A DNA stretch of 64,000 nt from an uncultured Chthonomonadaceae bacterium. GTDB lineage: Bacteria > Armatimonadota > Chthonomonadetes > Chthonomonadales > Chthonomonadaceae. The stretch is from contig CAWIEK010000053.1 in NCBI GenBank assembly GCA_963835065.1, positions 32,001-96,000 on the forward strand. The letters run 5' to 3'. This document shows positions 1 to 64,000 of this stretch, in pieces. The notes below the pieces were generated by a model. It saw nothing but the letters and a program-made list of their open reading frames with translations. It was not told where the DNA came from and ran no database searches. A program made the position numbers and the translations under genes. Within the stretch, counting starts at the first letter, position 1. Each line of letters opens with the position of its first letter.

Positions 1-867
1 TACTCCGCGTCCGGGTGCGCCGCTATCGCCAGGTTCGCCGGTATCGTCCAGGGCGTCGTCGTCCAGATAACGGCGTAACAGTTGAGGGGATTGCCGATTG
101 CCGATTGATCCTCTTCCGTATTCCCTTCCATGTTGAATACTCCCATCGGGTCATGGTGAAGCGGGAAGCGCACGTAGATGCTGTTGGACGTGTGATTTTC
201 GTACTCCACTTCCGCGTCGGCGAGGGCGGTTTCGCAGGTCGCGCACCAGAACACGGGTTTGAGGCCGCGATAGATAAAGCCCTGCAAGGCCAGTTCGCCG
301 AACACTTCAACGATTTTAGCCTCGAAGTCCTTGCTCATCGTTAAATACGGGATCGTCCCACTGCCCCCGTATGCCCAGCCGCTTGAACTGTTCGCGCTGC
401 GTGTCCACCCACTTTGCCGCGTACTCACGACACGCCTGCCGCAGTTCCACGCGCCCCACCGCCTGCTTTTCCTCGCGGAATTTACGCGATACAGCGTTTT
501 CGATGGGCATACCATGATTGTCCCAGCCCGGCACGTAGGGCGACGAATAGCCCTGCATCGTTCGGAAGCGGGTCACGATGTCTTTGGCGACTTTGTTGAG
601 CGCATGACCCAGGTGGATGTCGCCGTTGCTGTAGGGCGGGCCGTCGTGCAGGATGAATTTGCCTTTGGGCGCGTGTTTGGCGACGCTTTTGCGGTACACG
701 TCCAGGCTGTCCCAACGCGCCTGCACATCCGGCTCTTTGGCGGGCAGATTGCCCCGCTGCGGAAACGCGCCGGGGTCTTTGTCATTGAGCGTGATGTTGA
801 GCGTGCCGCGATAATCGCGCTTCTCAGAAGTCGGTTGTTCTTGATCGGGTCGAACGGTAGTCGTCAT
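1..867 (-). CDS. ileS: Isoleucine--tRNA ligase, N-terminal part (runs off the window; apparent frameshift near 345)
   Basis: [22 protein letters not shown] (HIGH motif) and [11 protein letters not shown]. After a frame change it continues [12 protein letters not shown]...AEVEY...[17 protein letters not shown] at 867 with GAGGA upstream. Confidence 0.95.
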
Positions 868-892
868 TGTAAAAGTCCTCAATACGGTTTTC

Positions 893-1219
893 ACCACCCG
901 CTCCGCTAGAGGCACAGAGGCACAGAGGGGAAGAAAAGAAGAAAAGAAGAAGAGAAGAAAAGGAGATAGGGAACCGCGAAACACACGAAATAAACGAAAA
1001 AAGACGAAAAGAACACAAATAAATTTACAGATACCACCGCATATTTAGAACAAACAGGCTTACCTTCTCGGTTTTTAATCCTGCAAATCCCGTTAATCCT
1101 GTCTATTTCTTTTGTTCTTTTTTCGTCTTGGTTCGTGTGTTTCGCGGTTCCCCAGTTTCTCTCTTTCTCGTATTGGCTTTTCCTCTGTGTCTCTGTGCCT
1201 CTAGCCGTAGGCGGGTGGT
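893..1219. repeat. Nested inverted-repeat mini-element built from 9-nt tandem repeats
   Basis: Outer arms 893-929 and 1182-1219 (AGAGGCACAGAGGCACAGAGG / CCTCTGTGTCTCTGTGCCTCT). Inner arms 969-989 and 1132-1152 are a perfect 21-bp inverted repeat. Central AATCCTGCA-AATCCCGTT-AATCCTGTC at 1077-1103. Confidence 0.85.
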
Positions 1220-1237
1220 TCATTTATAAAATTGGGC

Positions 1238-1429
1238 GCAAAAAACGCGCCGCCGCGATGGTCACAAAGACGTGCGGACAGGGCGCGGATGGACGGCGAC
1301 GCCGGAGCGGAACGAGCGTAAAACTCGTCAGGCTCCCGACGCCGCCTGCGTAATCACGCTAATCGTCAGCCGCGAGACGCAAAAACGCCGCAATCCATAA
1401 AGGGCGCGTATCAAGGTAACGATCTGCAT
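1238..1429 (-). promoter_or_regulatory. Candidate leader peptide plus terminator (attenuator) upstream of ileS
   Basis: 33-aa ORF at 1429-1328 (MQIVTLIRALYGLRRFCVSRLTISVITQAASGA, 4 Ile codons) preceded by AAGGA. It is followed by a GC-rich stem ending GCGGCGGCGCG-TTTTTT. Confidence 0.4.
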
Positions 1430-1441
1430 GGGAGGAGTTCC

Positions 1442-2074
1442 TTACTTTTCCGTCGGCTGCTTTGCCGTAGTTTTGGGCGCGTCTTTCCCGGTGTTCTTCG
1501 CCGGGGCGTTCTTCTTGCGTGTTCTGCTTGTGGACACGGACGTTCCGGGCATGATAACCGGGCCGGGTTCCCAACGAAACGATGTGATTACTTTGTCAAA
1601 CAGCGTATCGTACTTCTTTATATTGGCGGGCAGCGTGGTCAGGGTCAGCGTAAGCGCCTGCGGGCCGCGCAGACATACGACCTGCCGATTTTCGTGCGCG
1701 GCCTGACCGGGCACATTGACGTGCATACGCCAACTGTAGGCTTTTTCGCCGCCCAGCGTCAGGGCTGTTTCGCCATAAATGCTCAAGCCCTTTTGCTTTG
1801 CGATTTCCCTGCGCGTAGACTTTATGTAGGCTTCCAGCGACATTCCGTGAACCGGCTCGCCATACGTGCCGATGGTGGCGGCCTCATCTTCCGGGCGGGC
1901 TGTCGGTTCTACCAGTACCGCGTAATGCGGAATCAGTTGTTGGTTTACCGTCCAGCCCGGCGGCGGAACGAGGGAAAATCGGTGCGCCGTATCTGTATAA
2001 CGCCCGTCAGTCGGCGTGGCGCAGACAACAGCGGCAGTTCCCAATCCCCAAATCGCCGGAACAAGCCAACGCAT
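1442..2074 (-). CDS. Secreted PsbP/DcrB-like domain protein
   Basis: Signal-peptide-like N-terminus, YTDTAHRFSLVPPPGW and FDKVITSFRW typical of the PsbP-like fold, Lys-rich tail. Confidence 0.6.
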   Translation of the reverse strand: MRWLVPAIWGLGTAAVVCATPTDGRYTDTAHRFSLVPPPGWTVNQQLIPHYAVLVEPTARPEDEAATIGTYGEPVHGMSLEAYIKSTRREIAKQKGLSIYGETALTLGGEKAYSWRMHVNVPGQAAHENRQVVCLRGPQALTLTLTTLPANIKKYDTLFDKVITSFRWEPGPVIMPGTSVSTSRTRKKNAPAKNTGKDAPKTTAKQPTEK

Positions 2075-2303
2075 TGAACCCATTACTTTACCCATTAAAA
2101 ATTCACGCTGAATGTAGCGAAAATCGCTTGACCCTGACCGTCAACTTGAAACGTCGTCAGCGCCACGCTCTAACCCTGTGTACTGCGCACGATAACTTGG
2201 GCGCGGTACAAAAGCTGGAAACCGCCCTGACTTTCTTGCTTTCTTTATATTATACCCCAAATGCCGCGTCGTGAAAGAAGCCGCGAAGCCGCCGCAAAGG
2301 AAC

Positions 2304-2348
2304 GCAATCGGCAATCGGCAATCAGCAATGGGTTCATCCTTCATCCTT
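2304..2348. repeat. Compound heptamer array (GCAATCG x3.5 then TTCATCC x2)
   Basis: Read directly, just 3' of the stop of the 2360-3232 gene. Confidence 0.85.
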
Positions 2349-2359
2349 TCCTGCTACCC

Positions 2360-3232
2360 TCAACCCATCTCCGCGAGCAAGCCGCGCGTGTAGCCGACGC
2401 TTTCCGCCAGACCGGGCAGGGGATCGTCCGCGTCCTTTTCATACTCGAAGTTGGCGTAGTAGGGGTACTGAATTTTCAGCAACGCCTGCAGGATGGATTT
2501 TATGTTCAAGACGCCGCGCCCGACTTCAACGTTCGCGCCTTTGGGCGTGGTATTGTTGATGTCTTTGAGGTGCATGTCATACAGCCGTTCACGGTATTTC
2601 AGCACGGCTTCAGCCGGGTCGTCGCCGGCGCGGGCGGAATGGCCCACGTCAATGCACAGTCCGATGCGCTTGTCATACGGCTGCACAGCCTTCCATACAT
2701 CCGTAGGCGCGGGAAACCGCTTGTCTTCCGGCCCGTGATTGTGGATGGCGAGTTTGATGTCGAACTCCTTCACCATTTTGTCGAGCAAAGCCATGCTGTC
2801 GGGGTCGGGGGCGCAGACAATGGTGGGCAGGCCGATGTCGCGGGCATACTCAAACGCGGCGCGAATGTTGGCCTCGTCGTTCTTCATGGAAACGTTGCCG
2901 CAACTGACCGGCGTAATGCCCGCGTCCTTGAACTTCTGCGCCACCGCCTTGCGCTCGTCCGTCGCGCTGTTCATCGCCAAATGCGAGTCCTTGATGGAAA
3001 CGTATTTCAGGCCAACGCGCTGAATGTCCTTGATGGCAACATCGAGCGGGAGTTTGCGCAATGTGTACGAGGCGACGCCGATTTTCAATCCGTGCCACAA
3101 ATCGGCATGGGAAACCGTTTTCACAGGCGCGGTTTGCGCGTTCGCGCCCGTGCCGGACTGCGACAATGCCGCCAGCGCCGCCGCCCCGGTTACAAGCAGA
3201 TCACGGCGGGAAACCAAAGGTGAATGTGTCAT
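2360..3232 (-). CDS. Sugar phosphate isomerase/epimerase (xylose isomerase-like TIM barrel), Tat-exported
   Basis: SRRDLL Tat motif, AIHNHG, CIDVGH, MHLKD, FEYE metal ligands. Confidence 0.9.
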
Positions 3233-3243
3233 GGTGTCCTTCC

Positions 3244-3630
3244 TTATGCGGAGAGAGTGATGAGGCCGTTCTGAAAATCCAGCGTCAACGCGCGGTTGCG
3301 GAAGAAATCAAGCCCAAGTACGCCGTCAACAGACATGGACGGCGGCAAGGTATGCGCGACGACGGAAAACTGAAGCCGTTCCTGATCCAATGCTTCCACT
3401 TTGTCAACAGTCAGCCGGGATACGGCTTCCACGCTGCTTCCCGTCGTCATAGACACGGATTTCGGCTGCGCGTCAGGATCGTAGCCGATGGAAACAAGCA
3501 TCGCCTTACTGATGACCGTTGAAGACGAACCTGTATCCAGCGCAAGAGAAGATTGCACCATGCCGGTAGGTCCGTGAAGCGTTACCGGCACGACAATAAG
3601 ACCGTACTGCCCGTTAAAATTAGTTGTCAT
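3244..3630 (-). CDS. Retropepsin-like (clan AA) aspartyl protease
   Basis: [12 protein letters not shown] and DGVLGLDFF motifs. Confidence 0.9.
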
Positions 3631-3639
3631 GGTATCGGC

Positions 3640-3963
3640 TCAGTAGTTAAGAAGAATGTTGTCGGGAGTCGGACCCATATAGAGAAACGCCGAATGTTTC
3701 GGACGCAGGCGCATCGCCATTTGATCTCTTTCCTCCCGGTTTTTGCTGTGGCACAGAACTTTGCCACCCGCTACTTGCTTGTGTTCATCCAGATACGGGT
3801 CTTCGAGCAGCACCCATTCGCCGTCGAATTGCTTTTTGATTTCCTCCAGCGTCATAACTTCGTTCATGGCCTCGCGGCTCTCCTCCGGCGCGGCTTCACC
3901 GGACAAACGCGCCACTTTCTGTTCCAAAAGCGCAAGCCGTTCTTCGATTGTCGGGGTTGTCAT
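3640..3963 (-). CDS. Small DUF5678-like partner protein with an antitoxin-derived N-terminus
   Basis: FDGEWVLLEDP...GKVLCHSKNREE core. First 28 aa are identical to those of the 4501-4758 protein. Confidence 0.65.
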   Translation of the reverse strand: MTTPTIEERLALLEQKVARLSGEAAPEESREAMNEVMTLEEIKKQFDGEWVLLEDPYLDEHKQVAGGKVLCHSKNREERDQMAMRLRPKHSAFLYMGPTPDNILLNY

Positions 3964-4091
3964 AACAGATTCCTCCTGCCCCTTATACTACAACAATTCG
4001 TGAAATGTTTCGGGCTTCTGATGGCAGCTCTTTATATAGCGCGTGGCTGCGCTCCGTTTTGTTTGCTGCAATCATGCAGGCATTTGCTTTC

Positions 4092-4514
4092 TTATGCCGA
4101 CCAATCTTCAACGCGCAGATTGGGCACTTTGCCGAAGTCGGACGAGTTGCGGGAAACCAGCGTGAAGTTATTGGCAAGAGCGATGGACGCAATCTTCAAG
4201 TCCATTGTGCCCATTCGCAGCCGTTGAATCCAGAGATTCTGGAATACCGCGATTGCGGAATCATCAAAGGGCAGAATAGGCGTAGCGCAGTAATATCGCA
4301 GCATCCTGCCTAACTCGTAGTATTTGGACTTTTGGCGCTCCGGGGAACGCGCGGCGGCAATCTCGGCAAGCCAGCCGCGCATTTGTTCCTCGTAACTGAC
4401 AATGCAGACAGTGACTTCCGCAGGAGGAACAACAGCAATTCGGCGGACAATCCGCCCGCTTTCTGCTCCGCCCCTTGCGAGCAGCGAAATGTGATCGGTA
4501 TCAAGAAGATACAT
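4092..4514 (-). CDS. vapC: PIN-domain VapC toxin
   Basis: MYLLDTDHIS, YEEQMRG, GTMDLKIASIA, LVSRNSSDF, EDW. Confidence 0.92.
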   Translation of the reverse strand: MYLLDTDHISLLARGGAESGRIVRRIAVVPPAEVTVCIVSYEEQMRGWLAEIAAARSPERQKSKYYELGRMLRYYCATPILPFDDSAIAVFQNLWIQRLRMGTMDLKIASIALANNFTLVSRNSSDFGKVPNLRVEDWSA

Positions 4515-4758
4515 GGTTTTCGCCTTCTGCAATTTCGTTTTCTTCGTAGGCGGTGGGTTGTGAGCGGCGGTATTCCGCGCCGCGCTCCATAGCCGCATCA
4601 AAGTCAGGATTATCTTTGAATGCGCCGACCCATTGCTCCCACCAGGGGGCGGGCCTAATCTGCGGCGCGGCAGTTTCCTCCGGCGCGGCTTCGCCGGACA
4701 AACGCGCCACTTTCTGTTCCAAAAGGGCCAGCCGTTCTTCGATTGTGGGTGTCGTCAT
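4501..4758 (-). CDS. Putative antitoxin
   Basis: Overlaps the vapC start. TIEERLALLEQKVARL...PWWEQWVGAFKDNPDFDAAM. AGGAGG RBS and TATAAT at 4779-4784. Confidence 0.8.
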   Translation of the reverse strand: MTTPTIEERLALLEQKVARLSGEAAPEETAAPQIRPAPWWEQWVGAFKDNPDFDAAMERGAEYRRSQPTAYEENEIAEGENHVSS

Positions 4759-4843
4759 AACAGGTTCCTCCTGCCCTGATTATACCGCAGTCATAGCAGT
4801 GGGGAAGCAAAGGATGAAGATGACAGGATGAAGGAGAAAAAGA

Positions 4844-5175
4844 GTATGTAGAGTCATCGTCGAAATCTTGGCAATACAGCGCTTCCAGCCCGATGTCTCG
4901 TTGTGTCAGATTGTAGGAGAGAGGCGTCGTGGCCTCAGCAGCGTCAGGGCGAGCGGGAGGGGTGAAACATAGGCTTGCACCTCCCTTCTTAAGTTGATAG
5001 TTGATAGTTGATAGTTGATAGGAACTGCCAACGTTCAACCTTCGTCTCTGTATACTAGACGTTTGTACTGTATAGACAGGATGAGGAGGGCAAAAGGTTC
5101 ACCTTTTTTGTGTTGTGTGGCTTTTTTTCTGCGGGATGGTTGCTGTTGGCGTCGTGTGGGGAACGGAGAAGGGGG
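4844..5175 (-). repeat. Copy 1 of a ~330-bp duplicated non-coding element
   Basis: Aligns by eye with 34770-35106. Contains TTGATAG x4 (4994-5021) and the mini-ORF MFHPSRSP (4970-4944). Confidence 0.85.
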
Positions 5176-5245
5176 ATGGCTTCAGGGCTGTACATCCAGC
5201 GCTTCTCGGCGGCACAATTAGCGCGACATATACCCGTCTGTCGCG

Positions 5246-8078
5246 TCAGGAATTCGGTTCGCCAAACTCCGCGTCAAGATACTCTTGTACGAGGTTGTCG
5301 AAACCGATGGACAGCCACGCAACGCGGGCGGCGGCGACATGCGCCTGCTGTGTGGCGGCATCGGGCGCGACTTGCGCCAGGCGGTAGCGCGTGACGCCGA
5401 TGGAATACGGTTCCGGTATTTGCGCGTACAGGCGTAACGCCTCCTCATAGCGCAGACGAGCCACATCGTTGTTTGCGCGCGAGCGCGCAATGTCGCCTAA
5501 ACTCTGGATGCAATTCGCCTGCCCCAACACATCGCCGACATTCTCATACAAGGGTTGCGCCTGTTCGTACAAGCGGCGGGCTTGTTCATGCTCGGAACGC
5601 GCCAGCGCAATGTCGCCTAAACTCTGGATACAATTCGCCTGCCCCAACACAGAGCCGACATTCTCATACAAGGGTTGCGCTTGTTCGTACAAGCGGCGGG
5701 CTTGTTCGTGTTCGGAACGCGCCAGCGCAATGTCGCCTAAACTCTGGATGCAGTTCGCCTGCCCCAACACAGAGCCGACATTCTCATACAAGGGTTGCGC
5801 TTGCTCGTACAAGCGGCGGGCTTGTTCGTGTTCGGAACGCGCCAGCGCAATGTCGCCTAAACTCTGGATGCAGTTCGCCTGCCCCAACACAGAGCCGACA
5901 TTCTCATACAAGGGTTGCGCCTGTTCGTACAAGCGGCGGGCTTGTTCGTGTTCGGAACGCGCCAGCGCAATGTCGCCTAAACTCTGGATGCAGTTCGCCT
6001 GCCCCAACACATCGCCGACCTGTACAAAGAGCGGCTGCGCCTGTTCGTACAAGCGGCGGGCTTGTTCGTGTTCGGAACGGCGCAGCGCAATGTCGCCTAA
6101 ACTACTGGATGCAGTTCGCCTGCCCCAACACATCGCCGACGCGCAACGCTGCGCGTTGCGCGGATTCCTGCAATTGAATTGCTTCCGCGCCGTAGATGCT
6201 CAGGTAGAGGAAATCGCGCAGGGAAGAGGCCAGAGGCATCAGCGCCTCCCAGTAGTCATTCGCTTGCTCCGCGAATTCAGCGGCGCGGAGGGCGTTGCGC
6301 CATTCAGCCCGCAGCACGGCATATTGTTCCGGGAGGTTGATGTTTCCATTTGCCTGTATCAACTGGACGTAGTGGGCAACGTACCGCTGCTGTATCGCCT
6401 CGGCATCCTGTGGCATTTCGGCGCGTAACCGCCGCAGGGCATACTCGCGGAACACGGGCAGCAGGCGATAGCGCACGATGTCGTCGGCTTCGCGGCTTTC
6501 CAGCAGGTGTATGTGGTTCCACTTGACCAGCAGCGCGTCGGCAACGCCGCAAATCGCTTCCGCCGCGTCCGGGGCGAAGTCGTAGGCGAAGATTCCCAGA
6601 CGCGGAAACAGCGCCTGCTGCGCGTCGGGGAGGGTCTGCACCGACCAGTGGATGCAGGCTTCCATGCTGACGTGGCGCAGACTGTCGGCGCGGGCATAGC
6701 CGTATTCCTCGCGCGTTTTTTGCCAATCCAGCAGGCTGTCGCTCAGGCCGTCGGCGATCTGTTTGAGCGTCTTCATCTGGCGCAGCGCGGCGGTCAACTC
6801 GATGCCGAGCGGAAACCCTGCCGTATGTTCCAGAATACGGCGCAGCGAGTTCACGTCGCTGATGTCCTTTACGGGCCGGTGCTGCTCCACGCGCGCCCGG
6901 AACAACTTGCAGCCGTCCAATGCCTCCATGTTTTCCCCGTCATGCGGCACGGGCAGGCCGGGAATCTCGTATGTTTCGCTGAACGGTTCCAGCATGATTT
7001 TGTCGCGGCTGGTGACGAGCCACCGCATGGCGTCCACGTTCTGAATCAGGTCGCCGAGCCAGCGCAGCGTAGCGGGATTGACCATGCTTTCGCCGTTGTC
7101 CAGAAACATCAGCGTGGACGCGCGGGTTTGCAGATGGTTTTCCAGCCGGGTTTTGCCGTTCGCGTCGGAGGCAAGCGGCTCCTCCATAACGGGTTTCGGG
7201 GCCTCAATGGCGCGGGCAATCGCTCCGGCCAGCAATTCGGGCGTCACCTTGTCGGGCGCGTTGCCGAACTCCCGGTCGAGCGACACGCCATGAATGTTGC
7301 CCCGGAAGTCGCCGCACACGGCCAGAATGGTTTGGATGGCAAGCCGGGTTTTACCGATGCCGCCCGGTCCGTGCAGCGTCAGGAGGGGTTTTTTGCCCCG
7401 CAGCCACGTTACCACGTCCTCAATCTGCCGGTCACGTCCGATGAATTTATTGCCTTCGCGCCGCATCCACGCGGGCAGCCAGCGCGTACCGGGTTCGCGC
7501 GGTTCCTGCCCCGCATACCACAGCAGTTCGTGAACCGTTTCGGGCTGCTGATGGTAGCTCTTGATATAGCGGTTGGGCCAGGGATAAAAGTCGTAGACCT
7601 GCCGACTGCCCGCGCGGTCATGGGCGGACGCCGACACGAGTATCTGCCCGCCCTTGCCCAAGTCTTCCACGCGCTTGGCGTAATTGATGTCCTCGCCATG
7701 ATACAGCCCGGCGGCGTCCGGCTTCATGTCTTTTTCCGCGCGATGCAGGCCGATGCGTATCTTGATTGTCCATGTCACGCCGTTTCGCGTACAGGTAATG
7801 GGCGCTTGCGTCAGACGTTCCTGCATGGCGCGGGCGCAGGCCAGCGCCTCGTCCACATGCTGAAACACGATCATCAGGCTGTCGCCGGCAGGCGTGCCGT
7901 TTTCGTAGCCGTTGTGTTCCGGCGCGTTCAGGCACTCGCGGAGAACGTCAAAATGCGGGTCGCGCAGTTCGCCGTGATAGAGAGCGTCGCCAAGCGCCTT
8001 GTTCATCAGCGACGAGTCCTCAACATCGGTAAACAAGATGGTGACGCTGCCATGCGGCAGTGGGGCGGGCGGTGTCAT
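5246..8078 (-). CDS. Class III nucleotide cyclase - NB-ARC/STAND NTPase - TPR protein (one extra base near 6104)
   Basis: Cyclase motifs TILFTDVEDS, GDSLMIVF, IRIGLH, DINYAKRVE. Walker A GPGGIGKT, Walker B MFLDNGE, GFPLGIEL. TPR units GDVLGQANCIQSLGDIA. The unit at 6100-6112 reads AACTACTGG where the other units read AACTCTGG. Confidence 0.9.
5484..6140 (-). repeat. 120-bp tandem repeats (about 5.5 near-identical units) encoding TPRs
   Basis: Alternating 60-nt lines recur almost verbatim from 5521 to 6120. Confidence 0.95.
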
Positions 8079-8389
8079 GTTGGCATGTCATCCTTACGAG
8101 ACGTGGCGAACCTGGAAGCCGCCGTAAAGCCTATTTATCGCGGGCGATCAAAGCTGACAGTGACTTGCGCAGTAAGAAGTTCCTCGTGCCTGAATTATAC
8201 CGCAGTTGCAGAAGCGAATGGAAACGAAGGCTATGATTTATGCCTACAGAGGGGTAACTCAGGCAAACGGAACAAGCGTCTACGCGAAAAGCGGCACTCA
8301 GAATGAAGCACAAAAGGATGCTTCTCTTTACCGCCCTTTATATGTTATAATTGGGCGTCTATGAGCCGTTTAGGAGAAGCCAAAATTTC

Positions 8390-9433
8390 ATGAATATCAT
8401 ACGCGGCCTGCTGGGGCGCTACAATCGCGATATGGGCATTGACCTCGGCACCGCTAACACCCTGGTTCACGTGCGTGGACGAGGGATATTACTGCGCGAA
8501 CCCTCGGTTGTCGCTATCGAAAAGGACAACCATTCCAAAGTGCTGGCGGTGGGCGAAGAAGCCAAGCGGATGCTTGGGCGCACACCCGGCAGCATCATCG
8601 CCATTCGGCCCCTGCGCGACGGCGTGATTGCCGATTTTGAGCAGACTGAAGCCATGATACGCCGCTTCATTGAAAAGGTGCATCGGCGCAATTACATGCT
8701 TGCGCCGCGTATCGTCGTGGGTGTCCCTTCCGGCGTGACGGAAGTGGAAGAGCGGGCCGTCATGGAAGCCACGCGCAAGGCGGGCGCGAAGGAAGCGTAT
8801 ACCATTGAAGAGCCGATGGCAGCCGCGATTGGCGCGGGCCTGCCCGTTTCGGAGCCAACCGGTTCAATGATCGTGGACATTGGCGGCGGCACGACGGAAG
8901 TGGCGGTTATTTCCCTGGGCGGCATTGTCACGAGCCGCTCGATTCGCATTGCCGGGGATGAAATAGACGAGGCCATTGTTAATTATGTTCGGCGCACGTA
9001 CAACCTGTACATCGGCGACCGCACGGCGGAACAGGCCAAGTTTGAAGTCGGCTCCGCGTACCCCATCGGCCCGGAACGAACCATGAACGTGCGCGGGCGC
9101 GACCTGATTTCCGGCCTGCCGCGCAGCACGACAATCACGAGCAGCGAAATCCGCGAAGCCATTCAGGATCCCATCAACAGCATCGTGGAAGCGGTGAAGG
9201 TGACGCTGGAAGGGACGCCGCCCGAACTCGCGGCGGACATTTACGAGCGCGGCATTATTCTGGCCGGCGGCGGAGCCTTGCTTGAAGGGCTGGACCACCT
9301 GCTGGCACGCGAAACCTCCATGCCCGTCCACATCGCCACCGACCCGCTTTCCTGCGTCGTCCTGGGAACCGGCAAGGTGCTGGAAGAGATTGATACCAAC
9401 GCGATGCTGCGTAAAGTGCTGAAAAGCCGTTAA
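8390..9433 (+). CDS. mreB: Rod shape-determining protein MreB
   Basis: [41 protein letters not shown]-n-TATAAT upstream near 8344-8351. Confidence 0.98.
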
Positions 9434-9437
9434 GAGC

Positions 9438-9567
9438 AAGGATGAAGGATGAAGGATGAAGGATGAAAACTCCTTTTCCTTCATGTTTTGTGCGAGCGCG
9501 TAAGTCTTGAATGACGTGTGGAGAAGCAGGCATTGCCTTCATCCTTCATCCTTCATCCTTCATCCTT
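9438..9567. repeat. Inverted pair of heptamer arrays (AAGGATG x4 / CATCCTT x4) around a ~70-bp spacer
   Basis: 9438-9465 and 9540-9567 are reverse complements. Confidence 0.92.
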
Positions 9568-9579
9568 TCAGGAGTTTCC

Positions 9580-10446
9580 ATGCGCGCGCAAAAAGCGCCA
9601 CACGCCCGGCGGTATTGGGCGGCTTTGCTGTTTTTGATGACGGGAACCCTGGCGGGCGCGTGGCACAATCGCGCGACTGACCGGGGCAAACCGGATGCCG
9701 TCAGCGGCGCGGTACGCATGGGCGTGGCTCCCCCGGCGCGGGCGGCGGGCGGCGTATCGCGCTGGTTCGGCGATCAGGCGGGATGGCTGCTGCATGGCCG
9801 CTCGCTAGAAGCGGAAAACCGGAGACTGCGAACGCGCGTGGAAGAACTGGAAGGGCAGACGGCGGAACTGGCGGAAGCGCAGCGCGAAAACGAGCAATTG
9901 CGCGCGGATTTGAAGTTTGTGCAGGTTCAAAAACATGACCTGCTGGCGGCGGATGTGATTGCGCGGCGAGCCGACCCGAATTTTGATACCATTCTGATTT
10001 CGCGCGGCAGCCGGGATGGCGTACACGTCAACAGCATCGTCCGAACGCGCAACGGACTTGTCGGCAAGGTGTCGGAAGTGTCCCTGACAACCGCAACCGT
10101 GATTTTGCTGACCGACCCCAACGGCGGCGTGGGCGCGCGGGTGCAGCGCCCGGCTTCCAATGCGGTTGGCGTATGCAAGGGCGATTATTCCCCCCTCCTT
10201 CCCCTGCTCGATCTGGCCGGTGACGCCGACATCAAGCCAGGCGATGTTGTTGTCACGTCCGGTTTCAGCACGGTTGTTCCCGGCGGAGCGAAAAACAACC
10301 CCAACATTCTGCAAACCTACCCCAAAGGCATTCCCATCGGCGTGGTTGTTTCGGTAAAAGGAGAAGAAGGCAGTATCAGCAAAGTCGCCGTCATTCGACC
10401 GGGCGTGGATTTCGACCGCCTGGAAACGGTATTTGTGCTGCCATGA
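9580..10446 (+). CDS. mreC: Rod shape-determining protein MreC
   Basis: N-terminal TM segment, coiled coil ENRRLR...ENEQLR, GLVGKV, GDVVVTSG, YPKGIPIGVV. Follows mreB. Confidence 0.93.
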   Translation: MRAQKAPHARRYWAALLFLMTGTLAGAWHNRATDRGKPDAVSGAVRMGVAPPARAAGGVSRWFGDQAGWLLHGRSLEAENRRLRTRVEELEGQTAELAEAQRENEQLRADLKFVQVQKHDLLAADVIARRADPNFDTILISRGSRDGVHVNSIVRTRNGLVGKVSEVSLTTATVILLTDPNGGVGARVQRPASNAVGVCKGDYSPLLPLLDLAGDADIKPGDVVVTSGFSTVVPGGAKNNPNILQTYPKGIPIGVVVSVKGEEGSISKVAVIRPGVDFDRLETVFVLP

Positions 10447-10946
10447 CGCCTGCCGCCCGACGCGCGCTTGGCCTGGGAGTGGCCGTGCTGCTGGCCGCGA
10501 TTGCGCAATCCGTTTGGGCTAATGCGGCGCGTATACACGGCGCACAGCCCGATTTCCTGACCGCGACGGCGATTGTCTGCGCCCTGTTTTGTGACGCCAA
10601 TGGCGGCGCGGGCGTGGGGTTGGTTTCCGGCCTGCTCCTCGCGTCGCTTGCCGCGCCCCCGCATGGCGGCTTTGGCAGCCTGATTGTGAGCCGCGTCCTG
10701 GTTGGATTTGGCGCGGGGTGGCTGGAAGAGCGCATTGAGCGCGACAATCCCCTGCTTGCCATCGGCCTGGTCACAGCCGGAACCGCGCTGGCCGAGTGCC
10801 TGTTCTTTTTGTTCGCGCCCCAACACTACATCAGCCATTGGGCGCGCAACATGCTGCTGACCACGCTGTACAACGCCGCGCTCGCCCTGCCCCTGTATTT
10901 TATTGTACGCTGGCTGGCGGGAGGGAGAGCGAAGGATGAAGGATAA
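10443..10946 (+). CDS. mreD: Rod shape-determining protein MreD
   Basis: Hydrophobic, QPDFL motif, ATGA overlap with mreC. Confidence 0.85.
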   Translation: MTPAARRALGLGVAVLLAAIAQSVWANAARIHGAQPDFLTATAIVCALFCDANGGAGVGLVSGLLLASLAAPPHGGFGSLIVSRVLVGFGAGWLEERIERDNPLLAIGLVTAGTALAECLFFLFAPQHYISHWARNMLLTTLYNAALALPLYFIVRWLAGGRAKDEG

Positions 10947-11020
10947 TAGCGCAAGTTTACCAAGTTTATGGAATCATAACACTTTGTACTCATGTCTGGC
11001 GCGAACGAAAGAGAATAACG

Positions 11021-12256
11021 GTGTACATAGACCGATTGACAGTGGAAAATTTTCGATGTTTTGAGCAAGTCGAGATGGATTTCAATTGGCCTGACTGGCA
11101 TGGTTGGGCGGATTGGGCAAGCAAGACAGAACTACGCCTGCCCAACATAAATCTGCTCATCGGAAACAATGGAACAGGTAAGACAACTACATTTCAGGCG
11201 CTTGTCATAAGCGCGTTGCGAGTAATTTTAGGCACAAATTCTTCCGGCTTTCGGACGGACCGAATCATACGCCATACTCAGGAAACTGCTGATGTAAGCG
11301 CCAGAATAATGCGCTCGGAAATGGACAAGGGCGATGAGCCGGACAAAAGTGACATTCTCCCCGCCCTGAGTGGAGTCAAGGCAAATGCGACAATCAAACG
11401 CCAACAGAGTACGGAATTTATAGAAATGCGCGGGTCTACGCCCAAATGGGCCGACATTTTATATGATGACAAACATCCCGGTCTATTCATTGCTGCTTAC
11501 GGCGCAGGCCGTAGAACCGAGCGCCCGGAGGCTTACAATGAACGTTTACGCGCGGTTCGTTATCAACGGGTCGCTTCTCTCTTTGAGGCGCATGTTGGCT
11601 TAATTCCAGCCTCCAGAGCCTTTACACAATGCCGCGCGCATGAAAGGTGGGAAGAAGTTATCTTCCTTATAAACGAGTTGCTGCCTCTCCCTGTTCGTTT
11701 AACGGAGAAACTTGAAGATGACATTGAGCCTTTGTTCGATTACGGTGGCATACCTCTTCCGGCGAGCTACTTATCGGATGGCTATCGCTTGTTTGTTAGT
11801 TGGGTGATTGATTTGCTCACACACTTAGCGCTTGTCCTGCCCAAAAGGTACAGACTCAATGAAGCCACAGGAATAGTCATTGTTGATGAGGTTGATCTGT
11901 TCCTTGCGCCTCGGTGGCAGCGAACAGTGCTGGAATCTCTTTCGCGTACCTTTCCTGGCTTGCAATGGCTATGCAGTACACACAGCCCCCTCGTCGCCGG
12001 TTCACTTGACAATGACAACATTTATATCCTGGAACAAGACTCTTCCTATACCTCCTATGTGCGCCGTCCAACAAGCAAATTCGAGGGTAGAAGCGTGGAC
12101 GAAGTTCTAATAGAATTGTTTGATGTACAACAGCCGCGTTCGCCGCAGCTACAGCGGCAACTCAGTGACCTGGCGGAACAAGCCATGAATGGCGATTTAG
12201 ATGCTTCTTTACTCTATCTGCGCCGTCTCAATGAAGGGTCCAGACCGCTCCGATGA
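11021..12256 (+). CDS. AAA_15/AAA_21-type ABC ATPase (PtuA/Septu-like)
   Basis: MYIDRLTVENFRCFE, GNNGTGKTT, AYGAGR, LSDGYR, IVDEVD, STHSP. GC visibly lower than the flanks. Confidence 0.85.
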   Translation: MYIDRLTVENFRCFEQVEMDFNWPDWHGWADWASKTELRLPNINLLIGNNGTGKTTTFQALVISALRVILGTNSSGFRTDRIIRHTQETADVSARIMRSEMDKGDEPDKSDILPALSGVKANATIKRQQSTEFIEMRGSTPKWADILYDDKHPGLFIAAYGAGRRTERPEAYNERLRAVRYQRVASLFEAHVGLIPASRAFTQCRAHERWEEVIFLINELLPLPVRLTEKLEDDIEPLFDYGGIPLPASYLSDGYRLFVSWVIDLLTHLALVLPKRYRLNEATGIVIVDEVDLFLAPRWQRTVLESLSRTFPGLQWLCSTHSPLVAGSLDNDNIYILEQDSSYTSYVRRPTSKFEGRSVDEVLIELFDVQQPRSPQLQRQLSDLAEQAMNGDLDASLLYLRRLNEGSRPLR

Positions 12257-13182
12257 TTCAATACCCTCTTGCTTTGCGAGAATTATCCCGTATTGTCAGC
12301 CGCAGGTTGCCAACAACACTCAATCAAGATGGTAAACCTCGCAAAAATGGCCGTGTCGCCTGGCGTATTCAGGCACGACAACAGACACAGCAGTTGCGAA
12401 GCCAAAGAACTTATAATCTTGATAAAGACTATGAAATTTGGCCGGAACTGAAGGATATATTTGCGGGCATACAGGGCGACAAGTGCGCTTTCTGTGAAAA
12501 GAGACTTCCTGATCATAGGAGTGGTCGCGTTGGTGGTGATATTGAGCATTACAGGCCGAAGAACGGCGTAGTGGCATGGCCTACCACGCACCCTATACCT
12601 GTGGGAAAGTCGGACACAGACTGCTACTATTTGCTTGCGTTCCATCTTCGCAATTATCTGCTTTCTTGCGGCATTTGCAATCAGGACTACAAACGTAACT
12701 ATTTTCCCATTGCAGGGCAGCGCTGCCCTGCACATTCCTGCCGTCCTCGTGATCTGCTTGCTGAACGCCCTTATCTTCTACATCCGCTGGATCCCAATGA
12801 TGAAGACCCGGAAGAATTAATTGAGTTTATAGGAATAGTCCCTGTGCCAAGAACTGCGAAGAATACGCCTTCTTATTGGCGGGCTGTAGTAACAATAGAA
12901 CTGCTTGGACTGACTGGCGGCAATCGCTTCGACTTAGATTTAGAGCGCGCAACAACAATTGTTTGTCTAAGCTTGGCACTAAAACTTCAAGCCAGCAAAG
13001 GAAACGATCCAGACGTCGTATTTACACTCAACGGATTAACAAACGACTCTCTGCCACATCGCAATTGCGCTCGTAGCTTCAAAAGACTGTATGATAGTGA
13101 TCCCATCCTGGCTGCGCATGTCGCCCGGGAAGCCCTAAAAATTGTAGATGACGATCAGCGTCGCAGACGTCGGGTAAATTGA
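12253..13182 (+). CDS. HNH endonuclease (PtuB-like)
   Basis: KCAFCE, DIEHYRPK, NYLLSCGICN, KRNYFP, LLHPLD..DPEE. ATGA-coupled to the ATPase. Confidence 0.85.
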   Translation: MIQYPLALRELSRIVSRRLPTTLNQDGKPRKNGRVAWRIQARQQTQQLRSQRTYNLDKDYEIWPELKDIFAGIQGDKCAFCEKRLPDHRSGRVGGDIEHYRPKNGVVAWPTTHPIPVGKSDTDCYYLLAFHLRNYLLSCGICNQDYKRNYFPIAGQRCPAHSCRPRDLLAERPYLLHPLDPNDEDPEELIEFIGIVPVPRTAKNTPSYWRAVVTIELLGLTGGNRFDLDLERATTIVCLSLALKLQASKGNDPDVVFTLNGLTNDSLPHRNCARSFKRLYDSDPILAAHVAREALKIVDDDQRRRRRVN

Positions 13183-13188
13183 AATACT

Positions 13189-14521
13189 ATGAACGATACG
13201 GAAGCATTGAAGAATTATGTGCGGGCGGAAGATGGGGCGCTGCAATGGACGCTGCGCGGCGCGTCCCAACATGTGTACGCCACTATTTATGAGTTCGCGC
13301 TGACTTCGCAAATCTGGCAGGGACGCGCCTGGACGCACCGCCTGCAATTGTTCGTGCCGCATACGCCCCATGCGACGAAGCCTGACTCCGACATGCCTAT
13401 GGTGGTAAATTCGGCGGCGGACGCGGTTTTGCTGTACATCACCACGCAGGGCGGCAGCGCGGAAACCGAATTGGGCGTACAGGCGTGCGCGGCAACGGGC
13501 ATCGCCTGCGCTTTTTTGTACGATGTGCCCAACCAGCCGCTGTTTGAGGGCTTGATGGAAGATGCGCTGATTGCCCATACGTTTGTTCGCTATCTGGAAA
13601 CGGAGGACGCGACATGGCCCCTGCTGTTCCCGATGGTGAAAAGCGTAACGCGGGCAATGGACGCTTTGCAGGCGTTCAGCAGGGAAGCGTCCAACGCCAA
13701 AACGGTTCCCAATACGGCAAACGCAACCGTGCAGAATACTGCTCTTGTTCCCTTCACGCGCTTCCTGATTACGGGAGCCTCCAAACGGGGCTGGACCTCG
13801 TGGCTGACGGCTGTTGCCGAAGCGGAAACCGGGCGCGTGGCGGCGATTGCGCCGATGGTCTATGACAATCTCAACCTCCTGGCGCAGATGCCGCACCAAC
13901 GGGAAGTTACGGGCGGGTACAGCGCGTCCATCCACGATTATACCGAGCTGGACTTGCAGGCGCGCATGGCAACGCCCGAAGGCGCGCAATTGGCGCAAAT
14001 GGTGGACCCGTATACTTACCTTGACCGCCTGACGCTGCCCAAATTGATTATCAACGGCGCGAACGACTCCGTACTGGATGACCGATGCGCTCAATCTCTA
14101 CTGGCCCGCCCTGCCCGCGCCCAAGCACGTTTTGTACGCGCCGAACACGGGCCACTTTTTGGGCGATACCGCCCGCGTGTATGCCACGCTCGTCGCCTTC
14201 GTGCGCGCGGTTGTGGCCGACGACGCCCTGCCCGCGCCCGTTCTGAACGTGACGGCGACGGAGAGTTTTGTTACCATCAACGCCGGAAACATAACCGAAG
14301 ATGTGCGTCTTTGGGTTGCTTATTCCGCTTCCCGCGATTTTCGGGGCGCGTTCTGGAAATCGCCAACACATACGCCACGTGGCAAAGGGGAGGTATGGAC
14401 AACGACGGTTCGCAAACCTTCCGATGGTTTCATGGCGCTATTCGGCGAATTCGGCTTTGTGTATGACGGCTTGCCGTACACGCTTTCCACGCCAATAAAT
14501 ATTTTTTCCGATGCAGCTTAA
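13189..14521 (+). CDS. PhoPQ-activated PqaA-family hydrolase (frameshift near 14070)
   Basis: LTSQIWQG, DVPNQP, WPLLFPMVKS, GASKRGWTSW, VDPYTY, INGAND / WMTDALNLYW, PNTGH. Confidence 0.85.
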
Positions 14522-14626
14522 AATGCGCAAAAATACAGAGGAAAGCGCCGGTCAACATGCGAATATACCTGCGAAGTAGTAGACACAAGAGAGTAGACAC
14601 AAATTCAAAACAGGAGAAAACCCACT

Positions 14627-15097
14627 ATGTCGAACACGATGCAGGAATTCCTTGCCACCGCCACGCAAAAACAGGCGGAGAACTTGATTGCCGCGTACCT
14701 GCGCCTGCCCGAAGACAAGCGCGGCTGGAAGCCCGACGAGAAAGCCCGCTCCGCGTCCAACCAGTTCGCGGAGTGCGCGCTGCTCGCAGGCTACACCGCC
14801 GCGCTGCTCGAAACGCGCCAGATGCCGGCGGACGACAACATGATGGCAACGTTTTTCCGCGATATGGCCGCAACTGAAGCCCTGCCCTGGGATGAGCTTC
14901 ACGCGCGCCTGCTGGAAAACACGCAGAAAGTCGCCGCCGCCATTCGCGCCATGCCCGATGACGCGCTTGCCATCGAAATCCACATGCCCTGGGGCGTACA
15001 AACACTGGGGGCAATTCTGGCGTATCCCAACTGGAACATGACGTACCACGAAGGCCAGATCAATTACATCGCTTCGATGCTGGGCTGTCTGCCATAA
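14627..15097 (+). CDS. DinB-family protein
   Basis: WKPDEKARSA...WNMTYHEGQINYI. AGGAG RBS. Confidence 0.8.
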   Translation: MSNTMQEFLATATQKQAENLIAAYLRLPEDKRGWKPDEKARSASNQFAECALLAGYTAALLETRQMPADDNMMATFFRDMAATEALPWDELHARLLENTQKVAAAIRAMPDDALAIEIHMPWGVQTLGAILAYPNWNMTYHEGQINYIASMLGCLP

Positions 15098-15104
15098 ATT
15101 GGGC

Positions 15105-15222
15105 GTTCAGGTGTTCAGGTGTTCGGGTATTCAGGTGTTGAACTCATAGCTTTGCTGCGATGAACCAACCGTCTGTACTTTTGTATTTCCTGAATACCGA
15201 ACACCTGAACACCTGAATACCG
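15105..15222. repeat. Inverted pair of octamer arrays (GTTCAGGT type)
   Basis: Left arm 15105-15140, right arm 15189-15222 (CCTGAATACCGAACACCTGAACACCTGAATACCG). Confidence 0.88.
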
Positions 15223-15264
15223 ATTCAATGCCAACATCACAAGGAAGTGATTCAGGAAAATTAT

Positions 15265-16458
15265 ATGCCAATCATTGACGTGCCTATTCCGCAGATGGGC
15301 GAGGGTTTGCAGGAAGTCATTATCCAGAAGTTTTTGAAGCAGCCGGGCGATTTTGTCCGGCGGGATGAACTGCTGTATAATATGGAGACGGACAAAGCCG
15401 TCATGGAAGTGGAGTCGCCGCATGAGGGCGTTTTGCAGGCGTGGTTAGGCGAAGAGGGCGCGGTCATGCCCATCGGCGCGGCGATTGCCCGCATGGAAGT
15501 GACGGAAGCCGAAACAAACGCCGACGCCGCTATGCTGCCGACGCATATTTTCCCGGCTTCGGAGCAGCCTGCCGTTCGGAATGGGGCCGACCTGGTGATT
15601 CCGCCCCGCACCCGCGCCTATTGCCGTGAAAAGAGCATTGAAGAAGACGAAATGCGGCAAATTCCTGCCGTCACCGGCAAACTGCTGCCGTCCGATGTAG
15701 ACGCTTACCTGGCGAAGCGCGAAGCCGGGGAAGCGCAAACCGAAACCGAAGCCGTAAGCGAACCTGTACTCCCTTATGCCGAACGTTCGCTTACGGCGCA
15801 GCAGCGGACATTCATCTATCGCATCAAGCGCAGCGCGCAAATCGTCGTGCCCGCCACCGCCAAACGCTCCATCGAGTGGGGCAGCCTGCGCCAATTGGCC
15901 GAGCGCCTGCGCGGACAGAACCCGAATTTGCAGCCGTCCTCGTTCCAGATTTTCGCGTTTTGCGTGGCGCAGGTGATTAAGGCGCATCCCAAGTTTCGCT
16001 CTACGCTTGTCGGCGAAACGGTTCAGCGCGAGTACGAGCATGTGAATTTAGGGATTGCGGTAGGGCTGCCGCACGGCGAATTAACGATCGCTACCGTGCC
16101 GGATGCGGATACCCTAGATTTCACAGCCTTCGTGCAGACCGCGCAGGCCAACATCCACCGGGCGCGCGAGGGCGAGGATCAGGCCAGCGATACCACGCAG
16201 TTCTTGCTCACCTACATGGGACCGTATGAACTCACGGACGCCATCCCCGTGCTTGTCGCGCCCGCCGTCGCTGTCTTATTTATCGGTTCCACGTTCGAGC
16301 AGGGCGGCGAAACGGTTGCCAACCTCGCGCTCACGTTCGACCACCGCTTGATACAGGGCATCGAAGCGGCGGAATTTTTACGCGCCATCGTGCAGCAGTG
16401 CCGGAGTGTAGAAGAGTTGATACGCGGTGAGGGGGAAAGCGAAAAAACCGTATCCTGA
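15265..16458 (+). CDS. 2-oxoacid dehydrogenase E2-like acyltransferase (lipoyl domain plus catalytic domain)
   Basis: METDKAVMEVESP lipoyl motif, VNLGIAV, LTFDHRLIQG. Confidence 0.85.
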   Translation: MPIIDVPIPQMGEGLQEVIIQKFLKQPGDFVRRDELLYNMETDKAVMEVESPHEGVLQAWLGEEGAVMPIGAAIARMEVTEAETNADAAMLPTHIFPASEQPAVRNGADLVIPPRTRAYCREKSIEEDEMRQIPAVTGKLLPSDVDAYLAKREAGEAQTETEAVSEPVLPYAERSLTAQQRTFIYRIKRSAQIVVPATAKRSIEWGSLRQLAERLRGQNPNLQPSSFQIFAFCVAQVIKAHPKFRSTLVGETVQREYEHVNLGIAVGLPHGELTIATVPDADTLDFTAFVQTAQANIHRAREGEDQASDTTQFLLTYMGPYELTDAIPVLVAPAVAVLFIGSTFEQGGETVANLALTFDHRLIQGIEAAEFLRAIVQQCRSVEELIRGEGESEKTVS

Positions 16459-16564
16459 CGTATATTTACCGCAGGAACAGATTGGACAGACACGCTTGCC
16501 ATTGCTTTGATGCCCGTTAATCCGCGTTCTCCCTCCACAAAATAGCGTTTTGGTTTCGGCTTTC

Positions 16565-17161
16565 TTACACCGGCGGAAACAAGTCGGCAACGCGAATGGC
16601 GGTTTCAGGACGGTCAGCAATGAAAACTATTGCTTCCGGGTCATGCATGGTCACATCTGCGTAACCGTCCGGTGTGGGCGAGCGGTGAATATGAATTTGG
16701 CGTTCCGCAATGTCCATAACCCAGTATTCGCGGATGCCGACGCGGGCGTAAAGCAGGGCTTTCGTTGTCAGATCGAAACGGCGCGTGATATCCGACACTT
16801 CCACGACAAGCAACAGATCAGCGGGGCCGGGATGCGCGTTGATATAGGCGGTTGTCGGTTCGAGAGTGACGGCAACATCGGGTTCCGGTTCCGTCGTTTC
16901 GCCTTCTTCGCCGGGAATGGCAATCGGGTCTTCTGTTTGCACACGGAGAGCGCCAAAAAGGGCATTGAGCCACTCCGCCAGTAATCTGATAACAATACGA
17001 TGCGGCGGTTTCTGTCCCATTTTGGAAATAATCTCCCCGTCAATCAGTTCGTAGCGCCCGACAAGTTCCCCGATTTCGACGAGGCGTTCGCATTGCTGGC
17101 GCGTCCAGCGTCTGCGGTTAGGAAAGATTTCGTTGTCAGGGGCGATCAGCGCGCTTGTCAT
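16565..17161 (-). CDS. Uma2/DUF820 endonuclease-fold protein
   Basis: RYELIDGEI, EPEPDVAV, LVVEVSD, KALLYARVGIREYWV. Confidence 0.92.
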   Translation of the reverse strand: MTSALIAPDNEIFPNRRRWTRQQCERLVEIGELVGRYELIDGEIISKMGQKPPHRIVIRLLAEWLNALFGALRVQTEDPIAIPGEEGETTEPEPDVAVTLEPTTAYINAHPGPADLLLVVEVSDITRRFDLTTKALLYARVGIREYWVMDIAERQIHIHRSPTPDGYADVTMHDPEAIVFIADRPETAIRVADLFPPV

Positions 17162-17395
17162 ACCGTTCCTTTCGGCTTTGTGTCACAGCATTACGCATAG
17201 CAACAAACGTTACCTGCATGGAAGCAAGTGGGCGATGCCCTCCCATAGTTCGGGTGCTTCCAGCGCATCGGCCAAATTTCTAACCCATGTTTCGATTCGC
17301 TTATCTGCCACCATGATACATCTATTATAGCGCAGATTCGCTGACAAGAGCGGGCTTTTGTCGTTTTATTATTTCGTTTCGTGTATACTGATATC

Positions 17396-20300
17396 ATGTT
17401 GAACTCTCTGATTGCCGCCAAAGTCCATGCCTGGTTTCAGCGCGAAGATTGCCCCGTTCGGCAGATCATTACGCACATCGAAACGGCGCGATTTTTTCGG
17501 GACGCGCAGATCGAAGCAATCAAGACGTATCTGTTTTTGAAAATCGAAGGCGGCAACCGTCCGCTGTGGCAGTTGTTTGCCGAAGGCTTTTTCAGTTCGC
17601 GGGAAGATTTGTCGCGCCTGGCGCTGCGTCAGGATACGCGCGAACTGCTGGAAACCGATACGGCGGCGCGGGCGCTGTTTGAGTTTACACGCCTCAAAGC
17701 CAATGGCGCGGCGAAAACCCTGCTGCCGGAACTGGAAAGGTTTCTGCTCGACCATGTCGCCGAAGTGGATTGCCCCGCCGTCATCAAGCAGTTATTCTAC
17801 GGCGTGGAGTACCCGGATTACCTGTTCAGCCTGCCGATGGGCGCGGGCAAAACGTTTCTGATGGCGGCGTTTATCTATCTGGATTTGTACTTCGCGCAGA
17901 ATGAACCTGCCAACAAAGCCTTTGCGCATAATTTTCTGCTGCTCGTCCCTTCCGGCCTCAAATCGTCCATTATTCCCAGTTTGAAAACCATTGAAAAGTT
18001 CGATCCGGCCTGGGTACTGCCTGAACCGGCGGCTTCCAATGTTCGCAAATTAATTAAATTCGAGATTCTGGATCAGCCCAAATCCGGCAGCAAAAGCAAC
18101 CGGGCGCGTAACCCCAACGCGCAGAAAATCAGCCGCTATCAGCCGTTCGACGCTCTGATGGGCCTGGTGATGGTGACGAACGCGGAAAAGGTGGTGCTGG
18201 ATCAGGCCAAGTTCGACGCGCAGATGCGCCTTGTGGAGCCGACCGAAGACGAAAAAGACAAAGCCGCCAACGAATTGCGCAACCTGATCGGCAAAGTGCC
18301 CAACCTGCAAATCCTGATTGACGAAGTGCATCACGCGGCAACCGATGAAATCAAACTGCGGCAGGTAGTCAACCAATGGCAAAAAGGCAACGCCAAAAAC
18401 CCAACACCTGAACACCGAACACCGAACACCGGCAACATTAACGGCGTTCTCGGCTTTTCCGGCACACCCTACCTGTCCTCACCCGAAGAAGTGACTATTG
18501 CGCCGAAAATGGCGGTGAAGTTCGCGCAGATTACGAACACGGTTTTTTATTATCCGCTTACCCGCGCTATTGCCGGGTTTTTGAAGAAGCCGACCGTGCG
18601 GACGATCAGCGAATTGGAAGGCAGCCGGATTGTGCGGCATGGCGTGGCGGATTTTCTGGCCCAATACGGCGACAAGGTGTACGCTAATGATGCGACCGCC
18701 AAACTTGCCATTTACTGCGGCAGCATCGAACGCCTGGAAGAAGAGGTTTATCCCCTGCTCATCGGCGAAATGGGAATTGCGCCCGCGGACATTCTGAAAT
18801 ACCATCGAGGCAACGCCAAATACAGGATTTCACCCGCAGACGGAGGCCGGGTGGAAGTATTTGGATACCCCCTGTCGCGCAAGCGGATCATCCTGCTGGT
18901 GCAGATCGGCAAGGAGGGCTGGGATTGCCGGAGCCTGACGGGGGTAATCCTGTCGCAAAAAGGGGATTGCCCCACGAATATGGTGCTGCAAACAAGTTGC
19001 CGATGCCTGCGCGAAATGGACGGCGACAGGGCGGGCGCTAAGGAAACGGCGGGAATCTGGCTCAATGCCGACAACGCCAAAAGCCTGGACAAGCAGCTCA
19101 AAGAAGAACAGCACACGAGCATTGAAGAGATCAACCGATTGGGCAACAGCGATGCGGTTCCCCTGCGCCCCCGCTACAATCGCATGGACGCGCTGAAACT
19201 GCCGCCCGTAGAGTTTTATCAACTGCGCGTCCGCTATGAAAACCTGACGCTGGAACCCGCGCAGCCGCAGGAGGCCCTTCGCTCGGTAGATGCCGCCCGG
19301 TTTCGCGCCAACGCCGCCAGTGTTACCCGCAGCCTGACCGCAAGCGAAGCCGACAGCCGGTGGTTCCACAAACAGGAACAGGGCGAGATTGCCGACTTTT
19401 CCGCCTGGCTCCTGCAAATCGCCAAAAGCAGCCTGGGCGCAATTTCCCTCGCCGCCCTGCGCCCCCACGCCCTGAGTTACGCGCCATCTTCGACGCGATC
19501 ACGTATATCGAGGGAAAAGGAAAAAGGGAAAAGGGAAAAGAACAGAATACGGAAGAAGAGGATGCTCTATCAACTATCAACTATCAACTATCAACTCCTG
19601 CATCCTTCTTTAACGCCCTCTACGACCTGGACGCTATTGCCGCCGAGATACGGCTGGCGTTTTATGCGCGACGGACATTGAACTCTGCGAGCGAGATCGT
19701 TCCCGATACCGCTCGCCTGCTGATTGCGGAAAAACTGATGGCGATTGCCGCCGATAAGAAGAACGTATATCCGGGCGAAAGCGACGTAGAGCAGATGCGG
19801 GAAATGGACGCGGCGGGACAGACCGCGTTTCAGTACGCCGAGGAGCAGCGCGCCAAATTGGAACAGGTGCGGGAAATGGCGAAAGCGGCCAATCTGGACA
19901 TCAACCTGTTTGCCCTGCGCGACAATGCTGTTTCTGCCGCCGCGCAGAATAAAGACCGCTCGTTCCATTATGCGCCGTACAGCTTCGACAGCAGTTTTGA
20001 AATGAAGTTTTTGCAGGAAGCGCTTACCCTGCAAGCCCTGCGCGACGGGCAGTTGGAATTGTACTTTAACGGCGCGGGCGAACTGACGGAGTTTCGCATC
20101 GAATGTTACGCGCCCCGGCCCGGCGGCTGGAACAAAGTGGGCAAGTACACGCCCGACTTTCTGCTGGTAGAGCGCAAAAACGGAGCCATTCACCGCGCCC
20201 TTATTATCGAAACCAAAGGCAGCGGGTATGCCGACCAGAAAGCGTTTCTCGCCCGCCGCGATTTCGTGCAGTCCCACTTTCTGCAAATGAACAATGACAA

Positions 20301-20420
20301 ATTCGGCTACGCGCGTTTCGAGTACCTGTACCTGTAGCGACGCCGACGAGATACCAGCCAACCTCCGCAAATTGTGCGATGCGGCGGCAGAAATTCTTCA
20401 CGGACAAACCCATCCATGCC
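17396..20420 (+). CDS. res: Type III-like restriction subunit (SF2 helicase plus PD-(D/E)XK nuclease); several frameshifts, 3' end approximate
   Basis: LPMGAGKT, IDEVHH, FSGTP, GKEGWDC, then YTPDFLLVE...IIETKG in the shifted frame. Confidence 0.85.
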
Positions 20421-22990
20421 TGTTAAATATATTCCCTACGTTCCCAACACGACTGCCGGGCAGGCGATTCTGGACAACATCACCCGTACCCGCCGCGTCC
20501 TGCGCTACCGGGACAACGACAAAGTGCTGGACCACATCCGGCGCGGCCTGCCCCTGTACGAAACCGCCTGCGTGGAAACGGTGGGCACGGAGGATGCGTC
20601 GGGCAATCTGCTGCTGCGCGGCGAGTGCCTGTCCGCCTGCGCGTACCTCAAAGACAAGGGCATCGAACTGGATTTGGTGTACATTGACCCGCCGTTCGCG
20701 TCCGGGGCCGATTACGCCAAAAGCGTGTATCTGCGCCGCAATCCCAAACAAGCGCAAATGCTTGCCGACGCCGAGCAGGAATTGGAACTCGACGAACTCC
20801 GCGCCTTTGAAGAAAAAATGTACGGCGACATCTGGAACAAGGAAGACTACCTGAACTGGATGTTTGAAAATCTGACGGCCATCAAGTCCGTAATGAGCGA
20901 AACCGCCAGTATCTACGTGCATCTCGACGAACATATTGGGCATTACGTTAAGATTTTGCTGGATGAGGTTTTTGGTGAAGACAACTTCCAACGAGAGATT
21001 ATATGGGACATTCAGGTTTTATCTGGCTTCAAAACCAAAGCTCAAAACTGGATTAGAGGTCACGACATAATCTTCTACTACACCAAAAACGAAAACGCGA
21101 AAGTTTTCAATAAGTTGACACAACCTCACACTGAAAAATATCTCGCTATGTTCGACAGAGAAGACCCAGATGGCCGTAAATACCTGATTGCACATGGTAG
21201 TAAAAGATATAGAGATCAAATTGAAGACAAGGGTAAGAATCTATCTCAAAACAAAAGTGGCTCTGCAACGGGCAAGATGACCTCTTGCTTTAATACGTGC
21301 AACTTGCGGAACCACAGGAGGGCACAGGCGAGTTTGCAGGTTGCCAGGTAGTTGCTGGGCTTTTTGTCCCACCGGATGAGGATGCCGCGCCAACGCGACA
21401 GCCAAGCAAACGTGCGCTCCACCACCCAACGCCGCGCCGGATGCGTTTTCTCGCCCGCTTCGTCTTTCTTTTCTTCGCCAATGCGGCGAATGTGGGGCGT
21501 ATAGCCTGCTTTCTTAGCGGCTTCTTCCCCACGCGGATTGTCATAGCCTTTGTCCAGGCACAGGTTTTGAGGTTCTTCGGGCGTGGGCTGCGGACGGCAC
21601 ACCACCACCGCGCTGATCGTGGCCGCGAGCAGATGCGCGTCATTGGTGTTGGCGCTGCTGATACAAATGCCGGTCGGCCCGCCGTCGCCTTCCACTAAAA
21701 GGCTCTTTTTGACGCCTTGCTTCCCACGATCCGTGGGATTGGGACCGACACAGGCGTCGTCTTGTGCCCCTTTTTAGGCACACCGCGCGCTTTGCTCAGG
21801 CAGGCATCGGCAGATTGCCAGTCCCACTTTACGCCGCCCAAGAAGTCGCAATTGCGCAGAAGAACCGCCCACAACTTGCCGAACAAGTCCAGCTTCTCCC
21901 ACCGCTGCAAGGTGCGGTGGATGCTGGCATCGTCGCCAAACTCCTTGGGGAGTTGGTTCCATTGGCAGCCGGTACGCGCTCGGTAGATAATGCCGTTGAG
22001 AGCAAGACGGGCATCAATGCGCTTGCGTCCGCGTTTGCAAGGGGGATCGTACTGGTTGATCAACGCCTGAATGTGTTCCCATAACTCGTCGGGAACACGC
22101 CAGATCGTCGGTAAAGAGGGTGTCTGCGCCATAAGTCACTCCAAAAAAGTAGTCGTAACTTTATCATCGGCAGGCCAATGGACAAGCTGAAAACGCAGAT
22201 CGTCGGCTTGAAAAACGAGGACGGCCTGGACTCCTTTTGGGAAGGCGCGATACACGACTCAAACTGGGCATGATGCCCGTGTACCTGCCCAACCTGCTCG
22301 ACCACCAAACCAAAGTGCTGGACATACCGCTCGTCAACGCCGTTCTGCACGAAGCCCTGCCCAATCTGCCGGATGGGGTGAAGCAGGCCATTCTTTATTA
22401 CGTGGACATTTATGACCGGGCGGGCGTGGAGAAGTTTATCGCGGACGGAAAACATGACCGGCATCCAATTGGAACTGCGCGACCTCAAAGAAATCCTGGA
22501 TGAAATCGTTCTCAACGACGAGGCCGAATTTAACGTGACGGGAACGCGGGCGGCGCGTATACGGTGGAAATTGCCGCGTTTGCCAGTGACCGCCTGCAAG
22601 CCAAAATCAGCGAGTACAACCAGAAGAAAGGCTTGACCGGCAGGGCCAAAACGCCGCTCCTCACACCCGACGCGCCCGAAGCGGACAGTGACACGAACGG
22701 CGACAACGATGACGGAGAACCTGCCGCGCCGCGCCGCAAAACGCCGTTCACGCCCATACAGATCAGCCCGGACGGTTTGGAACTCATTGAATGGCTTAGT
22801 CTTGATTGCGCGGCGAGCGAAGGAAGCTGGCATTCCGACGCGGAAATCAAGATTGACAAAAAGGCTTCGTGACCCACGACGGACGGAAAACCAAAACCTT
22901 TTGGGACGCGAAAATCGCCGATGCTCGCAAGCCCCTGCGCCTGAAAATCCGCAACATCGCCGGGGACGAAAGTATTTTTAGTCTTGAACT
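20416..22990 (+). pseudogene. mod: Type III-like N6-adenine methyltransferase interrupted by an IS and internally deleted
   Basis: LVYIDPPF and IYVHLD..IGHYVK, then an AT-rich TRD cut at ~21235. The C-terminal part resumes at 22178 (MDKLKTQIVGL...IRNIAGDE). No TQKP or DxFxGSG motif I is visible. Confidence 0.85.
21234..22163 (-). mobile_element. IS5-family element, two-ORF transposase with a probable programmed -1 frameshift
   Basis: ORF A 22132-21695 (DELWEHI, GIIYRARTGCQW, WDWQSAD). ORF B has GPNPTDRGK, CLDKGYD, RWVVERTFAWL. Slippery AAAAAGGGG at 21775-21767. An IS5-like end is seen at 21234 (TAAGAATCTATCTC); the opposite end is not found. Confidence 0.92.
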
Positions 22991-23010
22991 ACGATTTAAG
23001 AGGTTAGCGC

Positions 23011-24411
23011 ATGGATGTACCCCCTGAAGATATGGAGAAATGCCTTGAGGTGTTGCAGCGGATTGCTGATGGTCCGGGCAGCGTGTATCGTGACGCCCGT
23101 TTTCGCGGCCTGATTTCCAAAATCCATAAAGCGGGGATGCGGGACGACAAACGCGCCGAACGCTGGCGGCAAACGGTGGAAGACCGCGCCCTGCTGGCGA
23201 CGACGGGAATGGTGCAAATCCAGCGCGACGCTCTGCCGCCCCATGCGCTGCCGCCGCCCGATGTATCCGGGGAACGGACGCTGAACAACCCGGAAGCCTG
23301 CTACATCTGCAAAGCCGCCTATACCGAAGTCCACTTTTTCTATCATCTGCTGTGCCCGGACTGCGCGGCCTTCAACTATGAAATGCGCAATCGGCGCGCA
23401 AACCTGACGGGGCGCGTGGCACTCGTCACGGGCGGGCGCGTCAAGATCGGATTCCAGACCGTTTTGCGCCTGCTGCGCGACGGGGCCAAAGTAATCGTTA
23501 CGACGCGGTTTCCTCATGCCGCCGCGCGCCGGTTTGCCGCCGAAGCCGATAGCGGGCAATGGGAAGACCGCCTGCATCTGTATGGCCTCGATTTGCGCAA
23601 CATCCCGGCTGTGGAAGCGTTCGCGCGGCATCTTCTGGATACCGAACCGTATCTCGACATCATTATTCACAACGCCGCGCAAACCATTCGCCGCCCACAC
23701 GGGTTTTATCAGGAGTTGCTGGCGCAGGAGCAGTGTCCGCAGGAGACTTTGTCATTGGAAGCGCGGCGGCTGGTGCGGCAGGGATTGCCGTCCCTGCCCG
23801 CGCTGACGGATGGTTCCGCCCTGTTGCCTGCCGCCCCGTCCGCCGCGATGGACACGCTCCCCATTATGGACATTCTGCCCGCCGATGCTTACGAGGACCA
23901 TGAGGAGCGCGTTGATTCGAGTACTACCAATAGCTGGCTGCTCCGATTGGACGATGTGAGCGCGCCGGAAATGCTGGAAGTGCAGTTAGTCAACAGCGTC
24001 GCGCCGTTTCTGCTCAACAGCCGCCTGAAGCCGTGCCTCCTGCGCGCGCCTTTTGCCCGCCGCTTCATCGTCAACGTGTCCGCGATGGAGGGGCAGTTTC
24101 AGCGCCATAAAACCGTGTTTCATCCGCACACCAACATGGCAAAAGCCGCCCTGAACATGATGACGCGCACCAGTGGCGAAGACTATGCCCGCGACGGCAT
24201 TTACATGACCAGCGTGGATACGGGCTGGGTCACGGATGAAAACCCCACGCCCAAGCGTACCCGGCGTCAGGAAGATACTGGGTTCTTTCCTCCCTTAGAT
24301 ATTTTCGACGGCATGGCCCGCATCTACCACCCAATTGCGCAGGGCATCGAAAGCGACGAAGAGCCTTTCTTCGGCGTATTTCTAAAAGATTACGCGCCGT
24401 GTCCCTGGTGA
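23011..24411 (+). CDS. SDR-family oxidoreductase with an N-terminal Cys/His (Zn-finger-like) extension
   Basis: CYIC...HLLCPDC, VTGGRVKIG, HNAAQT, NVSAMEG, HTNMAKAALN. Confidence 0.88.
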   Translation: MDVPPEDMEKCLEVLQRIADGPGSVYRDARFRGLISKIHKAGMRDDKRAERWRQTVEDRALLATTGMVQIQRDALPPHALPPPDVSGERTLNNPEACYICKAAYTEVHFFYHLLCPDCAAFNYEMRNRRANLTGRVALVTGGRVKIGFQTVLRLLRDGAKVIVTTRFPHAAARRFAAEADSGQWEDRLHLYGLDLRNIPAVEAFARHLLDTEPYLDIIIHNAAQTIRRPHGFYQELLAQEQCPQETLSLEARRLVRQGLPSLPALTDGSALLPAAPSAAMDTLPIMDILPADAYEDHEERVDSSTTNSWLLRLDDVSAPEMLEVQLVNSVAPFLLNSRLKPCLLRAPFARRFIVNVSAMEGQFQRHKTVFHPHTNMAKAALNMMTRTSGEDYARDGIYMTSVDTGWVTDENPTPKRTRRQEDTGFFPPLDIFDGMARIYHPIAQGIESDEEPFFGVFLKDYAPCPW

Positions 24412-24456
24412 CACTGCTAATTTAATAATTTTTGCTTCTTTTGGAATGATTACACT

Positions 24457-25638
24457 ATGAAAACACACGATGTTGTGATTGTGGGGGCGGCGCGAACGCC
24501 GATTGGACGCGCGCCTAAAGGCACACTACGCTTGACGCGCCCGGACGATCTGGCCGCTATCGCCATTCGCGCCGCATTGGAACGGGCGCATGGAATCATG
24601 CCCGAACAGGTGGAAGATGTGATTTTGGGATGCGCCACGCCCGAAGCCGAACAGGGGTTGAACGTCGCCCGCATTGCCGCCCTGCGGGCCGGATTGCCTC
24701 AAAGCGTTTCCGGCCTGACGCTGAACCGCTTTTGCGCGTCCGGGCTGGAAGCCATTGCGGTTGCAGCCGCCAAAATCGCAACCGGGCAGGCGGAAATTAT
24801 CGTTGCGGGCGGCACGGAAAGCATGAGCCTGGTTCCCTTCATGGGCGACACGATGCGCCCCAACCCCTATTTAATGGAACGCGCGCCGGACACCTATATC
24901 AGCATGGGGCTGTCAGTGGAAGGCATAGCCCGCGAGTTCAACATCCGCCGGGACGCTTCCGACGCGCTTTCCCTGCAAAGCCACCAGCGCGCCCTGGCCG
25001 CGCAGGACGCGGGACGGTTTGACGAAGAGATTGTTCCCGTCTGTGTTCAAGTTCAGGCAGAGAATGAAAACGGGATGGATGCGCGGGAAATCGTGTTCGA
25101 CAAAGATGAAGGGCCGCGCCGCGAAACCTCCCCGGAAGCCCTGGCGAAATTGAAGCCCGCGTTTCTCCCGGAGGGCGTGATTACCGCCGGCAACGCTTCG
25201 CAGCGCAGCGATGGCGCGGCAGCCGTCGTGCTGACCACTGCGGAAAAAGCGGCAGAATTGGGCTTGAAACCCCTGGCGCGTTTCGTCGGGTATGCCGTGG
25301 CGGCTGTGGAACCGGAGCGCTTTGGCATTGCGCCCGCCTACGCGGTTCCCAAACTGCTCAAGCAAACCGGCATTAAATTGGAAGACATTAACCTGATTGA
25401 ATTCAACGAAGCCTTTGCCGCGCAGTTTTTGGCTTCGCAGGAGATATATCCGCTTCCCATTGAGCGCGTGAACGTCAACGGCGGCGCGATTGCCCTCGGC
25501 CATCCGCTCGGGGCAACGGGCGCGCGCCAAACCGTGACTCTACTGCACGAGGGCAAAAGGCGCAAGGCGAAGTACGGCATGGTGACAATGTGCGCCGCGC
25601 TGGGCATGGGCGCGGCGGGGCTGTTTGAACTGCTTTGA
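24457..25638 (+). CDS. fadA: Acetyl-CoA C-acyltransferase (thiolase)
   Basis: NRFCASG, NEAFA, GGAIALGHPLGATG, TMCAALGMG. Confidence 0.95.
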   Translation: MKTHDVVIVGAARTPIGRAPKGTLRLTRPDDLAAIAIRAALERAHGIMPEQVEDVILGCATPEAEQGLNVARIAALRAGLPQSVSGLTLNRFCASGLEAIAVAAAKIATGQAEIIVAGGTESMSLVPFMGDTMRPNPYLMERAPDTYISMGLSVEGIAREFNIRRDASDALSLQSHQRALAAQDAGRFDEEIVPVCVQVQAENENGMDAREIVFDKDEGPRRETSPEALAKLKPAFLPEGVITAGNASQRSDGAAAVVLTTAEKAAELGLKPLARFVGYAVAAVEPERFGIAPAYAVPKLLKQTGIKLEDINLIEFNEAFAAQFLASQEIYPLPIERVNVNGGAIALGHPLGATGARQTVTLLHEGKRRKAKYGMVTMCAALGMGAAGLFELL

Positions 25639-25646
25639 GAAACGGG

Positions 25647-25682
25647 GTTCAGGTGTTCAGGTGTTCGGGTATTCAGGTGTTG
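25647..25682. repeat. Octamer array identical to 15105-15140
   Basis: GTTCAGGT GTTCAGGT GTTCGGGT ATTCAGGT GTTG at both sites. Confidence 0.9.
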
Positions 25683-25752
25683 GGACACCTAGCGTTTTCA
25701 GCAGGGGTGGTGAACGCCGTTTGTAAGTTCTGCTGTGAAAGGAAGTGTAACT

Positions 25753-25986
25753 ATGTCGGCAGCAACGTTTGATTTTGAAGCGCGTTATCCGCATATCGCC
25801 GCCTGGATTGAATTGGAAGGCTCCATTGAAATCGGACACGAACCCAATACGGACAGCTACGCTCGCGCGCTGGATGAGGGCGGCATGGTTTGGTCGGGCG
25901 GGCATCAGAATGGTTCGCTCGATGACTGGCTGCAAGCGCTGGACGCGGGACTTGCAGACTTTATGGAGGCGGAGGGGATAGGCTAA
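25753..25986 (+). CDS. Small acidic hypothetical protein
   Basis: AAGGAAG RBS. YPHIAAWI...IEIG...RALDEGGMVW. Adjacent to the next gene. Confidence 0.7.
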   Translation: MSAATFDFEARYPHIAAWIELEGSIEIGHEPNTDSYARALDEGGMVWSGGHQNGSLDDWLQALDAGLADFMEAEGIG

Positions 25987-25989
25987 ACG

Positions 25990-26706
25990 ATGCGCTTCCT
26001 GCAAAATCTGTTCAAATCTAAAGAAGAAGGCGATCTATCCGGTGTACCCGATTACCGCGTTGGCGACTCGGTTGTTGTCAAACAAGGCGTGATGTGTCCC
26101 GACAAGCCCGAACTCTCCCTCGCCGGCTGGCAGGGACGCATTACCGAACTGTACCTGGAAGAAGGCAATGTCTTCATTGATTGGGATACCCCAACGCTGC
26201 GGGCCATGCCGGACGATTACATCCGCGAGTGCGAGATAGAAGGGTTGGGATGGGACAGCATGGTATTGGGCGCAGACGAGGTACTCCCCGCCCAACCGCG
26301 CGACAATGAACAGGAACGGGCAAAAGTCAGTGAAGAAATCGAGAAACGTCACCAATGGGATTATCTTGCCGACGAAAATCCCGGTATCCGCGAGGTTCTC
26401 GGCGGCCTGGAAGACGGCGATATTATGTCGTGCCTGGCAGCGTGGGAGGAGCATCTCAGCGCCGCGCTGAAATTCCCCTTCGAGGCTAAAGTGGCGGAAC
26501 AAATCACCCGCTACCCGGTAGGCGTCGGCGAAAAAGTTCTATTGACCGGCCTTGAAGATGCAGATGATCTATACGGCCTTTTGGTGAATGTCCGGTTTGG
26601 CCGGAAGCAATATACGTTACCCCTGTGCGACCTTGAGGCAACAGATGAGAACTCTCCCAACTACCAGCCGCTCAGAGATTACGTCGTCTGGTTCGCCAAC
26701 CGTTAG
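25990..26706 (+). CDS. Hypothetical protein with two SH3-like repeats, C-terminal CcbP (calcium-binding protein)-like
   Basis: WEEHLSAALKFPFEA, DDLYGLL, LPLCDLE, LRDYVVWFAN. Confidence 0.65.
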   Translation: MRFLQNLFKSKEEGDLSGVPDYRVGDSVVVKQGVMCPDKPELSLAGWQGRITELYLEEGNVFIDWDTPTLRAMPDDYIRECEIEGLGWDSMVLGADEVLPAQPRDNEQERAKVSEEIEKRHQWDYLADENPGIREVLGGLEDGDIMSCLAAWEEHLSAALKFPFEAKVAEQITRYPVGVGEKVLLTGLEDADDLYGLLVNVRFGRKQYTLPLCDLEATDENSPNYQPLRDYVVWFANR

Positions 26707-28205
26707 GTCTTGTTGCTTGCTCTTTTCTTAACTGCGTTTGTAAACCGCGTTTGCAGCAATGCCCAACCGCACAGCGCGACGGACACGAACAGGCACAACT
26801 GCCCGAAGCGCCAGCCGCCGCGCACAAAGATTGTCTGGCCTTGTATCCGCCCGACGGTAACATCAAGCCGCGCCGGACTGGTCGTGGCAACGCGGGCTGT
26901 TTCCTGGCCGTTGGGCGCGGCGACCGACGTTCCGCCCGCCACATCTGCCCGCGCCAGCCACTTCCCGCACTCCGCCGCCCGCATCTGGAACATCAGGCGG
27001 TGCTGAACGCGCTGCATCTCGCCCCATTCCGGCGGATCGTCGTTGGGAACCAGAAACACCTCGGCTCCATCCGCCGCCAATCGCCGCGCCACATCCGGGT
27101 AGTCCATGTCAAAGCAAATGGCGACGCCGATTTTACCGGGCGGGGTTGCGATAGCGGTTGACTGTGTGCCTGCCACGCCATCTCGTATAAAATGCACGGG
27201 ATGGTTTTTGACGTGCCGCCCCACTTCCCTGCCGGTCGGGTCGAGCAGATACGCGGTGTTGCGGAAGCCTGCGGGAGAATCGAGGTCGAACTGATCCGTC
27301 GCGCCAAACAGCAGATAGGCGGATTGCTCCCGCGCCACTTGCTGCAAACCCTTCCACACTTTGGCGTCACGGGTCGGGTCGCGGACAAAGCTGTATTCCG
27401 GCCACACGATCACATCGGGCTTGTGTGGAGCATCGGAATTGGAACGCGACAGCCGGTAGAAACTGTCTTCATCTTCGGAATTGGCCTGCACGAGTCGAAC
27501 ATGCAGCGGGCGCTCCGGCGCGGGAGTCGAAGCGGGAACCACAAACAGCAGCAGCCAGCCACAATACAGGGCAAGCGGTTTCCAAACCAGTTTTTCGCGG
27601 CTGTCTCTTCCGCCAGTAAATCCCTCTGCCAGCAATGCGCCGAGCAGAACGATGCCGAACGTCAGCCCATAGCACCCGAACCACGCCGCGCATTTCGCCA
27701 AAACGGGAACATTGACTACGCCGTAGCCCAATCCCATCCAGCCGAAATTCAGCGCGAACGGTTCGGAGCGATAATATTCAATGCCTGTCCACAGCACGGG
27801 CGCGAGCAGCCAACCTGGAAAACGGGGCAGGCGCTCACGCAGCCAGACATACGTAACGGCAAAAATGGTAGGAAATACGGCGAGCAACGCGCATAAACTG
27901 ACAACCGCCATGCCGAACAGCCGGGAAAACCAGTACAAATCCGCGCAAAACCACGTCAGCCCGAACACAAACCCAAGATAAAACGCCTGCCGCCGCGTCA
28001 CGCCATGCAGCAGGAACAAAAACGCCGCCACGCACAAAGGCAGGAGAAAAGCCCATCCAACCGGAGGAAAACAAGCCGCCAGCAAGCCGCCCACGCCGCA
28101 AGCCAGAAGCAGTCGCCACCGGAACGCCAATGCCGACGGCACAGGCGGAATGGCAGGCTCAGGCGATGTTTTCGCCTGCAACGGCGCGTTTGCCTGAATG
28201 TCCAT
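26703..28205 (-). CDS. lnt: Apolipoprotein N-acyltransferase
   Basis: TM N-terminus, WTGIEYYRS, VIVWPE, KNHPV, AICFD. Confidence 0.88.
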   Translation of the reverse strand: MDIQANAPLQAKTSPEPAIPPVPSALAFRWRLLLACGVGGLLAACFPPVGWAFLLPLCVAAFLFLLHGVTRRQAFYLGFVFGLTWFCADLYWFSRLFGMAVVSLCALLAVFPTIFAVTYVWLRERLPRFPGWLLAPVLWTGIEYYRSEPFALNFGWMGLGYGVVNVPVLAKCAAWFGCYGLTFGIVLLGALLAEGFTGGRDSREKLVWKPLALYCGWLLLFVVPASTPAPERPLHVRLVQANSEDEDSFYRLSRSNSDAPHKPDVIVWPEYSFVRDPTRDAKVWKGLQQVAREQSAYLLFGATDQFDLDSPAGFRNTAYLLDPTGREVGRHVKNHPVHFIRDGVAGTQSTAIATPPGKIGVAICFDMDYPDVARRLAADGAEVFLVPNDDPPEWGEMQRVQHRLMFQMRAAECGKWLARADVAGGTSVAAPNGQETARVATTSPARLDVTVGRIQGQTIFVRGGWRFGQLCLFVSVALCGWALLQTRFTNAVKKRASNKT

Positions 28206-28217
28206 GTTCCTCTTCCT

Positions 28218-29120
28218 TCACTGACATTGGCGCAGGGAACGGTTCAGTTTGGATGCCAGAAAGCGCGTCGCCACTCCCACTTGTTCGGCATCAACGCCCG
28301 TTTCAATGCCCATGCCGCGCAGCAATCCAAGCAAATCTTCGGTTGCCAGATTGCCCGCCGCGCCGGGAGCAAACGGACAGCCGCCCACGCCGCCCGCCGC
28401 CGAGTCAAAATTGGCAACGCCATATTGCAATGCGGTTTGTACGTTTTCCAGCGCCATTCCGCGCGTGTCGTGGAAATGGTAGGCGGTTTGCGGCAGGGGC
28501 AGGACAGGGCGCAATGCTTCGGTCAAATCCGCCACTTGATCGGGGGTGGCGTGGCCGATGGTATCGCCAAGCGAAATCTCCGCAACGCCCATTGCCAGCA
28601 GTTCCGCAACAATGGGCGATACCTGCGCAGGCTGAATAACGCCCTCAAACGGACAAACGAACGCGGTGGAAACATACGCGCGCACCCACAAACCCTTTGC
28701 CTGCGCAAGGGGCATTAGAGCGCGAAAGTTGTCAAGCGATCCGGCAATCGTCGTGCCGATGTTGCGTTGCGTAAACGTTTCACTGGCCGCCGTAAACAGC
28801 GCAATCGCCTTCACGCCGGCATCGAGCGCGCGTTCCAATCCTTTCGCATTAGGAACAAGGGCCGAATAGCGCACATCGGCGCGGGGCGCAAGCCCGGCAA
28901 AAACTTCACTCGCATCCGCAAGCTGCGGCACGCGCGCCGGATTGACAAACGACGAAACTTCAATATCCGCAAACCCCGCTTCCGCAAGCATTTCAATAAA
29001 CTGAACTTTATCCTCTGTAGAAAGAATGACTGCCTCGTTTTGCAGCCCATCGCGCGGTCCAACCTCGACCACGCGCGCTTTTGTGGGAAGCGCCGCCCCA
29101 AATACCGACAACTCACCCAT
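28218..29120 (-). CDS. liuE: Hydroxymethylglutaryl-CoA lyase
   Basis: VEVGPRDGLQNE, SLGDTIG, HFHDTRG, GGCPFAPGAAGNLATED. Confidence 0.95.
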   Translation of the reverse strand: MGELSVFGAALPTKARVVEVGPRDGLQNEAVILSTEDKVQFIEMLAEAGFADIEVSSFVNPARVPQLADASEVFAGLAPRADVRYSALVPNAKGLERALDAGVKAIALFTAASETFTQRNIGTTIAGSLDNFRALMPLAQAKGLWVRAYVSTAFVCPFEGVIQPAQVSPIVAELLAMGVAEISLGDTIGHATPDQVADLTEALRPVLPLPQTAYHFHDTRGMALENVQTALQYGVANFDSAAGGVGGCPFAPGAAGNLATEDLLGLLRGMGIETGVDAEQVGVATRFLASKLNRSLRQCQ

Positions 29121-29307
29121 TTCGGCCTCTTTCTTATAGAGCAGTCCCTCACACCTTGTATAATTGCGTCTTGTCCGGTATATACCATCTAAATTCTTTA
29201 CCGGATACGCAGGACTGCGGCCAATTGTCCTGCGGACACCACATTGTGCCATGTTTAAGCGGTTTGTCTATTACATCCTGCGCCAACCTCTATATTCTTT
29301 TGCATCT

Positions 29308-29411
29308 TTTCGTTTCTTTCGTTTCTTTCGCGGTTCCTAATCTCTTCTTTTCTCCTTTTCTTCTTTTCTTTTTTTCTCTGTGCCCCCTCTGTGTCTCTGT
29401 GCCTCTGTGGT
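29308..29411. repeat. Compound 9-mer element homologous to the left half of 893-1219 (reverse orientation)
   Basis: TTTCGTTTCTTTCGTTTCTTTCGCGGTTCC, a pyrimidine tract, then CCTCTGTGTCTCTGTGCCTCTGTGG. Confidence 0.82.
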
Positions 29412-29416
29412 GGAAG

Positions 29417-29980
29417 TTACTCCTGCGCCGTAACTTCCACTACCAAAGCGCCGCGCCCGATCTGCTGCTTTTTCTCTACTGTTAATGACGTAACGGTTCC
29501 CGCAAACGGCGCTTCCAGCGTCGTCATAACTTTCATGGCTTCCAAAATTACGAGCGGCTGCCGCGCTTCCACCTGCTGCCCGACTGTCACCAGCACATCG
29601 GCGACAATGCCGGACATGGGCGCGGTTAAAACGCCCGATGCCGCCGTGTCTTTCCGTCCCGAAGCGCGCGTTGCAGGGACACTGAACGTATAAGCGTTGC
29701 CGTCATAAAAGAACGCGGCATCACTTCCCGAACGCGCAAAGGGGACGCGAAAAACCCGCGACGGCCTTATTCCCAATGATTCCGGTGCAGCCAAAGCGGA
29801 CGGCAAGACATTGGCCTCTTGCGAACCATCCACAGCCGTCACCTGTAAAACATCGTTGGCGTGGCGGATAGCCGTAATGCGGTGTTCAGAGCCGTCCGGC
29901 AGGCGAACGCGCCAGCCGTCGCCGTCCGGCTCTACATCCAGCGTAACCCGTTCATCTCCAAATTGCCGTTCTATCTGCAT
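29417..29980 (-). CDS. BT domain plus biotin carboxyl carrier subunit of methylcrotonyl-CoA carboxylase
   Basis: LTAPMSG and ILEAMKV biotinyl motif. Confidence 0.9.
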   Translation of the reverse strand: MQIERQFGDERVTLDVEPDGDGWRVRLPDGSEHRITAIRHANDVLQVTAVDGSQEANVLPSALAAPESLGIRPSRVFRVPFARSGSDAAFFYDGNAYTFSVPATRASGRKDTAASGVLTAPMSGIVADVLVTVGQQVEARQPLVILEAMKVMTTLEAPFAGTVTSLTVEKKQQIGRGALVVEVTAQE

Positions 29981-30126
29981 ATCAATTCCGCCGTGACCTT
30001 CCGCGTCAGGATGTCAGGAACACTCAACGAGTAAACTGTTCCCATGAGCCGAGTCGTGAACGACCCGTCTAAAGGGTGTTCCGCCAGCCAATCTGCGACC
30101 GGAAACCTTATGTTGTTGGGCTTCCC

Positions 30127-31675
30127 TTACACGTTGCGCCAGGAACCCAATTGCTGCCAGGGATTGGTGACTGGTGGCTGGTGATTGGTGGTTGGCATTT
30201 GACGTGTTGAGGACGTTGCCGTTGCTGTGACGGCTTCCGCCACCAGTGCCAACAGTACCTCCGGCGGTATCTCCGTTGCGGGTTTCCAATCGGAAAAATG
30301 GTCGCGCAAAAATTGCGTGGACAAATCGCCAGCTTGAAAGGCGGGGTGACGCCCAATCGCCAGCAGATACGCGATATTGGTTTGGATGCCCAGTACGGCG
30401 AATTGCCTCAGCGCCTGCTCCAAGCGGGCAAGGCTTTCCTGCCGCGTCGCGCCCGTTGCAATCAGTTTCGCCAGCATCGGGTCATAATAAGGCGAAACTT
30501 CGCCGCCACGCTCCACGCCCGCGTCCACGCGAATTCCCGGCCCGCCCGGTTCCTGCCACTGCGTCAGAACGCCAACGGAAGGCATAAAGCCCGTTGCCGG
30601 GTCTTCGGCATAAATACGCGCTTCAATCGCATGGCCGGACGCGCGTATATCTTCCTGCGCAAAGGGGAGGGGCTTGCCGTCCGCAATGTCCAATTGCAGG
30701 CGTACCAGGTCCAGGCCGGTAATCGCTTCCGTAACGGGATGCTCCACTTGCAGGCGCGTATTCACTTCCAGAAAGTAAAAGGCGGCTTGATCGGCTTCGC
30801 TTTGATTATGCGCTTGATTGTCTGCGCTGTGCGGGGTCGGTTCCAGCAGAAACTCCACCGTACCCGCGTTCACATAACCTGCCGCCCGTCCCGCCGTCAC
30901 CGCCGCGTTTGTGATTCGCGCCCGGAGTTCCGGCGTCAGGATTGGAGACGGACTCTCTTCCATGATTTTCTGGTGGCGGCGCTGAATGGAACACTCGCGT
31001 TCATACAGATGGACGACATTGCCCTGCATGTCGCCAAATATCTGTACTTCAATATGACGTGGACGGGCTAGATAGCGCTCCAATAGCAGCCTGTCATCGC
31101 CAAACGCGGCCTGCGCTTCCCGCCGCGCTTCCACAATGGCATCCGCCAGTTGATCGCTTTGCGTAACCACGCGCATACCCCGCCCGCCGCCGCCCGCCGC
31201 CGCTTTTACCAACAGCGGCAAGGGAATCAGCGCGGCTTCGGCCAACAAACGCGCGTCGCTTTGATCGTCGCCATTATAGCCCGGCACAACGGGTACGCCC
31301 GCCTGCTGCATCAAGCGCTTGGCCGCAATCTTATCCCCAAGCCGCCGTATCACGCCCGACGGTGGCCCGACAAAGATTAACCCGGCTTCCTCACAGGCGG
31401 CGGCAAAATCCGCGTTTTCCGACAAAAACCCGTAACCCGGATGAACCGCGTCCGCCCCACCCGCCTTTGCCGCAGCCAGCAAATTGGCGATGTTCAGGTA
31501 GCTGTCTTTGGCCGGGGCCGCGACCAATGCAGTACGCTTCCTCCGCCAAACCCATATACAGCGCGTCCCGGTCCGCTTCCGAATACACGGCCAGCGGCGT
31601 AATGCCCGCTTCCCAGCAGGCGCGTATGATGCGAACGGCGATTTCGCCGCGATTTGCAATGAGGAGACGGTTCAT
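30127..31675 (-). CDS. liuD: Biotin carboxylase subunit (MCC alpha; frameshift near 31515)
   Basis: [53 protein letters not shown]. Confidence 0.93.
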
Positions 31676-31710
31676 AGGGTTTTAGGGTTTTAGGGTTTTA
31701 GGGTTTTAGG
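31675..31710. repeat. Octamer array TTTTAGGG x4.5
   Basis: Abuts the liuD start codon. A degenerate inverse arm lies at ~31739-31766 and a shorter copy at 56522-56541. Confidence 0.9.
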
Positions 31711-31755
31711 TGAGAAGAACAAGCGCCTGCCTGATTCCCCTAACACCATAGAACC

Positions 31756-32616
31756 TTAAAAACCTACTGCGTCCATTGCGGCTTGCGTTTTTCCAGAAAC
31801 GCGCGGATGCCTTCCTCTGCCTTCGGGACTGACGCGCAGGGCGGCAATGCAGTCAATGGTGATTTCGGCGGCTTCGTCAGGGGTTTTGTCGGCTATAACC
31901 GTCAGCAGGCGCTTGGCAGCGGCAATCGCTTGCGGGCCGGCCTGCAAAATCAGTTCTAGTTTCTTTTAAATCGCCGCGTCCAGTTCGTCGGCAGACTTGA
32001 CTTGCTTCGCCAACCCGAGACGCTGCGCTGCTTCCAGGCCCATTGATTTTAGATAATCATCAGTAACCACTTGCTGCACCAACCCCAGGCGCAACGCCTC
32101 GTCCGCGCCGAAACGCTCGCCTGTCACGAACAAAGCGCGTGACGCGCCCATGCCGATTTTTTGCAGCACATAGGGTGCAATGACGGCGGGAACCAAACCC
32201 AGGCGCACTTCACTGAGCGCAAATTTGGTGTCGGATGAAGCAATGGCGATGTCGCAAACCGCCACCAGTCCCGCGCCGCCGCCAATGGCTGCGCCCTGTA
32301 CCCGTGCAAGGGTCGGTTTGGGACAATGGGCGATAGCGGCAAACATGCGCTGCAATTTCGCCGCGTCCGCCCGGTTTTCTTCCTCCGAATAGTCCGCCAT
32401 GCGCCGCATCCAGTTCAAATCCGCGCCCGCGCAAAACGACTCCCCCACCCCCCGCAGCACAATCGCCCTTACGTTTGTATCGTCACTCAAACGTTCAAAG
32501 CAGGCCGTAATCTCCTGTATCAACGTTTCGTCGAAAGCGTTATGTACCTGCGGACGGTTGAGTGTTACATAAGCAACACCATTGCGCTCTTCAACCAGCA
32601 AACTCAGTTCATCCAT
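31756..32616 (-). CDS. liuC: Methylglutaconyl-CoA hydratase (crotonase; frameshifts near 31968 and 31815)
   Basis: LNRPQVHNAF, FCAGADL, AIGGGAGL, LSEVRLGLVP. Lies between the MCC genes. Confidence 0.9.
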
Positions 32617-32652
32617 AGTTCCATCTTTCTTACAACTCAAGTATACAGGCGT

Positions 32653-32946
32653 TTAGTCCTGCGCTTCCCATTTGCGCAGCAAGGCATCGAAACGATTTGT
32701 CTGTTCTTCCCACCTGTTCAAAATCTCCGAAAAACGTTCCTGATTGCGAGTGGAGAGGGTAAGAAGGTCCGTCTGAATGTCAAGTTGGCGTTTTGAAATC
32801 TCAAGTTGAGATTGATGAAGTTCCAGTTGGCTCAAAGAATTTGCGCTTTGCACTTCATGGAGGTCTAACTGACGCTGGACTTGTTCCTGCTGTCGGTTCC
32901 ACGCATCCAGTCGCGTTTCGAACTTAGATTTTCTAAAAAGTCCCAA
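32653..32946 (-). CDS. Small coiled-coil hypothetical protein inside the liu operon
   Basis: GGAGGA RBS, Q/L/E-rich heptads, lower GC. Confidence 0.55.
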   Translation of the reverse strand: MGLFRKSKFETRLDAWNRQQEQVQRQLDLHEVQSANSLSQLELHQSQLEISKRQLDIQTDLLTLSTRNQERFSEILNRWEEQTNRFDALLRKWEAQD

Positions 32947-33000
32947 GATGCTCCTCCGATCCTTTCTTCTTTTTCGTTTTCGTTCGCGTGTTTCGCGGTT

Positions 33001-34639
33001 CTACATCCTAAAGACGCCGAAGCGCGTGTCAGGAAGGGGCGCATGATAGGCGGCGGCCAAGCCTAGCCCAATTGCCGCGCGGGTATCAAGTGGGTCGAGG
33101 ATGCCGTCGTCCCACAAGTCGAGCGGTGCTGAAATAGGGGCTGCCTTCCTGCTCGTAAGTTTCCAGCGTGGGGCGCTTAAATTCCTGCTGTTCTTCCGCG
33201 CTCAGGATTTGACCCTGCGCCGCCAGTTGATCCTGCTTTACCGTCAGCAGCACGCCTGCCGCCTGTTCGCCGCCCATGACGGAAATACGCGCGTTGGGCC
33301 ACATCCACAGTTGGCGCGGGCTGAACGCGCGCCCGCACATGCCGTAATTGCCCGCCCCGAACGAGCCGCCTATAATGACCGTAAACTTGGGAACGCGCGC
33401 ATTGGCGACCGCCATAACCAGTTTGGCGCCATGCTTGGCGATTCCCTCCTGCTCCACTTTCTGCCCGACCATAAAGCCCGTAATGTTTTGCAGGAAGACA
33501 AGCGGAATGTGGCGCTGACAGCAAAGTTCGATAAAATGCGCGCCCTTTACAGCGCTTTCCGAAAACAGGACGCCGTTGTTGGCGATAATGCCGACGGGAA
33601 AGCCGATCCATCGCGCCCATCCGCACACCAAAGTGTCCCCATAGCGCGGCTTGAACTCGTGGAAACGGCTGCCGTCCGCCAATCGCGCAATAATCTCTCT
33701 CGCGTCAAAAGGCTGACGCAGATCGCGGGGCAAAATGCCATAAATGTCTTGCGGGTCGTAAAGCGGTTCTTCGGGCGCGGTCATTTCGGGAACATCGGGG
33801 TGGGGCAGGTTCAGCGTTTCCACCATTTCGCGGACAATGCGCAGTGCGTCGTCTTCAGTTTCGGCGTAATAATCGGCCACGCCGCTCAAGCGGGTATGCA
33901 CATCCGCGCCGCCCAAATCTTCCGCCGTCACCACTTCCCCGGTTGCGGCTTTGACAAGCGGCGGGCCGGCCAGAAAGATGGTTCCCGCGCCTTTGACAAT
34001 CACCGTTTGATCCGACATGGCCGGCACATACGCCCCGCCCGCCGTGCAGCTTCCCAAGACAGCCGCGAGCTGGGGAATCCCCTGCGCGGACATTTGCGCC
34101 TGATTGTAGAAAATCCGCCCGAAGTGATCGCGGTCCGGGAACACTTCCGCTTGCAGGGGCAGGTACGCGCCGCCCGAATCCACCAGATAGATGCACGGCA
34201 GACGGTTTTGTTCGCCGATCTCCTGCGCCCGCAAATGCTTCTTCACCGTGAGCGGAAAGTACGTGCCGCCCTTGACCGTCGCGTCATTGGCGACAAGAAC
34301 ACACGGCTGCCCATGTATCGTTCCAATCCCGGTAACAATTCCCGCGCCCGGCGCTTCGTTCTCGTACAGGCCATGCGCAGCAAGCGGGCTGAACTCCAGA
34401 AACGGCGAACCGGGATCCAGCAGGGCATCAATGCGCTCACGGGGCAGACGCTTGCCCCGCGCCCGGTGTTTGGCAACGGCCTGCGCCCCCCCGCCCTGCT
34501 TTACTTCGGCAAGGCGGACGCGCAGTTCCGCCACAAGCGCGCGCTGATGCGCCTGATTGTCCCTGAAATGGGGTGACGCGGTATCCACCTGCGTTTCCAG
34601 CGTTTCCAAGTGTACATGCCTTTCCACTTCATCGGGCAA
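33001..34639 (-). CDS. liuB: Methylcrotonyl-CoA carboxylase beta (carboxyltransferase; frameshift near 33115; start uncertain)
   Basis: [38 protein letters not shown], and the conserved FGVFRM* C-terminus. Confidence 0.95.
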
Positions 34640-34769
34640 AGATTGTTTCGCAGAGCAGGAGAGGATTCAAGAATTTACAGGGCGAATCCTCCTGTGTAAC
34701 GAATAACACCCCATGAGAATTATGTGGGGAGGCCGAAAAACCTTTTGGGCGCGCGTATCAAAATAGATG

Positions 34770-35106
34770 GTATGTAGAGGCAGCGTCGAAATCTTGGCAA
34801 TGCAGCGCTTCCAGCCCGATGTCTCGTTGTATCTGGTTGTAAGAAGAGGCATCGTGACCTCGGCAGCATCAGGGCGGGCGGGAGTGGGGGAACATAGGCT
34901 TGCACCTCCCTTCCTGAGTAAGTAGTTGATAGTTGATAGGAACTACCAACGTTGCGCTTTCCTGTCTTTATAGTAGACGTTTGTTCTAGTGTTTAGACGG
35001 CTGTGTGGGGCAAAGGTTTCTCTTTTTTCGCGTTGCGCGACTCTTTTTTCTATTATCTTGTTTGTGGGATTGTTGCTGTTGACATACTGGGGAACAGAGA
35101 GAGGGC
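34770..35106 (-). repeat. Copy 2 of the ~330-bp duplicated non-coding element
   Basis: Homologous to 4844-5175. Mini-ORF MFPHSRPP at 34895-34869. TTGATAG x2. Confidence 0.85.
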
Positions 35107-35360
35107 GCTTGTTTCGAGGGATGAGTGTTGCACAAAACAGGGTGATTTCTTAAACCAGAAAATGCCCCGTTTTGTGCAACAAAAGAATGCTTTGAAAATT
35201 TTGTCATGTGGAGCGGCAAATTGCTGGATGGCGTAGAAAGCCTGATTGGGAAGAGAAATTATAGCCTGAAACTGTGTATACTATGCTGTGAACTAACCAT
35301 TACTTGCTGCCCGTCGCGCATATGATTCAAAGTTGCATCTGTTCCTTTTGTTCTGTCGCC

Positions 35361-35555
35361 ATGAAATTTCGTATCGGGTTTATCAACTGCATGAACCTCT
35401 ACCCGGTTGGGTTGAGCGCCCGAAGTCCACAGACTCAGGATGCGCTTGACACACGTATCGCGCAGTTTGCCGCTACGATTTACACGCTTTTCGACGGTAC
35501 GCGACTCGAAATCGCGCGGCGCTGTGAAGTTGCTACAGAAAATTTGGGAACATGA
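35361..35555 (+). pseudogene. Possible truncated endonuclease/exonuclease/phosphatase N-terminal fragment
   Basis: MKFRIGFINCMNLY...CEV resembles the first two EEP motifs. It stops after 64 aa, ATGA-coupled to the next ORF. Confidence 0.35.
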
Positions 35556-35938
35556 TGAATACGAACGAGTTTGTCGCCATCCTGCGCAATCCCATACCGG
35601 ACAACACACAACCCGCCGTCAGCATCCTGCGCGAAGTGTCGGAAGCCATTGAAATCGCTACGGATCATAAGGTACGCAGTTGGCTCGAAAAAGGCTTTCC
35701 CAATGTGGAGTACGGGCAGGAGTACCGGGTGATTATCAGTTCAAGCGCGCGCAGCTATGAGGAAACCTTGCTTCGCGCCTATGTTCCGCTTTCCGGGAAG
35801 CCGATTCGCGTATTTCCCGGCGGCAATACCATGCAGGAGTGCGCCGACGAGGTGGAACTGAAAGCGACGTTAAAAGAGTTTTTGCAGGCAGAGCCTGTGC
35901 GGACGCTGATTCAGCAATTCAGCAGCCTCAGCACATGA
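35552..35938 (+). CDS. Hypothetical protein
   Basis: 128-aa ORF with protein-like composition and no recognised motif. Confidence 0.6.
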   Translation: MMNTNEFVAILRNPIPDNTQPAVSILREVSEAIEIATDHKVRSWLEKGFPNVEYGQEYRVIISSSARSYEETLLRAYVPLSGKPIRVFPGGNTMQECADEVELKATLKEFLQAEPVRTLIQQFSSLST

Positions 35939-36265
35939 ATAAGAACCGTAACTGCAACATGGCGCAGGCAAACCTAACGTTTGGTACAAATTCGTGTCTG
36001 TGGGCAGGCCACAAGCACGTATAAAATTAACATCAAAAGGGTGTTGCTTGGTTCATTTTGGCCCGTTTTCTGCCGTTTTCGGCGTTGTGTCCATACCCCA
36101 TGACGGACATATGTTGGAACACCGCAAAACTCTTAAAACAGCTTTCTCTTATGGGCATTTACGAATTTAGCAAGGCTTCGCAAAAATAAGCAAAAAATTT
36201 TGTCTCAAGCTTTGAATGAGCCTGCCGCGTCAATCTCCTGCCATAGAACCGCGATGGCAGAAGGC

Positions 36266-36604
36266 TCAGGCGACGGCGTACCCGGTATGCGGACGCACAT
36301 CAACGGGGTGGAAAGCAGGTACGATGTCCGATTTTGGGACGCCCGCCGCCTCAATTGTATAGCCAACTCCGTCTTCGGTATTGTCGCGCTGAATCCAAAT
36401 CTTTTCGTTGAGAATGTCCACATGAACAAGACAATAATGGACGCGGCGAACCTGCGTTTCCCAGCCAACAGCCATTACAAGATAGCGGTCATTCGTTTCA
36501 TCAAAGACGGCTTCGTGTCTCATTTCCGGGTTGGAATACTTAAAGTCTGCAATCTCCGTCAGAACTTCGCGCACGATGCGGCGATAGCGCTCTAATTTCT
36601 CCAT
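36266..36604 (-). CDS. xisI: XisI-family protein
   Basis: FDETNDRYLVMAVGW, HVDILNEKIWIQRDNTEDG, GVPKSDIV..FHP..RPHTGYAVA. Confidence 0.93.
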   Translation of the reverse strand: MEKLERYRRIVREVLTEIADFKYSNPEMRHEAVFDETNDRYLVMAVGWETQVRRVHYCLVHVDILNEKIWIQRDNTEDGVGYTIEAAGVPKSDIVPAFHPVDVRPHTGYAVA

Positions 36605-36703
36605 TGGACAATTTCCTTAAGGCAGGATTAGCGGGTCGCGTGTGATTGTCCAGCCGTCCTATTGCAAGGCGCGTACAAAGGGTTCGTGGTAGAAGTCTTT
36701 CAC
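36592..36703 (-). pseudogene. xisH: XisH remnant (N- and C-termini joined by a deletion)
   Basis: KDFYHEPFVRALQ*DGWTITRDPLIL joined to KEIVQW, overlapping the xisI start. Confidence 0.8.
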
Positions 36704-36789
36704 TGCTGTATTGTCGCCTGCTCCTGCGTCTTTATACCACGCTGTGTTTCCTCAGAGAACAAAGTTTCCCGACTGCAGAACTGTTCATG

Positions 36790-37194
36790 TCACGGTTTCA
36801 CAACGAAAGCGGAGCCATCCACCATTCGATAGGCGTAGAAATGCTGATCCCGTGTGAAGATTTCATGGGTTCCGAGCATTTCTGCCGCCGCCACAAGCGA
36901 AGCGTCCGCAAGATCGCAGAGAATATCGCGGTACGTAACCATCAAATCGCGAACGCGCTGCAATTCAACCGCGTCGGCAAAGTGAACACGCAATACGCCT
37001 GTCTCGTAAAGGTTCCATAAAGCGAGGACATAAAACCAACCGCCTGCCTTGTTCAAAAGGTAAGTGGTTTCCGTCAGGCAGGGCCATGTCGTAATCATGG
37101 GACGGCGAAGCGTTCGATAAAAGGCGGTACAGACGGCGTGGTGTGTATCGTTCTTATCCACAAGCGCAACGAGTGGGCCGGTATCAATAAGCAA
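36790..37194 (-). CDS. vapC: PIN-domain VapC toxin
   Basis: LIDTGPLVAL, TWPCLTETTYLL, DLADASLV, FTRDQHF. Confidence 0.92.
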   Translation of the reverse strand: MLIDTGPLVALVDKNDTHHAVCTAFYRTLRRPMITTWPCLTETTYLLNKAGGWFYVLALWNLYETGVLRVHFADAVELQRVRDLMVTYRDILCDLADASLVAAAEMLGTHEIFTRDQHFYAYRMVDGSAFVVKP

Positions 37195-37196
37195 TC

Positions 37197-37487
37197 CTAT
37201 TTTACCTCCGGGACCTCGCAGGCTTCTTCCAGATCAGAGTAATACGTTGTGGGGCCATCCGGTTGCCGCGCCCATATCGTCTCCAAAACATCCTTTGAGC
37301 GTTCCCACAGCGTTGGCGCTTCCGCGTCCGCTTCGGTTTCCGCAAGAGTCTCGGACGGCGCGACCTCTGGCAACGGCGCGTTCTCAACCAGACGGCGCAC
37401 AAAATCAGTCGGTGAAACGCCCTGCCGTTTTGCGTTCCAGTTTATCTTCGCCTCAACTTCCGGCGTCAGGTCAATCATAAGCGGCAT
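37197..37487 (-). CDS. Putative antitoxin
   Basis: MPLMIDLTPEVEAKI..AKRQGVS. AGGAGG RBS and TATAAT just upstream. Directly precedes vapC. Confidence 0.78.
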   Translation of the reverse strand: MPLMIDLTPEVEAKINWNAKRQGVSPTDFVRRLVENAPLPEVAPSETLAETEADAEAPTLWERSKDVLETIWARQPDGPTTYYSDLEEACEVPEVK

Positions 37488-37651
37488 CGTTTTTCCTCCT
37501 ACGCTATTATACGCCAATTCCGCCACAGGCAACAAGGTAACGCGCTCACAAAACCAGAAGGACAGATTGCGCTTCCCGCAAAAACGAAAATTCCGCTTAC
37601 AGAACTTTTGCAGGCGCGGGTACTCAGACAAAGCGTACAAGTTTCGTTCTC

Positions 37652-38248
37652 TCAGCGCAGCATGGAGCAAATAATTCCGACAATCTTTTCCGGTTGAGCG
37701 AGGTAGTAAAGGTCGCCGTCAATCGTTGCCGCCGTTCCCTGAAGGCGCAGGAATTTCCAATCGGTTCCGGTTGTCACGGCTCCGTACAGCGTGTCTATCG
37801 GTTTGTCGGCTCTCGCGTTGAAAATCTGCGCGGCGATAAGTTCGGCAAGGCATTGCGGGATGCCTTTGAGCAGGTCTTCCTTCTTCGCCTCCACAACCGA
37901 AACCACCGGAGCCTCGATCTCTATCGTCAGCGGCGAGAGACTGAACAGGAAATCGCAGAAACCAATCAGCCCCTTGTTCTGATCTACGTTGAATTCCGTG
38001 CCGGAAAAGAGATTGGCGCGTTCGCGCGTTTGCTGATACACTTCGGCGAGAATGGGCGCAATGAGATACTCGGAACGCGCTTTTTCCGAATTGCCGCGCA
38101 GGGCAAGCCCGGAGTTTTGCGCCAGCGTCTGCCGCAGTAAGTCCGAAATCGGAGAGGACGGCACATCGGCGAAAAGCCCTTCCTGCTCGGTGACTTGCAA
38201 GCCAAAGCGCGTTTTCAACTGAACCGTAGTGAACTTGTCGTAGGCCAT
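37652..38248 (-). CDS. Restriction-endonuclease-fold (PD-(D/E)XK) hypothetical protein
   Basis: SEKARSEYLIAPIL, GFCDFLFS, VEAKKED, QCLAELIAAQ, GAVTTGTDWKF. Confidence 0.8.
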   Translation of the reverse strand: MAYDKFTTVQLKTRFGLQVTEQEGLFADVPSSPISDLLRQTLAQNSGLALRGNSEKARSEYLIAPILAEVYQQTRERANLFSGTEFNVDQNKGLIGFCDFLFSLSPLTIEIEAPVVSVVEAKKEDLLKGIPQCLAELIAAQIFNARADKPIDTLYGAVTTGTDWKFLRLQGTAATIDGDLYYLAQPEKIVGIICSMLR

Positions 38249-38686
38249 GCCGCGCGTTTCTCCGTCAAGCGGGAAGTGGGGGTATTTCAGTATACCCCAC
38301 GCCCGGAAGGGCCGACTTGCAGGGTTCTTCCTTTTACGGCAGTCTGTTGAGCCGGGTATTTTCAACGCTTGCTGTGAAATACCTTCCGAGGATTGAAAAT
38401 CCCCGGCAGGAAAGTGCAAGCGTCTTTCAGACGCGATTCTTTACATCAAGATTCCTGCGTCTGTAAGACGCTTGTTTTGTCCTGCCGGGGATTTTCAATC
38501 TCCGGCAACAGATAGAATACGCCCATCTCACAGCAAGCGTTGAAACTCCCTGGCAGCCCAAACGACGTGATTTCCCTAAATTTGAAACGCGCCACTTTGA
38601 TTTATGGGGCAGGAAGAAAACCGCTTCATGCAGAACCATACGAACGTACTCTGAAATCGCTTTTGCATTGGAAAGGAAGACGTTCG

Positions 38687-40440
38687 ATGCCGAACCTGTT
38701 TACGCCTGCTGGGGGCGCGTTTCTGATAGAACATACAAACTCTGAACAGGTGTTTATCCCCGAACACTTTACCGCCGAAGACCTGCTGATCGGCAAAACG
38801 GCGGAGGATTTTCTGAACAACGAAGTTCAGCCGCATGTGGAGCGGATTGAGAGCGGCGATCACGACCTGATGCGCGACCTGATGCGGCAGGCGGGCGAGT
38901 TGGGACTGCTTGGCGCGGACGTTCCCGAAGCGTATGGTGGGTTGGGACTGCCGCAAACCACGTGCGCCCTGATTGCGGAAAAACTGAACCCGCAGCAGTC
39001 GTTTGCGCTCACGCACGAGGCGCATACCGTGATTGCCACCCTGCCGCTTTTGTTCTTTGGAAACCATGCGCAGAAACAAAAGTATCTGCCCAAACTGGCA
39101 AGCGGCGAATGGGTCGGCAGTTTCGCGCTCAGTGAGGCCAATTCCGGTTCGGACGCGCTTGCGATGCAGACCCGCGCCACCCTTGCGCCGGACGGCGGCC
39201 ATTACGCGCTCAACGGCGAAAAAATGTGGATCACCAATTCGGCCTTTGCGCAATTGTTTACGGTTTTTGCGCGGACGGCAGACCAGAGTGGAGATAAAAT
39301 CGGCGTGTTTCTTGGTGGAGCGGGACACGCCCGGCCTGAGTTTCGGCAGGGAAGAACACAAACTGGGGATGCATGGCACATCCACGCGCCGGGTGATTCT
39401 GAACGACGTTTGTATACCGGCTGAAAACGCTTTCGGAATCGGGCAGGGGCATTACGCCGCGTTTTGCGCGCTCAATATGGGGCGGTTCAAACTGGAAGCG
39501 GGCGCGGTGGGCGGCTTGAAGTACCCTGCTTTCCACTTGCGCGAAATACGCCGCGCAACGCAAAACGTTCGGGCGGGCGATTGCGGAATATGGCCTGATT
39601 CAGCACAAATTGGCGGAAATGGCCGCGCGGACGTTTGCCCTTGAAAGCATGGTGTACCGATTGGCGGGCGATCTGGAGCGGGCGTTTGCCGACATTGTTC
39701 CCGACGCGCCGGACGCGCCACAGCAGTACCACCGCGCTTCGGAAGAATACGCCATCGAATGCAGCATCGTCAAGGTGATCGGCTCGGAAACCTACTCCAG
39801 CATGGCGGACGAGGCCATTCAAATACACGGTGGGTACGGCTATACGGAGGAATTCCCCGTTGCGCGGGCGTGGCGCGATCAACGCTTATTGCGCATCGGT
39901 GAGGGCGCAAATGAAATTGTCCGCCTTGCGATTGTCAACACTCTGTTACGCCGCGACAAAGCCGGACGCCTGCCCCTCCTGACAGCGCAGCCGACAGGAA
40001 CAGCGCCAACCGCTTCCGCTCCCGAACCTTTGCAAGGCTTGTGGCAGGCGGCAGAGTATTTCAAACTTCTCGGCGTCACCATGCTGCAAACCGCGCAGAA
40101 CAACATGGGAAGCGATTTAGCCGAAGCGCAGGAAGTTTCCGCCGCGATTGCCGATGTCATCTGTTCCGCGTATGCGCTGGAAAGCATCGCCCTGCGCTGT
40201 ACCCTGCTGCAAACTTCCGGCCATGCCCATTACGACGCGGCGATTGCAGCCGCACAGGTAGCGCGCATAGATTACACCGAGGAAGCTATCCGCGCCGCCA
40301 AATACTTTGCGGACAGCGCGAACGCCTCTCCGCTTCTGCTTGGTTCCATGCCGGAAAATATAAGAATGTGCGGCAATCCCATGCAGTTGCGGCGTGATCT
40401 TGCGGCACGGGCGCTGGAAGCAGGCGGGTATCCGGTTTAA
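38687..40440 (+). CDS. Long acyl-CoA dehydrogenase (FadE-type; frameshifts near 39300 and 39525)
   Basis: GGAFLI, FALSEANSGSDA, LNGEKMWITN, EEHKLG, QIHGGYGY, RIGEGANEI. Confidence 0.9.
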
Positions 40441-40460
40441 TCGTTCTGACCAACGCGGGG

Positions 40461-40697
40461 TTACGAAATAAGAGAGATGTCATCGAAGCGGAGCATAAGG
40501 CGCTTGGGCGTGTGGTTGTTGGTGATGGGCGTGACTTCCGAACACACATACACGCCGCCGGCTTTTTCCTGCGCCAGATACGCTTCCCAATCGGCGGCGA
40601 GGCGATCCAATTCGGCATTTTCAAAATAAAAGATGCCGATGTTTTTGGGTTCGCCCTGTGGATTCTTGAGGTAGATATGAACCGGGGTTTCTTTCAT
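40461..40697 (-). CDS. Small hypothetical protein
   Basis: 78-aa ORF with plausible codon usage, co-directional with its neighbours. Confidence 0.6.
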   Translation of the reverse strand: MKETPVHIYLKNPQGEPKNIGIFYFENAELDRLAADWEAYLAQEKAGGVYVCSEVTPITNNHTPKRLMLRFDDISLIS

Positions 40698-40731
40698 AAG
40701 ACTTCTTTCATGGAAGCATCTGTTCGCCTGC

Positions 40732-41121
40732 TTAATGCCCTGGCGTGTCCGCCTTATAAAATTGGGGATTGGGCGTCATATCCCTGGCGGTTTTTCCATT
40801 TGCGCCGAGATTGCGCTGAATCGCGCCGGGATTCAGAGCCTGCGCAGGGACGGGTACGGCCTGCGTCTCGCGTTCGCCCGCAGCCCGGTTATAAACAAAC
40901 AGCCCGCCTCCCAATACCACTATCGTGAAGCAGACGCCGATTAACAAACGTTTTCCCTGCCCGTCGCGTGGGGAAGTAGGCACGTAGGCGGGCGGCGGCA
41001 GCATCGCCGACGCGGACTGCATCGGGAATACCCTGCCACATTGCTCGCACAACGCGGCATCAAGAGGCGCGGGCGTCTGACACTGCGAACATTTTTTAAC
41101 TGCCTGGGACCCTAACTCCAT
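40732..41121 (-). CDS. Zinc-ribbon membrane protein
   Basis: CSQC...CEQCG followed by one TM helix. Confidence 0.7.
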   Translation of the reverse strand: MELGSQAVKKCSQCQTPAPLDAALCEQCGRVFPMQSASAMLPPPAYVPTSPRDGQGKRLLIGVCFTIVVLGGGLFVYNRAAGERETQAVPVPAQALNPGAIQRNLGANGKTARDMTPNPQFYKADTPGH

Positions 41122-41225
41122 TGGATTGTCCTTTGTATCGGAACTACGCTGCTTCGTGTTCGCCTCATCATCCCTTTTGACAACGGAACGGCAAGACAGT
41201 TACCACAAACCTGACGCTTTCAAAA

Positions 41226-42308
41226 CTACTTGCCCGGCTCGCTTTGCTCCTGCGCGTACTGCAAAATACTGACCTGCGCGGCCAGCGTTCTGGCGATGTC
41301 GCGGAACGACTCGGCGTGAGGAGAATTGGGCGCAGCCAGAATAGCGGGTATGCCATCATCCCCCGCCTGCGAAATCGCGCTGTCGAGCGGAACTCGGCCT
41401 AAAAACGGCACACTCAGGCGCTGCGCGGCGCGTTCCCCGCCGCCACTGCCGAATACGCCCCCGCTCATGTTTTCCACGACGCCAAGTATCGGGATGGCGC
41501 GGTTCTGTCCCTGCCCCACTGTGCGGAACATCTGTATGCTTTTGTTGGCGATCTCCTGCGCTACCTGCTGCGGCGTCATTACCACGACTACGCCCGAAAT
41601 TGGAACCTGCTGCGCAAGCGTCAGAGGCGCGTCGCCCGTTCCCGGCGGCAAATCCACAATCAGATAGTCCTGTTCGCCCCACAGCACGTCGCCGAGCAAT
41701 TGCCGCACGGTTCCCGCCACCATCGGGCCGCGCCAGATGACGGCTTTGTCCGGGTCGAGCAGAAAGCCGAGCGAGATCATCAGGACGCCGTGACTGGCAA
41801 CCGGAACCATTTTGGGGCCTTCCGGCGTTTCTTTCAGCAGGGGCTTTTTGGTGACGCCCATCATCAGGGGCAGGGACGGGCCGTAAATATCGGCGTCCAT
41901 CAGGCCCACTTTCGCGCCCATTTGCGCCAGCGCGACCGCCAGATTAACCGACACGGTGCTTTTCCCCACGCCGCCCTTGCCGCTTGCGACCGCAATCACA
42001 TGCCGCACGCCCGGAATCAACGCCTGCCCGACGTTCTTCTGCCCGCGCACCTGCGCGGTCATTTCCACATTTACCTGCGTCACGCCCGGCAGTTTCGCCA
42101 CCGCCTCACGCGCCTGCATTTTCAGCAAATCTTTCACGGGACACGCGGGCGTCGTCAATTCCACTTTGAACGCGACATTGCCCTCACAAATTTTTATATC
42201 TTTCACAAAGCCCAGCGTCACGATGTCCCGGTGCAAATCCGGGTCTTCCACGACGCGCAGGGCATCGAGAACCTGCTGCTCTGTCACTTCTAAAATCGCT
42301 TCCGCCAT
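41226..42308 (-). CDS. apbC: Mrp/NBP35 Fe-S cluster carrier ATPase
   Basis: DPDLHRDIV, LTTPACP, SGKGGVGKST, DADIYGPS, WRGPM, DLPPGTGD, ENMS. Confidence 0.95.
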   Translation of the reverse strand: MAEAILEVTEQQVLDALRVVEDPDLHRDIVTLGFVKDIKICEGNVAFKVELTTPACPVKDLLKMQAREAVAKLPGVTQVNVEMTAQVRGQKNVGQALIPGVRHVIAVASGKGGVGKSTVSVNLAVALAQMGAKVGLMDADIYGPSLPLMMGVTKKPLLKETPEGPKMVPVASHGVLMISLGFLLDPDKAVIWRGPMVAGTVRQLLGDVLWGEQDYLIVDLPPGTGDAPLTLAQQVPISGVVVVMTPQQVAQEIANKSIQMFRTVGQGQNRAIPILGVVENMSGGVFGSGGGERAAQRLSVPFLGRVPLDSAISQAGDDGIPAILAAPNSPHAESFRDIARTLAAQVSILQYAQEQSEPGK

Positions 42309-42380
42309 ATACTTCTCTCCTTACTCCCATTGTACCTGTCTCCCGCGCGCAAGTCAATCAGTGTAAGGACGGGCAAAACG

Positions 42381-42460
42381 AATCCGGCGGAACTGCCATT
42401 ACAGGCAGTTCCGCCGGATTCCGCGAAACGGCTCAACGGAATGAATTCATTCCGTTGAGC
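42381..42460. repeat. Two adjacent hairpins; the second is a perfect 30-bp palindrome
   Basis: AATCCGGCGGAACTGCC...GGCAGTTCCGCCGGATT, then GCTCAACGGAATGAATTCATTCCGTTGAGC (42431-42460). Confidence 0.8.
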
Positions 42461-42513
42461 AACATAACATCTTTGTTAAATCTACACGTTAAATCTACAC
42501 CAGGAAAGCGTTG

Positions 42514-44137
42514 TCACTTCTGCTGGCTTTGCAGGAACGCGGGCCAGTTGGGAGCGGCGTGGGCAAAGCCGAGATTGGCGTACTGCGGGTCGTAGCCCGT
42601 TGTGGCATCCACGCTGCTGGGGGTTTGCGGGCCGGGCAGGAAGATGCTCAGGCCGTTGGCATAGGATTCCTGGCCGTTGCTGTCATGCGCCGACATGAGG
42701 ATCGCGCCACTGGAACCGAGCAGGCTGGTTTGCACGCTGCCTGCCGCGCTTGCCAGGTCGGTGGGAACGCCGGAGCCGGTACGAATCTGGTCGGCAAAGT
42801 CATACAGGTCTTTGTACTCAACAAAGTCAAAGTATTGAGAATTGACTCGCGCCGCCTGTATCAGACTGGCTTGCGAACCGGCGTAGTTCTTCAGGCTGCT
42901 GCCGAAAGCGTTCACCGCGCTTGCAACCGCGTCCATTTTGGTCAAATCCGTCATGGATTGCGTGATGTTGGTTTCGTTCGGGTAGCGGGCAATGGTATCC
43001 GTAATGAGGTTGCTGCCGGAGTCGCAGGGGCCGACGGACGGGTTGGCTTGCAGATAGCCCAGCCAGGCGTCGTAGGGATAGCCGGCTCCGGGCGGGCTTT
43101 CCTCCGTGCCGACGAACACGCGGGCGGAACTGCGCAGGTCATACGCCACTTCTATCGTGCCTTCCAGCGAACAGTCAATCACTACCATATCCAGCGGCTG
43201 CGCCGCGTTCGCCAGGGCAAGGGGGAGTTCCTGCGTGGCGATCTGGCTGCCCGTCTGCGTATCCTGCGACAGGCCGCGCGTCGGCTTGCCCAATTTAGCG
43301 GCTACGCGCCCGTTCATCACCCGGCGCGTGGTGGCGCTGCGTTTGGCACGGGCGGCAGTACGGTTATCCACGCTCAACGCGCCCGAACCATGATCCCAAA
43401 CCACAACGCACATATGGTCGGCGGGATAATTGGTCGTGCCCCACTTCACGAAATCGGCCAGCGTCTGATAGCTGCCCATGTCTGAAGTTGCGTTGCCCTG
43501 ATCCGTCAGCGTATTGGTCGGCGGGTCGGGCAGGCGATCTCCATCCAGAACCGTCGTATCTCCCACCAGGTTCGCGTTGGTATCAATGCCGGGAGGCGCG
43601 ATTCTGTTCTGGTCGGCCAGGCTGTGCTTGCTGATCTTGTAGCGGCGCGTGCCGATAAAGGAGGGCGTGGTGTCCGGCGTGACGCTGCCGAAGTATTTGG
43701 CGGAGCTTGTCGTCTGCTTCCATTGCACTACGATATTGAGATTGGAATCCGAGCCGACCGAAGCCATTTGCGCGATGTTGATCAGGCTGTCGGGCTGCAG
43801 GTTGCTGGCGGCGTTGAGGTAGACCAGCACCGTCCAGGTGGCGCGTCCGGCCTGATGCGCATTCGCCGTACAAACGCCGCGCGCCGCGTTATTGGTGTTG
43901 ACAAACGGCGTTGTGCCGGAAGTGGGGTACGAACCCGTCGAAGCGCCGCCGCTACCGGCGATAGGCGTACTGCCGCTCGTGCCGTCTCGTGCCGGTTGTG
44001 CCGGTTGTGCCGGCGCTTGTAGAGCCGCCGCTCGTGGCGCTGCTGCCACCCCCGCCGCATCCCGACAGGGCGACAACGGCCAGACCTATCAGTCCGGCAC
44101 AGGCCGTCAGACAGCGCGCCGAATTTGAAATGAACAT
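42514..44137 (-). CDS. Clostripain-related (C11) cysteine peptidase lipoprotein (frameshift near 43985)
   Basis: Lipobox LSGC plus Gly/Thr linker, WTVLVYLNAASNL, WDHGSG, IDCSLEGTIEVAY, GTEE, GLSIFLP. Confidence 0.82.
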
Positions 44138-44395
44138 ACAACAAACTCCCTTCGTGAGAAGACGAACTTTGAAAAAGATAAATGCTGGAAGAGACACAAG
44201 TATTGACAGTATACGAGCGAAAAGTAAATTTTTCGTAAAAAGAGCCACTTCAAAAATAATTATCGCTTTGCTCCATCTTTTACCCCAATTTTATGTTTTC
44301 CCTCCATGCTATTCCTAACGAACCATCGTAACGCGCCACCCGCGTCACCTTACAGGTCTGATGAACAACATTACCGTTCCGAAGGAGATTTCACC

Positions 44396-45325
44396 ATGAT
44401 AGCATTACCGAATACCGAACAGGAAATAGGGAACAGGAAACAGGGAACAGGGAACAGGAACCTGTTACTCAACGCTCAACGCTCAACGCTCAACGCTTTT
44501 ACCTTAATTGAGTTGCTCGTCGTCATCGCGATTATCGCCATCTTGGCGGCGATCCTGTTCCCCGTGTTTGCGCAGGCGCGGGAAAAGGCGCGGCAGACAA
44601 GCTGCCTGAGCAACATCAAGCAGATCGGCACGGCCATGCTGATGTACTCGCAGGATTATGACGAGCAGTTCCCCACCGGGCGCTACAATCCCGCGTACCC
44701 CAATCCCGCCGATTATGGCAAAGGATGGGCCAGCGCCCTGTACTCGTATACCAAAAACGCGCAAATTCTCAAGTGCCCCGATGACGGCACGGCAAACGTC
44801 GCCACGTCCAGCGTTTCGCCCGCGCTGTACCCGGTCTCGTATGTCTACAACTACAACATCGCGCAGCAGCCCGGCATTGCCGGCCAGAACGCGCCCGCCA
44901 GCACGGTGCTGATGGGGGAAGTCGTAGGCGATCAGGCCAATGTAGTCGCATCGGGCGAACTGCCCTCGTCTTCAGTTCCCGTGTACTCCCCTGCCGGCAA
45001 CGGCCTGACGGTGCTGACGGCGATAGACGGCAGCGCCATGCCGGGTGTGGCCGGAGCCGTCAAGTACGACACGGGGCCGATGGGCGGCTACCAATTGGCG
45101 GCAGCGCCGCAGGTTCCGTACCCGTCCCTGTTCAAGAACAGCACGGGGCGGCACTCGGATGGCAGCATCTTCTGCCTGGCCGACGGACACGCCAAGTTCT
45201 TCAAGCCGCAGGCGGTTTCTCCCGGCTATAATGCGGGCAGTTCCGACGCGCCGCAGGACAACTCCGTGTATACGGCAGCGGGAACCGCCGACTCGCGCCA
45301 CGCCGTCACTTTCAGCGCCAACTGA
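44396..45325 (+). CDS. Prepilin-type N-terminal cleavage/methylation DUF1559 protein with H-X9-DG tail
   Basis: [40 protein letters not shown] and [16 protein letters not shown]. Confidence 0.95.
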
Positions 45326-45483
45326 TAGCCCTCAACTCCTGCCCCTTCTCCCAACCAGCGTGGGAGAAGGGGAAGTTACCTGTAGGTTCTTAGTGCGTGG
45401 GCCAAATGTTCGGGGGCATCTCAACACAATTTACCGCATCAACGCATTTTGGACAGCAGGAAAATTTTGTTCGTCCCAACGCC

Positions 45484-45512
45484 TTGACATTTCCAAAAAC
45501 CTGTGCTATATT
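45484..45512 (+). promoter_or_regulatory. Sigma70-type promoter for the tRNA pair
   Basis: TTGACA (45484-89), 17-bp spacer, TG-c-TATATT (45507-12). Confidence 0.8.
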
Positions 45513-45545
45513 ATTCCTGCACGACCTGAGAGTGTCCACTCTTCA

Positions 45546-45626
45546 GGGGAAGTGGTGAAATGGTAGACACGCATGCCTTAGGAGCATGTGCCTCACGGCT
45601 TCAGGGTTCGAGTCCCTGCTTCCCCA
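45546..45626 (+). tRNA. tRNA-Leu (TAG)
   Basis: GGGGAAG/CTTCCCC acceptor stem, TGGTAGAC D loop, TAG anticodon, long variable arm, GGTTCGAGTCC. Confidence 0.95.
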
Positions 45627-45652
45627 TGTGTGAATGCCAATCCGCTGTCTGT

Positions 45653-45724
<72 letters not shown>

Positions 45725-45726
45725 TC

Positions 45727-45766
45727 CGCCCATTCTCAATCCAACTGCTTTGAGAATGGGCGTTTA
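45727..45766 (+). terminator. Intrinsic terminator after the tRNAs
   Basis: CGCCCATTCTCAA...TTGAGAATGGGCG followed by TTT. Confidence 0.75.
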
Positions 45767-45892
45767 CTTGTAAGTCCTCCGCCCCATCTGTACCAGATTC
45801 TTATCCGTTCTGTACCTGTATACTCTCCCAACTCCTGAAACCCTGAACATCTACTCGTGAACTCAATCGCTCAACACAAAGGAAATTCAGCC

Positions 45893-46378
45893 ATGCGTCT
45901 ACGCACCCCTCTGTTTTGTCTGGCAGGTCTCGGTTTCGTCAGTCTCGTCGGCTGCGGCGGCGCTACTATCGGCACACTCCGCAATGCGCAAGTATCCATT
46001 TATGAAGGCAGTTACGAGGGCGGCTACACAGGTATTCGTGGCGAAAAGGGAGCCATGAAAATCAGCGTAGCCAGAGACGCCTCTTTCCTTGGCACGGTTA
46101 CGGATGGCATAACCGGCAAAACGGGTCCTCTCAGCGGCATCGTCTCGCAGGATGGTCATTTCAAAGCTTCCTACCACTATGTCAACGAAACCACGCAGTA
46201 TTCGGGAACCGGCATTATGACGCCTCCCGTTACCCTTCCTGCCAGCTCGTCAACTGCCAACGGCGTGACAACCACAATCCCTGCCATGCGGGGCTTCAGC
46301 GGCACATGGAACCTGACAACCCCGACGGTCACGACGTACACTTTCTCGATTTCCGGCGAAACAGGCACTGCGCAATAA
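45893..46378 (+). CDS. Lipoprotein, hypothetical
   Basis: AAGGA RBS, LVGC lipobox, beta-rich YEGSYEGGY. Confidence 0.75.
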   Translation: MRLRTPLFCLAGLGFVSLVGCGGATIGTLRNAQVSIYEGSYEGGYTGIRGEKGAMKISVARDASFLGTVTDGITGKTGPLSGIVSQDGHFKASYHYVNETTQYSGTGIMTPPVTLPASSSTANGVTTTIPAMRGFSGTWNLTTPTVTTYTFSISGETGTAQ

Positions 46379-46509
46379 GGCTGCGCTGAAATCAAAACAT
46401 TAAGCATAATGCCTCTGCGCGAAATTTCCGCGTGGAGGCATTACGCATGTTTCCGGTTTACAACTCTTCCCCGAATTAGAGCCTATTTCAATAGGCCGGG
46501 AAAATGCAT

Positions 46510-49078
46510 TTAAGGAGTAGTTTGCGTTATTGTTTGATATACAGCAGGGGGCACGGGAAAGCCGTTTCTGCCGTCTGCGGGATTGTCGTTGAATAATGGG
46601 CCGAGGCCGATTTGCGCGATATACAGGGCGGCGAACAGATCGGCGTGAGTTAAAGTTGCGTCCGGGTTGAACAGCAGTCTGCCTTCAGGCGTTCGGTGTC
46701 CTAAACCGTCCCACAGTTCCGAGGTAATGTTATGGTCATAAAGCGTTTCCACCGGGGAAGAGGTATTTGCGTCCACATCGGCGTAGTGTGTGGCTCCGGC
46801 GATGCGGGGAGTTTGCCAGTTCAGGACGCGCATCAGCCAATTCGCCACCTCCCGGCGCGTGACAGGCGTATCCCCATTTAGCGTTTGCAGGCACTCGCGT
46901 ACCGCATTGGTATCGGCGGGTGTGCCCATGTACGGATAATAGCCGCGTACAACAGTTTGCAGCGACGTTCCATTCCCCATCTCCACACTGCTCAACAATT
47001 GCTCTCCCGGCGCGGCGCGTTCGGCCAGTTTTTGCAGCATCTGCGCCAGTTCTTTGCCGGTTGTCGGCGCGTCGGGCTTGAAGGTTTCCTCGCCTAATGT
47101 GAAGCCGCGCGCCACGAGGTACTGAATGGCGCGGTAATGGCGGTGTGTGGGCTTTACGTCCGACAGATACGATAGCATCAAATTTGGGTCGGGGTTGAGG
47201 TTGGAAGCGTGGGGCAGCAGTTCTTCCTGCACCTGACGGGCGGGAACGTCGCGCGCGATTTTGTTGTAGCGGATGCCCAAATACGCGCCAATCGCCGCCG
47301 CTTGCCCGAACTCCATGCGTACCGGTTCCAGTCGGTACGTGCCGAAACTGACGTGCGTGGACGATACCGCCGTCGTCACCCACACGTTATCCAATCCCTG
47401 CGGAATCAAAATGCCGAGCGGCAGTTGATGCCAGGGCGTTTCCTTGTACAGCCACCACTCCCCTTCGCCCATGTCCGGGCGATCCCAATCGGTCTTGACG
47501 CGAACGGCATGGGAATCCATCGGGTAATCGCCAATGCCGATGCTTTCCGGGCGAACAAAAGAACGCGCGTCCGTCACGTCGGTTTCGTCCGGCAATTGTT
47601 CCCCCACAATGCGCCGGCCTTCGCGTACATACAGCAGAGGCGGAAAGCCGTTCGTGTCGCGGTACTCATCGTCGGGAGCGCCAAGCTGCTTTTGCCCCAA
47701 TTCCGTTTGTATGTAGTACAGGTAGCCGAGTACATGGTCGCGGTATTGCCGTTCTATCCGATCCCGTGTCGCGTAATCCGTTGTGGGATAGGGGTAGTTA
47801 ATCTCCTGCAAATCGCCGCCCTGTGGATGTTGGTTCAGTTCGTACTTGTTCTGCGGCAGTTTGCCCGACGTAAACGCCCACGAGTCTTTCCAGCCGGGCG
47901 AGTGGATAAAGTCTTCGCGCCTGTATCCCGGCGGCTTTGGAATGGTCTTGTCCACGTTCGCGCCGTAATCCTTGACCACAAACAGGTACGCGTACGACTG
48001 AATCCGCCTGTCGCCTTCACCTGTGCTGCCCGGAAGCGGGCTGTCATGGGCGCGGTCATAATAAATCACGCCATTGTGCGGTTCGCGCTTGCTGCGGGGT
48101 TCCCGTCCCACGCGAAACTTCGCGCCCGCCCATGCCGCCAGATCGCCGCAGTCCGTCGCGTCAATGAACATGGGCGCGGTCAGTTCCATGCGTCGCGCCG
48201 GTCGGCTTGTTCTGCCCGTCAATCTCCTCGATGTCAACGGACGTGACCCGCTTGCGCTCGGAAGAAACACCACTGCGCTCCGTATGCACCCGCGCCAATC
48301 GCGCATGGCGAAACACGGTGATATTGGGCTGCTCGAACACCAGTGACTTCATGGCGTTGTGCGCAATGCGCGGCTCGTAGCGCAGGCCGTCCGTTTTCAC
48401 GCCCTCCGCCGCGTACAACTCCTTCACGCGCTGCGCAAACCGTACCAGAAACCCGCTGGCATGATAATCACGGCGCAGGTCTGTCGCGCTCAGGCCATTG
48501 ACAGGCATCCCGCCCAATCGCGTTGTCGGCTCTATCAGCGCCACTTTCAGCCCCCGCCGCGCCGCTTCCACCGCCGCCGCCACGCCTCCCGAACTCAGCC
48601 TGCATAATGACCACATCGAAGTCGAAGCCCTTGGCCGCGAAAAGACAGGTTAGTTCCGGCTTACGGGATTTAGCTCTTTGCCAGATGAAGCCAGTTTGTC
48701 AACGGGGCGTGGCAGAAAAGCGAAGGTGCAGTCCACGTCCTCGCGGGGCGTGGAAGCGGTGTCGCCCTGCAGAGCCACAATGGAATAATGATGAACTGAG
48801 TAGTGCGCAAGTCCCGTATCCGCATAATCCTGCGCGGTGGCGGGAAGGGTGGCAATGGTTTTGCCGTCGCGCTGCAATCGGTAGCCGGTGGCGTTCTGCG
48901 CGGGCAGCCAGTAGCAGTGAATTTCGCTGATGGAAACGGCAACGGCTTCAAACGAGCGGGGCGCGGGAAGTGTTGCCTGCTGCGCAAACGCGGATAACGA
49001 AGATGCTGCTGTCAGACTGGACACGCTCAGGGCGAACGCAAGGAGTGAAAACAAACGGGAAATCATGCGCAATGCCAT
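46510..49078 (-). CDS. Secreted FAD-dependent oxidoreductase with N-terminal Fn3-like and C-terminal SLH-like regions (frameshifts near 48650, 48600, 48190)
   Basis: FDVVI / GGVAAAVEAARRG, LGGMPVNGL, FIDATDCGDL, LYVREGRR, SHA, SSTHVSFGTYRLEP. Confidence 0.85.
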
Positions 49079-49313
49079 AGTGTTGACCTTTGGAAACGAT
49101 GGAAATGTACCCTGACATACGAAAACGAGCGGAACTTGTTGGCATGAAGAACGCGCCTTTTGGCTCATACGAAATCAGACTGTGATTCTATTTTTGAGGC
49201 GATTATCTCACTGCCTCTTGCGAAAATTAATTTGCGTCTATTCGCGTGTATTTGCGGCTACATTCTTTTGAATACTCTGACATGGCGAAAGGAAAGCGCC
49301 GGAGGAAAAGTTC

Positions 49314-50129
49314 ATGGATTGGAACGGACGGGTGGCGATTGTTACGGGCGGCGCGTCGGGTATTGGGGAAGCCACAGCGCGGGAGTTTGCGCGTGAGGGC
49401 ACACGTGTTGCCATATTCGACATCAACGCGGAAGCCGGGGAAGCGATTGCCGCCGAATTGCGTTCTGAGGGCGGGCAGGCGTTTTTCGTGCGCGTGGATG
49501 TTGCCGATGCCGCGCAGTGCCGCGAAGCCGTTCAAAGTTTTGTGGCGCGGCAAGGACGATTGGATTATCTGGTCAACAGCGCGGTCAGCTTTGTAGGCAA
49601 GGGATTGGACGCGACCACGCCGGATTGGGAGCGCAGTCTGGGCGTCAACGTGCAGGGCAACGCGAACATGGCGCAGGCGTGTCACAGCGCGATGAAGCAA
49701 ACGAGTCCGGGGAAACCGAAAGGCGGGGGCGCAATCGTCAACATCAGCAGCATTTCCGCCCATGTCGCGCAGCCCAACCGCTGGACGTACAACGCCTGCA
49801 AGGGAGCCATTCTCGCCTTGACGCGCTGCCAGGCATTGGACATGGCCCCCGACAACATTCGCGTCAACGTCGTCAGCCCCGGCTGGACATGGACGCCCGA
49901 AGTCGCCAAAGCCGCAAACGGCGACAGAGCAAAATGGGAACCAATCTGGGGCCGCTTTTCCATGCTGCGGCGGTGCGCCGAACCCCGCGAAATCGCCCGC
50001 GCCATTCTATTCTTGTGCAGCGACGACGCCAGTTTTATTACGGGTACGGAATTGCCCGTAGACGGCGGCTATCTCGCCTTAGGAAGCGAAGGATTGGGCG
50101 ACAACTCCAATTTCGCCGGAACCGCGTGA
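49314..50129 (+). CDS. SDR-family oxidoreductase
   Basis: TGGASGIG, NISSIS, YNACKG, ASFITGTELPVDGG. Confidence 0.95.
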   Translation: MDWNGRVAIVTGGASGIGEATAREFAREGTRVAIFDINAEAGEAIAAELRSEGGQAFFVRVDVADAAQCREAVQSFVARQGRLDYLVNSAVSFVGKGLDATTPDWERSLGVNVQGNANMAQACHSAMKQTSPGKPKGGGAIVNISSISAHVAQPNRWTYNACKGAILALTRCQALDMAPDNIRVNVVSPGWTWTPEVAKAANGDRAKWEPIWGRFSMLRRCAEPREIARAILFLCSDDASFITGTELPVDGGYLALGSEGLGDNSNFAGTA

Positions 50130-53027
50130 CTACTTCTTCACCGCTTCCGCCGCCGCGCGTCTCACGTCTATGAAGTCACGCGCCTGCAATGCGCCGAACT
50201 GATAACTGCCCGCGTCGTCCGCGTTGCTCTGGTGGAACGCGCCGGTTGTCGTGAGCAGATTGCGCAGAGCCGCCCCGACCTGCTCCCGGTCCCAATGCCG
50301 CGCTTTGCCGAGCAACAGGAGATACTCTACATCCTGTTGGGCGCGGCGCAGGGCTTTCAGGCGCAGGCTTGCCACCGGTCCCGTAATGCCGAAACGCTTG
50401 CCGGGCAGGAGCAGGGCGGTATCTTCGGCGCGGGTGTAGTTCTCGTCACTGCCTACCGTTTGCCAGGGCACGATGGCGTCGGCTCCCGCCAGCCAGGCGC
50501 GAACGGCCCATGCTTCCGCTTCCGTGTTGGAACGGCTGACCGCATTGGCCGTGCCGTAGTTCCACAGTCGAACGCCCTGCTGCTCCTGCATTTCGCGCAG
50601 GCGTGGGCCTTTGGTGAACAACTCGCCACTCACGACCAGCAAATCCACGTTGTTGTCCAGATAATCGCGCTGCCATTGCGGGCGGGAAATGTCCTCGCGC
50701 ATGGGCAGGGATACGCCCTTCACATTCCGCGTTCCCGCCGCGAACAAGTGATTAAAGTAGGCGAGCGCCAGCCAGTCGTCCCGATGGTTCGGCTCGTCGA
50801 GCAGCCACCACGACGTGCCCCTGCCTCCCATTTTCGGGTCTTTGTAGTAGTATTTGTCGTTCTGGTAGAACTGAAAGTCCGTGCGCGTCCATTGCTTCTG
50901 TTGGAAATGTTCGGCAAACTGATGCGCCACATTGGTAAACCCGGCTGCGAATTGGGCGTCTAACGCCTGTTCGATAGGCGGGGCGTTGAGGGCGTGTTCC
51001 GCAATCAGGGCGGGGTAAGCCGTTGTGGTCGCCTGATACTTGTAATGGGCGCGAATGTCACCCGGCCAGGCTTCGTGGAACGGCAGGTAGAAATGCGTGA
51101 TGGGAACGCCGGCGCGGGGCAAATCGGCAAACGCCGTGCCATCCAGATACGGCCCGAACTGCGTATCCCACGCCTGCCAGTCCGCCACGCGCAGGTTCGC
51201 GCCCTCTCCTTCTAACGGCGGCGCGTAATTGGTGGACACATTGCCCGTATGGGAATACCCCATAATCGCCAGCGTACTCCGATGCCGATGCGCCATGCGG
51301 TGATACTCGCGTTCCAACGCGCGGTATTCGGGCGTATGGTCATCCATGCCGAAATACTGCCCCACCGTGCCATACGTGTTGAGGCTGATGTCGAAGCCAA
51401 GCGTATCCGGCAGGGTCAGATCGTTTATGATAATCTCTATGGGAACCTTAAGGGGCGCGTTTCCCTCCGCCGTGACCGTAATCGCGCTTTGATAGGTTCC
51501 CGGCGCGACGTTACGCGGAACCAGAAACTCCATAAACACCGATTGATTGCGCTGACCGGGTACGGCGTTATCCTGGGCGGGAATGTCGAACGGTTTGGCA
51601 AGCGGAACGCATGCTTCGGGATACCAGTTGTTGCCGTCCTTGACATACCAATCCCGGAACAAGTCTGCCTGCGTTTTCCATACCAGTTTTGTATGCGGGT
51701 CCTGAAACCGTAGCGTATTTTGCACGTTCGCCTGCTTCAGCGCAGGCTTGACAGCCTCGATAACCAGATTGAAACCGACGATTTCATTTCGCGCCCCATG
51801 CAAACGTATGGCTTGTCCGGTCCAAACCGCGTTGGCGCTAAGATGATTAGGGCCGGTGTAGCTGGCATACCGCGCCGCGCCCGCATGTTCCAGCAGATTT
51901 CCATAAACGGGGTCGGCTTTTTCGGTATCGGGGTACGCCCACGCGCGCAGCGCGGCGTTGGAAACCGAAAGGGCGTTTGTGGGCTGCCCGATGGGAGGGC
52001 GGGGCAGGGGCGCAGGCTGTGGCTTGGCAGGCGAGGTCGTGCCTGTCACTCGCCTGCGTACTGTATGCGCTCCAATGGCGCTCAACGCGGTCAATTCAAC
52101 CCGGATGGTTTTGGAGGGCGGCAAGTCCGTCAGCAGAAACGTTTGCTTCTGTCCTGGTATGGCAAATGGAAGCACGGAACGAGTCACCGTTTGCCAATCC
52201 TCCGCGTCGTTTGTTTGTATGCGGGCGTCATACGCGAATGTACTCGCAGGCGTGGTAAACGTCACGCGCGCCGCGCCTTTACCAAATCCGGCATGAAGCG
52301 CATCCGGCGCAACAATAATATTAGTCGGGTAATTGATAGTTTTGTCCGTGTCCGGTGAACCCTCAACTGTGAGGTACGGCTGTGAGCTGGACTGTTCCCG
52401 TGAATACACATCATTATTCGCCGCCGTTTGCCCCTTTTCGTCCGAGACCGCCAGCCCGTAAGAAACGTTCGCCACCAGCGCCTGAACCAGTTTCGGCGCA
52501 ACGTTCACGGTAAACCAGCCGTCCTGCCCCGCCTGTCCCGGCTCCATGCGAATATCGGCGTAACTTGCGATTGTATGTCCCGCCGTGTACGACACATCCG
52601 TAAAATCCGTGTCCGGCCCCGCCCAGCGCGTTTTGCCGTTTTCGCTCCACAGGAAACTGGTTTCTCCCGGCTTGGCTTCCTGTACGCCCGTGCCCTCCTG
52701 CCAGGGCGCGCTGATAGTCGAAATACCCAACGTGCGTAATTTGCGGTCCGCATTGGCGTAGCGCAGGTGCAGCGTAGCCTTCGTCACCTTCCACCCGGCA
52801 ATGGGCGCGGTATCAAACTGAAACAGGGCAAGCATCTGTATGCCCTTCAAACGCAGCCGCGTACTCTGCCCATAGTTTGCATTGCGCTCGCCCTCATACG
52901 ACGACACATTGGTATCCGCCACGCAACGCAGTTTCACTTCGTCCGCCCGCGCGATTCGCGTAAAGAATGTTAGAAGCAAACAACAGACACTCACATTTAA
53001 CGAGTTCAAATCGCTAATTCCCTTCAT
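50130..53027 (-). CDS. Secreted DNRLRE-domain plus GH123-like/DUF4091 glycoside hydrolase-domain protein
   Basis: Signal peptide, ADTNVS..NYGQS..PYLTV, GARNEIVGF, NQSVFME, LLDEP, SLRLKALRRAQQDVEY. Confidence 0.7.
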   Translation of the reverse strand: MKGISDLNSLNVSVCCLLLTFFTRIARADEVKLRCVADTNVSSYEGERNANYGQSTRLRLKGIQMLALFQFDTAPIAGWKVTKATLHLRYANADRKLRTLGISTISAPWQEGTGVQEAKPGETSFLWSENGKTRWAGPDTDFTDVSYTAGHTIASYADIRMEPGQAGQDGWFTVNVAPKLVQALVANVSYGLAVSDEKGQTAANNDVYSREQSSSQPYLTVEGSPDTDKTINYPTNIIVAPDALHAGFGKGAARVTFTTPASTFAYDARIQTNDAEDWQTVTRSVLPFAIPGQKQTFLLTDLPPSKTIRVELTALSAIGAHTVRRRVTGTTSPAKPQPAPLPRPPIGQPTNALSVSNAALRAWAYPDTEKADPVYGNLLEHAGAARYASYTGPNHLSANAVWTGQAIRLHGARNEIVGFNLVIEAVKPALKQANVQNTLRFQDPHTKLVWKTQADLFRDWYVKDGNNWYPEACVPLAKPFDIPAQDNAVPGQRNQSVFMEFLVPRNVAPGTYQSAITVTAEGNAPLKVPIEIIINDLTLPDTLGFDISLNTYGTVGQYFGMDDHTPEYRALEREYHRMAHRHRSTLAIMGYSHTGNVSTNYAPPLEGEGANLRVADWQAWDTQFGPYLDGTAFADLPRAGVPITHFYLPFHEAWPGDIRAHYKYQATTTAYPALIAEHALNAPPIEQALDAQFAAGFTNVAHQFAEHFQQKQWTRTDFQFYQNDKYYYKDPKMGGRGTSWWLLDEPNHRDDWLALAYFNHLFAAGTRNVKGVSLPMREDISRPQWQRDYLDNNVDLLVVSGELFTKGPRLREMQEQQGVRLWNYGTANAVSRSNTEAEAWAVRAWLAGADAIVPWQTVGSDENYTRAEDTALLLPGKRFGITGPVASLRLKALRRAQQDVEYLLLLGKARHWDREQVGAALRNLLTTTGAFHQSNADDAGSYQFGALQARDFIDVRRAAAEAVKK

Positions 53028-53126
53028 TTATGAATGTCCTTCCCTACGGGTGGACGCCCGGATACAGCGATTTCCTGTTGCGAAACCGTTCTCTCAGGTA
53101 CGGGCTTTGCAATCTCTTCTTTCTGG

Positions 53127-54367
53127 CTTGACAAACGGTATGTTTGTCTTGACACACTGTACGTTTGTCTTGACACACTGTACGTTTGTCCGGTAACATT
53201 GTGGTATGTTCCGGCTTACCGTCAAGTACAGACTACTGCCAACCGCAGCGCAGGAAACCATCCTGCGCCAGATGCTTTCCACAGCCCGCGACGTGTACAA
53301 CAGCATGGTGGGCTGGCGCAAGCGCGATTATGAAATACACGGCACAAGTCCTACTTACCTGCAACAGCAGAACGTGTTGCCGCTGTGGAAGCCAAGCCCA
53401 CCCGGAGTTGTGTCAACTCTACTCGCAGGTATTCCAGGATGTGGTGAAGCGCGTGTACCTTGCCTTCCAAGCGTTCTTTCGGCGCGTCAAGAACGGTGAA
53501 ACGCCGGGCTATCCGCGCTTCAAAGGACAGGGGCAGTACGACAGCCTCACCTATCCACAGGAAGGTGGCTTTGTGCTGGAAGAGGGTGCAGTACGGCTGT
53601 CCAAGATCGGCGTTATCAAGGCCGTTCTTCATCGCTCCCTGCCGGGTGTTGCCAAAACCTGCACGATAAGAGTACAGGCCGGAAAGTGGTTTGCCTGCCT
53701 CACCTGTGAAGTGGAACAAGAGCCGCTACCCGCAAGCTCGGAGCAAGTCGGTATAGATGTCGGGCTGGAACACTTTGCCGCCACAAGTGAGGGCGAGTTC
53801 ATTAGCCAATCCTCGTTTCTTCCGCAAGGACGAAAAAGCCCTTGCAAAAGCGCAACGCAAAGTGCAACGTCTCAAAGCCTGCCGCACACAACAGCGCAAG
53901 ACGAGCTTGCGCAAAGCGCGGCGCATTGTGTCATGTATCCATGAGCGCATCCGCAACAGCCGCCATGATTTTGTTCACCAGACCGCTTGTAAGTTGGTCA
54001 ACCGCTTCGGCCTGATTGCCGTAGAAGCCCTCCACATCAAAGGTATGGTACACAACCATTGCCTTGCCAAGTCCATTGCCGATGCCAGTTGGCGTATGTT
54101 CCGCGCTGTCCTTGAAAGTAAGGCTGAAAGAGCCGACCGGAAAGTGATCGCCGTCAACCCCGCATACACCTCCCAAGACTGCTCGGAATGTGGAAATCGC
54201 GCCCAAAAGAAACTTGGGGAGCGCGTTCATGTTTGTTCGTGCTGTGGCCTTGTGCTGCAACGTGATGTGAACGCGGCAAAGAACATCCTCAACATCGGTG
54301 TGGGGCGGCACACCGTTCCGGCTTGACCGGAGAGAAGCCCCGGCGTTTACGCCTGGGGAGCCGTCAC
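53127..54367 (+). mobile_element. IS200/IS605-family (IS1341-type, tnpB-only) element
   Basis: Right-end hairpin AGAAGCCCCGGCGTTTACGCCTGGGGAG then TCAC (54364-67). Left region has a 21-bp unit repeated three times. No tnpA. Confidence 0.85.
53206..54326 (+). CDS. tnpB: RNA-guided endonuclease TnpB (frameshifts near 53395 and 53805)
   Basis: KYRLLPT, GYPRFK, GIDVGL, IAVEAL, TSQDCSECG, CSCCG, RDVNAAKNI. RuvC D/E/D present. Confidence 0.92.
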
Positions 54368-54378
54368 CATGTTCTTCC

Positions 54379-56393
54379 TCAATTCGGAAAACACCGATAC
54401 ATTTCGATGTTGAGCATCATGCCTACAAACGTCCACAGGCTGGCGATCACGTAATCGCCCAGGATCAGGCCGATGAAGAACGGCAGAAAATGGCGGTAGG
54501 CTTTCATGCCGCCGTAGCGCAGCGTGAGCCACTTCGCCAGCCAGCCCAAAAAGAACGGGAACCACAGCAGGTCAGGGATAAACGTGTTCGCAATCGCGTA
54601 CCCGGCGGGATGGAACGGCCAGTTGGGAAACGAAACGCGGGCGGCATGAAGCAGGAGGGTGACAGCCATCCCACGCCAAGCGCGGTCAGGCCGGGCGTGT
54701 CCGTGCCTACGCGGTTGCCCGTTAAATGGCTGTTGGCGACCTGATACGGGATTTTGCCCATGTTGATGCGCCAGGGGTTGACATGGGCGGTACTGGCTCC
54801 ATAAATGTAATACAGGTGCAGCACCGTCCACGACGCGCAAACGATGCCGACGAGCATTGCCAGAACCATCGCCGCCGTCAAGCGCCGCAGGTGCAGTTTG
54901 CCCTGTTCCGCGACCTTGTAGGCTTCAAACAGGTGCGGCGTGGTGATGGAGCGATAGTCAATGTTGTACCACGTATGGTACGCGAGGACGCTCAGGGACG
55001 ACAGGTTCAGCGACATCGGGCCGAAAATCCGCGTCACCATTTCGGGCGCGGTCACGAACGGCCCGAAGTGCCAGGCGGTTCCCGCTTCCGCCCGTATCCG
55101 CGTCAGGGCCAGCATGTACGCGGCGAACAAAACGAACAGCAGGACAGACGCGCCGAGCGGCAGTCCGCCCCACATCGCAAACGCCACAGCGCAGGCAAAG
55201 CAGAAGAGACAGCCGAACAGCGCCAGGCGGTACGACATGGCTTCGCGCGCATCATCCGACGAGGCGGGATGCAGCGCGCCGCGCGCGACCGAAGCGAGAT
55301 GCCGCCGCGCCATCCACAGCGACAGGGCAGCCAGGCACAGCCACGCGCCCACGCCCTGCTCCTGCATGTACGGCATCCGCGAACTCGCGCTGCTTGCGCC
55401 CGGATCGCGGTAGCCCCACATCACGCACACCACATCCAGCAGTTTGCGCGCCAGATAAAAGAACCAGCACGAAAACGACACGTCCGTAGACAGCAGGTAC
55501 GCCAGGCCGATGGTGTTCGGGTGAAAGGCAAGCGGAAAATACCCCAGCGCGTTCCAGGGCGGCGTTTTAATCATCGCGCCGATGTCGAGCGGGCCGTTGC
55601 CAGTCGGCTTGACGGGAATTTCGGGCAGGTTGGGAAACAGCCAGTGGAGATTGTTGACGGTTTGCAGCAGCACGGGGAGCAGAAATCCGATCAGAAATGC
55701 GCGATTGCGCATTAATCCTGCCAGGCCGCCTGCCTGCGCGGTCATGGCGACGGGCAGAATGGTAATCGGGAAACTCAGCCGCTCATGCTCCACCCACTGC
55801 CGGCGCAAAATCACGGCAAAGCACAGCGTCATCAGCATCAGCAGAAACAGAAAGCCGCCCCACGCGACAATGGGAAAAAACCACGCGCGCAGGTGCGGCC
55901 ACGTATACAGCGTACTGTTGCCCAGATAAAAATCGCGGACGGCGTCGGCATCGCGGGGCGACCACCAGGCGGGAACCGCGTCGGAAAAACGATTCCATTT
56001 GTCGTTTGTAAACCATACAGGGTTGGCAATGGCGGGCGTCAAAAAGCCGATCATGCCGATGCCCGCAAGCGAAGAGCCGACGGCAACCAGCACGTACAGC
56101 GTCGCCATTTCGCCGGGAGAAAGCGCCAGGCGCGGCAGCCGCTTTTCAACCAGCGCGTTTAACCCGGCAACCACAAACACGACAAAAATAACCCCGATGG
56201 GCAGCGCCGTGCAGGTGATTTCCGTTGTAGACGTTTTAATTTCGGAGTACGCGATCCACCAGCACATCACGCCGATCAGCAGCATGGAAAGCGCCACGAC
56301 TCGCCCGCTCACGCTGCGCGGAGCCATTGCTCTCGCAGTCGTTGGCGCCGCATCCGTTTCTTTGCCGGTTTGAGAAGTTGTAGGAAACATCAT
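54379..56393 (-). CDS. Large multi-pass membrane protein (DUF6785/DUF6784-like; frameshift near 54670)
   Basis: RRQWVEHERLSFPI, IGLAYLLSTDVSFSCWFF, TRIRAEAG, WPFHPAGY, PFFIGLILGD. Confidence 0.8.
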
Positions 56394-56559
56394 CCTGCGC
56401 CTTTGCCTGTCAGTGCCTTTGCCTCTTTGTTCCCTCCGACACCCGCAAAATCCTGCTTGAATACATTTACGCAGGAAATACCGCCCGAAAACGCGAAACA
56501 AAACGTAGATTAGGGCGTGAGTAGGGTTTTAGGGTTTTAGGCGGGTGAAGGCAGGGGAT

Positions 56560-57831
56560 ATGCACACTACAATTTTAGAGGCAAGCGTTGCGTTTGTGCC
56601 GCAGACATTGCGCGTTCCTATGCGCCTGAGTTCCGGCGTGATTACCGAAATCACCGAAGCGCAGGCGTCTGTTACCGTAGAAGTGGAAGGCCGGCGCGGA
56701 ACAGGGCGGGGAAGTATTTACCTCAGCGACGTATGGGCGTGGCCTGACCCGGCTAAGACCCATGCGCAGCGCGATGCGGCCATGCGCGCGCTGTGTACAC
56801 AAATCGCCGACAATCTGAAGGAACGCTGCGGAAACGAAGCCGCGCACCCGACCGAATTGGGATTGCGCCTCCACGCGAGTTTACAGCAGGAAACCGACTC
56901 GCCCGTGCGGACCATTCTGGCGCGTATTATGTGCGGCAGCCCGTTCGATGCCGCCCTGCACGACGCCGTTGGGATTGCGCTGAACCGTTCCGCCTTTTCG
57001 TTCTATGACGATGCCGATTCTGCTGCCTTCCGCCGATGCTTATTTTCCCGAAACGGGCGCGTGTCGAGCGATTGTCGAAACCCTGCGCCCGCCCCAAACC
57101 CAATTCGATGCCTGGCTGTGCGTGAGCAAGGACGACACACTGGAAGGGGATGTCGCGCCCTGGATACGGGAACGCGGCTATCGCTGCTTCAAACTGAAAC
57201 TAATGGGCAAGGACAGCGCTGCCGATGCCGCCCGCACTGTAGCAGGTATATCATGGCGTACAGGCGTTGGGAGCCGTTCACCCGCGCCTGTCGGTTGACA
57301 GCAACGAGGGCAACCCCGACGCGGCCAGCGTACAGGAGTATCTCGAACGCCTGCAAGCCGACGCCCCGGACGTGTTCGACAAATTGGAGTATCTGGAACA
57401 GCCCACAAGCCGCGACATTCTGAATGTGCCGCAAAACTGGCAGGGCGTTACAAAATTAAAGCCCGTGATTCTGGACGAAGGCTTGACGGGCATGGAATTG
57501 TTAAGCGCGGTGCAAGCGCAGGGGTGGAGCGGCATCGCCATCAAGACGTGCAAGGGGCATAGTTTCTCGCTGGTCGCGGCGGCGTGGGCGCGGCAGAATG
57601 GCCTTCTGGTCGCCTTGCAGGATTTGACCAATCCGGGATTGGCGGCCATTCATTCCCTCCTTGTCGCCGCACACATTCCCACGCTCAACGGCATTGAGTT
57701 AAACTCGCCCCAGTACACGCCGGACGCCAACGCTGATTGGCTGCCCCGCTTGCAGCCCCTCCTTGCCCCAACGGATGGAACCCACCGCCTGCCCGATGCT
57801 CTGCCGGTCGGTCTTTGGCTCGATGTTGTAA
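56560..57831 (+). CDS. Enolase-superfamily (mandelate racemase-like) protein (frameshifts near 57020, 57250, 57812)
   Basis: SPFDAALHDA, FKLKL, VDSNE, YLEQP, ILDEG, IAIKTCKG, QDLTN, IELN. Confidence 0.82.
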
Positions 57832-57893
57832 ACGCTTGCGGTGAGCCGGGGATTTTCAGTACCCGGCAACAGCACTATAAAGTTGGTAACGCC

Positions 57894-58919
57894 ATGAACA
57901 TAATTCCCGATGAGGAAACGCTGGAAGACCTGCTCAGCGCGCCGACGCCTGCCGTTGTGGAAACAATGCGCAATTTGGAAGGCGATATTTTGGTGTTGGG
58001 CGTGGGCGGCAAAATGGGGCCGACGCTGGCGCGTATGGCAAAACGGGCGTCGGAGCAGGCGGGCGTGAACCGGCGCGTTATCGGCGTGTCGCGTTTTGGC
58101 GCGGAGGGGCTGGAAGCGAAACTAAATTCCCATGATGTGGAAACCATTCGATGTGACCTGCTCGATGCCGCCGCCTTAGCGCGCCTGCCGGACGCGCCCA
58201 ATATCGTTTACATGGCGGGAATGAAGTTCGGCGCAACGGGTAATGAAGCCCTGACGTGGGCGATGAACAGCTACCTGCCCGGAATGGTCTGCCAGAAGTT
58301 CAGGCACAGCCGGATTGCGGCGTTTTCTACCGGCAACGTGTACGGGCTGACGCCGCTGCATTGGGGCGGCTCCCTCGAAACGGATGCCTGCGCCCCGGTT
58401 GGCGATTACGCGATGAGCTGTCTGGGACGCGAGCGCATTTTCGCGCATTTCAGTCAAACGCTGCAAATTCCTGTCGCGCTGATCCGCCTGAACTACGCGG
58501 TGGAAATGCGCTACGGCGTTTTGGTGGATGTGGCGCAGCGGGTTTGGGCGGGGGAGCCGGTCAATGTGGGCATGGGAATGGCAAACGTGATCTGGCAGGG
58601 GGATGCCAACGCGCACAGCCTGCTTGCCCTCGGCCATTGCGCCTCTCCGCCGTTTGTCCTGAACGTCTCCGGCCCCGAAACTCTGAGCATCCGGCGCATT
58701 GCGGAACAATTCGGCCAACTATTCGGCAAGCCGCCGCGCTTCGAGGGCGAGGAAGCCGCGCAAGCCCTGTTAAGCAACGCCCAATTGTCGCATCGCTTGT
58801 TCGGCTATCCCCATGTTCCCGTCCAGCAAATCCTGCAATGGACGGCAGATTGGGTACAGCGCAATGGCCCTACCCTGAACAAACCCACGCATTTTGAAGC
58901 GCGCGACGGCAAGTTTTGA
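57894..58919 (+). CDS. NAD-dependent epimerase/dehydratase
   Basis: LGVGGKMG, MAGMKFG, FSTGNVYG, YAMSCLGRE, RLNYA. The ORF-track fusion to the upstream gene is probably an indel artefact. Confidence 0.9.
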   Translation: MNIIPDEETLEDLLSAPTPAVVETMRNLEGDILVLGVGGKMGPTLARMAKRASEQAGVNRRVIGVSRFGAEGLEAKLNSHDVETIRCDLLDAAALARLPDAPNIVYMAGMKFGATGNEALTWAMNSYLPGMVCQKFRHSRIAAFSTGNVYGLTPLHWGGSLETDACAPVGDYAMSCLGRERIFAHFSQTLQIPVALIRLNYAVEMRYGVLVDVAQRVWAGEPVNVGMGMANVIWQGDANAHSLLALGHCASPPFVLNVSGPETLSIRRIAEQFGQLFGKPPRFEGEEAAQALLSNAQLSHRLFGYPHVPVQQILQWTADWVQRNGPTLNKPTHFEARDGKF

Positions 58920-58925
58920 GTCAAT

Positions 58926-58974
58926 CATAAGGTGTTGGCATCAATTAAGATTCTATTGATGCCAACACCTTATG
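58926..58974. terminator. Hairpin between convergent genes
   Basis: CATAAGGTGTTGGCATCAAT...ATTGATGCCAACACCTTATG, 20-bp perfect arms. Confidence 0.75.
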
Positions 58975-59000
58975 TCTGACCCTGATTCGGTTCATCGAAC

Positions 59001-59774
59001 TTACTGGCTGGAAGCGGGCGAATCGTCCGGGGACGGGAGCGTATCGCCCGTAGCGGGTTCTTCCAGAATCACGCGGGAGGCAATCTGCTCTTCGCCGGGA
59101 ACGGGCGGCAGCTTGGACAGGTCGAGGCGGCGCGCGCCGTACCAGTGGTTTTTGTGGTAGCCCTCATCCAGTCGGCTGAGAATGACGCCCGTGCGGGCGC
59201 TGGCGGCATGGATAAACCAGCCGTCGCCCACAAAAATGCCGACGTGCGACAGGCCGCGCTTGTAGGTGTTCTTGAAGAAAACCAGATCGCCGGGCTGAAG
59301 GTCGCTTTTGGCGACGGGAACGCCCTTGTTGACTTGTTCGCTGGCGCAGCGCGGGAGGTAAATACCCCATTTGGCGTACACGTACTGCACCAGACCGGAG
59401 CAGTCGAAGCCGCGCTTGGGCGAGGTTCCGCCCCAGACGTAGGGCAGGCCCTTAAACTGCTGCGCGGTGCGGGTGATGTTCATGCCGCGCGACGCCAGCG
59501 CGCTGCCGGTTCCCCGGTCCACCATGCCGCTGCGGTCAATGCCGCCACTGCGGTCAATAGCGCCGCCGCGATCCGGTGTGCTGGAAACGGAAGCCGGATT
59601 GGAAGCATCCGCTTTAGAAGCGGGAGCGGGCGCAGGTTTATGCGCGGCAGTCTTGGCGTGTTTGGCCTTCTGGTCAGCATGGACGAGCAGGGGGAACGTG
59701 GCTGAGGTACAGACAAGGGCGCTTATGGCGCAAAGCAGGGAGACGCTTTTGCGCCGGGTATTGGAAATAAGCAA
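59001..59774 (-). CDS. NlpC/P60 (C40) peptidoglycan peptidase
   Basis: Signal peptide, PYVWGG, FDCSGLV, QPGDLVFF, SHVGI, FIHA. Confidence 0.95.
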   Translation of the reverse strand: MLISNTRRKSVSLLCAISALVCTSATFPLLVHADQKAKHAKTAAHKPAPAPASKADASNPASVSSTPDRGGAIDRSGGIDRSGMVDRGTGSALASRGMNITRTAQQFKGLPYVWGGTSPKRGFDCSGLVQYVYAKWGIYLPRCASEQVNKGVPVAKSDLQPGDLVFFKNTYKRGLSHVGIFVGDGWFIHAASARTGVILSRLDEGYHKNHWYGARRLDLSKLPPVPGEEQIASRVILEEPATGDTLPSPDDSPASSQ

Positions 59775-60133
59775 GGTTCGTTTTTGCCTCTCTTTCTAGT
59801 AGATCATTTCGGGTCGCCGCGAGTGTTCGCTTCTACCTTGAAGCGGGATCGTCCTCGATCCCTCCGTGCGGCGCTATAGGCTACTAGCTTCCACCATCAG
59901 GGGCAAAAACCGTTACAGCAGACTAAACTCTTCCGGCCAGCATACGCCGGAATACTTAGCAGACTCTATTATAACCGCATTGTTTCGGTTTTTCCACCTC
60001 TTTTCTGTGATATTTTTCACATCGCTTACTGCCCGCCTGCCTCCAATCAGGGTAAATCTGTACAAGACGGTTCTTTTATGGCACAATAAATCAACGGATA
60101 CTGTTCCCAACTTCAAGAGGAGATGCCGCGATC

Positions 60134-60436
60134 ATGGAAACAACGATTGAAACAACTCTCAAGCCGGATACCGATGAAACGCTTGATGCAATCCCTGTCA
60201 CGCCGTTGTCAGCCGCGGAAAACGAACAGGAGTCGTCAAGCGATACTGCCGCTGTCTCGCCTGCGCCTTTGTTGCGCGGACAACAAAGGCCGACACCTAT
60301 CGGTCCGCCCATTCCGAACCATCCGCTTGCCCCATTATTAGGTTCATTCAATGATGAGCCTCTGTGGGACGAGTGGCAGGAAGCGATTCGCGTGTACCGT
60401 CAGCGCATGAATGAACAACAGGATGACGAGGAATGA
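60134..60436 (+). CDS. Putative antitoxin
   Basis: GAGGAG RBS, LGSFNDEPLWDEWQEAI, ATGA overlap with the PIN gene. Confidence 0.72.
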   Translation: METTIETTLKPDTDETLDAIPVTPLSAAENEQESSSDTAAVSPAPLLRGQQRPTPIGPPIPNHPLAPLLGSFNDEPLWDEWQEAIRVYRQRMNEQQDDEE

Positions 60437-60867
60437 CGCCAGGCTATGTTCTCGATTCAGATGTAGCTTCCCTGCTCACACATTATCCGAATCAACAGCC
60501 GCATCTTGTTCAAAAGGTTTCCGCAATGCCAATCCAACAGATGTGGATCAGCATTGTAACTATCGAGGAAGCGATAAAGGGCGCGTTTGCCCTCATCAAC
60601 AACCCGAAAATGCCCACAGCGCAGATACAATCCTGCGAACTCTTACGCCGCATCATGCAGGAGTATTCTCGCTTCCGTATTTTGCCCTATGATGCAACGG
60701 CGCAGCAGGTATACAAGAATATGACGGCGGCGGAAAAGCGCGTAGGCACGAACGACTGCAAAATTGCCGCCATTGCCATGTCGCGCAACTTTGTCGTGGT
60801 CACGCGCAATGTAAGAGACTTTACCCGCATCAACGGCGTCGTTTTTGAAGATTGGACGCAGCCGTAA
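60433..60867 (+). CDS. vapC: PIN-domain VapC toxin
   Basis: YVLDSD, TIEE, GTNDCKIAAIA, VTRNVRDF, EDW. Confidence 0.92.
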   Translation: MTPGYVLDSDVASLLTHYPNQQPHLVQKVSAMPIQQMWISIVTIEEAIKGAFALINNPKMPTAQIQSCELLRRIMQEYSRFRILPYDATAQQVYKNMTAAEKRVGTNDCKIAAIAMSRNFVVVTRNVRDFTRINGVVFEDWTQP

Positions 60868-60893
60868 TCGGATGTACAAACGTCATCTGAGAG

Positions 60894-60936
60894 AAACCAC
60901 CCCTTGCAAGAGATTGTCTCTCGCAAGGGGTGTTTT
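60894..60936 (+). terminator. Intrinsic terminator
   Basis: CACCCCTTGCAAGAGA...TCTCTCGCAAGGGGTG followed by TTTT. Confidence 0.75.
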
Positions 60937-61014
60937 GACATAATAGTTTAGCCCCATCTCGAATCAGAGCCTCTCCCCTCTTCCAGGCTTTTTGGGAGAG
61001 GGCGGGGGTGAGGG

Positions 61015-61239
61015 CTACTCGGTCAGGACAATTCCGCGTGTCGTTTTATCCGTGTGAGCAACGCCATTATTAGCGGCTTTGTCATCGCCATAAATAACGC
61101 CTTTGCTATTGGCGCTGACGGCGCTTGTACCGCCGCCGCAGCCGGCCAGCAATCCGGCCAGCAGGCAGCCCAGGAGAAGAAGCATCGCGCCGCGCGCAGT
61201 GCGGGGACTCGGCGCGGAAGAACGAAGAATGCGAGTCAT
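61015..61239 (-). CDS. Small lipoprotein
   Basis: AAGGAG RBS and LAGC lipobox. Confidence 0.7.
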   Translation of the reverse strand: MTRILRSSAPSPRTARGAMLLLLGCLLAGLLAGCGGGTSAVSANSKGVIYGDDKAANNGVAHTDKTTRGIVLTE

Positions 61240-61350
61240 ATCGGTCTCCTTCCAGAAACAGTTTGTCGCTTGGGCGGCGTTGAGGGGAAACAGCACGCCT
61301 TTCGTATTCTCCCTGCCCGGCGCAAATACCTGCGTCCGTAAGAACTATTT

Positions 61351-61552
61351 TTTCTACCCTCATCCGGCCTCCGGCCACCTTCTCCCTGCAAGGGAGAAGG
61401 CGAAACTAATCAATGGGCGGTTGAACGGGAGATGACGAAGCCTCTAAGCAATCTATAAGTATTCACAAAATCTCTGACCAACCCGCCCGATAAACAAATT
61501 AGCCTTCTCCCTTGCAGGGAGAAGGTGGCCGGAGGCCGGATGAGGGTAGAAA
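61351..61552. repeat. MITE/REP-like element with perfect 51-bp inverted arms
   Basis: 61351-61401 is the exact reverse complement of 61502-61552. Each arm contains a CCTTCTCCC..GGGAGAAGG hairpin. Related single hairpins at 45341-45373 and 60969-61014. Confidence 0.9.
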
Positions 61553-61656
61553 CTTCCGCTTTACCGTGACGTAAATAGTGACGCGGGAGGAATGAAAGGC
61601 GTCTGCGTCGAATAACAGGCACAATAATCCAATGTTTCGCAAGGAGAACCCGACCC

Positions 61657-63732
61657 GTGACCACCGATGCAACGCCGCAACTTAATCCCAATAGTAATGC
61701 CGATGCGCAACAGCCGCAGGCATTTCCGCCACCGCCCGATTTTGCGCGACAGGCTAATGCCAACAATTCCGATATTTACGAACTCGCCAATCAGGACACG
61801 GAAACATTTTGGGCCGAGTGCGCCCGCGAATTGACGTGGATTACGCCGTTTCAAAGCGTTCTGGAATGGAACCCGCCTCATGCCCGCTGGTTTGCCGACG
61901 GTCAACTCAACGTCAGCGCGAACTGCGTGGATCGGCATTTGCAGGCGCGAAGTGACAGGCGGGCTATCGTGTGGGAGGGAGAACCCGGCGAAGTCCGAAC
62001 CCTGACGTTTGCTGAACTGTCGCAGGACGTGAACAAATTCGCTAACGTGCTGAAAAGCCTGGGCGTACAAAAGGGAGACCGCGTGACTCTGTACATGCCG
62101 ATGGTTCCCGAAGCCGCGATTGCGATGCTGGCTTGTACGCGCATCGGCGCTCCTCATTCCGTCGTGTTCGGCGGCTTTTCCGCCGAAGCGTTGCGCGAAC
62201 GTACCATTGACTGCGGCTCCAAAGTGATTATCACGGCGGATGGCTACTGGCGGCGCGGCGGCATCGTGCCCCTCAAGCAGACAACGGACGAGGCGGCAGA
62301 AGCCTGCCCAACCGTAGAAAAGATCGTCGTCCTGAAACGCATCGGCGAACAGGCCAATGCCACGATGCAGTCCGGCCGCGACCTGTGGTGGCACGACCTG
62401 ATGGCAGACGCTTCCCCTGACTGCCCGCCCGAACCCATGAACGCGGAAGACCCGCTTTTCATTCTCTACACCTCCGGCAGTACCGGCAAGCCCAAAGGCA
62501 TCCTGCACACAACCGGCGGCTACCTGACCGGCGCTTACATCACCACCAAACTGATCTTCGACATCAAAGACACCGACCTCTACTGGTGTACGGCTGACAT
62601 CGGCTGGATTACCGGCCACTCCTATGTCGTCTACGGCCCCCTTGCCAACGGCGCGACGGTTTTCATGTACGAAGGTTCGCCGGATTGGGGAAAAAGCAAG
62701 GATGAAGGCGGAAGGATGAAGGATGAAAAACAAACTCCTGATTCATCCTTCATCCTTCATCCTTCATCCTTTCAAGATCGTGGGCGTTTCTGGGACATGA
62801 TCGAACAGCATAAGATTACCATTTTGTACACCGCGCCGACGTTGATACGCTCGTGTATGAAGTGGGGAGATGAGTTCCCACACGCGCATGATTTGTCGAG
62901 TCTGCGGCTTTTGGGAAGCGTGGGCGAACCGATCAACCCGGAAGCGTGGCTGTGGTATCACGAGCATATTGGGAACGGCAAATGCCCGATTGTGGATACG
63001 TGGTGGCAGACGGAAACGGGCGCAATTATGATAACGCCCCTGCCCGGCCTGACCACAACGTACCCCGGCAGCGCAACCCGCCCGTTCCCCGGCATTGAGG
63101 CGGATGTGGTGGACGAGAAGGGCAACCCGGTTCCTAATGGGAAAAATGGAATCTTAGTGATTCGTAAGCCCTGGCCGTCCATGCTGCGAACGCTGTGGAG
63201 CAACGATGAGCGGTACAAACAGGTGTATTGGAGCAAGTTCCCCGGCCTGTACTTCCCCGGCGACGGAGCCATGCGGGACGCGGACGGCAATTTCTGGCTG
63301 TTAGGCCGCGTGGACGATATCATACTTGTCGCAGGTCATAACATTAGTACGATGGAAATGGAAAGCGCGCTCGTAGAGCATCCCGCTGTGGCCGAGGCGG
63401 CAGTTGTCGGCAAAACGCACAAGGAGAAATGGCAAGTCCCCATCGCCTTCGTCGTTATCCGCGAAGCCCACGCGCCCGACAAAGACGACAAAGCCGCTCT
63501 CAAAGCCCTGAGCAGCGAACTGAAAGCGTTCGTGGCAACCAAACTCGGCGCGATCTTCCGCCCCGACGACGTGATCTTAACCGCCGATCTGCCCAAAACC
63601 CGCAGCGGCAAAATCATGCGCAGATTGCTGCGCGACATTGCCGAAGGCCGCGTCATGGGCGACACCACCACCCTCGCCGACCCCAACATCATCGCCAGCC
63701 TCAAAGACAAGTACGCCGACGAGGAAAATTGA
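61657..63732 (+). CDS. acs: Acetyl-CoA synthetase with a repeat-derived in-frame insertion
   Basis: [42 protein letters not shown]. Confidence 0.97.
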
Positions 63733-63752
63733 AGGGCACAAATTAGATTACT

Positions 63753-64000
63753 ATGCGAAAGCGTCTGCGCAAAAAACTGCATCGAAGTGAGTTTCAGGAG
63801 TTCGGCTTTCTGATTGTATGGCAGTTCCATGCGCGGCAATCCGAGCCGCAACTGGATACGTTTATGGACGCGCTGATTGCGGTCATTGAAGAAAGAGGCT
63901 TGACGCTGGGCGGCGGAACGGATGCGGCGTCAGGTTCGGGGTTCGTGTGCCGCGCCAAACGCGGTTCCGCGCAGGAAGCAGACCGCGCCCATCTCGAAAG
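63753..64000 (+). CDS. yggL: YggL/DUF469 50S-binding family protein (partial, runs off the window)
   Basis: MRKRLRKKLHRSEFQEFGF...LDTFMDALI..IEERGL.LGGG. Confidence 0.85.
   Translation, partial: MRKRLRKKLHRSEFQEFGFLIVWQFHARQSEPQLDTFMDALIAVIEERGLTLGGGTDAASGSGFVCRAKRGSAQEADRAHLE

Follow-up and report, generated by a model that had tools for sequence, protein, structure and literature searches.

Arrays of 7- to 10-nt tandem repeats in this genome are best read as the arms of non-autonomous hairpin cassettes that likely spread at the DNA level by copy and replace, probably helped by two small gene families that such arms enclose, the four-helix-bundle and GxxExxY genes (probability roughly 0.55). 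With one criterion applied uniformly (Tandem Repeats Finder, period 7 to 10, at least 2.7 copies, score of at least 38), the window, i.e., the whole 64-kb stretch of DNA analyzed here, held 23 arrays at about 16 loci (Table 1), whereas an order-6 Markov simulation (18 arrays in 8 Mb) predicts 0.14 per 64 kb. The whole genome held 3,488 arrays in ~1,870 clusters, located between genes, in frame within proteins, and within rRNA genes. Exact arrays of at least three copies numbered 1,330 for 7-mers, 123 for 8-mers, and 6 for 9-mers genome-wide, each versus 0 in the null, and those of 4-mers and 5-mers were at chance (163 versus 186 and 31 versus 27). The sequence-only reading had denied ordinary slippage and proposed a repeat census; set against the simulated null, the census bears out that denial.

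Table 1. Repeat arms and cassettes located in the window
Position	Strand	Feature	Context
89..107	-	Degenerate heptamer arm, sense-strand form AATCGGC	In frame in ileS
885..1225		Nested palindrome, 8/9-mer layers of AGAGGCAC, GAAGAAAA, and CGAAACACA type	Upstream of ileS start
2304..2348	-	Two stacked first-type arms (minus-strand forms GGATGAA, ATTGCCG)	Directly past stop of gene 2360-3232
4992..5021	-	Lone second-type arm, CTATCAA x4.3	Ahead of SD and ATG of minus-strand gene
9438..9567	+	Matched cassette AAGGATG / ~70-nt spacer / CATCCTT	mreB-mreC junction
15105..15221	+	Matched 8-mer cassette GTTCAGGT / spacer / CCTGAACA	Between DinB-like and E2 acyltransferase genes
18399..18431	+	AACACCG-type arm	In frame in ResIII-domain ORF 17396-19681
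19511..19596	+	Mixed cassette AGGGAAA / CTATCAA	In frame in ResIII-domain ORF 17396-19681
25647..25681	+	Lone first-type GTTCAGGT arm	Past thiolase stop
29308..29409	-	Stacked 8/9-mer arms, class as at 885-1225	Past biotin carrier gene stop
30162..30195	-	Degenerate heptamer arm	In frame in biotin carboxylase gene
31675..31710	-	Second-type 8-mer arm, AAAACCCT form	Abuts ATG of biotin carboxylase gene
34923..34939	-	Short CTATCAA arm	In leader duplicated at 4940-5070
44417..44497	+	Mixed cassette AACAGGG / CTCAACG	In frame, leader of prepilin (DUF1559) gene
56522..56541		Short TAGGGTTT arm	
62698..62771	+	Matched cassette AAGGATG / TTCATCC	In frame, loop of acetyl-CoA synthetase (acs)

The earlier tally of ~20 loci and about a dozen units in the window stood as to where arrays lie, but several unit calls were corrected: AGAGGCACA has a true period of 8 nt (AGAGGCAC), CGAAACACA and AATCCTGCA gave no exact doublets, being degenerate 9-mer layers within the one nested palindrome at 885-1225, and the TGGTGAC heptamer array is present but degenerate. 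That palindrome folds to one long stem (-151 kcal/mol), and shares its left end with the left arm of a GxxExxY gene at another locus (L004). Judged by period and context, a 120-nt TPR repeat (5485-6140), an in-frame 9-mer (43971-44013), and a 21-mer (53127) fell outside the array family. Rfam at gathering score matched two tRNAs only in the window and no known RNA family for the cassettes.

Arms comprised about four units, with spacers mostly of 10 to 70 nt, and the commonest units (AGTTGAT, AGGCATT, and AGTAGTC) all lacked G-tracts. Arm length was constant near 30 nt whatever the period, and the unit repertoire was limited and common to many sites. Both properties argue against a reading in which nothing moves and local simple repeats, made by slippage and arm-to-arm conversion, persist because they act as regulatory hairpins or bind proteins, a reading that we strongly disfavor.

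Position and pairing of the arms were highly ordered. In each of 61 polarized unit families, one form (usually G-rich) came first and lay past stops, and its complement came second and lay before starts, in agreement with the placement near stop and start codons described earlier. Genome-wide, arm order was LR in 718 clusters and RL in 1; among inverted same-family neighbors, the leading form was biased 96:4 for AGGCATT and 74:7 for AGTAGTC. Of 996 apparently single arms, 252 had a decayed partner where the arm order predicts one, versus 1 on the opposite side. There were 532 matched LR clusters with terminal inverted repeats, the stems of which fold as predicted, whereas their outer ends were heterogeneous, with a loose A-G-G preference only. 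The arms had been proposed to be interchangeable, but they are not freely so: between co-directional genes, 424 matched versus 67 mixed pairs rule out free interchange for intergenic copies, and mixed pairs prevailed inside coding sequence alone (17 matched versus 99 mixed); these context counts are blurred by a simple gene caller, which places starts imprecisely and misses atypical genes, and by homopolymer frameshifts in the assembly. The restriction of this mixed-pair excess to coding sequence points to selection. For families that are stop-free on both strands, the matched-to-mixed ratio was 8:90 in genes versus 39:36 between genes (p=1e-10), and one such in-frame mixed cassette in the ResIII-domain ORF (19511..19596) has arms unable to pair (-4.2 kcal/mol). 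Stop-bearing units made up 24/605 of intragenic cases versus 858/1,712 elsewhere, and 30 of 33 intragenic length differences relative to relatives were multiples of 3. Being in frame and stop-free, intragenic copies behave as translated, not spliced, sequence.

Clean empty alleles in congeners, together with arm-bearing alleles of other families, support movement. The sequence-only reading had asked whether orthologous sites in relatives are empty, and such sites were found; the mreB-mreC junction, for example, is empty in congener G002 and carries another unit family in congener G001. Over the 0.8 of 7.5 Mb of G002 covered by allele counts, 75 intergenic alleles comprised 28 empty, 30 of another family, 14 of the same family, and 3 weak, and 25 intragenic alleles comprised 5 empty, 12 other, 7 same, and 1 weak, against a background of at most 5% of positions near any array. 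Fixed slots display an allelic series (empty, same, other family). Junctions were co-occupied between congeners with an odds ratio of 7.2 (p=5e-6), and the same family was kept at 10 of 30 co-occupied junctions (3% by chance), so inheritance alone accounts for part of the pattern. Partial conservation of sites would also suit local repeats, as in Xanthomonas, for which the available part of PMC4692102 gives 83% in the same context. The acs loop carries a related unit in G002, a short loop in G001, and unrelated units in G015 and G023; among four DNA contig sets compared with acs, 0 contigs spanned the insert, which has no bearing on empty alleles. Junction microhomology was hinted at by only a few clean empty alleles.

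Near-identical unique spacers with their arms also recur at unrelated loci, which counts against local repeats. A copy of at least 80% identity elsewhere, with unrelated flanks on both sides, was found for 46 of 497 spacers, and 63 distinct copy pairs with identity up to 97.9% were counted. Spacer families followed arm families (AGTAGTC in 17 of 21 members of one, for example). Only 58 of 347 spacers fell in detectable families and most were unique, which counts against a copy model and fits local origin, as do variant units mirrored between both arms of one element (127/206 versus 36% at random). The mirrored variants indicate that in-place arm-to-arm conversion also occurs, and this could change the family without a donor. 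Nested and chimeric multi-arm clusters exist, but clean nested order (abba) was rare (1 of 9 LLRR); most multi-arm clusters are chimeric, so the insertion of one intact element into another does not suffice to explain them. Spacers were not fragments of cargo ORFs, as matches were short and the best lay within arm-like flanks. Target-site duplications showed no excess, direct-repeat lengths at 481 element ends equaling those of shuffled flank pairs; old copies could have lost them.

The rRNA and tRNA genes bear on whether spread occurs through RNA. Both 23S rRNA genes have three inserts each of 80 to 140 nt without an ORF, placed past model positions 312 and 1218 and around 1893-1900; these sites are short in G013 and G023, and two of the three inserts fall on the tips of hairpins in the Rfam model. 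One 23S hairpin has a different heptamer in each of three congeners (AGTAGTC arms in G000, TAGGGAT in G002, and GGGAGTA in G001) and is short in G013 and G023. No four-helix ORF lies inside the 23S inserts; the three TIGR02436 genes are elsewhere in the genome. An array was within 60 nt of 26 of 75 tRNAs. These locations, together with an RNase III gene in the genome, would suit intervening sequences that are cut from transcripts by RNase III and spread via RNA and a borrowed reverse transcriptase (RT), with the four-helix protein acting like Avd; a weak similarity to bAvd, below cut-off, was seen. Excision by RNase III of a heptamer-bearing Coxiella intervening sequence (IVS), described in the available part of PMC4990558, and a slight same-sense skew among copies (26:7 pairwise towards mRNA sense, the pairs not being independent) point the same way. 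We nevertheless regard RNA-level spread as improbable. On independent edges the orientation bias was not significant (27:17, p=0.17), cassettes occur in both orientations (11:10 in the largest spacer family), and the mRNA strand showed no bias of G-U over A-C (82 versus 119), i.e., no sign of selection for pairing on the RNA strand. In-frame, stop-free copies are at odds with splicing, and neither of the two RT genes in the genome is enclosed by arms, contrary to one of the partners suggested earlier. Transcripts may nonetheless be cut by RNase III even if spread follows another route.

Described in the sequence-only reading as flanked by similar arrays and as absent from the window, the four-helix-bundle and GxxExxY genes matched both descriptions: the window's contig has no TIGR02436 or TIGR04256 match, and enclosure was found across the order and beyond it. 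All three four-helix-bundle genes and all three GxxExxY nuclease genes of the genome lie between such arms. Across the order, inverted flanks were present at 20/22 four-helix and 23/28 GxxExxY loci versus 0/194 controls, and in other phyla at 60/77 four-helix loci versus 0/144 controls. The four-helix protein belongs to PF05635 (match to PDB 2GSC, E=9e-19), and a D...E-x-K motif is present at 27 of 30 GxxExxY loci. RTs and Y1 transposases were rejected as partners, as neither is bracketed by these arms (including the genome's four Y1/HUH [PF01797] genes), and no cognate transposase with the same ends was found among the enclosed genes examined for arm type, which are four-helix, GxxExxY, and assorted small genes.

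A helper role for the enclosed genes fits this enclosure, with the activity of both proteins putative. Unlikely in our estimation is spread by the host alone, through ordinary replicative template switching and the repair of breaks where DNA is prone to form cruciforms, with both gene families as passengers that gained arms. Other genes are enclosed too: among the 20 of 6,489 called genes with cross-pairing flanks, 3 are four-helix or GxxExxY genes and the other 17 include SIS, MarR, and proteins without assigned function, and far-paired arms also bracket HEPN, PemK, and peptidase genes. TIGR02436 gave no match in G001, which nonetheless retains ~80 7/8-mer arrays per Mb; this counts against a four-helix helper, although the arrays there are more decayed (85.0 versus 91.5% matches). 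Likewise, 6 of 9 sampled four-helix-bearing genomes had 0 7/8-mer arrays in 20 kb, and the mirrored variants agree with fold-back copying. Against host-only spread, enclosure is the rule for both families (43/50 in the order, 60/77 beyond) and the exception among called genes, and period class tracks gene family in the order (four-helix loci 22/22 7/8-mer; GxxExxY loci 24/28 with a 9/10-mer flank). This split fails outside the order, where 29 of 60 four-helix loci have 9/10-mer arms. Moreover, 204 kb from 11 genomes without the four-helix gene held 0 arrays versus 6 in 180 kb from 9 genomes with it, kin not being independent.

Under the copy-and-replace reading, GxxExxY or a host hairpin nuclease would nick or break the DNA at an arm or its remnant, and repair would copy in a different cassette from some other genomic site via a few bases of arm homology. 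Such copying would overwrite an occupied slot, produce chimeras, and occasionally seed a new site, and the four-helix protein would be the arm-binding factor for the 7/8-mer class. Selection would retain copies at sites that tolerate a long RNA stem (past stops, between tRNAs, and at the variable tips of rRNA helices); within genes it would retain arm combinations that stay in frame, lack stops, and do not pair. Long matched stems in mRNA are predicted to be cleaved and, for that reason, to be purged from coding regions. Direct tests become possible with the 30-nt arms as substrates, two candidate proteins, and a replacement assay. We put forward only tentatively a transposase-free class of mobile elements, in which four-helix (7/8-mer arms) and GxxExxY (9/10-mer) proteins each mobilize their own cassettes, homing into and overwriting residents. 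If real, it would be a steady source of peptide loops newly added in frame to proteins (281 called genes here) and would explain both the bacterial heptamer excess and the 23S rRNA IVS.

The cassettes share features with several known systems. REP/REPIN sequences are short, non-autonomous, extragenic inverted pairs around a spacer, with a rare, putatively autonomous RAYT gene flanked by the same repeats. The cassettes resemble them as mainly extragenic inverted doublets with a spacer, but their arms are tandem arrays rather than short palindromes, they have no conserved palindrome with a fixed 5' tetranucleotide, and the bracketed genes encode a four-helix protein and a PD-(D/E)XK nuclease rather than Y1/HUH. 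MITEs and Rickettsia palindromic elements are small inverted-repeat units at many sites, including in-frame inserts in conserved proteins. Terminal inverted repeats and the same unit at unrelated loci are common to the cassettes and MITEs; unlike MITEs and the Rickettsia elements, the cassettes lack a target-site duplication excess, have dozens of end sequences, and replace resident copies. Unlike retroelements (diversity-generating retroelements, retrons, and group II introns), they enclose no RT gene with their arms.

Heptamer arrays were described in Xanthomonas (GGGAATC) and Nostoc [GGGGA(C/T)T] by Rehm et al. 2015 (PMC4692102), with 70 of 186 Xcc repeats in inverted pairs; the part of that paper available to us reports no mobile-element link and names no partner gene. 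Shared with the arrays here, on the same basis, are about four units, a G-rich form that lies directly past stops and, ahead of starts, on the non-coding strand, many inverted pairs, and depletion between divergent genes, whereas each of those genomes has one G-quadruplex-type unit and this one has 61 polarized families, many without G-tracts. The TAACTGA repeats of Beggiatoaceae (MacGregor 2015, PMC4679880), for which mobility was raised as a possibility, likewise form heptamer sets before starts, in ribosomal protein operons, and in frame in some proteins; as far as the accessible text goes, they are direct repeats of one unit with one inverted pair, rather than many unit families with inverted arms, and the main text contains neither "four helix" nor "intervening sequence" as a term. 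The accessible parts of both papers call the bacterial heptamer-repeat excess unexplained. Single-unit versions (Xanthomonas, Beggiatoa) are already published. In the literature searched, no paper joins such repeats to four-helix or GxxExxY genes, the Coxiella IVS excepted; PMC10392669 has no passage relevant to repeats and enclosed genes, and GxxExxY turned up in three papers, one of which mentions it only beside a CRISPR-like RT. The Coxiella 23S rRNA IVS bears an S23p/four-helix-bundle ORF (Warrier et al. 2016, PMC4990558), a protein group to which the available text assigns no known function, and, to the extent covered there, shares with the cassettes a 23S-helix insert, a ~28-bp closing stem, arm heptamers, and the PF05635 family. 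By comparison with that text, the rRNA inserts here lack an ORF, ORF-bearing copies lie in protein operons, excision, reported for Coxiella, is putative, and close to 1,900 clusters are located outside rRNA. In this genome, a single grammar covers the heptamer arrays, the 23S inserts without genes, the in-frame inserts in proteins, and both families of small genes.

Repeat arrays lie where the sequence-only reading had placed them, and under one uniform criterion the window (contig C53, 32001-96000) holds 23 arrays of period 7 to 10 versus 0.14 expected. Across the genome under study (G000; 8.0 Mb, 57% GC, with close relatives in soil and biocrust metagenomes), TRF returned 2,667 7-mer, 769 8-mer, 420 9-mer, and 146 10-mer rows, where an equally large order-6 Markov simulation gave 17, 14, 9, and 14. 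Once redundancy was removed, 3,488 arrays were left. Most 7-mer arrays had 4 to 5 units, and median arm length was 27 to 34 nt regardless of period. Arrays occupied 977 of 4,012 co-directional junctions, were contained in 281 called genes, and lay at most 60 nt from 26 of the 75 tRNAs.

The arms follow one order. Polarity, assigned per family from the strand forms found after stop codons and before starts, was clear in 61 families comprising 2,991 of the 3,488 arrays, and the first (L) form had more G than C in 54 of the 61. Among 1,871 clusters genome-wide, two-arm clusters (cassettes) ran L then R, the opposite strand form, in 718 cases versus 1 in reverse; arm order derived from pairs alone agreed (96:4, 74:7, 45:5), intergenic context and order being partly one fact. 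Spacer lengths peaked at 50 to 60 nt, with a second mode at 10 to 20 nt. A decayed partner was found on the expected side of 252 of 996 one-sided clusters and on the opposite side of 1.

Orthologous sites with both flanks at least 72% identical were compared over 0.8 of 7.5 Mb of one congener (G002) and 0.4 of 6.6 Mb of another (G001). Empty sites, which the sequence-only reading had proposed seeking, occurred in both: intergenic sites of G002 were empty in 28 cases, held another family in 30, the same in 14, and a weak match in 3 (intragenic: 5, 12, 7, and 1), with corresponding counts of 17, 9, 1, and 0 (intragenic: 4, 3, 0, and 1) in G001. Junction occupancy was correlated between G000 and G002 (30/28/8/54; odds ratio, 7.2; p=5e-6), the correlation with G001 was not significant (p=0.10), and the family differed at 20 of the 30 junctions co-occupied in G000 and G002. 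In alignments, arms and spacer all differed while boundaries fell no more than a few bases apart, in many cases at an AGG common to the aligned genomes. The cassette that lies between mreB and mreC in the window is missing from G002, where 5 nt separate stop and ATG, and gives way to another unit in G001; the counterpart of the acs cassette is a related unit in G002 and, in G001, a short loop rich in purines. Among 26 readable acs loci, the loop had 13 residues in six loci from other families of the order and 18 to 19 in 11, and in two further relatives (G015, G023) it carried unrelated repeat arms. Given such empty, same-family, and other-family alleles, the sites therefore act as refilled slots.

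Both assembled 23S genes of G000 exceed the model by about 300 nt and contain three heptamer inserts each. The 1218 hairpin has 18 to 20 nt in relatives G013 and G023; in G000, G002, and G001 its arms are of AGTAGTC, TAGGGAT, and GGGAGTA, respectively. The 1893 site has AACAGGG arms in G000 and a decayed insert in G001, and the other three genomes, G002, G013, and G023, have a short form of it. The 1218 hairpin is probably helix 45 by E. coli numbering. Helix 45 is the one named for the Coxiella IVS in the relevant part of Warrier et al. (PMC4990558). Within one family, 23S genes (L280 to L285) range from 2,810 to 3,223 nt, and G001 has further inserts, its own rRNA copies differing from each other.

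Units are also copied between sites. A match of at least 80% elsewhere was found for 111 of 497 spacers tested: 33 were repetitive, 29 lay in larger duplications, 3 shared one flank, and 46 had both flanks unrelated, with identity between distinct spacer pairs reaching 97.9%. Spacer families track arm families, yet only 58 of 347 spacers belong to one. Variants were mirrored arm to arm (62% versus 36%), and 481 elements showed no excess of target-site duplications. The sequence-only claim of an insertion footprint stood as to copied and replaced units and the excess of arrays and fell, between genes, as to freely interchangeable arms; generation of the arrays by local slippage is very improbable. 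Relative to mRNA, copies were found both ways round, at 11:10 in the largest family and 27:17 overall (p=0.17); a count of pairs that were not independent gave 26:7. RNA-mediated spread is improbable, and RNA-strand pairing bias was not found (82 G-U versus 119 A-C).

Inside proteins, 30 of 33 length differences from orthologues were divisible by three, and stop-bearing units made up 24 of 605 intragenic arms versus 858 of 1,712 intergenic arms. Matched pairs outnumbered mixed pairs, whose arms cannot pair, by 424 to 67 between genes, versus 17 to 99 inside genes; for families stop-free on both strands, the ratios were 39:36 and 8:90 (p=1e-10). The proposed interchangeability of arms thus does not hold between genes and holds inside genes as chimeras filtered by selection. 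Long stems in coding mRNA may be selected against (an RNase III gene is present), an effect confounded with selection on the encoded peptide.

Three four-helix-bundle (TIGR02436) and three GxxExxY nuclease (TIGR04256) genes are encoded by G000, all outside the window, as the sequence-only reading had it. All six have arm-type flanks by eye, and 5 passed a scored test at 170 nt and 3 at 110 nt; of called genes at large, only 20 of 6,489 were enclosed (110-nt flanks). When the test was extended to the whole order, it was passed by 20 of 22 full-length four-helix loci and 23 of 28 GxxExxY loci versus 0 of 194 shifted controls, leaving out 9 partial four-helix matches and 2 GxxExxY loci; the suggested association was seen at 43 of 50 scored loci. 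The best period was 7 or 8 at 22 of 22 four-helix loci, and 24 of 28 GxxExxY loci had a 9/10-mer flank. Of 79 four-helix loci from other phyla, 77 were usable and 60 passed, versus 0 of 144 controls; among those that passed, the G-rich arm came first at 56, and 29 had 9/10-mer arms. The four-helix protein (PF05635) closely resembles PDB 2GSC and has a weak likeness to bAvd; the GxxExxY protein belongs to PF13366, and its D...E-x-K motif is present at 27 of 30 loci. No RT or Y1 gene of G000 was bracketed by arms, so reverse transcriptases drop out of the enclosed families once suggested. The four-helix gene was not found in G001 (97% complete), where 7/8-mer arrays are more decayed and number 80 per Mb versus 220 and 397, 9/10-mer density being alike (62 versus 44 and 53). 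In 20-kb samples from 20 other genomes, 7/8-mer arrays occurred in 3 of 9 with a full-length four-helix gene and 0 of 11 without, a weak association among non-independent kin. Spread by host repair alone appears unlikely.

Units are copied in either orientation and without an excess of duplications, slots are refilled, chimeras occur, and variants are mirrored from arm to arm; the cassettes are real and mobile in the sense of being copied and replaced. We favor, at roughly 55%, break-and-copy at the DNA level between arms, in which the enclosed genes would serve as helpers. On the defining tests, the cassette family came out as neither MITE, REPIN, nor retroelement, and it might, tentatively, form a distinct class of transposase-free element. 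By position, the rRNA copies of G000 fit the definition of IVSs; the part of Warrier et al. concerned describes heptamers within S23p-bearing IVSs. The same layout appears in the relevant parts of Rehm et al. (PMC4692102; Xanthomonas) and MacGregor (PMC4679880; Beggiatoa), with one unit each, whereas G000 has 61 polarised families. No account of the combined system of repeats and candidate partner genes was found in the literature searched. This analysis adds a grammar of 61 families, counts of alleles in relatives, a single 23S hairpin occupied by three families in turn, a filter that disfavors matched arms in coding regions, and, inside a single order, a division of the two gene families by repeat period.

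Locations of cassettes, rRNA inserts, and other features in G000 (C, contig)
Feature	Location	Observation
mreB-mreC cassette	window 9438-9567	
acs cassette	window 62698-62771	
23S insert 1	after model position 312	
23S insert 2	after model position 1218	hairpin loop
23S insert 3	near model positions 1893-1900	
tRNA cluster	C49:430,200-431,800	cassettes of several unit families in most spacers
M48 peptidase gene, arm-enclosed	C43:69728-70814; C69:38486-39574	present twice
Small ORF, arm-enclosed	C12:70498-70965; 75778-76245	present twice
Y1/RAYT-like gene	C49:523,600-524,400	surrounded by tandem and palindromic repeats of GGGCAATCA type; separate REP-like system
IS200-like tnpA genes	C42:76421-76894; C51:103020-103472	each within own long repeats
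Duplicated leader	window 4940-5070; 34860-35000	85% identical
PtuA-like ATPase, PtuB-like HNH	window 11021-13182	Septu-like defence module
ileS	window 316-338	split across frames
Biotin carboxylase	window 31391-31675	split across frames
Acyl-CoA dehydrogenase	window 39424-39610	split across frames
tnpB	window 53186-54326	split across frames
Selenocysteine tRNA	C1:196596-196693	

The twice-present enclosed genes may be arm-moved cargo or assembly duplicates. The PtuA/PtuB-like pair has weak NCBIfam matches below cut-off and no RT gene nearby. Because the ileS break falls in a short homopolymer, the four split genes are probably long-read assembly errors. The duplicated leader spans promoter-side sequence, a CTATCAA arm whose length differs between copies, SD, and gene start; a VapC-type module follows downstream of one copy.

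Follow-up and report, generated by a model that had tools for sequence, protein, structure and literature searches.

The locus described here raises the question of what a nucleotide cyclase makes, and for which partner, when it is fused to the machinery of an immune-receptor-like protein and lacks the two residues by which canonical adenylyl cyclases read their base. The gene occupies the minus strand (8078→5246) of the window, by which we mean the whole 64,000-nucleotide stretch of DNA, from an uncultured Chthonomonadaceae bacterium, that was analysed. It encodes a class III cyclase, a STAND NTPase and TPR repeats, and the features of the gene and its surroundings are these:

3244-3963, minus strand: a 107-aa ORF and an aspartyl protease (PADLOC PDC-M08B, 4.7e-14); replaced in a close relative.
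4092-4758, minus strand: VapB-like antitoxin (4501-4758) and VapC PIN toxin (4092-4517); a neighbour, not a conserved partner.
5246-6103, minus strand: C-terminal TPR sensor, with 5.5 near-identical 120-bp (40-aa) repeats at 5485-6140 and a capping segment.
6103-6104, no strand: one base more than in the other five copies of the repeat, which breaks the frame; probably an assembly error.
6105-6398, minus strand: residues 561-658, comprising the helical arm and the beginning of the TPR sensor.
6399-7466, minus strand: STAND NTPase of the AP-ATPase/NB-ARC type, about residues 205-560, with Walker A GPGGIGKT (7347-7370), Walker B FLDNGE, TSR, GFPLGIE and a winged helix.
7509-8078, minus strand: class III nucleotide cyclase domain, residues 1-190, with D18 at 8025-8027, D66 at 7881-7883, N132 at 7683-7685 and R136 at 7671-7673.
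7893-7898 and 7704-7706, minus strand: cyclase pocket sites, respectively the Lys position (G61/T62) and the Asp position (L125); the GTPAGD hairpin has a one-residue insertion.
11021-13182, plus strand: Septu PtuA/PtuB pair (7.7e-106 and 1.5e-61), 2.9 kb from the cyclase start and beyond mreBCD; an independent neighbour.

The cyclase-STAND-TPR architecture put forward in the initial annotation was borne out by Pfam domains and by structural models. The 658-aa ORF (8078-6102, minus strand) holds the cyclase and the NB-ARC-like NTPase, with Pfam matches to Guanylate_cyc at residues 8-156 (7e-8) and to NB-ARC/AAA at residues 211-451, and the TPR region continues in a 285-aa frame (6103-5246) that matches TPR_12 (7e-31). 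An NTPase of the AP-ATPase/NB-ARC type with Walker A and B motifs, a helical domain, a winged helix and a repeat sensor are all present, and the architecture of the protein is that of an NLR-like immune receptor. The AlphaFold models are confident (pLDDT 93.7 for the cyclase and 92.9 for a second model of the STAND/TPR-arm region). The cyclase model resembles the trypanosome cyclase 1fx4 (Z 23.7, rmsd 2.2, 186 aligned), Ma1120 4wp9 (Z 23.3, rmsd 1.6, 162 aligned) and Rv1900c 1ybu (Z 22.6, rmsd 1.7, 161 aligned); with these matches and a PF00211 score above cut-off, the domain has the class III fold. The STAND model matches Apaf-1 3shf (Z 25.9, rmsd 4.2, 366 aligned), the maltose-system STAND 8bob (Z 23.5), NRC1 8bv0 (Z 22.6) and the archaeal STAND-TPR protein 6mfv (Z 21.0). 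Two of these best fold matches, 8bob and 6mfv, are non-immune STANDs. The window protein (P0001) matched no PADLOC model at 1e-3, the ESM Atlas yielded generic cyclase clusters only, no RNA holder is listed for the gene, and a scan for its promoter and terminator gave signal at the level of shuffled sequence.

Class III cyclase ORFs number 34 in the genome. Eighteen have the cyclase-STAND form, and seven, one of which is the window gene, fall in one long-branch clade. We sampled 95 members of the clade from relatives and from a search of 1.84 billion representatives. A close member carries the name Chthonomonadales, an order of Armatimonadota, and the taxonomic home of the clade is probably that phylum. 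Cyclase-domain trees recovered the clade with supports of 0.997, 0.999 and 0.855 as the samples grew. A tree of the STAND domain, from which the cyclase columns were excluded, grouped the window protein with six PycTM-linked proteins (a node of 70 of the 157 rows, support 1.0, stem 0.65), and a five-row subgroup (0.983) holds the window protein together with the PycTM-linked one from G012. The clade is patchy in the window's family, where 21 members are confined to 6 of 42 genomes, and neither the cyclase gene nor Septu is found at the mreB site in two congeners. The G244 cyclase-NTPase, which attaches to the clade solely through a very long branch, is not counted; G275 and G248, which match the profile and lie outside the clade, were removed from the counts; and the neighbourhood counts leave out proteins of the representative library (about 60 clade members). 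A cyclase-domain search of the genome contigs collection returned no locus.

The genes that stand immediately upstream of some clade members suggest a function. PycTM, the three-transmembrane effector of Pycsar, lies directly 5' of seven clade genes and on the same strand (G000:C41, G012:C223, G195, G129, G263, G284:C5 and G408), in seven genomes of four families, G000 and G012 belonging to the window's own family. The only PF18967 (PycTM) match in the genome is on contig C41, where 97 bases separate it from the clade paralogue that follows, and stop and start codons overlap as ATGA at three of the four PycTM-cyclase junctions examined (G195, G129 and G263). Five clade-linked PycTMs were scanned and hit the PADLOC PycTM models at best E values of 1e-23 to 3e-30. 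G195 and G129 are congeners sharing one site and G408 was located through its PycTM, so the seven cassettes are not independent; nor are the PycTM partners monophyletic in a FastTree tree whose deep nodes are weak. Outside the window's family the clade search gave five members, with PycTM at all four that could be assessed and the fifth cut by a contig end; within it, PycTM occurs in just 2 of 42 genomes, and both copies precede a clade gene.

PycTM is a family with wider company. In three overlapping samples, of 301, 42 and 400 genomes, we found 30 matches in 27 genomes of the phylum. Seven directly precede a clade gene, two a canonical K/D cyclase-STAND gene (G303 and G284:C2) and one the divergent G244 cyclase-NTPase; two more adjoin a PycC-like cyclase. 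The other 18 are not next to any cyclase, so the family has other roles too. A profile of the clade-linked PycTMs found 12 metagenome loci, six adjoining stand-alone PycC-like cyclases; the pairing with a STAND-cyclase was absent from all 12 and from the viral contigs scanned, and a PycTM search of the genome contigs collection gave two distant loci only. No solved structural relative of PycTM was found by sequence. Polyphosphate-kinase housekeeping was considered as the setting of the PycTM genes and rejected: there is no ppk among the annotated neighbours of five of the seven cassettes, the other two loci being too short or not annotated.

A second membrane effector appears in the same position. 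Three clade members follow CNBD-DUF1003 genes whose phosphate-binding motif is intact, which brings to ten the members with one or other effector directly upstream. The three cyclases come from three different sub-branches and two of the CNBD-DUF1003 genes are about 70% identical to each other, which suggests that sensors may have been swapped behind a constant effector. The search for cNMP-binding effectors near homologues that the initial annotation proposed thus found them at ten clade members; the window gene itself has no PycTM, PycTIR or other cNMP effector as a neighbour. Of the 21 clade members in the window's family, two follow PycTM, three follow CNBD-DUF1003, two are cut by contig ends and 14, the window gene included, follow neither; G020, a 98% complete genome with five clade members, has no PycTM match.

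Since seven relatives lie directly behind a PycTM gene, the clade probably converts sensing into an alarm carried by a cyclic nucleotide. Ligand binding makes STAND proteins oligomerise, and the active form of class III cyclases is a dimer. The window protein would be an NLR-like receptor of this kind: a ligand, probably from phage, would be recognised by the TPR repeats and cause oligomerisation through the STAND domain, and the cyclase domains, presumably by pairing, would then produce a cyclic nucleotide to which PycTM or CNBD-DUF1003 responds by opening. The window copy would probably act in trans on the single PycTM of its genome (C41) or on its CNBD-DUF1003 protein (contig C1), and the outcome could be abortive infection. 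That a cNMP from this receptor opens a membrane effector whose gene lies elsewhere in the genome is a proposal that we regard as evenly balanced between right and wrong. A bolder form, which we hold to be less likely than not, is an undescribed NLR-gated Pycsar: TPR-STAND proteins would sense phage proteins, one effector (PycTM, as a hexameric pore, or CNBD-DUF1003) would serve dispersed sensor paralogues, seven of them here, and the pockets (K/D, Q-H/E and G/x) would have diversified towards messengers that include some other than cAMP, thereby evading phage nucleotide sponges and nucleases.

The proteins may instead serve physiological signalling, as metabolite- or stress-gated adenylyl cyclases that resemble the mycobacterial STAND cyclases, feed CRP-type or membrane cNMP receptors and have no immune role. 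A genome that has 11 CNBD matches besides its many cyclases is in keeping with such signalling, as are neighbourhoods made up mostly of housekeeping genes. The initial annotation had looked to an association of homologues with defence islands, and this did not materialise: of the 110 proteins encoded next to clade genes at 20 loci, only three (a Uma2 nuclease, UvrA and a CHASE2 cyclase) match PADLOC at 1e-20, two of them spuriously. When the criterion of a defence gene within 5 kb is taken from PMC13581612, the window has Septu at 2.9 kb and the other 20 clade loci have nothing convincing besides the effector itself. Rv0386 is a physiological cyclase-ATPase-HTH enzyme as described in PMC3938503, and STAND clades alternate between defence and non-defence according to PMC13581612. 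Against this stand the repeated, tight coupling of the clade to the rare PycTM gene, its patchy presence, the change of paralogues behind one CNBD-DUF1003 gene and the faster evolution of the TPR region, and we consider a purely physiological role unlikely.

An effector-opening receptor would need a working cyclase, and here the catalytic residues are intact. The motifs FTD (D18), ENGTPAGD (D66), LYHG and INYAKR (N132, R136) read as the initial annotation had claimed, with both metal Asps and the transition-state pair intact; R108 and K173 are kept as well, and the acidic residue typical of the clade is present as D130. Its statement that the canonical Lys and Asp are missing was also correct. 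With Ma1120 as the reference (K101, D157, A164 and R168, in the numbering of PMC4215837), K101 is replaced by G61 in the strand register or by T62 in the HMMER alignment, and D157 by L125. Neither G61/T62 nor L125 would be able to read adenine, and the Lys with Asp or Thr that contact adenine N1 and N6 in canonical adenylyl cyclases are thus lacking. The Glu at the Lys position that marks guanylyl cyclases (with Cys or Gly) and PucC (with Lys) is lacking too, Gly or Thr being found there.

The pocket is no closer to those of Pycsar enzymes, for which the pyrimidine-pocket residues of BcPycC and EaPycC are defined in PMC11224242. Y50, D94 and R97 of BcPycC correspond to F16, A64 and S67 in an alignment to 7R65; of F100, R142 and Q144 in EaPycC only F16 agrees, R142 and Q144 being represented by G61/T62 and A64. 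The residues that select pyrimidines, BcPycC D94/R97 and EaPycC R142/Q144, are therefore without equivalents. Phe is the usual residue at the F16 position. Structure prediction and pocket alignment with AC, GC and PycC thus supported the class III fold and matched the pocket to neither the guanylate nor the Pycsar pyrimidine type.

Across the 95 clade sequences the catalytic residues are well conserved (D18 in 81 of 84, D66 in 91 of 93, R136 in 92 of 94), the transition-state Asn is kept in 63 of 94, and the base-reading positions vary, with Gly 34, Gln 19 and Lys 18 at the Lys position and Asp 24, Glu 20, Leu 8 and others at the Asp position. Basal members retain both K and D. The PycTM-linked branch containing C41 has mostly Gln or His at the first position with Glu at the second, a combination that could still recognise a purine. 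The window's own ten-member branch has Gly at the Lys position in nine and a conserved GTPxGD hairpin in most; the Asp position holds D in four, L in three (two of which are near-identical assemblies or close kin) and H, G or C in the rest. Outside the clade, in a hit-biased sample of 241 cyclase domains, Asp is found at the Lys position in 96, Gly at the Asp position in 89 and His at the Asn position in 95, and loss of K, D and N is the rule in a large unrelated family (VDTQGD...GYVGxDVH). K/D loss by itself is not special: it is common in cyclase-STAND proteins and is drifting within the window's branch. We considered the odd pocket as a sign of a pyrimidine product and rejected it on the absence of PycC residues, the commonness of K/D/N loss and the drifting Asp position.

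Because the catalytic residues are conserved while those that read the base drift, relaxed base selection is likelier than conversion to a single new base. Mutants of Ma1120 at K and D still prefer or retain ATP use, and Ma1120 itself is without the Asn (PMC4215837). Given these mutants, the commonness of K/D/N loss and a pocket with neither PycC nor guanylate residues, the sequence identifies no new product. We favour, by a little, cAMP or a mixture of purines as the product; an enzyme that makes little or nothing is a doubtful but serious prospect; and a mainly pyrimidine product is quite unlikely. The sensor-gated cyclase with a non-cAMP messenger that was first envisaged stands in part: the NLR-like architecture is supported, as is, at the level of the family, signalling to effectors of the cNMP type; no specific messenger other than cAMP, such as a Pycsar-like pyrimidine, is supported.

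The possibility of a weak or dead enzyme deserves to be considered in the light of the reading frame. An indel had been noted in the gene, and we confirmed that the first 120-bp repeat copy carries one extra base at about 6103-6104 when compared with the other five. X1, a contig of about 96% identity from a public run, adjoins mreB as the window copy does and reads through the junction in frame by phase arithmetic; it has about three fewer TPR repeats, through either real variation or assembler collapse. P0003, a 98%-identical protein from another assembly, departs from the frame at a different place. That the 96%-identical relative stays in frame makes an assembly error the probable cause of the indel. 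A recent lesion confined to this strain is less likely, and it keeps some standing because, of the genome's 18 ORFs of the cyclase-STAND type, 9 are short or split. Selection was assessed in two ways. The window gene and X1 differ over codons 1-200 by 15 synonymous and 7 replacement codons, none at pocket residues, and in an orthologue pair of a paralogue dN/dS is 0.19 for the cyclase (156 codons), 0.15 for STAND and 0.31 for TPR, compared with 0.04 for mreB and 0.16 for two accessory enzymes. Both comparisons show purifying selection.

An orphaned paralogue might nonetheless have a weak or dead cyclase, kept as a dimerisation or nucleotide-binding module, or might be a decaying gene with a real frameshift. 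In favour of this are the variation of the Lys, Asp and Asn positions within the ten-member branch, two members of which have altered metal Asps, and the proportion of short or split cyclase-STAND ORFs, which exceeds the rate in conserved genes (frameshifts in 6 of 80 tested in the genome, 0.07 per kb); catalytically inactive cNMP cyclase domains are also described in other conflict systems (PMC7159879). Yet the window protein keeps every catalytic residue, X1 crosses the junction in frame with differences that are mostly synonymous, and P0003 leaves the frame elsewhere, as random assembly errors would. We judge decay or loss of activity improbable, and return to the effector-opening receptor with the genes that lie beside it.

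The VapC-like TA pair and the aspartyl protease were found where the initial annotation placed them. They were examined as functional partners and rejected: X1 has a different stretch of 830 bases in place of the block, and none of the other six clade paralogues in the genome lies near such PIN or protease genes. A dedicated cyclase for cCMP, cUMP or another new base that works with these genes could draw on the branch's Gly and GTPxGD hairpin, on the hydrophobic residue that its Asp position shares with BcPycC (Val) and on the closeness of PIN toxin (0.5 kb), protease (1.6 kb) and Septu (2.9 kb), which random 2.8-kb windows approach within 3 kb in 1.7%, 0.1% and 1.1% of cases in a finding partly selected for this, but it is very unlikely, given the missing PycC residues, the four branch members that keep the Asp, the swapped block and the lack of a cNMP-binding domain in either neighbour.

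If the effector-opening receptor is real, it would join NLR-type pattern recognition to cyclic-mononucleotide signalling in a two-gene cassette in which the sensor is built into the cyclase. To our knowledge, the activation of Pycsar-type cyclases by phage is poorly resolved. The pockets that occur naturally in cyclases following this one effector family (K/D, Q or H/E, G/variable) would offer a panel for the study of base choice and of PycTM gating. Less is at stake with the window copy by itself, a single orphan paralogue whose loss of K/D is a common feature.

The closest comparison is with Pycsar and Pucsar, in which a PycC or PucC cyclase is paired with a three-transmembrane effector of the pJV1-SpdB3 family, PycTM or PucTM (PMC11224242; bioRxiv 10.64898/2026.08.12.744502); the preprint describes this effector family as a hexameric membrane channel in an abortive-infection-like defence. 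The clade shares with these systems a class III cyclase with two metal Asps, and seven relatives adjoin a PycTM that matches PADLOC models. It differs in that its cyclase is fused to STAND-TPR, whereas PycC and PucC stand alone, comes from the AC-STAND lineage and lacks their base-reading residues, and the window copy has no adjacent effector. PycC profile matches of three PycTM-linked relatives are weak (8e-4 to 4e-6). On all three counts, a stand-alone cyclase, the pocket and an adjacent effector, the window protein is not a member of Pycsar.

Avs proteins and other prokaryotic NLRs (PMC13581612) resemble the clade in their effector-STAND-TPR architecture and variable repeat sensor, but their N-terminal domain kills directly, whereas that of the clade would make a diffusible messenger. 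No Avs match was found in PADLOC v2.0, which predates Avs7-21, or among the 50 fold matches listed; the words 'cyclase', 'Pycsar' and 'PycTM' are absent from the main text of that paper, and 'cyclase' and 'PycTM' from seven of its supplements. The mycobacterial non-canonical cyclases Rv1900c and Ma1120 are among the closest solved folds, and Ma1120 is active despite its own non-canonical residues. Rv0386 (Gln/Asn) and Rv1900c are reportedly active despite theirs. These enzymes differ from the window protein, which has Gly and Leu at the two base-reading positions, a TPR sensor where Rv0386 has an HTH output, and a clade linked to membrane effectors. Cyclase-STAND fusions as such have long been known, Rv0386 being an AC-ATPase-HTH protein (PMC3938503).

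The 'Immune clade 1' of STAND-fused cNMP cyclases in bioRxiv 10.64898/2026.08.12.744502 is alike in the fusion of a cyclase to an AP-ATPase-type STAND, in its long branches and in an immune role that is predicted only; its text reports neither substrate nor activity, and ties the three-transmembrane effectors to the Pycsar clade, not explicitly to the STAND-fused one. We found no description of an operon of PycTM with cyclase-STAND-TPR in the literature, and Figure 1A or Table S1 of the preprint may already show the pairing. STAND-fused immune cyclases have thus been predicted in print, and, measured against the text of that prediction, what is new would lie at the level of the family, in the cassette that places a cyclase-STAND-TPR gene directly behind PycTM.

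A candidate for an undescribed cNMP-gated effector is the divergent CNBD-DUF1003 membrane protein, whose gene precedes a different paralogue of the clade at each of three loci (L047, 7003-7860; L170, 2022-2915; L037, 7121-7963), and a frameshifted relative lies in the window's own genome (G000, contig C14). The same genome carries a tandem of two clade paralogues (L043, contig C2, 8361-12971); in the second paralogue, Glu replaces the second metal-binding Asp. In a large cyclase-STAND-TPR family (proteins P0006-P0032 and many of P0037-P0140), the adenine-reading Lys, adenine-reading Asp and transition-state Asn positions are fixed as Asp, Gly and His; its named members come from Actinomycetota and we found no characterised member.

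The window itself holds the following features:
316-984, minus strand, aminoacyl-tRNA synthetase, ending after 222 aa
3640-3963, minus strand, ORF preceding the aspartyl protease
4501-4758, minus strand, antitoxin
11021-13182, plus strand, Septu PtuA/PtuB pair, inserted after mreD
13189-14521, plus strand, PhoPQ-related gene, split between two frames
17381-21351, plus strand, Type III restriction-modification-like genes

The first 28 residues of the antitoxin and of the ORF preceding the protease are identical, which suggests that both genes are parts of recombining two-gene cassettes; the protease matches the PADLOC candidate PDC-M08B. Two congeners lack the Septu pair at the mreD site. The restriction-modification-like genes run from a ResIII ORF through a separate endonuclease ORF, split from it, to a methyltransferase. 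Breaks in the synthetase, which we read from its sequence as IleRS-like, and in the PhoPQ-related gene are consistent with assembly indels.

PycTM-family genes also occur as tandem pairs that have no cyclase nearby (L120 in genome G073 and L125 in G045). At L181 (G356, 2-2094), where no cyclase was seen, PycTM lies immediately 5' of a putative regulator gene whose product, judged by its sequence, looks like a SARP/BTAD-type protein. At L076 (G244, 1204-3341) the gene after a divergent PycTM encodes a cyclase-NTPase fusion that is itself very divergent. At L118 (5094-8425) and L119 (7196-10528), PycTM immediately precedes a cyclase-STAND-TPR gene that lies outside the clade and has the canonical Lys and Asp; this pairing is independent of the clade's and would imply that PycTM, the Pycsar effector, is gated by cAMP.
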